Numbered from the whole stretch's first letter, positions 1-61,919 are shown. The stretch is DNA of 61,919 bases, filler included, from Jimgerdemannia flammicorona (GCA_003990765.1; 3 parts of 3 records of this genome joined end to end with filler, not necessarily neighbours in it), one strand, 5' to 3'. The notes: generated by a model from the sequence alone, not told the origin. Made by a program: numbers and translations.

Positions 1-3000
1 CCCCCCCTACCCCTTCTCGATGAAAAACCACTTTATCAACCACCAACTCCACCCTCCCACCACTCTGCTCACAGATCCCCTCCACCAGATGGCGACATCG
101 CCCACCTTGCAGTCCCCACCCAACCCACCACCCTGTCAGCAAATCCACCACCAACTCCTCCCATCTCAATAACTTCTCCCATATTCCTACCTGTCACCCC
201 TCCTCAAAAACAAAGAGCCAATGTCCAGCCAACCCCATCCACACTGCCACAATCCATCCTATAGTAAGCCACCTATTTCCAACACCTTCCACAAGTCTAG
301 ATTCCAGATCTTCCCAGCGACCTCTCTCCCCATCTGATCTCCTTTCAACTCCAAGTCGGTCCCCTACTGCTATCCAAAAGTCCCCCAGAACCTCACACTC
401 CCCCAGCCAATGTTCTGGCATTTATACAAAGCCCCCAACTTGCCCAATATTAAAACACTCCTCACAATCTAGCTGACCACCATCCACCAGATGCCCAGCA
501 TGGAAGTTCAACATAACATTTCTCTGTAACATTTGCCACCACACTATCCAGAACTTGGGAGGAAGCCACTGCCATACCTCCATACTCCAAGACCAGATCC
601 CTGCCCAGTCCCACTCTTCACCAATCTCCACTGCCTACCAACTACTTGGCCAAAGATCCTGGCCAATTCGCCACTGACACTCCACACCATCTCCAATGTC
701 AAACTCAGTGAATGGAACTCTCCCTAGAAGCAGACAGTCCCATCACCACATAGCTGGACCCCATACCTCCTCCCCCTCATTTCCACACCAGTGCAGGCCT
801 ATCCGGTGTGCCCCATTGACCACTCCCCACTAGAAGCCCTTATACCATAGCCGCCAGCTTCTATTCAGACCCACCAAAGAGAGTAGATCCCCTGTAGACC
901 CTCGGGGGGAGACTCTCATCTCCCACACCTTCTTCATCAATGGCACCCAACCTCCACTCTGTAGATCAACAGCCCTTCTCAACCACCAAGCTCGCAGGCA
1001 GTGTAGATGCTTAGAGAAGTTAATAAGGCCCAGGCCTCTCCTAAGCACTGGCTCAATGAGGGTATCCCAACTGATCTGGGCCCTTCTACCAGCCTAAATC
1101 CAATCCCTAGCCAGTTCCATCAGCCTCTTCACCACCCAAGTGGGAAAGTCTAAGTGATATACCACATACCACAGCTTGGGGAACCAGTAAATATTCAGAA
1201 TTGCCACCCTCCCCATCAGGGAGATGTGATGACCCCCCCAACCTTTTAGAGCCCCTCCCCAAATGTCCACCCTCCTCTCCCACTATATCTGTGGTAGGAC
1301 TGAGCCATATACTGAGAGGAAGATACCTAGGTACCGCACCACCTCTCCTGTTGAGACAATTATTCCAATGACATCTCCTCCCACTAGCCCATTCCCCAGC
1401 ACTATCGTCTCACACTTATGCCAGTTGAGCTTTGCTCCAGAGTGCACCTCATACCACTCCACTGTTTCCCGAAGAGCCTCTACATCTGCTACTGATCTAA
1501 GTCCAACCACCATATCATCTGCAAAGGCCCCCACCTTCCACCCCATATCAAATACAGAGAGCCCAGTTACCCTCTTACAGATCCTGTCCATCAAAGGTTC
1601 CAAGGAGAGTGCATAAAGGATAGGGGACAGTGGGTCCCCTTGAGGGACTCCTCTCCCCAGGGGGAATGCCAAACCCCTGTAACCACTACACATCAGTGCC
1701 ACTCTACTCCCTTCCAACAAACTCAACATAGAGGCCCGAAACTGTGGCAGAATGCCAATTCTGTCCAGTACCCTGCCCAGCCAGACCTGCCAAACATGGT
1801 CATAGGCCTTCTCTTGATCCAAAAAGACCAGTCTCCCATCCAGTCTACAGGCCCAGGCTCTTTCAATAATGCCATGCACCCAGGCAGTTCCATCTCTGAT
1901 AAGTCTACCACCTACAAAGCCCCACTGCTCCTCCCCTAGCACCTGTTGAGCAACCAGCTGTAGTCTTGCAACAATCACCTTAGTCACCAACTTCCGATCC
2001 ATATCCAGAAGCATGATTGGCCTCCAGTTCTTCCAATCCTCATGCTGGCCCTTATCTTTGTACAATAGGGCAACCAGCCCTAAGTCCTGCTCACCAACCC
2101 ACATGCCACTCAGAAGAACATAGTCACAGAGGGCCGCCATCTCTCCCAGCATCCCTGGGACCTCCACCATCTTCTTCCAGAAGTCCCATGGTAACCCATC
2201 CTCTCCTGGTGCCATCCTAAGCTTAGTTGCCACCAGGATACCTTGTATCTCCTCCTCCTGGACAGGTAATATTAAGTCACCCAGCCCCTCTACCTGTGGT
2301 GGCTCCCACTCTTCCAGTGTGTTACCAATCACCTCTGCATTGGCACCCCCTTCTTCCTCACTCCACAGACCCTGCCAATTCTCCTTCAATACCCCCAGGA
2401 TCCGCTGTGTGCCATGCACCAACTCTCCCTCAGCATCCAAGATCCCATCCTACCTATGCCTCACCCGCCTGGCTTTGAGGAGCCTAGACAAGTACCTAGT
2501 AGGCTGCTCCCCCTCCTCAAGCCCCTGCCATCTAAGCCTGGCTGCCATACCTCACATATGAGTCTCCTCCTCCTCATGCAATACCTTTTGCAGTTCTACT
2601 ACCTCCAATTTCGCCCTCTCCAACCTCCAGTCCTCCACCTCATCAGATGCAAGCAAATCTGCCCACTCCAACTACAATCTCCTCAGCCTATTTGAGGCAC
2701 ACTATATTTGCCTCCTCCTCTTTCTCCCTACCTCTCTACCAGCTCCACCCCAATAAACCCTCATAGCCTCCTTCAATCTCATCCACTGGACACCCACAGA
2801 TAAACCCTCCTGCCTCCAAAGTGGAATCTTTGCCTGTATGTCCTCCACCCATGCATCCCACAACCCCTTCTCAGCCAGCAGAGAGGAGTTAAGATGCCAA
2901 TGTCTGGGTCCATCTCCACTCCCCCCAAACTGCCCCTGCCCAATCAGTCCCCAGTGATCAGACCACAGATACCACACCACCTCCAAAGTCTTCCAGACAT

Positions 3001-5781
3001 CAGCACCCCAACATTCAGCCATCAGAATCCAGTCAATCCTTGTCCCTAAGCCATTCACCTAGTGCGTGTAGACCCTGGTGTTGCCCCACTATGTTTGGCC
3101 CATATCCTCTAAGGAGCTAAGGCTTTCCACTTCCCCCCATGCATCTAGACCGCCACTCCTCCCACCAGCATTTCTTCCTCCATCAGTCCTATTCAACTGC
3201 AAATCTCAAACCATGTTAAAATCCCCACCAAGAACATCGACCCCTTCCTCCAAGAGAATGCCCTCCTCCAGTAACTTCTTAATCTATGTAATCCTCTCTT
3301 CCCTAGCTGCCGGGCAGTAACAAGAGCCCACCCTCACTAATTCCCACCCTGGCTGGTGCCATTCACCCCAGACCAATTGATCTCCCCAGTTCTTGATCCC
3401 CTCCAAATCTCCTCTACCCTTCTTTATCAGAATTGCCACCTTTCCAAACCAAGCAGTAGCCCCACCCCATTTCCTAGACCATTCTACCCGATCATCCTCA
3501 TCTTCACACCATACATCCTGCAGTAAAAAGAGATCAGCCTCCAATCTCTTTAGCTATGTAAAAATGTTCTTACACCTCCTAGATCCTCGAAGACCATTCA
3601 CATTGAGAGAGAAAATGTTAGTTATACTGTTCATAAGGAATATTGTTAAAGATGGAACCTCTCCTCTACAAATCCGCACTCAAGTTCTCCTGTGCCAAAT
3701 CCAAGATGTGTTTTGTAGCCAGTCTCTTCTTCTCAGCACCCTGTGCCTCCAATTCCTCCAGAAGTTCAACCATTGCCCCATCCTCTTTCTCCTCAAAGTC
3801 CTCCCTATACTCCCTACAGGCCTCCTGCCAGAACTGTAAACCATGGCATTCTGCCCAACAGTAGGCCACCCACTCACCTGCAACACCCACCAGCTCTGCC
3901 TTCCTCACCTCATCCACCTCATAGCCCTCTTTCTCCAGTAGTATCATAAGAATCTCCATCTGCAGTGCCTCCACCACTCTCTCACCTTACAGAGTCTGTT
4001 CCCAGTGCTCCTCTGGCATGACCCTCAGATCTACTTCCCCTAATACCTCAGCTGCAAGGTTATCCATCACCTTGCTCATCCACAGCAGATTCCCAATCTC
4101 CTTCCCTCCAGGAGTCTCTGGCCGCCCTGCATCCAGCATCATAGTATCTGCACCTACACTGGCATCCTCATTCCACTCCTCTTCTGGGACATCCACTAGC
4201 TCATCCTCACCAACAGCCACCACCTGGCCCCCTTTCACCACATCTGGGACCCCAAAGATAATCTGCTGGGCCCCCTTCATCAGTACATCTTCCACTGCCC
4301 CTCGCCACTCCACCAGGCCCCTCCTGATAAGTGGGGGGGGGGGTACTATTTGACTCCTCCTCCCAGACCTCGAAAGTACCATCCACATAGGGATCCCTGC
4401 CCAGTACCTTCACAGCCCATTCTTCAGTTACCACCACCTCCTTTCCACCTTCGCTAGCCCACACACTGGCTTTGATGCCTCCAGACCCTGCAGCCCCATC
4501 AACCTCCCTCTTCTCCCCTCCTGTCATATTCGCCAAGAGCTCCCTCTGCCTCAAGCACCCCTGGGCCTGCTCCCACTGCTTCTTGTCAGTGCAGATACGC
4601 TTCCCCTCTACAATCTCCAAGTGTGTCGACTCCTCATAGAGCCTCCAGGCCTTTGCCCTCCATTCCACTGCACCACTCATCTCCTCCAATGCCTCCAACA
4701 AATCCTCCTCCTCCTCCTCACTCCCCTTCACCCTCGACACCTTACAAATAAAGGCCCCCTACATCAATACTAAGGGCCAGTCACCAGCCTTCCCTGTGGC
4801 CTCCCTCTCTGCCAGCCGAAGCCTGACATCAACATCGCCAGTCCTAATCATTGTCCCCTCCCACACCTGGAAGCTAACATCCACCACATCTCCATACTCT
4901 GTCATCACCTCCTCTACCCTCCTCCTCATCTCCTCCTTTGTCACTGTGGGCACCCCCTTCACCAGCAGCTGCACCACCCTGGGGTCCCACCTCAAACAGC
5001 ACACCATGGGGACCACCACCTCTCCAACTGCCACTCCTGCCCTCAGAGCCTCTTCCAGTGGGCCCACCTCCTCAAAGCCCACCTCAACTCCCTCCAGACC
5101 CTTCAGGAATTTCACCAAAGCTGCCCTAGCCACCTGCTTCAAGATACATAAGCCCCAAGACCATCCTCGCCATCACCCCTAAGTCTTGGAAGCACAGAGT
5201 CACCGCAAACTCTGAGATCGACTTCTTGAGTAACAGTGCCACTGCCAGCCCCATCACACCATCAGCCAGGTCCCCCTTCTGCATCAGGAACCCCTGCCCC
5301 ACCCTGCCATCAGCCATCACATCTCTTTTTTTTTCTTGATCCCCCGTCACACTCCCATCAACAGTCACACCCCCAGCCACAGCACCACCAGCCCCTATGC
5401 TCACCGCTCCCCCCTGAGGGCCACTCTCCCTCCTGACACTAGCCTTGCCCTTCTCCTCAGTAGTGCCAACCCTTGTTCCAGTAGGCCATCTACCCACCTT
5501 CACCTTGTCGGCAAAGCTGGAGGGACCAGACCTTCCTCCAGATCCACTAGACACCGGCCCACCTCCAGTGCTCTCTCCCACCTTCGACCCTCCAAAGGCC
5601 CCTATCCCCAGGCCATACCCCCTCCCCACCTTCTGCCAGCCAAAAGCCCCAGCTCCCCCTGACCCAGTATGCCTGTCAGAACTCTTGCTTAAAAATATCG
5701 TGATAGTACCTTTTCTCCTAGTTATGTCAAAAACCATTGCTTGAAGTTTTTGTATAATGCAAATTGTACAGGAGAAAGGTG
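1..5781 (-). mobile_element. L1/Tx1-like non-LTR retrotransposon (LINE), decayed; 3' tip lies outside the window
   Basis: ORF1 about 5670-3666. ORF2 starts at 3634 with APE endonuclease motifs (SLNVNGL, LLQD, GGDFN, RIDWIL, SDH), RT motifs (WRPIMLL, FLDQEKAYD, GVPQGDPLSP, AFADD, YLG) and a C-terminal CxxC..H..C. Many in-frame stops. 5' end motif CACCTTTCTCC at about 5781. Confidence 0.95.
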
Positions 5782-6384
5782 CACTTATTTAATATACTTA
5801 TACTTCATCATATTAACTAAATATAAGTAAGCAAGCTTTATATTTACTTATTAGACTTTCTAATAATATCTGTATATATATAATGTCTATTATGAATATT
5901 GTAGATATAAAAAGAAGTCTTGATCTAGAAAAATCATATCTTTTCTTACTCTCTTTACCATAATCTCTTTATACCTAAAGATAATAAATTATATTCTAAG
6001 ATAAACAAAATATACTCTAGTATGAACAATAAGTACTAAGCTATGAATAATATATACCAAGCTATAAATAAATTATATCAGTTATATAAAACTAAGGAGC
6101 AGCAGACCATAGTTAGGCTACAGATCACAAAAGTATGCAAAACCAAAGAGTAGACTATGGACAGACCACACCAGATTATAAAGGTATATAAAACTAAGAA
6201 GTAGACCACATTATATCTGGACAAGGTCAATACAGTATGTTCATAACTTCTAACTTCAATAAGAGAGCAGCCAAATAGTAAAAGACTATATAAGATTAAG
6301 TTGAATAAGAATAAGAAAGAGTTGGTAAATAAGGTGGGAGTAGCAAATAAGATAGAGATGATAAATAATCTGAGCTTATAATTC

Positions 6385-6485
6385 AAGATAATGAGGTGTT
6401 TTTATATGGTAAGATACTTTTAGATGATGAGGTACTTCTGAATAATAAGATACTTCTAGATAATGAGATGCTTCAGGATAATAAT
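6385..6485. repeat. Degenerate 18-bp tandem repeat (GATAATGAGRTRCTTCTR-like, about 5 units)
   Basis: Units such as gataatgaggtgttttta, gatgatgaggtacttctg, aataataagatacttcta, gataatgagatgcttcag. Confidence 0.6.
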
Positions 6486-7500
6486 ATAGAGGCTCATTTG
6501 ATCAGATATATAGAATAGATAGTTAAGTAAGGTAGGAAAAGAAATAAGTAAGTTTTTTTTAAAAATGAGTTTATGAATTATAGTTTGTATATTATAGCTT
6601 ATTTATAAATATAAATTGAATTTTTATATCATAATTTAGCAGATTCATGGGCATTGGTGATTTTTGCTAAAAATACAAGATTAATTAAGTAATCTGGAAG
6701 CTTGCAGTGGATATATTTCAATATCTTTTTCTTAAAGATCTTTTTCCAAAGTGCAATAGTAATCTGAAAACAGATATTATTGTTAAAATTTTGAAGGATA
6801 TAGACTTAAAGGCCAAAGACAGCAATAGTTCAATTTATATTATAGTGAGTATTTCATTTATATTCTATTTATATATTTATTTAGTAGTTCACAAACTCAA
6901 CAATTTTCATTTTTATTAAAAAAATAGCTATACTATCAAATTATAGTCTATCATTCTTATATTTGTAAAGTCTTTGATAAAAAGTTTAATTAAATCTTCT
7001 TTAATATAGACTAGCTAAGATCTATAGCTCCAAAAGATCTTGCTCATACTTACCAACAAGTAGTACAATATTTGCAAGTCTGGAATAATTTTATTTATCT
7101 AAAGAATGATAAGAGTGAGCTCAGCAAGCTATTTTATAGCAATTATATAAAGTAACTACTTTATTTTATATTCTTTAAATAGAAATCTCAGTTTGTGAAT
7201 ATGTTTTAAAAAGACAAACATATTAACTATTATACAGTTACTATTATTTGTATATTTGTAAGTATATTTTCAAGTTTATAAATTTATATTTACTAGTATA
7301 TACTTATCTCTTTATAAAATTACTACTGAATTATATTATCTACTCTGATACCTTACTAAGAACTTTTAATAAAAGGGAATATAATAAAATATATATAAAA
7401 TAACTCAGAATGATTAACAAGATTCAAAATCATATTGATCTACTTGAGATTAAATGATCTATATAAAGATATTGACTTAGATAAAGACAACAAGATGATT

Positions 7501-7523
7501 GACATCTCTTATATTCCATTAAA

Positions 7524-7564
<41 letters not shown>

Positions 7565-7577
7565 CATCTCTTATATT
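7501..7577 (+). mobile_element. Tail-only retroposed insertion: 9 nt plus poly(A), with a 15-bp TSD
   Basis: GACATCTCTTATATT at 7501-7515 and 7563-7577 flanks CCATTAAAC plus a poly(A) run. Confidence 0.85.
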
Positions 7578-7989
7578 TCTCTTTCATTGAATAAGAATGA
7601 TCTGATATAAGAAAGAGATAAGCAGAATATAGAGCAGAATATATAGTAGGAGAAACTGTTAGCAGAAGAAGAAAGTACTTATAGAAGAGAAGTATCTATA
7701 GAGAAAAATATTTATAAGAGTATTTGTAAATAAAAAAAGAAATAAAATGATCTTTTTTAGAAATTTAACCTTATGTTCACCCATTGTTTGCAAGCTATTT
7801 ATATTTGTAAAATATAAGTTTATGCTCATATTAAAGAGTTTATATATATAGAATATATATATATATTTCTGTCTATAAAATATATTTAAGTTTACAATAT
7901 ACTATTGTAAATATTTACTTGAATTTATAGATCTTTGATGAATATACTTAGAACTGAATTATTTTTTTATAATAAGTGATTAAGATCTA

Positions 7990-8885
7990 AAATTCACAAG
8001 TTATTTCTAATAGATATTATTTAAGATACTAGAGCTCAACAAGCTCTAAACAGCATACTATCTACAAACTAATAGACAAACTGAGTAAGCAAACCAGACT
8101 CTTGAACAGATATTAAGAAACTATATTTCTTATAAATAAGATAATTGGAAATAATATCTTATTTTTATAGAGTTTGTTTACAATAACTCAGTATAAGTCT
8201 CAACAGACTTTATATCTTTCAAGTTGCTATATAATTAAGATGTACAAACTCTATTAAGTCTACTTGCTCAAGTTGAGAAAGAACTCTCTAAAGTTCCTAC
8301 TATCTAAGATCTCATTGATGATATAGTTATAATAATTCAAGTTATGAAAGATAACTTACTTAAGATCCAGATATGATAAGCTAAATATATCAACACTAAG
8401 AGATAGAAGATTGAATTCAAGATTGGCAATCAAGTACTCTTATCTACTATAAATCTCAATTTGATATCTTAAGTTAATTGCTCTTTTAAGAAACTTAAGA
8501 AAGATACATTAGTCTCTATAAGATACTTGAATAAGAATTCTCTACAGTATATAAGTTAATACTACCACAGACCATCTACATATATTCTATTTCATCTTTT
8601 ATATCTCTTTGTTTAAGTCATACTATGATAGTCTGCACAAGTATTTGAACTAGACTCCTTAGTTATCAGTATCTCTTTTGATTAATAGTCATATTAAGTA
8701 TATAGTTGAGAAGATTCTTGAAAAATGTATATATTATAATTATACTGAGTATCTTGTCAAATGGGTAGACTATTCTAAGTATAATTATACTTAAGAATAT
8801 ATTGAAAATCTCAAAAAAAAATACTTAATAAGCTCTTTACAAATATGAATATTAAGAATAATATTCCCTCTTAAGTAGAGGAGAA
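7990..8885 (+). pseudogene. Ty3/Gypsy (chromovirus-like) integrase core plus chromodomain, heavily mutated
   Basis: Relic of TAYHPQTDGQTERxNQTLEQILRNY...EFxYNNS. Chromodomain relic Y.VEKIL...EYLVKW.DY.....T(W)E..ENL at about 8700-8810. Purine tract AAGTAGAGGAGAA immediately before TG at 8886. Confidence 0.8.
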
Positions 8886-9420
8886 TGTAATAATTCTCTA
8901 TATTCTATTTTTTCTTTTTACTGAATTATCATCTCTTTTTTGTCATATTACTCAGTAGAACATTCCAGAATAACTTAGAATAGTACAGAATTACTTAGTT
9001 ATTATTAAGAATCTATTTCTTAAATAGTTCTTTTAAGATTTTATTAATTACTAATTAATACTTAGTAATTCTCTATAATATTCTATCAAGTTCTACTAAG
9101 TATAACTTATTGCTTAGTACATATCTAGCTTAATAATATTTTATCTGTTTTTTTGTTCTTTCTATTTTTCTTATATAAATATCCTATCTAAATACTTTGA
9201 TAAAGCTTAGTATAGTTATTTATTGTACTTTTACTCAAATCCTCTGAAGGCAATAGAACTTCTCAAGTTTAATTCTTAAATCTAGTTATATATTTCTATC
9301 TGAACATTTGCTAATATATAGTCTAAGTCTCAGATTTTATCTGACTTAACTATATCAAAGTACTCTTATACTTCTATAAGTATAATTATTCTCTATAATA
9401 TATATATATTTATTATAAGA
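8886..9420 (+). repeat. 3' LTR of the chromovirus-like element
   Basis: Starts TGTAA right after the PPT. 9060-9420 aligns with the reverse complement of about 32870-33205. Right end is approximate. Confidence 0.7.
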
Positions 9421-9784
9421 ACCATTAATTCAGATAGTTAATACTCATCTCTGATAAGATATTTATGACTTATGAAAAATACAATCTCAAGTTCAGCCTT
9501 TTAGTAGATTCAATTGATAGAATATTCAATCTCAATCTTACTTGACAAGTAAAGTTCAAGAAGTATATAGTTAATCAGATCTATATAGATCCTATTTTTG
9601 AAAATTATCTTTATATACCATAACTATAGATTATATTATATATTGAAGATACTATAAAGTTTAGTCCAAATATGTTAACTAAAGATGTTAGATAGAAGAA
9701 TAGCAGCTTTTGCTATTATTATAGTAAGTTTATCTAAGTTAATATTTTTTACTTATAGATTATATATAAGAGAGTACTTGTTAA

Positions 9785-10215
9785 AGTACTATTATATATT
9801 CTGGAAAGGTTTTTCTAGAAGTTCTGGATATTCTGAAAAACTGTTTTCTTAAGATCAAAATTAATTTCATATAGAATATATCCTCTATACTTATTGATTT
9901 CAAGATTAGATTGATATCTCAAATAAAGTTCTTTTCTCATACTTATTCTAAGTGTTTAGAATTTTTCTTATTTCAGAAAGTTTAAGAAACTAAGACCAAC
10001 TTAGTTGAATTAATATATCACTGCAGACAATACTCAATTAGGAAATTTCTGAATCTAGTTAGAAGTGGAATCTAATATAGTATAGATTTACTTAAAAGTG
10101 ATTTGTGAGTTATTAAATAGGCTTATTTACTATTTATAATATTACTATTAGCTAATACTAGGAATAGTATATGAAGAGATATTTATGTAAGAAGTATTCA
10201 TTGAATTCTTATCTG
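9785..10215 (-). repeat. Partial, more decayed copy of LTR family A (U5/R side only)
   Basis: Colinear with about 16560-16980 (e.g. gatttcaagat, aagaaactaagacca, tatcactgcagacaatac, caattaggaaatttc). Differences are mostly C>T/G>A. Confidence 0.85.
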
Positions 10216-10244
10216 AGTTCTTATCTTAGAGAAGTTTACTAAAC

Positions 10245-13200
10245 TAAGATCTCCTCTATTTACTAATATTACTAAAGTCTCTCATCCTATCTGATACTAT
10301 TTTTCAGCCCAGATCTAGTTCTTAGCCAACTTCAATAATTGCTTCACTACCCAGACTAGAAAGATCAAATAATAAGCCAGGTATCATAACTTCAGCAACT
10401 AATAAATATTCAGTATCAATACTCACTCAGCTAGAGAGATATGATATTCTCCTCTAGCTCTAAAAGACTACTCTCAATCTGCCACTTTACCCTCTCACCA
10501 AACTCTGGACAGAACAGATCCATATACTAATAAGAGGATACTCAGATATCTCATAGCTTCTCCAGTAAGAACAATTGTTCCAATGATATCTCTATCTATT
10601 AGTCTATTTTCAATATCATTGTCTCACACTTATATCAATTGAGCTTTACCCCAGAATACTTCTCATACCATTCTACCATCTCTCTCAGTACTCTAATATC
10701 TGCAACCAAGCTAAGACTAATCACTATATTATCTGTGAAGACCCCAACCTTCTACACTATTCTAAAGACTAAAAGTCTAGTTACCTTATAGTGAATTATA
10801 TTCATTAATGATTCTAGTAATAGAGTATACAAAATAGGTAACAATGGGTCTCTCTGAGGAATACTTCTCTCCAATGGAAATGTGACACTATAATGACCAT
10901 TACACATAAGAGTTGCCTGACTACCCTCTAGCAGACTAATTATCAAAACCCAGAATTACTAGAGAATACTAATTCTGTCTAGTATCTTTCATACCTAAAC
11001 TATCTAAACACAATTCTTGGTCTTCTTCTGATTTAGAAAGACCAACCTCTCATCTAATCTACTAGTTTTTATTCTCTCAATTATACTATATACTCAGACT
11101 GTCCCATCTCTAATAAGCTGGCCTCTAACAAAATTACACAGCTCCTCACTCAGTATCTGTTAGACCACTCTCTGCAGCTATATAGCAATTACCCTCATAA
11201 CTAGCTTCTGTCTATATCCAGAAGTATAATCAGTCATCAGTTCTTTCAATTCTCTCTCCTGCCTTTGTTCTTGAATAGCAGTACCACCAGACTAAGATCC
11301 TGCTCTCCAATCCACTCTCTAGTCAAGAGAATATAATTATAAAGTACAACTATTTCCCACAATACCTCAGAAATCTCTACTATTTTCTTTTAAAGTCCCA
11401 GAACAGACCATTCTCACTCAGTACCATGTCCAATTTTGTGGCAACCAGGATCTATAGAATCTCTTCCTCCTTAATTAACAGAACTAGATCTCTAAGGCCA
11501 TCTATCTGAGGGAGCCACCAATTCTCCAGAGTATATTCTATAGCCTCAGCATCAGTGTCTCCTTCCTTCTTACTTTACAGACTTCCTCATCTTCTCTTCA
11601 GAGAGCTCAAGATCTGCTAAGTACTATATATCAGTATACTCTCAGTATCTAAAATTCTATCTTACTACTATTATACTCTCTTTGTCTGAAAAAGCCATAA
11701 CAGATACTTAGAAGGCTGCTTGCTCTCCTTGAGCTCCTGCCACCTCAACCTAGCTGCCATCTCCTTTATACAAGTCTTCTCCTCTCCTCTCAACACTCTC
11801 TGCAACTTCACTATCTCAAACTGAACCTATTCTGGTCTCTAATTGTCCACTACCTTCTGGCTCAACAGGTCAGCCCATTCTATTAGCAATCTGGCCAACT
11901 TATCAGAGGTCTACCTTATCTTTCTTCATCTCTCCTTCTCAATAAACCTACTAGCCTCCCTCTAATATACTCTAGCAGCTTTCTTTAATCTCACCTAATA
12001 GACCTCTACTGAGAGCCCCTCATAGTTCTAATAAGCAATCTTCAACTTAATGATCTCTGCTCAAGTATTGCACAACTTCTTCTCAGCTAGCAAAGAGGAA
12101 TTGAGTCACCAATATCCAGGCCCATCTTTACTCTCTTCAAACTGACTATACCTCAATAGTTTCTAATGATCTGATCATAGATACTATACAATCTCCAAGT
12201 CTTTCAAATATCTAATCCCTAGTAGTCAGCTATTAGAATTTAGTCAATCTATATTCCAAGTCTATTTACTCAATATATATAGATCTGACAGTTACCCTAT
12301 AATACTCTACTAGTATCTACTAAGGAGCCAAGCCTCTCCACATCCTCCCAAATAGTCAGATCTCTACTACAGCCTCTAGTGCCTCTCTCCTGATCAGTTC
12401 TATCTAATATCACATTCTGAACCATATTGAAGTTACTCCTAAGTATATTAACTCCTGCCTTAGCCAGTATACCACAATCAAGAAGCCTATCTAACTAATC
12501 TGGAAAAAAATCTAGATAGATGGTAGACTGAGTTGTGGGAAGAGCATGAGGCCTAGTGATCTGACTAATAGTGTAATAGGCCTGACAGTGGCCCCATTAC
12601 TCAAGAAGTTGATCTTGGAGTTTATAGTTACTTTGTACTTCTGAGGCTTGGTCTTAATATAGTTGTCCTATACTATCAGATAATAACAAGAGTTAATAAC
12701 AACAGACTCTCACTCTGACTAATACTATTCTCTCTAGACCAATTGGCCACCCTAGCCTCCAATCTCACAAAGATCACCTTTACTATATTATACTAAAATT
12801 CCAATCTAGTTCCTCTAAACCACTATACTGCCCCACTTCTTATTCACTTCTGTCCATTTAAGTCCTTCTTCTAGTATATATCCTGCAAAAGAAAAATATT
12901 GACCTCCAGACTCTTTAGCTAAGAAAAATGTTTCTATATCTCTCAGAGCCCCTCAAGCTATTCATATTTAGTGAGAAAATGTTAGTTATACTATTTATAA
13001 GAAATAATGTTATAGGATTGGCCCAGCCTTTCAAAATTCTACACTTATCTCCTCCCAAGCCAAGTCCAGACTATACTCTACTATAGTCTCTACCAACTCA
13101 GCCTTCCTCACCTCTAGTCTAACCAGAATCTCAGTAATCATCTCATCATTCTTCTCCTCTATATTCTCTTTATATTACTTATATGCCTTCTATCAGTATT

Positions 13201-14757
13201 ATAGGCCATACTATTGTTTAAACCAGAAAGCAGCTCTCTCTTCTATTATTGCCACTAATTTAGTCTCTTTAGTCTCATTAATCTCATAATCTTCCTTCTC
13301 CAGCAAGCAGCCAGCACCTAAGTCTTTAGTTTCTCTACTAGTTTATCTTCTCTCAATACTTGTTCCTATTTTTTCTTACTGACTACTTATAAGTCTATCT
13401 CTTTTAGCTCCTTAGTAGTTAAGCTATTTATTATCTTGATCATCTATATTAAGTTCTTAATACTTTCTACCAGGAGTCACTAGTCTCCTCTCCTCTATAT
13501 TATAATATCAGCATCTGTACTTGCCAACTCATCCCACTCCTTCTCAGAGATATTCTATAGCTTATCTTCTACAATATCAATCATCTGTCTACTCTTTGTG
13601 ATATTGGGTACTTCAAATCAGACTCTCTATATATCTCTCATCTTTATATCCACCTCATTCTCCTTATCCTGAGCACCAACCCTCACTTTCAGTCTCTTCT
13701 CCTTACAGACTTTAAGCATATCTTCATTATAGAGCTGCTTGTCTCTAGTCTCTCTACTCTTCACCATACTCCCCAGTATCTCTCCAATACTATTTTCAGC
13801 CTAAGTACTTGCTGTTGACCTATCTGAGACTCTACTAGCTACAATATTAGACCTATTCATCAAATCTACCAATAGCTTCTTCTACTACTTCCTCTTCTGA
13901 GCCTTCTTCTACAATAACTTATCTATCTACAACCTCTTTCTATTCACTATCTTTAAGTATATTGAAGTCTCATAAGCTATCCATATTACTATCTGATACT
14001 CTACTACACCACTGAGCTCATATTCTTCTTCTTCTCTATACTCACCTCTACTCTTAATATCTTATATATAAATACTCCTTACATCATTACCATAGACTAG
14101 TTCTGAGTCTTCCCAGTAGCCTCCCTCTCTGCAAGTCTGAGCCAGATATCTATATCTCTAATCTATCTCTAGTTCTGAAAGAGATTTCCTCTCAGACCCA
14201 GAATCTAATATCTATAATATCTCTATATTCTACCATTACCTCTGTCACTCTCTACTTTGTCTCTATAGCTGTCACTATAGGCACCTCTTTTACCAAAAGA
14301 TAGACTATCCTGGGGTTCCATCTCAAGTAGTATATTATTGATATTACTATCTCTCTAAGTATCAATCTAGTCTTCAATACTTCCTCTAGTAACCCTATCT
14401 TCTCAAAGCTTATCTTAACTCTCTCCAGTCTCTATAAGAACTTCACTGAAGTCACTCTAGCTATCTGTTTTGAGATTAGTCCCAGAACCATCTTTACAGT
14501 CACCATTAGTCTACTGAAGTAAATATGATAGTAAATTTTAAAATTGATATCTTGAGTAATAGTACTATTAACAGACTTATTATATTATCTACCAGATCTC
14601 CTTATCTTTCTTAGCCTACTTGCTCAGCTCTGCCATTAGCTATTATATCTGAATTTTTTTCCAGTAATATATTACTATTATCTTTTCTCTAAAAACTATA
14701 TTGAAAGTATTATTAGAAGTTTGTATATATAGTATGATTGATACTGAAGAAAAGGTG
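10245..14757 (-). mobile_element. Older, heavily mutated copy of the L1/Tx1-like LINE; 3' truncated, with a deletion in 5' ORF1
   Basis: Colinear with 1-5781 and 46372-52282. RT relic FPLERSIPQRDPLLPILY (10752-10946). Endonuclease start near 12995. 5' end AAAGGTG at about 14757. Confidence 0.85.
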
Positions 14758-17206
14758 ATTCATTTCTTCTGTCATATCATTGGTTTGAGAGTAGTATGAT
14801 GTAGTTTGTTTGAGGCAGATCTTATAAAATTAAGCATAACTTATAATTATATTATTGATGAATTCTGTACCTCCATCAGAAATAAGTTCTTCTGGGGGTC
14901 TATATCTGAGTGTGAGACTATAGAGAAGACCAATAATAGACAAGATATTAGCAATTTATATTGAAAGAGTATTATATCATTTAGTCAGATATTCTATAAA
15001 TACTTAGATATATTTATTTCTTCTTAATATAATTAGTAGGTATTCAATAATATCTCCTTCTCATTTTTGAAAGATATGAACTAGTGGTGTGATTTATTAT
15101 AGTGGTACTTGATAGTTTTTCTTTTATTAGTACTTCTGCAGATATTATATTTCTTAAGTAGATCTTATACTTATATTCTGAAGTGGGGTCAGTATTGGTG
15201 TATTATTCATAGCCTTCTTCTATATTTACTAATTCTTGATAGACTTTTAGATATTCTTGTCAGATGAGGTCTTTTTGTACTTTAGTAGTTATAAAAACTT
15301 CCTTTTAGATATAGTTCCTCAGTATACTCTTTTTCTAGTTTATTGGAGTTAGTCAGAAAGTATATTAATATTATTGTGAGCTTTCTCTACTTTGTAGATA
15401 ATAGTGATTTTGTAATCCTATAGAATAAAGATCCAGTGGATAAGAATTTCAATAGATTTCTTATAGTTGAATAGCTATTTGAGAGCAGTATAGTCAGTTA
15501 TCAGAGTGAACCTTTTTTTAATAAGATAGTATTTAAATAAGATACTTACTTACATAATTATAAGGTATTTTAATTTAATGCTACTATAATTGATTTGCTA
15601 CTAGTTAGTAGCTTAGCTTATATAAGCTATTATATAGTACTACTGATTATATTTTTCTTAGACTAGAACTACTCTAAGGTCATCTTTAGAGATATTTATA
15701 TATAAGATAAATCACTTTTACAGATTGTATTATATAAGAATTAATTCTATAGTTATGTAGTACTTGAGTTCTTTGAAGGCTAATTCTTATAGTTCTATCT
15801 ATTTGGATAATATTTCTATCTTGAGAAGAGTTCAAATTGAGGCAGCAATTTGGACAAAGTTCTTAATAAATCTTCTATAATAAGACACTAGTATCAAGAA
15901 TGATAGTATTTCCTTTAAAGTCTTAGGTACTAGTTAGTTATTGATCTTCTTAGATTTCTTTGAATCTATATAAGTTTCTTCCTTAGAAATAATAAACCTA
16001 AGATATTTAAGTTTCTGTTTTCCAAAGTAGTATTTCTTAGTATTGAGTCTCAGATAGTTCTTATAGGTGAACTAAAAGAATTCTTCTAGATAATATAGAT
16101 ATTCTTCAAAATTTGCTGAATAGATATTAGAATTATCTATATATATAATTAGGCAGTAGTAAATCAGTAGGCCATAGACTGAGTTCATCATTCACTGAAA
16201 GATGGAAAGTGTATTGCAGATCTAAAGAATATTCAGAAGTATTCAAATAGAGTTTCTGGAATAAGAAAGACTGTTTTCTGAATATCTTTAGAGTCTATGG
16301 AGATTTTATAGAATTCTATAAAAAGATCTATACTGTTGAAGTATCTGGTATCTTGTAATTAGTCTAGAAGACTATTAATTCTAGATAAAGGATGGGCATC
16401 TTTTTCTGTCACTGAGTTGAGCTTTCTATAGTTTACACAAAGTTTCCATCCTCTTTTCTTAAGTATAATAAGTATAAGACTGGTCCAGGAGCTGGTAGAG
16501 GATCAGATAACTCTATTGTTTAAAAGATCCTGAATATTGTAAGAGGGTTGCTTTTTTAGGGTAACTATTACATAGTTCTGAAAAGGTTTTCTGGGTATTC
16601 TGGAAGACCAATTTCTTATGGTCAAGATCAATTTTGTATGGAGTACATCCTCTATGCTTATTGATTTCAAGATCGGGTTGATGTCTCAACCAAAGTCCTT
16701 TTTCAGACTAGTTCTGGATGTTCAGGATTTTCCATATTTCAGGAAGTTCAAGAAACTAAGACCAGCTTAGTTGAATTGGCATATCACTGCAGACAATACC
16801 CAATTAGGAAATTTCATGAGGGGGTTAGGAGTGGGACCTAACGGGGAGTGGATTTACTTAAGAGTAGTTTGTGGGTTATTAAATAGGTTTATTCACTATT
16901 CATGATATTGCTATACTAGGAGTAGTTGTGTAAAGGGATATTGTAGGGAAGTATTCAGAAATATTCTTGTGTGTTCGAGTCTGAGATTCTGAGGTCTGTG
17001 GGAGTGAGTATTTATACTAGTGAGGGGCTATCTGGACTATGCTGAATATAGATGTAGCACTAAGTACTTTGCTGAGTCAGAATGCAGTCACATAGTACCA
17101 AGTGTGATCTGATATGTCAAGAGATTGTCTGACCACTGAGTCAGTTCACAGTCATGTCGTACAAGGCTAATCTAACTATACTATGACTGCTAGGCTATTT
17201 ATAGGT

Positions 17207-18304
17207 TTAGGTGCTGTCTGGGTAGTCCTCGATGATATCACCATCGATTGCATCATCTCTGATGAAGTAGTCATCTAGGAAGAGTGGTTTGCGGATTACT
17301 TCTCCTTGTTCGCTGAGGTAATAATACATTGGAACTTCATCTCTATCCCACAGGATAGCATCGTCTGTCTCGTATGCTGGATAAGGTATTGGTGGGCGAA
17401 GGAGGGGTATATCATTTTCACTTTCATCAGATTCGCTATCTGCATATCTTCTGTAAGTTACAGCACTATGAGTTGCAGGATTGTAGTAAGCTGGTGGCTG
17501 TGGTTCATGTTACTCGTACTTAGGTGGTGGAGTGGTTGGTTCAGTCTCGAGGGTTGTCTGGAGGTACAGGTTGTGTTCTCTGGTCTCTTTATTGTAGTTG
17601 AAATAATTGGAGGTGAACATGGGTTGGTATTCATACCAGTGGTCATTGTCCCAATAAGTCTCATAGGCTGTTATGAATTGTTGTAAGTTCATTGGCAAGG
17701 TTTGTGGTGTGATCAGGGTTGGCAGAGATCCTTGGCTAGAGGTCATGTTGGCATCAGAGGGATCATTGTCTTCTGCTTCATCTTCATCAAAGTGGATTAT
17801 ATCATAGATATCTTTCATGGCGTATCCAACTTGGGGCATTTGCAGGATATGATCGTTGGGGTGTGGGAAGGTTCTGTCTGTAGTTTCGATGTACTCGAGG
17901 TACTTGTGGTTGAGTTCTTGTATTATGTCATTGATTTGGCCATAGGACAGGGTAGCAACCATTTTACTGGTAGTAACTCAGAGGTGGGGAATAATGGTAC
18001 TGTACTCATAGAAGAGTTCTCGATGTTTGCAAGCGATGAGCTTCTGATGTTGAGACATCTCGGTAATGTCTGTATCATAGTGGTGTTCGACCATGTCTTC
18101 CAGGAGGCGGCCGATCTGGTAGTAGCTTGAGATTTGTCCAATTCGGTTGGCCTCGCTAAGCATGTTCAGAGCATTCCAACAGGCTTCTATGAAGTAGAGG
18201 AGTACTAGGCTATGGATATTCATGAGGGGCAGAGGGAGTGTGGCTCAGTTGACAATGGCATTCCAAATGTCAGCATGGATGCAGGTATAGATCTTGGTGG
18301 TCAT
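17207..18304 (-). pseudogene. LTR-internal ORF A: reconstructed 365-aa protein of unknown function
   Basis: Single frame from ATG 18304 to TAA 17207 (366 codons), joining track ORFs 17978-18223 and 17510-17962. Only three internal stops (TGA 18245, TGA 17978, TAA 17510), each one C>T from CGA/CAA. No frameshift. Confidence 0.8.
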
Positions 18305-18361
18305 GTTTGTGTGTTTGGAAGTTGTGGTTGTTGTTTTGTTTTAGTTCTCTGATTTGACGCA

Positions 18362-18468
18362 GTATATATGCATTTGATCCTGATTGGTAAGATTCCATTT
18401 GTGTAGATCTTGTGTTCTGTGACTTTGTATTGACTCAGCTTTGTGCACTGTGACTTTGGTTTGACTCA
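18362..18468 (-). promoter_or_regulatory. Putative promoter of LTR ORF A (TATA-like, CCAAT, 2x TGASTCA in a 31-bp tandem duplication)
   Basis: CATATATA about 60 nt upstream of the ATG, CCAAT at 18383-18387, TGACTCA at 18431 and 18462. Confidence 0.5.
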
Positions 18469-20577
18469 GCTTCGTGATCGAGCAGGTGATTTCCAGATTT
18501 GTTCAGAGGTTGCATGTGATTTCAGTGGCTTGTTCAGAGGATGATATGTAATTTCGATAGCTTGGAGGTTGTGCGCTTACAAATATATTCCTTCTTGAAT
18601 ATCTTTGGATAATAAGGTATTCTATAAGGTTTCTGTCAGATAAGTATTGGATTTTCTGTATTTATACTATACATAGTAGTATATAGATTATATAGTAGAT
18701 TATATACTATAGTCTATAGTAAAAATGTCTTGATATTTATAAAGAGGTTCTGTGAGTTGCTACTATTACAATAGTGTCAATTCTTCTCTAATATTAGTAG
18801 AAGACTTTACTTTCTCCTGAGTTATAGAATGGTCTTTCTTATCTTTTATAAATAATTAACTATACTATACTTGATAAATAAAAGAGAGAGATGAAAGAGA
18901 GAGAGGAATATATTTCTAAAGGATATTTGAATACTAATATTATTTTAATATTATAAGTTTATATATAATATAATTATTAAAAAAATATCTCTAAAAAGAA
19001 AAATTACTATAAACTCCTTAATATCTCTAGAATAAAAGATTGCTATAAACTCTCTGATCTTAATCAATTTTAAAGCTTATAATAAAAATATATTAATAAC
19101 AAAACTTAGAAGATTATAAAAGATATATTTTATAATATTCTTAACAAAGTCATCAAAAGAGGTAATTTAAGCTTAAGATCTTATTATTCACAAAAATATT
19201 AGGACAAAAAAGCTTAGACAATCTGTCCAGCATTATCTCTAATTCTGCTCACAGAAGTAACTTCAACAGATAATTACAATTTATACTCAAAACTTAAAGA
19301 AAGATCTACAGTTCTATATTTATAAACTTTATACTTACTAGTAATTATCTAATAATCTATCTAGCTCTTGATATCAGAACTATAAATAAAAAAATTACAT
19401 ACTAAAGAAATAGTTGAAGAACTGCAAATAAACTCACATATCTAACTACTAATAATTACTATAGCTATCATAACTATAACTACTTAACTATAGTCACTAT
19501 AACTATAGCTACTATATATAACTATAATAGCTCCAATAGCCATAGTTAAAGAAAGACTATCTATGATAAAAAGATCCCAAAATATATCAGTTATATTTAC
19601 AATGAAAAAATCCCAAGATATATTTACTTAATTATAAATATTGATATCAGAACTATAAACAAAAGAAAAAATAGTGAAAAAAATAGTAGAAGAGAAAGAA
19701 CTATAAATAAACTTATATATCTGACTCTCAATGACTACCACAGCTCTGATATTTATAATAAAAAGATTCTAAAATATATCTTCTACTTAACTATGAATAT
19801 TGAGATAAAAGGAACAACTAATTCAACTAGAAGAGAGTAGTAAAAAATAATAGCAAGCTAATATATGACCAGTAGCTCCAGTAGTAGACTTTTATTTGAG
19901 TTTATAAAAAAGAGAAATATCTCTATAAAAACCAAGTAGATGTCTAGGTTTGCTCTTTAGACTCAGGTGTTTGTATCTTTTAAACCTAGTAAGTCAAAAA
20001 TTGATAAGATATTAAAGATATCAAGATGTTAGATATTTATAATAATGATAATATATTATGATCTACTCTACAGATACTCTTCAATATATAGTTATAATGA
20101 GATAGATACTAAGAATTTACAAAGACTCATTAGTTTTAGTCTCTCTTTTGACAATCTTATTTCAGAATAACTAAGACTTCTGTCAAAAAATAAAACTCTA
20201 TACAATATGTATAAGTATAGATATTCTAGCATATTTGTAATCTTATCAATAAGATTCATAGAAAGACTACTCTATGTCTCATTTAAACCTTTGATATAAT
20301 CATTATCTCTAGCTTTAACAGTGGTCAAATTTGAAAAAGAACTATAAAGTAAAAGATAAATAATAAGACAGTATATAAGATAATAATTTGGATATATAGA
20401 TAGTTTAGAGAGAGGCTTATATTAAAGATAGAAAAGTTCAGCAAACAGATAGTATTAGAGGTATATATTAGTAAAATAGCATTTTGTATAAATTCATTAA
20501 TAATAAATTAGAAAAGAAAAAAATCTTTTAGTATAAGGAAGATTGTGATCTCTCTTTTTTTTTTTTTTTTTTTTTTT

Positions 20578-20677
20578 NNNNNNNNNNNNNNNNNNNNNNN
20601 NNNNNNNNNNNNNNNNNNNNNTTAATTAATTAANNNNNNNNNNNNNNNNNNNNNNNNNNNNNNNNNNNNNNNNNNNN
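20578..20677. other. Assembly gap with artificial six-frame-stop linker
   Basis: N44-TTAATTAATTAA-N44. Confidence 0.98.
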
Positions 20678-20938
20678 GCAAAGCTCACCCTGCCAGACCC
20701 TTGACCTCCAGCTCTGCCCCCTCTTCCACCATGACCCCCCACCAGCAGGCCCCTCATACTTCCCCCCAAGCTGGGGCCTCTCCCCACTTGCTGCCATTCA
20801 AACACTTCAGGGCCACCCTGCTCAGTACGCACCTCTGGATACTTGTTGGTCGCCATACTACTAGTAGCTTTTCTCCAGAAACTGTGTTGAAAGTATTGCC
20901 AAAGGGTTGTGTAACCTGAATGTTACTGGAGAAAGGTG
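20678..20938 (-). mobile_element. 5' end (UTR plus ORF1 start) of a LINE copy, cut by the gap
   Basis: MATNKYPEVRTEQGGPEVFEWQQVGRG matches the ORF1 N-terminus MATDRQPEV..QGGPSTFDWQQVGRG. 5' motif CACCTTTCTCCAGTAACATTCAGGTTACAC. Confidence 0.9.
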
Positions 20939-21596
20939 TGAGATTCAGCACTATCACCTACTTGTGTCTTGTACTTGCATAGACTCTATATATATCTACT
21001 AACTTTGATAGATAATGATAAATTACCCATTCATTTCTTCTCTACATAGCTGAAATTCCATTGTTGGTCACTACAGTTATACAAATCACAGTAATATTTG
21101 CTGATTACTGATCAAATTACTATACTAAGAAAATACTATACATATATAAAGATGATATTAGTATTTTTTATTATCAGATACATAAATAAATTACATATAT
21201 TTAAACACTTACAGATTTGCCTTCACATTCAACAACCTTTCCATCAGTATTTTTTTGATTCTCAAAATTACATTTTTTATAAATATTGTTACATAGTGGT
21301 CGCTGAGTCCTTCAAATATGCCAGATTCTCTTCAAGGTGTATCTCTTAGACTAACTCAAGTTGTTATAAGCAAGTTCTTATTGGAGTGCCTTCTCAAGGT
21401 CTTATAGTCCTCAAACTTCTTATCTTTAACTATCTTGTTATCTCTTAGATTGCTTGCAAGAGATTGTGTATTATACTGAACTTGACTGATTTTATTCCAG
21501 AGGAAATAAGAGAGGTATTTATACAAAATATAATTTAATGGTTGCTAAGATATAAAGCTAAATATAAATTTCAATAACTAAAACTACTAAGTTCCA

Positions 21597-21724
21597 GAGC
21601 TGGCATTATTTAGTATCACATCAAAATACCAGTGCTGGAATAATTTTGCGTTACCTCAGAATACCAGTGCTGGCATTATCCAGTGTTACATGAGAATACT
21701 GGTGCTGGCATTATCCAGTGTAAC
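21597..21724. repeat. About 35-bp tandem repeat (3-4 units) in LTR B, between the ORF and the second TATA
   Basis: Repeated AATACCAGTGCTGGCATTATCCAGTGT. The equivalent array lies at about 36235-36330. Confidence 0.8.
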
Positions 21725-21731
21725 AAAGAAC

Positions 21732-22610
21732 TTAGAGCAGGAATTTCAGGACCATGGGAGCTTCATCATCATCATCATCGCTGAAGGAGATGAGATCTGC
21801 GAATTCATCATGTAGGTCATACGTTTTGCATACTTCGCATGCCTCGTCGCGCGGTTCGCATGCTTCGGGTATGTCACGTGGGATGACGTCATCGATGACG
21901 TCATCACGTTCAGCTGTGGCGGGGAAATTGGGAACAAGGTCTGGGGCTCTCCAGTCTATGAGGTTCTCTTCTACAAAATAAGGAACAAATGTGGGGTCTT
22001 GGGGAGATCTAACCTGGATGCTTGGGCCTTAGAATACTGAGATCAATCCTTACAGGAATTGGTCTGGGTTGTCCTGAAGAATAGGGTGCCAGAAGTCTTC
22101 TACTTCTTCACTGTTGAGGGTGATGGTGGACTGGACTTCTGTGGCTACCCTGGCTTCTAGTGCATTGATATGGTGGGATGACAGGTCTCTGAAGTCTGAG
22201 ACTCTAACATACTCCAAGTTGGGGATCGACCATAGTGCATGCCTGAAGATCTGATGGATCTTCTTTACTGTTCTTGCCTCACATAGGTCCATGGGAGTGG
22301 CATCTTGTAGCTCTTGAGGGCTGGCCTGTGGGAACTCCCGGCAGAGGAGGTTTCCTATTTCGTATTCCTACCACATTTGGAGGCATTCGGTGGCAATGGT
22401 GATCCTTGTTTCTATTTCGTGGCAGTAGAGAATGAAGTGATAGGGGTCTGTAGTACCCAGGTTGATACTAGAAGTCCTTCTTGAGCAGGTCCTCATAGCT
22501 CTTCTGATGTCTTGGAACATCATTTCCTCGACTGAGATACCTTGATAATTCCTTGACCTTGAGGTTTGGCGGGCAGCAGGTATTTTGTTTGTGGTAAGTC
22601 TTTGAGCTAT
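21732..22610 (-). pseudogene. LTR-internal ORF B: reconstructed protein of about 292 aa, unknown function
   Basis: One frame of 293 codons that includes track ORF 22050-22292. Start codon reads ATA (inferred ATG). Three internal stops: two are sense codons (CAG, CAA) in the 35-kb copy, and one TAA is shared by both copies. Acidic C-terminal tail. Confidence 0.75.
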
Positions 22611-22829
22611 TTTTGAGATTGGTGATTCTTGTTGGTTGCTGCTACTGTGGTTCCTTGATCCTTCTTTTATATTCTTCAGGATGCTTGTACTGTGGTCACA
22701 ATGACTTACAGTTGGTCATAATTGCTCATCTCATATACTGTATGATCTTCTTGTACTCTGATCTGGTGGCTTATAAAGAAAGACTGTCTCCTGTACTGAT
22801 GTCATCATTCTGGGGTCACTATTACAATA

Positions 22830-24374
22830 TATACACAAATATAGCCTGGAGTATCTTCTGTCAAAAATACAAGATCAAACTTAGGATTATATTCTTGATG
22901 AAAAATAGTATAGACTTTAATAATTCTAAAATATGTAATAATAATAATAAATAAGAAGTCTGATGTATACATATATCAATATATATTAGAAATAATTACT
23001 TATTAATTATAGTTTTTCACTGTAACTGTACTAATATCATGAACTTCTTGCTTTTGTGTAAGAGTGATATAATTTACTATAGAGGGTTCTTCAAAATTAT
23101 CATCAAGATCACCTTGAGCAGCATCAATAAGAGCTGAAAATTTTTCAATTTGAATTATTTCAGAATTATTGATGGCTTCTTTTTTAGCTAAAATACCAAG
23201 TATATCTATACAATCTTCAACCTCATCTTGTTGAACCCATGCATCAACAGCCACATTAATTGCAGTATTTATCTTCATCTATTATGAGATAAAATTGAAA
23301 TTACATTGATAAGAGTGATATATTTATATATTTGTTTAATTCTCACTTAATCATACTCACTTATTACAACTGTTACATTCTTCCAATTGATCCATATTAC
23401 TTTGATAACTAATATATTCTTTATACAGGTACTATAATTTAAGGATAATATGAAGAATTTGAGAAATTAGCACAATTTGACATTTTGTCTACTAAAATAT
23501 ATGGTTTACTAATGATTCCTACTGATTTCTGCCTATTTTAAATAAATTGATCCTTACTTTATATTTAGAAACTGTATACTTAAAAATATGCCAATTAGCC
23601 ATATTATAGTATAAATCTGTAAGCTGCTTGATTTTCCATCCTCTCATTGATGAACAGTCTCTACAATATTCTTTACTCAAGGAATAATAGTAAGAGTGGG
23701 TATACTTGAGGTGATCTGCATTGCTATCAATGATGGCTTAGCTGTTTTGATGGATTCAAGTATATCTGCTTATAAAGGAGTATTTCCGAAAGGTCTCTAG
23801 ATCTTATAGCAGCAATTGTTATATGTATAATCCTCAAAAGACTTCTTAGATACAGTTCAGTTTGTATATCTAAGTGCTTCATCATATCTATGATTGATTC
23901 TTGAAAACTCTAGATTCTTACAAACAGTGATAGAAACTTGTATAACTGCTCCTGTAACTCATCTTTTTTCATATTTCTGGACAGCTTTACTTCTTTAGGT
24001 AATTTGCTATTTATTTGTTTAAGAAAACTTTTCAAAACTCTCATGTGTGGGTGACTAAGGAGGATATTGACAAGAATGTTATACTTATCTACAAAGAAAG
24101 CTGACAATAAGCTGGCAGTAACTTGGGTAGACAAAGATGAGGTGGCAACAACTTGAGTAGACAAAGACAAGGAAGGGCTAACAACAGCTTGAGATGACAA
24201 AGACAGGCCAGCAATAGCTTCAGATGACAAAGATGGGTGAGCAATAGCTTGGCTAGACAAGGAGGTAATAGCAAGGGTATGGTCATACCATCTGGCAATA
24301 GTGGCAGCTGATGTAGGTATAGGAGTATTAAGAGTAAGTAAGGCAGACAAAGTAGAAAAAGAAGACAACATCAT
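22830..24374 (-). pseudogene. Decayed spliced gene of unknown type, possibly a DNA-transposon gene; probably continues left of the solo LTR
   Basis: ORF pieces 23003-23278 and 23910-24374. GTGAGT...TAG intron at 23360-23279. 30-bp (10-aa, LSSQAIAxPS) tandem repeat at about 24110-24270. No diagnostic motif recognised. Confidence 0.35.
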
Positions 24375-24574
24375 ATAAAAAACTCAGTTACATGAATTTG
24401 CATATGTATAAGCCACAAAAAATATGGTTGTCAAGGGGATTAGGGCCTTGCTGATTCTCAAAAAAGACCTCAATCTGGGTCCAGTTAGTCATGATGGACC
24501 CTGTACCTCAAGGTACTCACATGAACTTCAATTTTTTTTTTACAGCCAAATCAGCATACCTCAGTGACAAGAAT

Positions 24575-26050
24575 TTAATATTAACCATAAATATATTGGA
24601 ATGATATTAATTGTGAAAATATTCTATGTTTACATATTCTTGACACATGGTACTTCCAGTGCGAGACTCATAGGACCTTAGATTTTTTTGTGACTCGATC
24701 ATATACTAAACGACCCTTCAATACTTTACGCATAGGAAGCACCTAAAGACCTAAGTGGAAGCCATCAGCGCGGGAAGGCCAAATAGTATGAATGTAAGCA
24801 TAAATGAGAGAGTACATATTGTTTGTAATGCTGTTTGTACTTTAAAAACGCATGTGTTATGCACAAAAAATGTCTATTCGAAATCGTGAAATTGGAGCTG
24901 AAAACGAATCAAGCGCATGTCAAAAACCTCACCATTGTCACGAGCTCCAGCTTGAATTTCCCAACTCCGCCTTGGTCTGGTCGAAGCCCTCATTGCCGAA
25001 GTCCCAGAAAATTTGCTTTCTGGGCGGCCGCAGGCGTGGCGTTCAACGAAGTTTATTCAACATCTCCTTTCGGTTTTTGCTGTCCGCGGGTCTTTTGCCG
25101 TGGTCGCCACCAGCCTCTCCGGTTCCGCGTTCGGGAAGCATCACGAACCTGCCCCAATGATTTTCCTTCACTAGGACGTTGTCGTGGATCGCTTGATCGA
25201 AGCGCGCTATGTGCGACCGTACACCTCCATCAAAAAGTGCCTAATATTTATTCGCAGTGATAGTTGCATACTTTATATTAACCATAAGTATATTGGAATG
25301 AGATTAATTGTGAAATATATCTGAGTTTATATATTCTTTGACATATGGTGCCTTCAGTGCGCGCCTCATTGGATCGCAGAGATTTCTGGTGTAATGCTTT
25401 GACTCGATCATATAATGTGTATGTTCGAGCTTATAGTAAACGAACACTGCATTCGTTGCATATTGGAAGCACCTGAAGACCTAAGTGGATATTAGCGCGG
25501 GAAGGTCGAGTGGTATTGACACAAGCATAGGCATAAAAATAAATGAAAGTGGTGCATATTGTTCGTAATGTTCTGTCTATCTTTAAACGAATCATGCCAC
25601 TAGCTAACTGACTTATTAGAACGAATGTTCCGTGGTGAAATTGAAGCGGAATCCGAATCAAGCGCATGTTAGGACCTTAGAAGGCCAGTACACCTTTGTA
25701 ATGAGATTTGCGAAGTCCGCCTCCGTCTCGTCAATCATCCTCTGAAGTCGTAGAATTTTAGGTGAAATTGAATCAAGCGCATATCGGGTTCTTCAGCCTT
25801 TATAAGGATGTCTTCCACAGTGAGCCGGCCCCTACTAACCATTGTCACCAACTCCAACTTGAACCTTTCCAACACCTCCTCGACTTGAAAGTGCTGCTTG
25901 ACGAAGTCGCAAAACAATTCCCAGCTCAGACAATCGCAGGCGCTGCGCTCCACAGATTTGAGATTTTTTAACATCTCCTTTCGATTCCTACTGTCCGCGG
26001 GATCCTTTGCCGTGACTGCCACCAGCCTCTCCGGTTCCGAGTTCGGGAAC
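24575..26050. repeat. Diverged tandem duplication of an approximately 700-bp CpG-retaining unit
   Basis: 24575-25135 aligns with 25274-26048 (tattaaccataa.tatattggaatga, tgactcgatcatata, gaatcaagcgcat, ctgtccgcggg, caccagcctctccggttccg). Confidence 0.85.
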
Positions 26051-28247
26051 CGCTGTTATCTGAGCGAAGGGTTCATATTCTACATCCCATCTCGTTCTCC
26101 ATGGCTGCCTTAAATTCCCGGAATTTGTCGAATGCCTCGTTTTTCCCCGCAATGAAATATATGTGGACTTTGCATGTATAATCATTAATGAATGTAATAA
26201 AATACTTCTTTCTGGAGTGTGATGCCATTCGCATGGGGCCACAAATATCCGTATGAATCAAATCAAGAATGCCAGCCACTCGCTTTGTTCATTCCAGAAA
26301 AGGTTGCCAGGAAGCCTTGTTTATCGTGCATCCATCACAAAAGAAATCCGGTGGCATATAGTCCGGTAAACCATAAATGGACTTGCTCCTTATCATCCAT
26401 TCCAGGCTCGTTTTACCGATATGTCCTAAGTGTTCATGCATTATATGCCAAAAATCCTCTCCTGTCATAGTTGCAGAATATGCAGATGTAGTGCCACTCG
26501 GCATGCCATTGATTGCATATAGATTCCCCTTTTTCGATACATACATTAACTTCTTATTGTTCTTCAGATTGATTACTGTTACACCGTTCGGGCGTATATT
26601 TACTCCTCTGTCCCCATGAGCCATCATCTGGCCTATCGAGAAGAGGTTCTTGCCTATATCTGGAATGTATAGTATGTCTACAAAGGTGTCTGAAGATTCA
26701 TCAATGTTTCCATATAGATGTATGCCTACGTTGCCTTTTCCTTGAGCATAAATGATGTTATTATCACCTAGCTTGATAGGTATGAGATGCTCAAACTTCT
26801 CATATGTAGAGAACCACTCCTGGTGAGCCATCATATGCTGTGTTGCACCTGAATCCATGAGCCAGACCTCTTTGCTGCATGCATAAGCGCTGTTCGGCAT
26901 TTAGCTTATATTTGTGCTGGCGCCAACATTGACATCACTATTTTTCACTATCTGAAAAGTGTTTTGTTGACCAGAATTTGTAGATGTCGAACTGGTGGAA
27001 TTGCATCTACAACTGGCATTGGTGGAACTGGTGGTTGGTTCCGAATTTCCTCCTATTTCAATAGTTTCTGCATATGGATAGGTCACCGCTTCTGCGACGA
27101 ATAGACCTCCGCTACCACTGTTTTCATTGTTGGCATCCACCGTGTTTGCCTGCCATTGTCCTTGCTGTTGGCCACCCTTTTCCTTCTTCTTGCAGTTGCA
27201 GTCCTGCTCACGATATCTATGCTTATTATAGTAAAAGCATTTACTGTTGAATTTCTCGCATTGCTGGCCTCGACCTTTGTTTGGCTTGCCTTTGCCTCAT
27301 CCATGTGCTCTGCCATAGAATGCTTTCTTGTCATATTCCTCATTGGCATTGTTGCTGCCTAGCCTTGTTTCCTTGTTTAAAAGGCTTGTGACGACGTGCT
27401 TATAATCTGATAATCTGCCAGATTCCCTCATAGCAGTAACAACCACGTTGTATGCTTCAGGAAGGCCTTGTATAAGAGCCAGGACCTTGTCTTCATCCTT
27501 GATGGTGTCCACCAGCATAGATGTAAGGGAATTCAATTGATTCGCCAGCTCATTGACTCGATTGGTGTAGTTCCAGATGCTCTCCTTGGACTTAATTTGA
27601 AGATTAAATAGTTGCGCCTTTAAGTGGAATCTATTTGATGTGGATGCCTGTTGATAGTAATTGTGTAAAATCTCCCAGGCTTTATTCGCTGTCATAGCAT
27701 TGATTACCAGCTTCATTTGCACATTCGAAAGGGTGAATGTAATCTCCCTTAGCACTTTGCGATCTTTCGCGGTGTCATATATTGTTACTTGCACCTGTGG
27801 CTTCCAGTAGTCCTCCAAACCACATTCTTCTAGGAGATTCTTCATATGGTATGCCCATATGGCATAGTCCTTACCGTCAAAGACAGGAATCATCCTCTTT
27901 ACTGTTGACGTTGGCACCACTACCAGAATGTTTGTCATCATGGAAGTGAAACCCATTCCAGCTGTGTTTGTGTTCATGTTACCAGAACTTGGCGGCACAC
28001 TGCTAGCACTGCTTGAACTAGTAGCCATTGTATAGCATAGTGTAGCATATGTGTAAGAGGGGTGTATAGCTGCTAACCGGGGCTTATAACTTTTTGTTAT
28101 AGAATACTTAGAATGGAGGGAGAAGCATTCTGTTTATTGCTAATTCTTACGCGCTTTTACATGTTGCAATTAGTGACATTTACATGATGACGTAGTCAAG
28201 GAAGGCTGCGCCACCATATATCGAGTTGTAACCTACATATTTCAATA
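26050..28247 (-). mobile_element. Ty1/Copia LTR retrotransposon, 5' half (LTR-PBS-gag-PR-IN), truncated in integrase
   Basis: Gag FDGKDYAIWAYHMKNLL...LIQGLPEAY, degenerate CCHC, protease WLMDSGATQHM, pre-integrase HLGH..CDGC, integrase LIHTDICGPM..YFITFIND..TLRSDN. LTR of about 153 bp at 28095-28247. PBS relic (G)GTTAT(G)AGCCC at about 28079-28091. Confidence 0.93.
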
Positions 28248-28249
28248 GA

Positions 28250-30205
28250 TAGTAATATTGACTGACTATATAGCCATACTCACTCAAGCTCTTTGTCTTA
28301 GTATTGAAACAAATAAGCCCACAAAAGACCTCTGTCTCACCTCATTCAAAGATAAAGTAGACCAAGTAACAACATTCATAGAGCAAGTTAATACTAATTA
28401 CTATGTTAATAAATGAAATAATAATTAAAATCCCAACAGTACTCTCAATAATAATATGTATTATAAGATTGAAGATCTCTATACAACTGTAGGCTCATAA
28501 GTAGAAAAGATTACCATACACTTCACAGGCACAGCTGCTCAGTAGTGGTACAACCTACTGGTATACCTTCTTATCTGAGAAACTCATACTGAAATTAATA
28601 TTTTTTTTTTTTTTTTTTTACTGAAATTAATATAAGTGAAAGAGATAATAGTCACTCTAACTATGAAGACTACCCAGCTACCATTGGTCTAAAAAAGCTA
28701 ATTACTCAGCAGTTCTGTAGCTCTGCCCATATTACCAAAGTCAGAACTAAGCTTAAAAATCTATAATTCTACAATAATGAAAAAGAAGATCTTGAAGTAT
28801 TTACTATAAGACTGAAACCCCTTCTATATATAATAGGATCAGAATATAGCTAATGAGAACAAACTGTAAATAGAATCTGAGCTGTCTCTTTTTCAATACT
28901 ATCTCTGGATAGTTATTAGAAAAAAATCTATAAATGAAAATGACTCCATAATTGTCTACATACATAAGCAATAGAGCCTAGAACAAGTTGTTACTAGAGC
29001 ACACACCATCCTTGTAGTCCAAAGGTCAAGAGATAACAGAAATAATAATAAAGAAGACAAATAATACCAATTCAAGAAGAAGTATGAACTCCAGAATGAG
29101 TTCTCAAGCTTACAAAGAGGATTCAAGAACTATCTAATAAGAAAATAAAAGAACTTATAAAGAAGAGAGTATATTTCTACTATAAGAAGAGAGGATATAT
29201 ATCCTGTGAATGCTCTGACAAATAGATCAATATGAATAAAAGACTATCTTCCTCATATATTATTACTATAATAGGAGATGATTTTAAAGAAATCTCTGAG
29301 AAAATCAAGGTTAAGAGATTCTACATTACTGTAAAGATCTCACACAAAGTATATAAATCTGATACTAGTTACAATCTCTATTCTAGCATAGAAGTAATTA
29401 TTGAATCAGACAAGTAAGTAACTATTAGCACAGATATTAAAATGGGAGTCTTCAAAAGAACCTATATCTGTCTTATTGAAAGGAGTAGTTTGGCCAAAAA
29501 AGAGAGACTCTATAGCTAGAGGATTTATAGACTAAGGATTCAAAGGTAAGATTAAGGTCCCACTATACAATACTGAACAAAAAACTATCAAAATTATATA
29601 TAGAAAACAAATTGCTCAAGCCATTATTGAAGTAATATGCAATGATCTTTGAAGTAGAAGAAACAAATAAACTATCACTCTCTGATAGAGGAGAAAAAGC
29701 TTTTGGATCAATATAAAAACACCCTGATAAAGCCAAGGAGAAGACCAAGATATAGAAGATTGTCTAAATCAAAGAACCTCAAGACTGAGATCAGTATATT
29801 GCTAATAGATATATTCTTATAGGATAATATTCTTATAAAATTAAGATATACTGTTTCTATATATTCTTGAATCTAAGAAGTACAAAATGATCATCTCAGA
29901 ATAATGGAATAAAGAAATCAAGAACATCAATGATAAAGATAGTGAAGCATAAGATTGGAAAGAAGAAACTATCTCAGAAGTAATTGCTGCTTAATAAGAA
30001 CCCAATATAAAATGTATCTACCTTTAAGGAAAATTAAAGGAAACTCTGTTGAAGTTCTTATCAACAGTAGAGCAAGTAAGTATTATCTCAACAAAGAAAC
30101 TGCTGATAAATTCCACCTTAAGATACAGAGAAACTAAAAAGGAAACATTGCTATATTTAGAAATAGAACAATATAAAACTCTCTAAAATATACAAGAATG
30201 TACTC
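28250..30205 (+). pseudogene. Ty3/Gypsy gag-protease relic
   Basis: Degenerate zinc knuckle at about 29170-29218 (CFYCxxxGHxSxEC after reverting G>A/C>T). Protease relic VEVLINSRAS (= VLIDSGAS) at about 30048-30078. Confidence 0.6.
28587..28633 (-). mobile_element. Pure poly(A) insertion (poly-T on + strand) with a 13-15-bp TSD
   Basis: (T)ACTGAAATTAATA(T) repeated on both sides of a 19-T run. Confidence 0.8.
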
Positions 30206-30299
30206 CTATAACTCAGAAACTATATCATAAAGCAAACCTTCTACATTATATATCTCTTTAGATATAATCTCATCCTTGAAAAATCCTGACTTACTTAGG

Positions 30300-32050
30300 A
30301 GAATTTCCATATCAATTAGAAAACCAATATCTTCTTTAGTAATAGATCTCTTTGATTCTGCTGGTATACTGATAGCAATCATTGACATGCACTATATAGT
30401 ACATTCTGATCTCATAGAGACAGACTTCTTATAGTATATATCTTTCTATAATCTTCTTATATAGTCTTCTTCACTCATCTATCTAATCTTCTTTTTATTT
30501 TTCTAAGTAGGTATTATATAAGCCTCTTCATACTTACTCTTTTTCTTCTATTTTAGATAGGACTCCTTTGTTGATATTGATGGAGATTTATATCTTCTGT
30601 CTATAGTAAATAATCTATATCTTCTATTCATTTAGATCAATTATTGCTCTAACTTTGTAAAGCTATTAGTTGCTAATAAGGATGTTATAATTAATTATAT
30701 TAGTTATGATTATATCTACTAAAATAGTTACTTCTCCAAACTTGATAGAAATATCTCAGATCTTTCTCAAGAGTATAGCTCTTATACTATTTGCTATAAT
30801 AAATACCAACTTGGTCACTTCTTCAATCTCTCAATCTAGGCAGTCTGCTGCCTTCTTACTGAGAAGATATTCTTCTACTCTAGTATCAATAATGGCTTTA
30901 AAGACTCTATCTTCAATCTGACAGATTGCATAAACAGAGGTCTTATGATTGCCTTCACTTTCTTCTCTAGAGTCTTTTTGAACATTATTAGCCTCAGTTA
31001 TCTTCCAGCCTTGATTCTTAGTTATCTTGACAAGTCCAAATCTCATTTACTGTCTAAATATGAGAATTTCTACCAACTGGCCAAAGGTTGTATTAACCTT
31101 TTATTGGCTGAGATCCTTGAAGATATTATACTTAACAATCTTAGTCTTATGAAGCTTCTTCTCCTTTTCTCTCTCACTAGCTAGAGTAGTTTCTTAAATG
31201 ATATATCTTAAATAGTCTATTTCAACTCTATATCTTAATCTAATTCTTCAACTTGGCTTTCTGTAATAATTTCTATATACTTTTCTACTGAGTTCTTCTT
31301 AAGTCTCTCTGGTAATCTCTTATAGGGTTTCTTATAAATATCCTTCTTAGTGATTTGAGTAGGTCTTCTATTTTTCTTCATCATCTCTAATTTCTTTAAA
31401 GGTGATAGTGTTGGCCTACTTCTTATTTTGAGTAGTATTGCTTGGCTGGGTCTTATACTTGGTCTCAATTATATATTCTTATAAATAGTAGCCTTCTTCT
31501 CTACAGATATAGTAGATATATATCTCTCTTCTTATATAAGGTAATAGCAAACTTCTAAACTGTGCAACAGTCAATTTCTCTGATTTTCTTTAATATTCTC
31601 TTAGATAGAAAGTCATTTTGATGAACTTCTTAGCAAGTTTCTCTATAGAGTCACTATTTCTCTATTGTTCTATAGCTTTTGATTATAGTGTGTTTCAATT
31701 GACTATTGTGATAAAGATTACACTAGTCATCTTGAGTGTTTTGATTCTGATTCTAGTGACTCTTCTATTATATAATCTTGTAAATATCTGGCTATCCAGT
31801 ATTGCTGAGCATAAGTGATCTTCTATAGTAGATCCAGGACTACTGGTAATGATCAGATGGCCATACCTATCTCTGAATAAATTCCTTTTATAAAGATTGC
31901 TTTGGCTACTTGGTCTTGAATAGCATTAGTATAATTAATATAAATTATCTGATATTGAATTCTAGTGTAGAATATGTTTGAATCTTCACTCATTTCTTAG
32001 CATATTATATTGAGCTAATCCTTTAAAACTTTCTTGATCTCATCTATATA
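30300..32050 (-). pseudogene. Gypsy gag-PR-CysHis relic, related to the family B element
   Basis: Gag relic (QLN...EDSN.FYTRIQYQI....QVAKAIFIKG) matches the gag at 36808. Protease FKAIIDTR (= IDTG) at about 30880-30905. Cys/His motif relic at 30343-30422. Confidence 0.75.
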
Positions 32051-32059
32051 TATAGTATA

Positions 32060-33210
32060 TAGTTTGAAGTCAGGTCTTTTGTACTACTAGTAATAGCCTT
32101 TTTGGAGTATTCATATCCTTGTCAGGACTTCTTAAGTTGTTTGGAGAAATAGTTTCTTCTAAAAGAATTATATCAAAGTAGTCAGCAATCAATATTGCTT
32201 CTTTAATAGTATTTGGATTTTATAGTTCTACTTCTCATCTATTGTGATCCTTAAGTTCTTATATATATCTGTCAAGTTTTTTTACTTTGCTGATATTGAC
32301 AATCTTCAAAACTGTACTCATGAAGATAGTAGTATATATCTTAACTAATTCTATTTATCACAGAGATACCAACTTATCTCTGACTATCTATTTTGAGTTG
32401 ATAGACTTGAACTACTATATAAGTTGATCTTGAAACTTATCTCAGTCTGAGAGGTCCTTCTTCTTATCTCTGACTATTTGGACTTTCATTTTTTACCAAA
32501 TAGCTAATCTTCTCATAGTAGTATTTCTGTATAAGCAACTAACTTCTCATTGATATATTCATTATTGCCAATTATTGATTCATATTGAATAGCCAGGTTT
32601 CAACATTATTACTTCTTCCATTATAGGGTTCAGGTAGCAGTAACTTGAGGTGAGTCTTTTTGTCTTTAGTAAAGGGGCCTACAGTTAGTCTTTTGTCTTT
32701 AGAACCTAATATCACCTCTATTGCTTATATTTTTACTTATGCCTCCTAATAGGCTTGCATCAGCTATACTATTTATTCTTGAAGCTATTATATATCTTCT
32801 GCAAACATCATGATATTGAAAAGAGTTTGTACTAGTAAGGAGATGAGATTTAACTTTGCTGCTACTATTAATTATAATAAATATAGAATAATTATACAAG
32901 AGTAGTTCAATATAGTTAAGTCAGATGAAACCTGAGACTTAGACTATATGTCAGCAAATGTCCAAATAGAAATATATAACTAGATTTAAGAAATAGAACT
33001 TGAGAAGTTTAATTGTCTTCAGAAGATTTGAGTAAATATACAATAACTAACTAGACTGTCTTTAGTGAGATATTTTGAGGAAGTATTTATATAGAAGAAA
33101 TAGAAAGAAGAGGAAAGAGATAGAATATTACTAAGTTAGATACTAAGTAATAAGTTATACTTAGTGAAACTTAGTAGAATATTATAGAGAGTTACTAAGC
33201 TATTATAAAG
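32060..33210 (-). mobile_element. Chromovirus-family 5' LTR (partial), PBS and gag relic
   Basis: About 32870-33205 is homologous to LTR 8886-9420. It is followed by TAGTAGCAG (a decayed TGGTAGC iMet-type PBS) and gag-like decayed coding sequence. Confidence 0.65.
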
Positions 33211-33689
33211 AGAGACATTTTATTGAAGTTGTATAGATCACATATTTCTCTACATTACTGATGAATAAAATAAATCTGATAAAATAACATAAGGTTACAT
33301 GCTGGTATATTGAGTTGCTATCCTAATACTTCTGCTCAATAAGATATATAACTCAAAAGAATACAAACTAGAATAGAAGCAAACTAGAGTAAACTAAATA
33401 TGACTAATGGAATACTATCTAGATAACTACAGAAGGTTAAATTTCTCTACTTATAAGCATAAAAATAGGTAAAGAATATAGTAAAAGACCAGTAATATAG
33501 AAATTTTTATTGGTCAAAAAGTGTTCCAAAATATATCCAAAAAATACCCTTAGGTGAAGAATGTGAAGAATATAATATATATCTACTTATAGATGAGAGA
33601 TATAATCAACATAAATGTCAAATATATATGTAATATATAATACAATAAGAGAGGCTTTTTGCAGCCTGAAAAATATCCTATAATTAACT

Positions 33690-34340
33690 ACTAGATTGGT
33701 ATATAGCTTGTAAGATCCAATCCTTTAGTATATTGTTCAAATTTTGGCTTTAGAAGGGCTTTGGTCAATAAATCTGTAATCATACACTCTGTGGAAATAT
33801 ATTCCAGATATATTGCACCAGTTTATATATATTAATGTATAAAATAATACTATATATTAATATGTTTTATTCTGCTATAATGTACTAGATTCTTAGTAAG
33901 TACAATTATAAACTAGTTATCTTGGTATAGTATAGTGGTTTCTTGTATAATACTAAGCTTCTTTAATAGTTTACAGAGATATATAGCTTCCTTTATTATC
34001 AATGATAAAACCTGATATTTAGCTTACATAGATGATATTGCAATAGAGAATTACTTATATATTTGCCATAAGATAACAGACCCTTTATCATCTTCACCAA
34101 TGTGAAAGAGATATCCAGTAGTAGACTAGTGATCATTTAAGTCTCTGGTCCAATCAGTATTATATGTATCAGATAGCCAAATACTATTACTCTTGCTATT
34201 TTTCTTACCATTGCTCTTGCTTAATCTAATATCCTCACCCAATATAAGTATATAGTATGCTGATCTCTTTAAGTATTGGAAAATTCTCTTAATAGTACTC
34301 TAATATAAATTATCATAGTAGGAGGAGTACTGACTTAGGA
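33690..34340 (-). pseudogene. Ty1/Copia RT C-terminus and RNase H relic
   Basis: Relics of KRIFQYLK, Y.(D)xDWxxDLND..STTGY, LYQDN, KHI(D)I.Y(H)FI, ITDLLTKAL. Confidence 0.8.
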
Positions 34341-35380
34341 AGAATATCTGTTCTATAGTCACTACTAGGAGATTGTGAGCCTGGTTTTCTTTTCTACTCT
34401 GATTCACTTTCTAATATAAAGAACAAGTCCAAATTCAAGAGTATTTGCTATCCAAATTTAAGTAAATAACTTCACTACTCTTTGAGTAATCTGCTACTTA
34501 AGAAAAAAGGTATCATTTTTAAAAAGAAGTCTACTATCTTACTATAAAACCAGTCTTTTGATATAACTTTACAGTAAAGTCAGTCTCTTTTGATATAACT
34601 CTACATAAATAAAGTCCATCTCTGATATAACTTTGCTCAAGAAGTCTGTTATTCTGAAATAAATTACTAATTTAGAAAAAATCTATATAATTTGAAAGTT
34701 ATCTATCATTTTGAGAAGTCTACTAATTCAGAAAGAATCTGCATCACCTGCTAAAACTGAGTTCTTTATCAAAATTACCAACCTACTGGTTATTAAGAAA
34801 ATCCACCAAATCAACTATACTATATAAGATAATTATGCAGAAATTACATACTTTTGAAAATCATGCTATATTGAGAAATTATCATTTGCTCAAGAAGGAA
34901 GCTGCTAATTTCCCAGACTATTCTGCATAAGAAAGCCACTCATACTATATATACAAATTATCACTTATACCCAGGAACTCATCTCAATAAGGAAATTGAC
35001 TACTATATCTAGATTTGACTATTATACTACTAAATATCAACAAAGATACCAAAAATCATTAAACATTTTATTACATTTAACAAAGTAACTGAGAGCTCAA
35101 GCCAGACTATATAGTCACTCAATCTTGTAATTTATCTTTATTGAGCTAGTATGTTATAATATATAAATATTGTAATGGTGACTCCAGAATGATGACATCA
35201 GTACAGGAGATAGTCTTTCCTTATAAGCCATCAGATTGGAGTACCAGAAGATCATACAGTATATTAGATGAGCAATAATAATCAACTATAAGTTATTGTA
35301 ACCACAGTATAAGTATCTTGAGGAATATAAAAGAAGGATCAAGGAACTGCAGTAATAGCAACCAACCCACCAATCCCAAA

Positions 35381-36224
35381 ATAGCTCAAAGACTCACTAC
35401 AAATGAAATGCCTGCCACTTACCAAACCTCAAGGTCAAGGAATCACTAAGGCATCTCAGTTGTTCCAAGACATCAGAAGAGCTATGAGGACCCACTCAAA
35501 AAAGACTCCTAGTGTCAATCTGGGTACTAGTGACCTTTATTACTATATCCTCTATTACCATGAAATGGAAACAAGAGTCACCATTACTACCAAATGCCTC
35601 CAAATGTAGCAGGAGTACGAAATAGGAAACCTCCTCTGCTGGGAGTTCCCACAGACCAGCACTGAAGAGCTACAAGATGCCACTTCCATAGATATATGTG
35701 AAACAAGGATAGCTAAGAAGATCCATCAAATCTTCAGGCATGTACCATGGTCAATCTCCAACTTGGAGTATGTTAGAGTCTCAGATTTTAGAGACCTATT
35801 ATCCTGCCATATCAATGCACTAGAAGTCAGGGTGGCTACAGAAGCCCAGTCCACTATTACCCTCAATAGTGATGAAGTAGAAGACTTCTGGTATCCCATC
35901 CTTCAGGACAACCTAGACCAATTCCTGTAAGGATTGATCTCAGTATTCCAAGGCCCAAGCATCCAGATTAGACCCCCCTAAGACCCTATATTTGTCCCTT
36001 ATTTTGTAGAAGAAAACCTCATAGATTGGAGAGCCCTCAATTTCCCCACTGCCAAATGTGATGACATCATTGGCAATAACATCATCCCACATGATATACA
36101 CAAAATGCATGACCTACATGATGACAATGATGAGACAGATGAGATGTTTACAGACCTCATCTCCTTCGAAGACATCCTGACCTCTGATGATGAAGCCCCT
36201 ATGGTCTTCACCATTCTGCTCTAA
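35381..36224 (+). pseudogene. Second copy of LTR-internal ORF B, in the 5' LTR and sense to gag-pol
   Basis: Colinear with 21732-22610. Retains ATG at 35408. Has an 11-nt frameshifting deletion near 35460 and further small indels. TATAAAAG at 35326 upstream, GTATAAATAC at 36451 and AATAAA at 36479 downstream. Confidence 0.75.
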
Positions 36225-37544
36225 GTCTCTTGATTACACTGAATAATACCAGCACTGGTATTTTGATATAATACAGAATAATGCCAGCATCAGTATTCTG
36301 ATGTGACACCAAATTATACCAGTATCCTGAATCTGTACAACCATCAGTACTGACCCTGGAACTTAGCAGTTTTTCCTGTCCTGGTATTTTATTTTAGTTA
36401 TTGAAATTTATATTTAGCTTTATATCTTAGCAATCATTGAATTATATTTTGTATAAATACCCCTCTTATTTCCTCTGAAATAAAGTCAGTTACAGTTCAC
36501 TTATACACACTTCCTTGCAAGCAATCTAAGAGATAACAAGATAGTTAAAGATAAGAAGTTTGAGAACTATAAGACCTTGGGAAGGCACTTCAATAAGAAC
36601 TTGCATATAACAAACTTGAGTTAGTCTAAGAGATATACCTTGAAGAGAATCTGGCATATTTGAAGGACTTAGCGACCACTACATGATAACTTGGTACCCA
36701 TTGGCTGCTGATTCAAGATGAATCCCTCACTTTCAAGCTGAAAAACGAACAACTCCACAACAACTACCCTGACTACAAGAGTTACCCCTGCAAGAATTCA
36801 AGACAAGATGGAAATATATCCCCCCACATTCTATGGATATACTACTGAAGAGTCAATCCTGACCTTTATTGAAGACTTTGAACAATTTGCCACCATACAA
36901 GTCCTTAGTGTGGATGCACAATTGGCCCTTCTACCAGTCAGCCTCAGAGGACCTACCAGAGACAAGTTCAATACAGTCACTATTGCTGATAATGGTACAG
37001 CCAAACTTGCCAACATGAAGGCCTTTCTCAGAACAACATACTATACTGAAGAGATCAAGCAAGCTCTCAAGAATCAACTCAATACTATCTGCCAGGGACT
37101 TAGTGAAGATCCCAACTCATTCTATACCCGAATCTGCCACCAGATTGTCTTGGCTGGCTATTATGATACTCTCAAGAAACAAATAGCGAATTCAACCTTC
37201 CTTAAAGGAGTTCTACCAGACATAGAGGAAGGAGATGAAGAGGACACAGAGGTCTTCATACACTCAGTGAACAAGAATAAGAACAAGACACCCAAGCTCA
37301 CAGATGAGCAGTGGTACAACAAGATTGTCAATGGCTATGGCCCTCAAGGAAGATGCCCCCATGGTACTAAGATGTACTGCTCTGAACACCTGAATGACTG
37401 CTGGTCCTGTATCAGTGAAGTCAGGAAAATCTGCCAACAGAAACATGAGCAAGAAGCTGCCAAAGCAAAAAGGAAAGCCAAAGAAAATAACCAGCCCCCA
37501 GAGCTTCAGGCTGACAGTGATGATGAGGAGGAATAAGAATCAGA

Positions 37545-37965
37545 CATTACCCTCAAGGTCAAGAAGTTTCACCCCAAAGCTAAGATCCCAGAATATAAGA
37601 CTGAAGGAGCCATAGAAATGGACCTTGTCAGCATTCAAGATACTACCCTTGAACCACATACCACCACCCTACTTGGCTCTGGAATTGGAGTCAAGTTGCC
37701 AGAAAACTATGCCAGAATTATCAAGACCAGGAGCAGTCTGGCCAAAAGTGAAATCTCAGTTGAAGGAGGAGTAATTGATTCTGATTATACTGGCAAGATC
37801 TTTCTCATAGTCAGAAATCACAACCCCATCACCCCATTTGAAGTCAAGAAGTATGACAAGATTGGCCAGATGCTGATCTATGAAATCAAGAAACCCAAGA
37901 TCACTGAAGCCATCAAACTCATCAAAACCAAGAGAGGAGAACAAGGCTTTGGATCTACTGGAAGA
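37545..37965 (+). pseudogene. Retrotransposon-encoded trimeric dUTPase domain
   Basis: All five motifs are recognisable: (A.)xMDL, RSSL, GVIDSDYTG, KIGQML, RGEQGFGSTG. In frame with gag upstream and RT downstream, apart from single C>T stops. Confidence 0.92.
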
Positions 37966-52400: not shown

Positions 52401-55400
52401 GGTGGTGACTGATGAGGAGGAACTGGTGGATGTCCCGGAGGTATGGGATGAGGCTGCAAGTGCTGGAGCTGACACCACAATGTTAGATGGAGGGAGGCAG
52501 TGACTCTGGGAGGGAAAGGTGGGGAACTTGCTTTGAATGTGCCAGATGATGAATAACCTGGCAGCGGAAGAGTTGGGGGAGGTGGACTTACGAGTGATGA
52601 GTGATGAACATTGGGCAGAGATATTGTAGGGAGATGGAGTAATGAAGGCATTGAAGGCAGAAATTCTTGTGGTGTACCTGGAGGAGGAAGGATATGAAGT
52701 AGATAAGGAGAGAGAGGCAGAGATGGCAGTCATTGCTGGAGAGAGGGCTGAATACTGCTGGAACAAGCATTATGGGCTGCAGCTCTGGCAGGAGGCATGC
52801 ATTGAATACCATGAGAAGTTTGAGGAGAAGGTAGATGGTGAGATAAATGAACTGCTGGCTGGATTGGAGGCTCAGAGAGCAGAAGAGAAGGAGGTGGCTG
52901 TGGAACATAATCTAGACATGGTGCGGGAGGAGATGAGTATGGAGCAGTAGAGACTGATTGATGACATAATATATTTCATCATTATGAACAGTACAACCAA
53001 TATTTTCTCTTTAAACATGAATGGGTTATGGGGCACTACTCAATATAGGAACATTTTTACTTGGCTGAAGGGATTGGAGGCCAATCTCTTTCTCTTGCAG
53101 GATATCTGGTGCGAAGATGACTCTAATAGGATGGAATGGACAAAGGAATGGGGAGGTGTGGCAATTTGGCAGGGCAAGGTTGGGATCTTGGTTAGGAAAG
53201 GCAGAGGGGAGATACAGAATGTGAGAAGCTGGGGGGAGAGACTGGTCTGGGGTGAGTGGATCTGGGCAGGCTGGCAGCCAGTTATGGTTGGCTCCTGCTA
53301 CTGCCCTGTGGTATGGGGTGAGAGAGTAGATTGGGTGAAAGGCTTATGGAAGAGTGGATTACTTGTGGAGGCTGGGGTGGATATACTTGGGGGAGATTTC
53401 AATATGGTTTGAGACATACTGTTGGATAGAATAGACGAAGGATGGGGTGCTGAGAGCAGGAGTGGAGGACTGGTAGCATGGAAGGAAGTAGAAAGACTAA
53501 GTATGCTAGTAGATACTGGTAGGGAGTGCTGGGGGAATAGGAGGGTTTATACACATTGGGTAGGAGGTCTGGGGACTAGAATCGACTGGATCTTGATGGC
53601 CAGCTACTGGAGACTAGATGTTTGGAAGTTGCTGGAGGTGGAATGGTGTCCATGGTCAGATCACTGAGGGCTTTTAGGACAGGGGTGCTTTGGGGGAAGT
53701 GGGGATGGACCTGGACATTGGCATCTCAATTTCTCTCTGTTAGATGACAAGACTTGGTGGGATGAGTGAGCTAAAGACATTAAGCTGAGGGTGGAGACCT
53801 GGCAGCAGGAAGGGGCCTCAGTTGGGACTCAGTGGATGAGGATGAAGAAGATGGCCAAGATGTACTGGAGTGAGGTTGGCAAGGAGGTAGGGAAGCAGCG
53901 AAAGTGAAGAGTGTGTTGGGCCTCTACTAGATTGACGAGGCTTCTGGAGGAGTGGACAAGGCTGATGATATTGGAGAGAGAAGATGATTGAAGATTAAAG
54001 AGGGTGAAAATGGAGATTGGGGAACTTCAACAGGTGCTGCAGGAGGAGAAAGAGGCAGGGGTACGGAGCTTGGTGGCATGGCTTCACTGGTAGGATCTGG
54101 AGGAAGGGGAGAGGCCTTCCAAGCTTCTTATAAGGGCCCTTAGGGTAAGGCAGGTACAGCATCAGTGAGAAGGGGTGTTGGACTCAGATGATATACTGGT
54201 GCATGGTGTACAGGACATTCTTGGATCGCTGAAGGAGAGATGGAGTGGATTGTGGAGTGAGGAGGAGGGTGGGGCAGATGCCACTACAATTGAACAAACT
54301 TTGGAGGATTGGTACCCACTATAAGTTAAAGGGCTAGGGGACCTGGTGAGGCCTGTACAGGAGGATGAGATCCACCAGGTTCTTGCCGCGACAATGCCAG
54401 ATACGGCACCTGGGGAGGATGGTCTGCCCTGGGACTTTTGGAAGTGAATGGTTGGAGTCCTGGGGGTAATGGGAGAGATGACAGCATTGTATGACCTTAT
54501 TCTACAGACAGGGAGGTGGGTGGGGGAGCAGGACCTTGGGCTGGTGATGCTGCTTTATAAAAACAAAGGAAGGCGGGAGAATTGGAAGAACTGGCAACCA
54601 ATAATGTTGCTAGATATAGACAGAAAGTTGGTGACTAAGGTGGTGGTGGTGAGACTACAGAAGGTGGCCCAGTAAGTCATAGGTATTGAGTAGAGGAGAT
54701 TTGTGGGTGGTTGGCTCATCAGGGATGGCACTGCCTGGGTACATGGCATTATCGAAGAGGCAAGGGCCTGTGGACTGAATGGGCGTCTAGTCTTCTTGGA
54801 CCAGGAGAAGGCATATGACCAGGTGTGAAGAGTCTGGCTGGTGAAAGTTTTGGATAGAATGGGGGTTCTGCATCAATTCTGGTCAGCAATGGTCAGCCTA
54901 CTAGAAGGGAGTAGGGCTGCACTCATGTGTAATGTCCATCAAGAGATAGCATTCCCCTTAGGTAGAGGGGTGCCCCAGGGGGACCCATTGTCTCCCATTT
55001 TGTATGCTTTTTCCCTGGAACCTCTTATGGACAGAATTAAGCGGAGAATAGTGGGACTCTCTGTCTTTGGCATAGGATGGCAAGTTGGGGCCTTTGCTGA
55101 CGACATGGTGGTGGGTTTGGGTTTGATTGCTGATGTTGAAGAGCTCAAGAAGACTGTGGAATAGTATGAGGAGAACTCTGGAGCTAAGCTGAATTAGCAT
55201 AAGTGTAAAACTATGGTGCTAGGCAATGGCCTGGTGGGAGGGGAAGTTATAGGAACAATCATCCCCACCAGTGAAGCAGTGTGGTACTTAGATATCTACT
55301 TATCAGTCTATGGGTCTGTTCTGCCCAGACTGTGGTGGGAGCAGAGGATTGAAATCTGGGAGGAGGCCCTGCAGAGTTGGGGGGGAAGACAATTTTCTCT

Positions 55401-56698
55401 GGCAGGGTGGGTTTTAATTTTGAATATCTACTAGATGCCAAAGTTGTGGTATCTGGCATATCATCTGGACTTCCCAGCCTGGGTGGTGAAGAGATTGATG
55501 AAGTCAGCGAAGAGATGGATTTGGGCTGGTAGGCAGAGTCAGATTGGTTGGGAGACCTTATCTCTACCAGTAGCAAGAGGTGGTCTTGGGCTGATTGACT
55601 TTCCGAAATGGCTACACTGCTTGAGAGTATGATGGCTGAAGAGGGCAGTGGAATTGAGAGGAGGTGGATGGGTTCTTCTGCTATAGAAGATCTGGGAGAG
55701 GTGGTCATTGCCAAGGGGCTCAACTGATGATCTCCTCTCCTTAGTTGGACTTCAGAACACTGCACAACTGCGATATAAAGGATTTTGGTGGGGGATTGCA
55801 GAAGGGGTGCACTGTATTGGTATTCATTGGCAGGGGAATGAAGGAGAGGAGGCTTGGGGCCCAGCAATATGGAGATGGGATCATATACTGCTGGGTGGTA
55901 CTCTTTTAATTGAGTTCGATATTGGTGATAGAATGGAATGCCAAAGGGGACCAGGCCAGGATCTGTGGCCTAGCAGTTGGTAAGGAGTTGGAATTGGCGA
56001 AGAGTGGAACTGGCATGGTATTTGGACCTGGAGTACTGCAGTGCAAAGGTGGTTGCTGCCAAAGTACTGAGTGGTCTGGTGGTACATGCTGCAGAGGGAT
56101 GTTATGCTCAACTTTCGCTTGGGGTACCTTGTCATAGGGGGTTGCTTCAACTGTGAGGAGTGCCACAATGTAGGGCAGGAGGGAGGTTATGTACAGACAC
56201 CTGAATATTGACTAGGAGAGTGTGAGGTGTTGGGGGATTTTTGGCAGACAATTGGGAATTGCTTAGGGGTACGGAGTAGGGGGGATGAAGTATGGGAGAG
56301 GTGGGAGGACTTGAGAGATAGATTGGTAGGGGGGATTGGGAAGGAGTGGCTTACTTTGGGTTGGGCTTTGGCTATTTGGGTGGGGCTGGCCAGTTATTGG
56401 CTATTTGTTTTTGAGGATGGGAGAAGACAGGGCTTGGGAGACCAGTTGCTGCAGTAGTACAGACTTATGGAAGATACCTTAACAGGATGGTAGCTGGGTT
56501 GGGAGATGAGGGGTGGTTGGAGGTGCCACTTAGTGGAGAAAATCTGTGGGCAAAGTGGGGGGAGAGTTGGGGTGGTTGGTGAAAGAGTGATTTTTATTCA
56601 TGAGGAGGTGGGGAGGGGCCCCCCTGTGGGGATTGGGTAGTGGGTAGTGATGATGTATATGTATTCATAGACTAATAATAAAGGCAGAGTCCAAGTGA

Positions 56699-56760
<62 letters not shown>
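44916..56760 (+). mobile_element. Full-length L1/Tx1-like LINE (host copy), split by a nested copy
   Basis: 16-bp TSD AAAGAAAGGCTGGTAG at 44900-44915 and 56761-56776. ORF1 about 45003-46371 plus 52295-52950. ORF2 52984-56640 (EN-RT-CCHC, with stops). AATAAA at 56677 and a 60-nt poly(A). Confidence 0.96.
46372..52282 (-). mobile_element. Full-length L1/Tx1-like LINE, nested antisense in ORF1 of the host copy
   Basis: 12-bp TSD CCTACCCCTCTC at 46360-46371 and 52283-52294. Poly(T) at 46372-46428. ORF1 52195-50181. ORF2 50147-46491 (3657 nt, same span as the host ORF2). Confidence 0.96.
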
Positions 56761-56765
<5 letters not shown>

Positions 56766-57001
56766 AAGGCTGGTAGATATTGTAGGACATGCCTTTAGTG
56801 GCTGAGCTATTGAGTCAATATATCATATAGCAGAGGTCTCAAAAGAAATAAAAGTAAGCCTTCATGAGCAATCTTGTGTAACTTATGCAACTCATTGATA
56901 TGCAACTCACTCACTTACTTACTCATGCTCTTTTTCTGAAATATCTATCTTTGTGTTTTATTTAACTTCATTTTTATATAGTCTCTCTTAAAAAACATCC
57001 A

Positions 57002-57140
57002 CATAATATCTGCATATAATCTATCTACATACAACCTGTCTACATATAATCCATCTACATGCAACCTGTCTGTATACAATCCATCTGCATATAATCTGTC
57101 CACATACATGAAATCTGCCCACATACAACCTGCCTGTATA
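57002..57140. repeat. 15-bp tandem repeat (CATAYAAYCYRTCTR, about 9 units)
   Basis: catataatctatcta, catacaacctgtcta, catataatccatcta, catgcaacctgtctg and further units. Confidence 0.8.
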
Positions 57141-58754
57141 CTTATTTTGATCCCTTAGATTAGGGCTCAGTTCTATTAGAAAAGAGAGTTCAAAGTTACC
57201 TAAGTCCAATCACATCTAGCATCTGATCAAATAGAGAAATTTGAGAACAAGATATTCAATATGAGTAGTACCAGCATCATCATCAAGACTTGGAGGTCTA
57301 TATTTGAATCAGAGTTAATCATTCTCAACCAAGAGATCTATTGACCAGTAAGAGTAATCAATGATGAAGAGAACTATATCATAATTAATGATCATGAAGA
57401 GGTGGTTATAATAGTGATAAGAAATCTCTATAGTGATGAGCTTCACTATCATATCAATAAGGTTTATAAGGATTGTGTCAAATACTAGATAACAGGAAAG
57501 AGAGGACAAAAAAAAGCAAAGAGAGAGGGTTTGAATGAAAATTGGATATACCACAATACTGGTAAAGGGTGGGTTCCAGAGTTCTGAAATCTCCCACACT
57601 TGTTTTTTTTTTTTTTTCTCCTCTCTGGATAATCACTCTCTCTACTAATATACTCTTTTTGATACAAATCCAGGGATACACAAGATTCTATACCCCTATC
57701 AGAACTTTAGAATTGCCATCAAAGAGCAAACTACATGCAAGCATAATATGGCCTATATGGTAATAGCAGCTATAATCTGGGGTTCTTTGAGTAGACTAAT
57801 AGAGCATACAGTAGGCTAGCTTAGCAGTGATCTCAGTGCAGCTGTACATACATTCTTAGTACAATTTAGCATACTATATAAGGTGAGGAGCTTTGCTTTT
57901 TTAGTACTGCAGCCCAGGGAGTTTCTGTGGTCTGGGGGGTTTTTGTGGCCCAGGGAGTTTCTGCCTCTCTATATGCAAAAAGAACTGACTGGATGCTGTT
58001 TATTTTGGTAGATTTCTAAGCTAGGACTCCTGGGGCTGGACCAAGGACAGATATCTATTAGTATAGCCTAGTAGTATAAGGTCCTAGACCAAGAGTTCAT
58101 TAACTGTACACTTGTGTCACATTAGAATATATCAGGTATAATGTTTCTCTGCCTACACACACAGACAACAATGTCACCTCAGTAATATTTTATATCTCAG
58201 AAAAGAAGGGCCCAACCTGAGAGGATAGCAGTAGAGTCTAATATAACCTCACCTATAGTTTTGGAGTCCTATTTGCAGTCAACATAGTTGTCCTATTCCA
58301 ACCATATGACTACTATGGTATCATCACCTTTGAGGAAAGATCAGATACAACAGCCATCATATTTATAATAGATGACAGACTCATCAAGGTCTGGGATCAG
58401 TAGGTGGAGCAGTTTTTGTAAGAGTTAGGCAATCTTTCATGAGGGTTTGGCAGTCATTTTGTATAAGTTGGATAGTCTTTTATAAGGAGTTGGACTGGCA
58501 GCCAAGTGCCTCTTCTGTAGCACTAGTTTAGCTATTATGCTAGGTCCTACTAGTCCCTTGGACCTGCTCTGTAGTACTGTCAGTGCAGTGCTGTAGCATA
58601 GGGCCAGAGTGCTCATAGAACCTGAACTGGTGATGGGACCCAAATCTGTAATGGACTTCAATTACCAGAAATACTCTCTGACCACTAGAAATGCCCTCTA
58701 ACTGCCAGAAGCACCCTCTGACTGCTAAAAGTATCCTCTGACCCAGACTCAGAC

Positions 58755-59285
58755 TCCTTGATAGCTTGGGATTACCTATGCTACTGGCAGAGAGCTGTAA
58801 ATTTTGCATACTCTCTCTACCAACCCTACTGACCTCTGGCCTGGACATAGGCTGCTTGAGGGTACTCCATATAGCTGGTAGAGGGCTACAAATTTTGTGT
58901 ACTCTCTCCACCAACTCTCTCATCCTAGATACTTATAGCTTGGAGCTGCTTCTTACTATTAGTAGAGAGCTGCAAATTTTGCATACTCTCTCTACCAACC
59001 CTGTGCCCACTGACCTGGGCACTGATAGCTTAGAGCTACTCCTTGCTACATACTAGCAGAGAGCCATAAATTTTGTGCACTCCCTCTGCCTACCCCCCCC
59101 CATCCTGGATACTTGTGGCTCAGGGCTACCTCTTACTACTGGTGGAGGGCCACAAATTTTGTATACTCCCTCCACTAACCCCATGCTCACTGATCCCACC
59201 CATCAACCTGAGTACTAATAGCTTGGGGCTGCCCCTGCTGCTAGTAGAGGGCTGCGAATTTTGCATACTCCCTCCACTACCATCA
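58755..59285. repeat. Six units of about 85-100 bp, each with an approximately 38-bp imperfect palindrome; probable hAT subterminal array
   Basis: Core GGYRGAGRG-CYRCAAATTTTGYRYAC-TCYCTCYRCC at about 58786, 58877, 58961, 59055, 59141 and 59243. Confidence 0.8.
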
Positions 59286-59422
59286 ACTCTACCAACTACT
59301 ACTCTACTTGAGTTACAAACTCTGGGCTGAGTCTTAAGTTTTTTTATTCTTTTTATTTTTGAAGTATTAAATAATCTATAAGACCAATTAACTTATCTAT
59401 GAATCCCAGAACCTACCAAATT

Positions 59423-61490
59423 TTAGTGGCCTGAGCCCCACCAAGATTTCAGATATATATATGTATATATCTGAATTGTCTCAGCATTCAGCATACACCT
59501 CTTAGGGGCAATGAGATCCACCCCACCTGAGAACACCTGCTCAATGGGAGCACTGGAGACAGAAATTGTCAAATAGTCCTGAGCCATACCACATAGACTG
59601 GGGAAGTCTGTTTGATATAGCTGCATACTTCAGTAGATAGAGCAGTGGTTAGAATAGTGGATTAAATTGGCTCAATATAACTAACTGCCTATCTAATAAC
59701 CCACTTTCTACTAGTTGAGCACCTCTGTACTCTCCAGCAGAATCACATAGTCACTAGTGAGATAAATAGTAAGTTTGTCTATTGATGGCAGCTCTTTTAC
59801 TGATGGCTCTCTCTTCCTCTTTCTGCTGAAGTAAATATAGGATAGAAGGGATTCTTTGATATATTCATCCAGATTTCAGTCAGAACCTTGTAATGGCACA
59901 TAGTTTTTCTAGTACATTTTGATTATGGCCTGTTTGATTCTCTCAATGAAGTACTGCTCCCAGCTCTGATCTTTATAATATTGAAGCTTTAAGGGTCCAG
60001 TACTGTTTAGAGAAAGAGAGTGAGTTTTTGTGAGAATTTCTCTGTTTTTGGAAGGGGCAACAGCCATATACTGATATATCTGTACTGATTGAGTATATGG
60101 TGGTATTTGTTTTAGAGTAGTATTTTCTAAGCTTGCTTAGTATAATCTCCATGATATCTCTCTAATCTGAGCTTAACTATAAATCACTGCAACTCTTCAA
60201 TCTGTCCTTAAGCTTGTCCTCTAGCTGGTCAATCAGAAGGTTATATACTGATATTACAGAGCTTATTATCAGAGTCATTTGTTTGACTATATCCTTTATA
60301 TAATCATCAAAATACTAGCAGTTATGTACAGTGAGATATTATATTATACAGAGGCAGATAAAATGAGTGTGAGGTCAGAGCAATCACCACTTATATCCAA
60401 AACTCTGACAACATTCCTAAGTATGTCCCACTCACTTTTACCTAAAGCCTCACCTCACATTTCCTTATCAGCAGCTACTATTGAATCTATTACCTTTTTT
60501 TGATTTGTTTTTTGTTTTTTGTTTTTTGTTTTAAAAAATCTTCAATCATCCAAAATAAGTTACTTCAGCTAACTGAAGAAAAAAGAATAGATACCACAAC
60601 AAACTCCAGCATGCACTGGATCATTGTAAATATTGAGTTCTAATATATATAGATGTTCAATATAAGCTCTTTCAGGGCTAAACTGATTACTCTATACTAT
60701 ATAGCAAATTTATCTCATTATTGTAGAGATGATCAGACTGATACAATCAGTTTGTACAGCTTGAAAACTATACTCAGAGCTCCTCCTCTCTTGGATGTTT
60801 TGTCTATATACATAAGATAGTCCTGAATAGCAAGGTTTAATATGTGGGCCTGGTATCATATATAGCAGCTTTCTATACCAAAGGCTATATTTTTCTATTT
60901 GAGGCTGGTTGCTAAAACTTGGAAAAATATTGAGTTATTTGTAGTATTGTCCATTGTAATGGCCAAAATCTGTACTTGAAATATTCAGTCAGCAGATTTA
61001 TACAAAAATAAATAACTAATAAAATCTGTTTTGTTTTAGAACCTCTCTCAAAATACTGATCTGATAGTAAGTCTTCCTTTTTTATCTTAGTTGTGATCCC
61101 AAGCTCCTGGATATAACTAATAAAAGCATCTATGATATTATCTCCAGAATGAGGGCCAGTAAGTTTGATGAAGTCAAGGGTGAGAGATTTAAGCTATCAA
61201 TTAAGGTCAATCTAATGACTAGTAATGCTCAGAAATAAAATTATATTGAGGGATATCCATGTATCAATCATAAATGAAATTTTGCCTACTAAATTCTGCT
61301 TATTGAATGTAAGATTAAATTGGTGAGCTCTTTATAAATATATATATATAATTTAGCTTACAAAGATCATAGTACTACTTTTATTTATTTATTTTACCTA
61401 AAGTGTCTAGTGGAGATTGTCATACTTCTTCCTATAGGCCTCCAGGATATCTTTGCAAATAGTATTAATACTTGGCAAATATAAATCATA
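59423..61490 (-). pseudogene. hAT-family transposase relic
   Basis: ISF..D.W.S, FLSIT.H(W)ID, LDFIKLTGPHSGDNI, ILAITMDN.TNN, AHILNLAIQ. C-terminal dimerisation domain FPSLCGMAQDYLTISVSSAPIEQVFS...LKSW. Confidence 0.88.
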
Positions 61491-61500
61491 CTTGACACCG

Positions 61501-61919
61501 GACCTTTCTCTGGTAACATTCAGGTTACACAAGACTCAGACAACACTTTCTACAACGTTTTTGGTGTCCGACGACTAACATCATGGACGGCAACGATCGA
61601 TCTGGTGAGCGTACTGGCCAGGGGGGCGGCGGCGCCTTTGGCTGGCAGCAGGTGGGGAGGAGGGGAGATGGTTTGGGGATGCCAGGGGCCTCGATAGCTA
61701 GCCGGGGCCCCAGCGGCGGAGGGAGGGGAGGTCTGAGGCAGAGAGGAGGGGAGAGGACGACCTTTGCTGACAAGGTCAGGATGGGGGCGATGGCTTCTGG
61801 GCTGGATAGTTGGCTGGGCCTGGGGAAGGCGTCGATGGCTTCTACCGGGGGTCAAGGAGGTGCACCCCAGGGTGCTTCTGGTGGTAGGGTAGAGGCCGGA
61901 GTAGGGGCTGGAGATGTGA
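61501..61919 (+). mobile_element. 5' end and ORF1 start of another, CpG-richer (less decayed) LINE copy, running off the window
   Basis: ACCTTTCTCTGGTAACATTCAGGTTACACAA terminus. ORF1 MDGNDRSGERTGQGGGGAFGWQQVGRRG starts at 61583. Confidence 0.88.

Follow-up and report, generated by a model that had tools for sequence, protein, structure and literature searches.

Two long terminal repeats (LTRs) of retrotransposons, LTR A and LTR B, each very probably hold a decayed copy of one and the same accessory gene family. They are found in the window, i.e., the whole stretch of 61,919 nucleotides from Jimgerdemannia flammicorona (GCA_003990765.1; three parts joined with filler) analyzed here. The best overall explanation, to which we would assign a probability of roughly 0.55, is an accessory gene located in the U3 of both LTRs, whose product has an N-terminal domain common to the two families and would act as a regulator in trans. 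Extra genes are known in LTR retrotransposons and U3 genes are known from a few retroviruses. In the full-text literature, which leaves subscription journals mostly outside its coverage, the precedents for an ORF in U3 were retroviral cases only, and none was found among non-retroviral LTR retrotransposons for a protein-coding gene inside the LTR itself. Here, one gene is common to two LTR families devoid of similarity at the DNA level.

The LTRs and the elements they belong to

Both repeats are real LTRs of retrotransposons, and the coordinates, anatomy and status (solo or attached to gag-pol) that had been proposed for them were correct. The features of LTR A and its surroundings are the following:

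9822..10148, minus strand: second LTR A-like copy, a fragment with the R-U5 part only and without the ORF part
15412..16445, minus strand: mutated Gypsy RT/RNase H, insertion host of LTR A (matched by pol pieces of element B in tblastn, E 1e-9 to 6e-7)
16533..16537, no strand: target-site duplication ATATT, right copy in element orientation, pairs with 18582-18586
16538..18581, minus strand: LTR A, 2044 bp, solo, ends TGTAAG...CTTACA (sequence reading)
17009..17016, minus strand: main TATAAATA box of LTR A, 3' of ORF A (motif reading)
17207..18304, minus strand: ORF A, 365 codons plus terminal stop, three internal stops (codons 20, 109 and 265)
18363..18368, minus strand: TATATA, a TATA-like motif ca. 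60 nt before the start codon of ORF A (motif reading)
18410..18564, minus strand: pair of tandem-repeat blocks 5' of ORF A (31 bp x2.2; 32 bp x2.1)
18582..18586, no strand: target-site duplication ATATT, partner of 16533-16537

The termini of LTR A are of the TG..CA type and the 5-bp ATATT directly adjoins them at either end. In all four soil-metagenome runs, contig depth inside 16540-18600 was in the hundreds to thousands, compared to about 0-13 outside, with sharp edges at 16540 and ca. 18600. The recurrent loose contig ends beyond 18581 in the soil metagenomes consisted, in element orientation, of a purine tract directly before TGTAAG. The internal region of this element was absent from the window, and the proposal that A and B stand for two different retrotransposon families is tentative as far as A is concerned. 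The fragment at 9822..10148 was 79.5% identical to 16589-16914 over 327 nt. An AATAAA is located at 16888-16893.

LTR B is a unit of ca. 1.53 kb present twice, with an identical 5' boundary and imperfect inverted termini, TGTAAT(A/G)GTGAC... and ...CACTATGTAACA:

21287..22826, minus strand: LTR B1, solo copy with ends TGTAAT...TGTAACA
21618..21725, minus strand: 35-bp unit repeated in tandem (x3.1) around a dyad GCCAGCACTGG core, located after the ORF B1 stop and before the main TATA
21732..22583, minus strand: ORF B1, ATA at the start codon and three internal stops
22664..22671, minus strand: TATAAAAG, 88 nt before the ORF B1 start
35171..36688, plus strand: LTR B2, 5' LTR of a Ty3/Gypsy element
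35408..36224, plus strand: ORF B2, ATG retained, 11-nt deletion giving a frameshift after codon ~20
36452..36484, plus strand: main TATAAATA (36452-36459) and AATAAA (36479-36484) of LTR B2
36742..37533, plus strand: gag frame of element B (internal region 36742..39791)
37537..38229, plus strand: dUTPase of element B (E 3e-26)
up to 39166, plus strand: RT/RNase H of element B (RT_RNaseH_2, 4.6e-17)
39561..39791, plus strand: integrase zinc domain of element B (Integrase_H2C2, 9.4e-14)

LTR B2 is followed by TTGGTACCC... (PBS-like, TGG) and then by gag-pol, i.e., it occupies the position of a 5' LTR. The window contains no 3' LTR for this element, nor any element flanked on both sides by LTRs of type A or of type B, and the ORF was never seen in both LTRs of one element. 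The flanks of B1 share only the 4-nt ATAT, weak as a target-site duplication in AT-rich surroundings. In LTR B1 the main TATA was read at 21516-21523 and AATAAA at 21491-21496. The two copies were 80.8% identical over ca. 1570 nt, and transitions accounted for 162 of the 213 differences. Identity was not higher in the ORF (84.8%) than in the remaining parts of the LTR (86.3% and 86.8%).

Decayed ORFs with intact relatives

ORFs A and B are sense ORFs that follow the LTR start and precede the main TATAAATA/AATAAA. By position they would belong to U3, with the U3/R border taken from motif readings in AT-rich DNA. The main frame of ORF B2 is 35448-36224 and has three stops, while residues 1-271 of protein P0005 map to 22583-21735 in ORF B1. 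All three copies in the window are dead, owing to stops of the transition type, the loss of the start codon (B1) and a frameshift (B2). The proteins had originally been aligned after reversion of C>T stops. All nine internal stops fall at positions where intact relatives have Gln (6), Arg (2) or Trp (1).

These relatives are rare. Only five cluster representatives were found among 1.84 billion metagenome proteins, all the matches being short contigs that bear just the one protein, and no free-standing cellular homologue was found among them. Intact ORFs of 247-342 aa occur in relatives that are 29-83% identical. P0014 is an intact relative of the N-terminus of ORF A (81% identity) and P0009 of its C-terminus (62%). 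A more distant relative, L001, codes for a protein 42% identical, and its stop codon is directly followed by a purine tract and TGTAAT, i.e., this ORF appears to finish just 5' of a PPT/LTR start. In some lineages the gene may thus not be part of the LTR, and the idea that homologues always sit within LTRs becomes doubtful.

The N-terminal parts of the A and B proteins are probably homologous

LTR A and LTR B did not match at the DNA level (blastn, word 7, E<=1e-3), as had been noted by eye. At the protein level, the damaged window copies compared alone gave no significant similarity by BLASTP (E 0.17) or by Smith-Waterman, in which 131 of 1000 shuffles were as good (best z 1.2), and shallow profiles were not significant either. 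The by-eye alignment of the original prediction was therefore at chance for the damaged pair, but its register was recovered, with significance, once intact relatives and profiles were included. The comparison of eight family B with three family A sequences by hhalign aligned 124 columns with E 0.0014, with a probability of just 18-38% by the program's own estimate. Restricted to the N-terminal parts, the comparison scored 28.9, and none of 300 column shuffles reached it (mean 11.8, sd 2.4, maximum 21.4). In the same way, a profile built with HMMER from the B N-terminus placed the intact family A sequence P0014 at rank 1 of 5002 with 17.4 bits, compared to 11.5 bits for the best of 5000 shuffles. 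The damaged window copy of A by itself came at rank 9 of 5002, and these two sequences are all that represents the family A N-terminus. With MAFFT the A sequences fell in a register identical to that of hhalign and of the first alignment. As a negative control, the gag of element B scored 11.6 with the B profile (E 0.68). These results support homology of the N-terminal ca. 125 residues of A and B. The significance of this relationship derives from the intact relatives and the profiles.

The C-terminal tails resemble each other by composition alone, their likeness in sequence not being significant (18 of 200 shuffles reached the observed score). Both had been described as acidic and Pro-rich, and indeed their net charge ranges from -16 to -35, with 7-12% Pro. 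K+R amount to 4-7% and W/F/Y/L/I/M to 27-30%, values that fit an acidic activation region by composition alone. The tail is thus family-specific, strongly acidic, proline-rich and dotted with hydrophobic residues. The N-terminal domain common to A and B, of some 125-165 residues, is predicted to be all-helical and the tail disordered, although structure prediction was weak (pLDDT 33.7 and 59.7) and recognition by the protein language model low. A basic N-terminal run is present in B and missing from A in the MAFFT alignment.

No Pfam family was matched by the seven intact members at E<=1, the PDB sequence search gave no match, and the best hit among viral predicted structures with Foldseek had E 0.4. 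No capsid, nucleocapsid, envelope or enzymatic domain was recognized by Pfam, the profile comparison with the element's own gag or hydropathy, and neither fold nor family searches gave any pointer to DNA binding or other activity. Intact members lack a membrane segment (maximum 19-residue hydropathy <=1.05). Judging from its sequence, the protein is soluble and unrelated to gag, pol, env or named families, in agreement with the expectation that the ORF was not a gag, env or host fragment.

Selection on the ORF

The differences between B1 and B2 were distributed as 39/29/53 over the three codon positions, a third-position excess. Their dN/dS was 0.35, compared to 0.63 +/- 0.13 in neutral simulations with transition and transversion counts matched to those observed, of which 3 in 500 gave values as low. 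Conservation was blocky rather than uniform, with conserved blocks alternating with variable linkers. Together with the ORFs that are still intact in relatives down to ~40% identity, this supports the view that the frame has been kept open by purifying selection in active lineages, as the original prediction of selection on the protein had proposed.

A possible regulator and the alternatives

Some motifs, read in AT-rich DNA, hint at a promoter for the ORF itself. LTR A makes up 3.3% of the window and has four of its seven TGASTCA sites. They are found as two pairs, one before ORF A (18431 and 18462, in the first tandem-repeat block) and the other before the main TATA (17073 and 17137). In family B and L001, TATAAAAG is found 88 nt (B1), 82 nt (B2, 35326-35333) and 80 nt (L001, 296-303) before the start codon, a spacing that is maintained in spite of the L001 protein being only 42% identical. 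From these motifs we infer a gene that is driven by a separate promoter within the 5' part of the LTR and ends at the LTR's poly(A) signal. The promoter would consist of tandem repeats with TGASTCA sites plus the TATA-like box in LTR A, and of TATAAAAG at 80-88 nt upstream of the start codon in B and L001. With its own promoter and the LTR poly(A) signal, any LTR, solo LTRs included, would potentially be a transcription unit. The product would act in trans on element expression, in its simplest form as a regulator whose acidic tail is of the activation type, within a circuit in the manner of the foamy-virus Tas/internal promoter. We regard a trans-acting regulator with its own promoter as a tentative proposal. 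More speculative still, and rather unlikely in its complete form, is an LTR that would be a self-contained gene, in which the 5' promoter drives the ORF, the LTR poly(A) ends the mRNA, and the product regulates the main LTR promoter or the copy number in trans, with the many solo LTRs that persist once elements are lost still feeding a family-wide circuit. This would be a regulatory gene in the style of complex retroviruses that evolved independently in retrotransposons of a soil fungus and shifted across the LTR boundary (outside in L001, inside in A and B).

The product might, instead of activating transcription, block host silencing or mutation, or limit the family once its LTRs become numerous, in the manner of p22 of Ty1. 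The gene is located where retroviruses hold host-interaction genes, each further LTR copy would raise its dose if solo LTRs retain it, the window copies are found in a region rich in transition mutations, and the family is fast-evolving and lineage-restricted. However, no domain, motif or fold ties it to silencing, deaminase or capsid-binding function, and there is no likeness to the element B gag, as a p22-type inhibitor would require. We consider this role unlikely. A still less probable one is that of an RNA-handling adaptor for the export or packaging of unspliced element RNA, similar to Rev/Rem or to CERV of the C. elegans element Cer1. For the latter, PMC10309623 documents an accessory protein needed for nuclear export of the genomic RNA, a precedent that together with the 3'-terminal position of the accessory ORF in a Ty3/Gypsy-type element, and with a helical domain followed by a disordered tail, would speak for it. 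Yet the whole protein is acidic, no arginine-rich RNA-binding stretch is conserved family-wide (the basic run of B being missing in A), and there is no evidence of splicing.

The ORFs might also lack any function, as leftovers or by-products of constraint on U3 DNA or RNA, with the A/B likeness due to convergent composition or chance. The non-significant pairwise comparison, the DNA identity no higher in the ORF than elsewhere in the LTR, and the poor structure prediction and language-model recognition would fit, but shuffles never reached the observed profile scores (0/300 and 0/5000), frames of 247-342 aa are still open in distant relatives at 29-47% identity, and the third-position excess, the dN/dS below neutral simulation and the conserved blocks among variable linkers speak against it. 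We regard it as improbable. LTR retrotransposons capture host sequence, and a host gene fragment without a role for the element could have been transduced into the LTRs, either on two occasions or on a single one before the families diverged. The lack of relatives among known retroelement proteins would agree with this. Against it, metagenome contigs provided the protein alone and no free-standing cellular homologue, and its position and orientation are alike in two DNA-dissimilar LTR families, which points to a long shared descent of gene and elements. We consider this origin very improbable.

If the accessory gene in U3 is expressed from the LTR, solo LTRs would be dispersed copies of a trans-acting gene and not inert scars, and the modelling of LTR copy number, silencing and element regulation in repeat-rich fungal genomes would have to be altered. 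In any case it adds a protein family without known fold or relatives, whose small size suits expression, reporter and structure work.

Comparison with known systems

Element B, with its dUTPase between gag and RT, is similar to the dUTPase-bearing Ty3/Gypsy elements of fungi (Postia, Phanerochaete, Tuber), on record in basidiomycetes and Tuber in passages of PMC2864245. Unlike here, the main-text passages of that source mention no LTR-borne ORF. The additional ORFs of LTR retrotransposons (the fungal "add. ORF", bdelloid ORF3, Botrytis brtn) are also non-gag/pol genes on the 3' side of Ty3/Gypsy elements. In the relevant parts of PMC2864245, PMC5408684 and PMC8365987 their function is given as unknown or non-canonical, and one ORF type may recur across element lineages, e.g., the bdelloid ORF3 types. 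In those same parts they are placed between pol and the LTR, or in antisense (brtn), whereas the ORFs of LTR A and B are inside the LTR, and the bdelloid ORF3 types have recognizable enzymatic or env-like domains that the LTR A/B protein lacks.

By position, as sense ORFs in U3, the ORFs of LTR A and B belong with the retroviral accessory genes sag, nef and bel, although no kinship in sequence or fold with their proteins was detected in Pfam (seven intact members), the PDB or the viral structures. MMTV sag is likewise a complete sense ORF inside U3, so that every LTR bears the gene. Sag is a type II membrane glycoprotein of a virus with a mammalian host, while the protein described here has no membrane segment, shares no sequence or Pfam family with it and comes from a soil eukaryote. 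In foamy viruses the accessory genes tas/bet at the 3' end reach into U3, a second promoter, separate from that of the LTR, is located upstream of them, and the activator Tas has an acidic C-terminal activation region. No similarity to viral structures accompanies this parallel (best Foldseek E 0.4) and the resemblance is in layout only, with TATA, ORF, repeats and a second TATA following one another in the LTRs, and an acidic tail in the protein that they encode.

Open reading frames inside the LTRs

We have found a small unnamed protein family that two LTR families, without DNA similarity to each other, each encode in U3 on the sense strand, and the finding is real and goes beyond chance. 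The LTRs and their reading frames are the following:

16538–18581, minus strand: LTR A
17207–18304, minus strand: ORF A, 365 codons, three internal stops
21287–22826, minus strand: LTR B1
21732–22583, minus strand: ORF B1, three internal stops, ATA at the start position
35171–36688, plus strand: LTR B2
35408–36224, plus strand: ORF B2, ATG kept, an 11-nt deletion, three internal stops

All nine internal stops correspond to Arg, Gln or Trp in intact relatives, which fits the regional transition bias (162 of the 213 differences between B1 and B2 are transitions). In all three copies the ORF starts some 240–280 nt from the 5′ end of the LTR and ends upstream of the main TATAAATA box and AATAAA, i.e., the LTR's own promoter and poly(A) motifs. 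By its position it therefore lies in U3, the U3/R border being a motif reading. ORF B1 also contains a perfect 24-nt palindrome (21882–21905), formed by GATGACGTCATC twice with a CRE-like TGACGTCA core, that falls in the acidic “DDVIDDVI” coding stretch and is absent as such from B2.

Two LTR families in a nest of retroelements

Both units proved to be real LTRs, A by its TG..CA ends and ATATT flanks and B by being a repeated unit with a gag-pol neighbour. In the element orientation LTR A begins with TGTAAG and ends with CTTACA, has ATATT on either flank, and splits a mutated Gypsy RT/RNase H, which extends further below 16537 (tblastn matches at E 1e-9 to 6e-7). It is thus a solo LTR whose insertion duplicated 5 bp of target. 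Contigs from four soil-metagenome runs, belonging to four studies, were placed on 16400–20577, where LTR A was the only one of the LTRs covered. Their summed depth was hundreds to thousands over 16540 to ca. 18600 and about 0–13 outside, and these sharp limits indicate that the 2-kb LTR A unit, ORF included, is a high-copy repeat with these borders. Recurrent loose contig ends past 18581 (three contigs in run X3; one in X4 and two in X7 starting slightly further in) carry a purine tract immediately 5′ of TGTAAG in the element orientation, which looks like a 3′ LTR beside a polypurine tract. An empty-site-like joint (16526>18587) was set aside, since it is supported by a single contig that reaches only 20 nt on one side. 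In all four runs the R-U5 end of LTR A (16540–16960) had about 2–3 times the summed depth of the ORF-bearing part (17000–18600), and a second LTR A-like copy in the window (9822–10148) retains the R-U5 end only; LTR A variants devoid of the ORF may exist.

LTRs B1 and B2 share 80.8% identity over about 1570 nt and have a common 5′ border, TGTAAT(A/G)GTGAC, with imperfectly inverted termini. Directly 3′ of LTR B2 come TTGGTACCC and a gag-pol region, making it a 5′ LTR. Its 3′ LTR was not found within the window, and thus the window shows no element in which both LTRs contain the ORF. Relaxed tblastn in the window, for an internal region of element A and for a tandem partner upstream of LTR B2, gave weak, non-collinear matches only. 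Between LTR A and LTR B no DNA similarity was detected even at word size 7, which agrees with the lack of obvious similarity noted originally.

The window as a whole is a nest of decayed retroelements, as seen by self-comparison and by a Pfam scan of 214 ORFs (134 + 80) taken from stop to stop in the standard code:

1–5800, 44919–52276 and 52283–56759: three copies of an RT-bearing repeat element (self-comparison and Pfam)
26292–28133, minus strand: Copia gag-pol remnant
36742–37533, plus strand: gag frame of element B, the Ty3/Gypsy element attached to LTR B2
37537–38229, plus strand: dUTPase of element B (Pfam, E 3e-26), directly between gag and RT
up to 39166, plus strand: RT/RNase H of element B (Pfam)
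39561–39791, plus strand: integrase zinc domain of element B (Pfam)

In the ORF pieces of element B that were scanned, Pfam gave no aspartic protease domain. The RT-bearing repeat, a third family, has an RVT_1 match (E 6e-27) at 1286–2449 on the minus strand. Its GC content is close to 0.52, and its two strands are very unequal in composition, with a GC skew of about −0.45 or +0.37. A segment of ca. 1.45 kb (44919–46371) is repeated in inverted orientation at 50831–52276, the order being segment, body, inverted segment, inverted body, which points either to inverted repeats at the termini (DIRS-like?) or to a head-to-head rearrangement. The dinucleotide indices of the AT-rich stretches of the window (GC 0.23–0.31) are of the kind that repeat-induced point mutation typically leaves, and LTRs A, B1 and B2 show a mild effect only. 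Upstream of LTR B2, the AT-rich DNA retains faint dUTPase remnants (29304–29710, plus strand, E 0.08–0.18) and B-like gag pieces about 1.3 kb apart (30345–30569 and 31868–32056, minus strand, E 8e-15 and 5e-4), all of them pieces of elements that are nested and strongly mutated. Runs of 44 N occur four times (20578–20621, 20634–20677, 41253–41296 and 41309–41352), in two pairs with 12 bases inside each; the first pair is preceded by a 23-nt T run and the second comes just past the integrase part of element B. No matches were returned by Rfam or tRNA scans of the whole window.

Relatives in metagenomes

A word-indexed search of 5.8 billion clusters found five relatives of ORF B and, for ORF A, one relative of each part. 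P0014 is intact and covers the N-terminal 128 aa at 81% identity, and P0009 covers the C-terminal 247 aa at 62%. A HMMER profile of four family-B proteins run against 1.84 billion representatives gave five proteins at E ≤ 0.001, P0012 (342 aa) and P0013 (200 aa) among them, both diverged members of the family. The nine relatives that were looked up all belong to metagenome sets of JGI/IMG or ENA, their contigs being no longer than the 4848 nt of that of P0012, and were at most named “hypothetical protein”; several are intact ORFs of 247–342 aa. Viral contigs scanned with family A gave 59 pattern matches and no relative, and metagenome contigs scanned with family B gave 93 pattern matches and a single one, on contig L001.

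The L001 ORF is intact (291 codons, 42% identity to family B), and its DNA resembles that of B1 only in a stretch that opens 40 nt upstream of the start codon and takes in the N-terminal domain. Immediately 3′ of its stop codon come 12 purines in a row, then TGTAATAAG, in close likeness to the purine tract plus TGTAAG of the LTR A start and to the TGTAAT of the LTR B start. The simplest reading would be that in this lineage the gene comes last among the internal ORFs and stops at the polypurine tract, while in A and B the LTR boundary lies upstream of the gene. The position of the gene relative to this boundary may have shifted in evolution, to judge from one short contig and a motif. With an ORF that seems to end at such a tract, the idea that homologues always sit within LTRs probably does not hold across the whole family. 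The 5′ end of L001 (1–20) reads TGGTAC... and resembles the PBS-like TTGGTACCC that follows LTR B2 (36689–36705); should this prove to be a primer-binding site, the contig could represent the complete internal region of a small ORF-only element, PBS-ORF-PPT-LTR.

Homology between ORF A and ORF B

The alignment of the two proteins, originally made by eye, does not stand out from shuffled controls with the window copies alone but does so once intact relatives and profiles are used. The window ORFs gave E 0.17 in BLASTP and a Smith-Waterman score inside the shuffle distribution (best z 1.2, 131 of 1000 shuffles as good), and shallow profiles matched in the tail segment only (E 0.06). Once the diverged B members and the intact N-terminus of A were included, hhalign placed B 1–127 on A 9–133 (124 columns, E 0.0014). 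The score of these N-terminal parts was 28.9, a value reached by none of 300 column shuffles (mean 11.8, sd 2.4, maximum 21.4), and the reversed control gave 13.6. In an independent test, the HMMER profile of the B N-terminus scored P0014 at 17.4 bits, rank 1 over 5000 self-shuffles (best shuffle 11.5 bits), and the damaged window ORF A at 8.5 bits, rank 9. As a negative control, the B profile against the gag of element B scored 11.6 (E 0.68). In a MAFFT alignment the family-A sequences fall in the hhalign register, and the invariant or nearly invariant columns (Y.I...L of the YEIG/YQIG block, the A of AKK/ARK, F, IP and LS) are the landmarks that had been picked out by eye. From these comparisons we put the probability that the N-terminal domain is homologous between A and B at about 0.85.

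The C-terminal halves are another matter, as their comparison was not significant (18 of 200 shuffles as high as the observed score). Both tails are acidic and Pro-rich, as described at the outset (net charge −16 to −35, K+R 4–7%, Pro 7–12%, bulky hydrophobics 27–30%), but the likeness of their sequences did not hold, and composition alone is what they have in common. A shared “RDDVIDD”-type acidic motif, seen by eye and in a shallow profile, was dropped for this reason. A PPxY-like “PPAY” of window ORF A and P0012 was also dropped, since it is conserved in neither family.

Coding constraint and protein properties

That conservation implies selection, as first argued, is supported by several signs of constraint but not by DNA identity. 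Conservation in family B is blocky, with long invariant runs between variable linkers, and the reading frames of the relatives stay open down to about 30–45% identity. Over 249 aligned codons B1 and B2 differ 39/29/53 times by codon position, with a Nei-Gojobori dN/dS of 0.35. A neutral simulation (the observed numbers of transitions and of transversions scattered at random, 500 runs) gave 0.63 ± 0.13, and 3 of the 500 runs were as low as 0.35; 53 third-position changes were likewise reached in 3 of 500. On the other side, the B1/B2 DNA identity of the ORF (84.8%) is not above that of the flanking LTR parts (86.3 and 86.8%), a comparison that mixes old divergence with recent mutation. Among the 40 best-supported of 481 differences in LTR A metagenome sequences, 32 are internal to the ORF with codon positions 11/5/16, at most a hint in the same direction as selection.

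Seven intact members and the three window copies matched no Pfam family at E ≤ 1 except for a chance-level defensin match (E 0.18), and the ORF matched no gag, env or host family. PDB profile searches gave no match in one case and two at E 0.08 in the other, none of note, and no membrane segment was found in the protein. AlphaFold2 with four sequences produced an unusable model (pLDDT 33.7). With the joint A and B alignment of 12 sequences (mean pLDDT 59.7, pTM 0.56) the N-terminal domain is predicted to be all-helical, with helices between residues 21 and 152. This model had no match at E ≤ 0.001 in PDB by Foldseek (best E 0.85), none at Z ≥ 5 among 48,161 chains by VIA-align (best Z 4.4) and a best E of 0.4 in BFVD. 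The best ESM Atlas values, 0.86 (P0004, a metagenome relative) and 0.92 (part of P0012), were to unnamed mixed-domain clusters and provided no lead.

Regulatory layout and possible role

Four of the seven TGASTCA sites of the window are in the 2-kb LTR A, where about 0.35 are expected per 2 kb (window shuffle mean 10.65). They form two pairs:

18431 and 18462: inside a 31-bp tandem repeat, upstream of ORF A
17073 and 17137: between the ORF A stop and the main TATA

Read as motifs, a TATA-like TATATA lies ca. 60 nt upstream of the ORF A start codon, and TATAAAAG precedes the start codon by 88 nt in B1, 82 nt in B2 and 80 nt in the distant L001. Between the stop of the family-B ORF and the main TATA there is a 35-bp repeat (3.1 copies) with a dyad core. 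This arrangement suggests two promoter modules per LTR, the first one for the ORF. With this putative promoter and its own downstream AATAAA, the LTR, even solo, could be a complete transcription unit.

We infer that the gene is an accessory gene of the A and B retrotransposons. Our preferred working model for the product, itself a doubtful one, is a trans-acting regulator of element expression, which would be made from the first promoter within the LTR and would act through its acidic, hydrophobic-studded tail. Foamy viruses have a Tas/internal-promoter arrangement, and the likeness to it is one of layout only. The position of the gene would be equally well accounted for by a counter-defence or copy-number factor, or by an RNA export/packaging adaptor such as the one described for Cer1, CERV (PMC10309623).

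Accessory ORFs of LTR retroelements are known. In full-text literature, mostly outside subscription journals, our search found ORFs in U3 from retroviruses only, chiefly MMTV sag, and extra ORFs of retrotransposons only outside the LTR. As far as the accessible text of these sources goes, fungal Gypsy elements have an “add. ORF” of unknown function outside the LTR (PMC2864245), bdelloid retroelements have ORF3 types common to unrelated lineages, also outside (PMC5408684), Boty-like elements have the antisense brtn gene, outside as well (PMC8365987), and the account of Podospora crapaud describes variable 5′ halves of LTRs and makes no mention of an LTR ORF (PMC10787394). Like element B, Gypsy elements recorded in Postia, Phanerochaete and Tuber bear a dUTPase (PMC2864245). 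What sets the ORFs of the window apart is their placement within the LTR, as in a few retroviruses.
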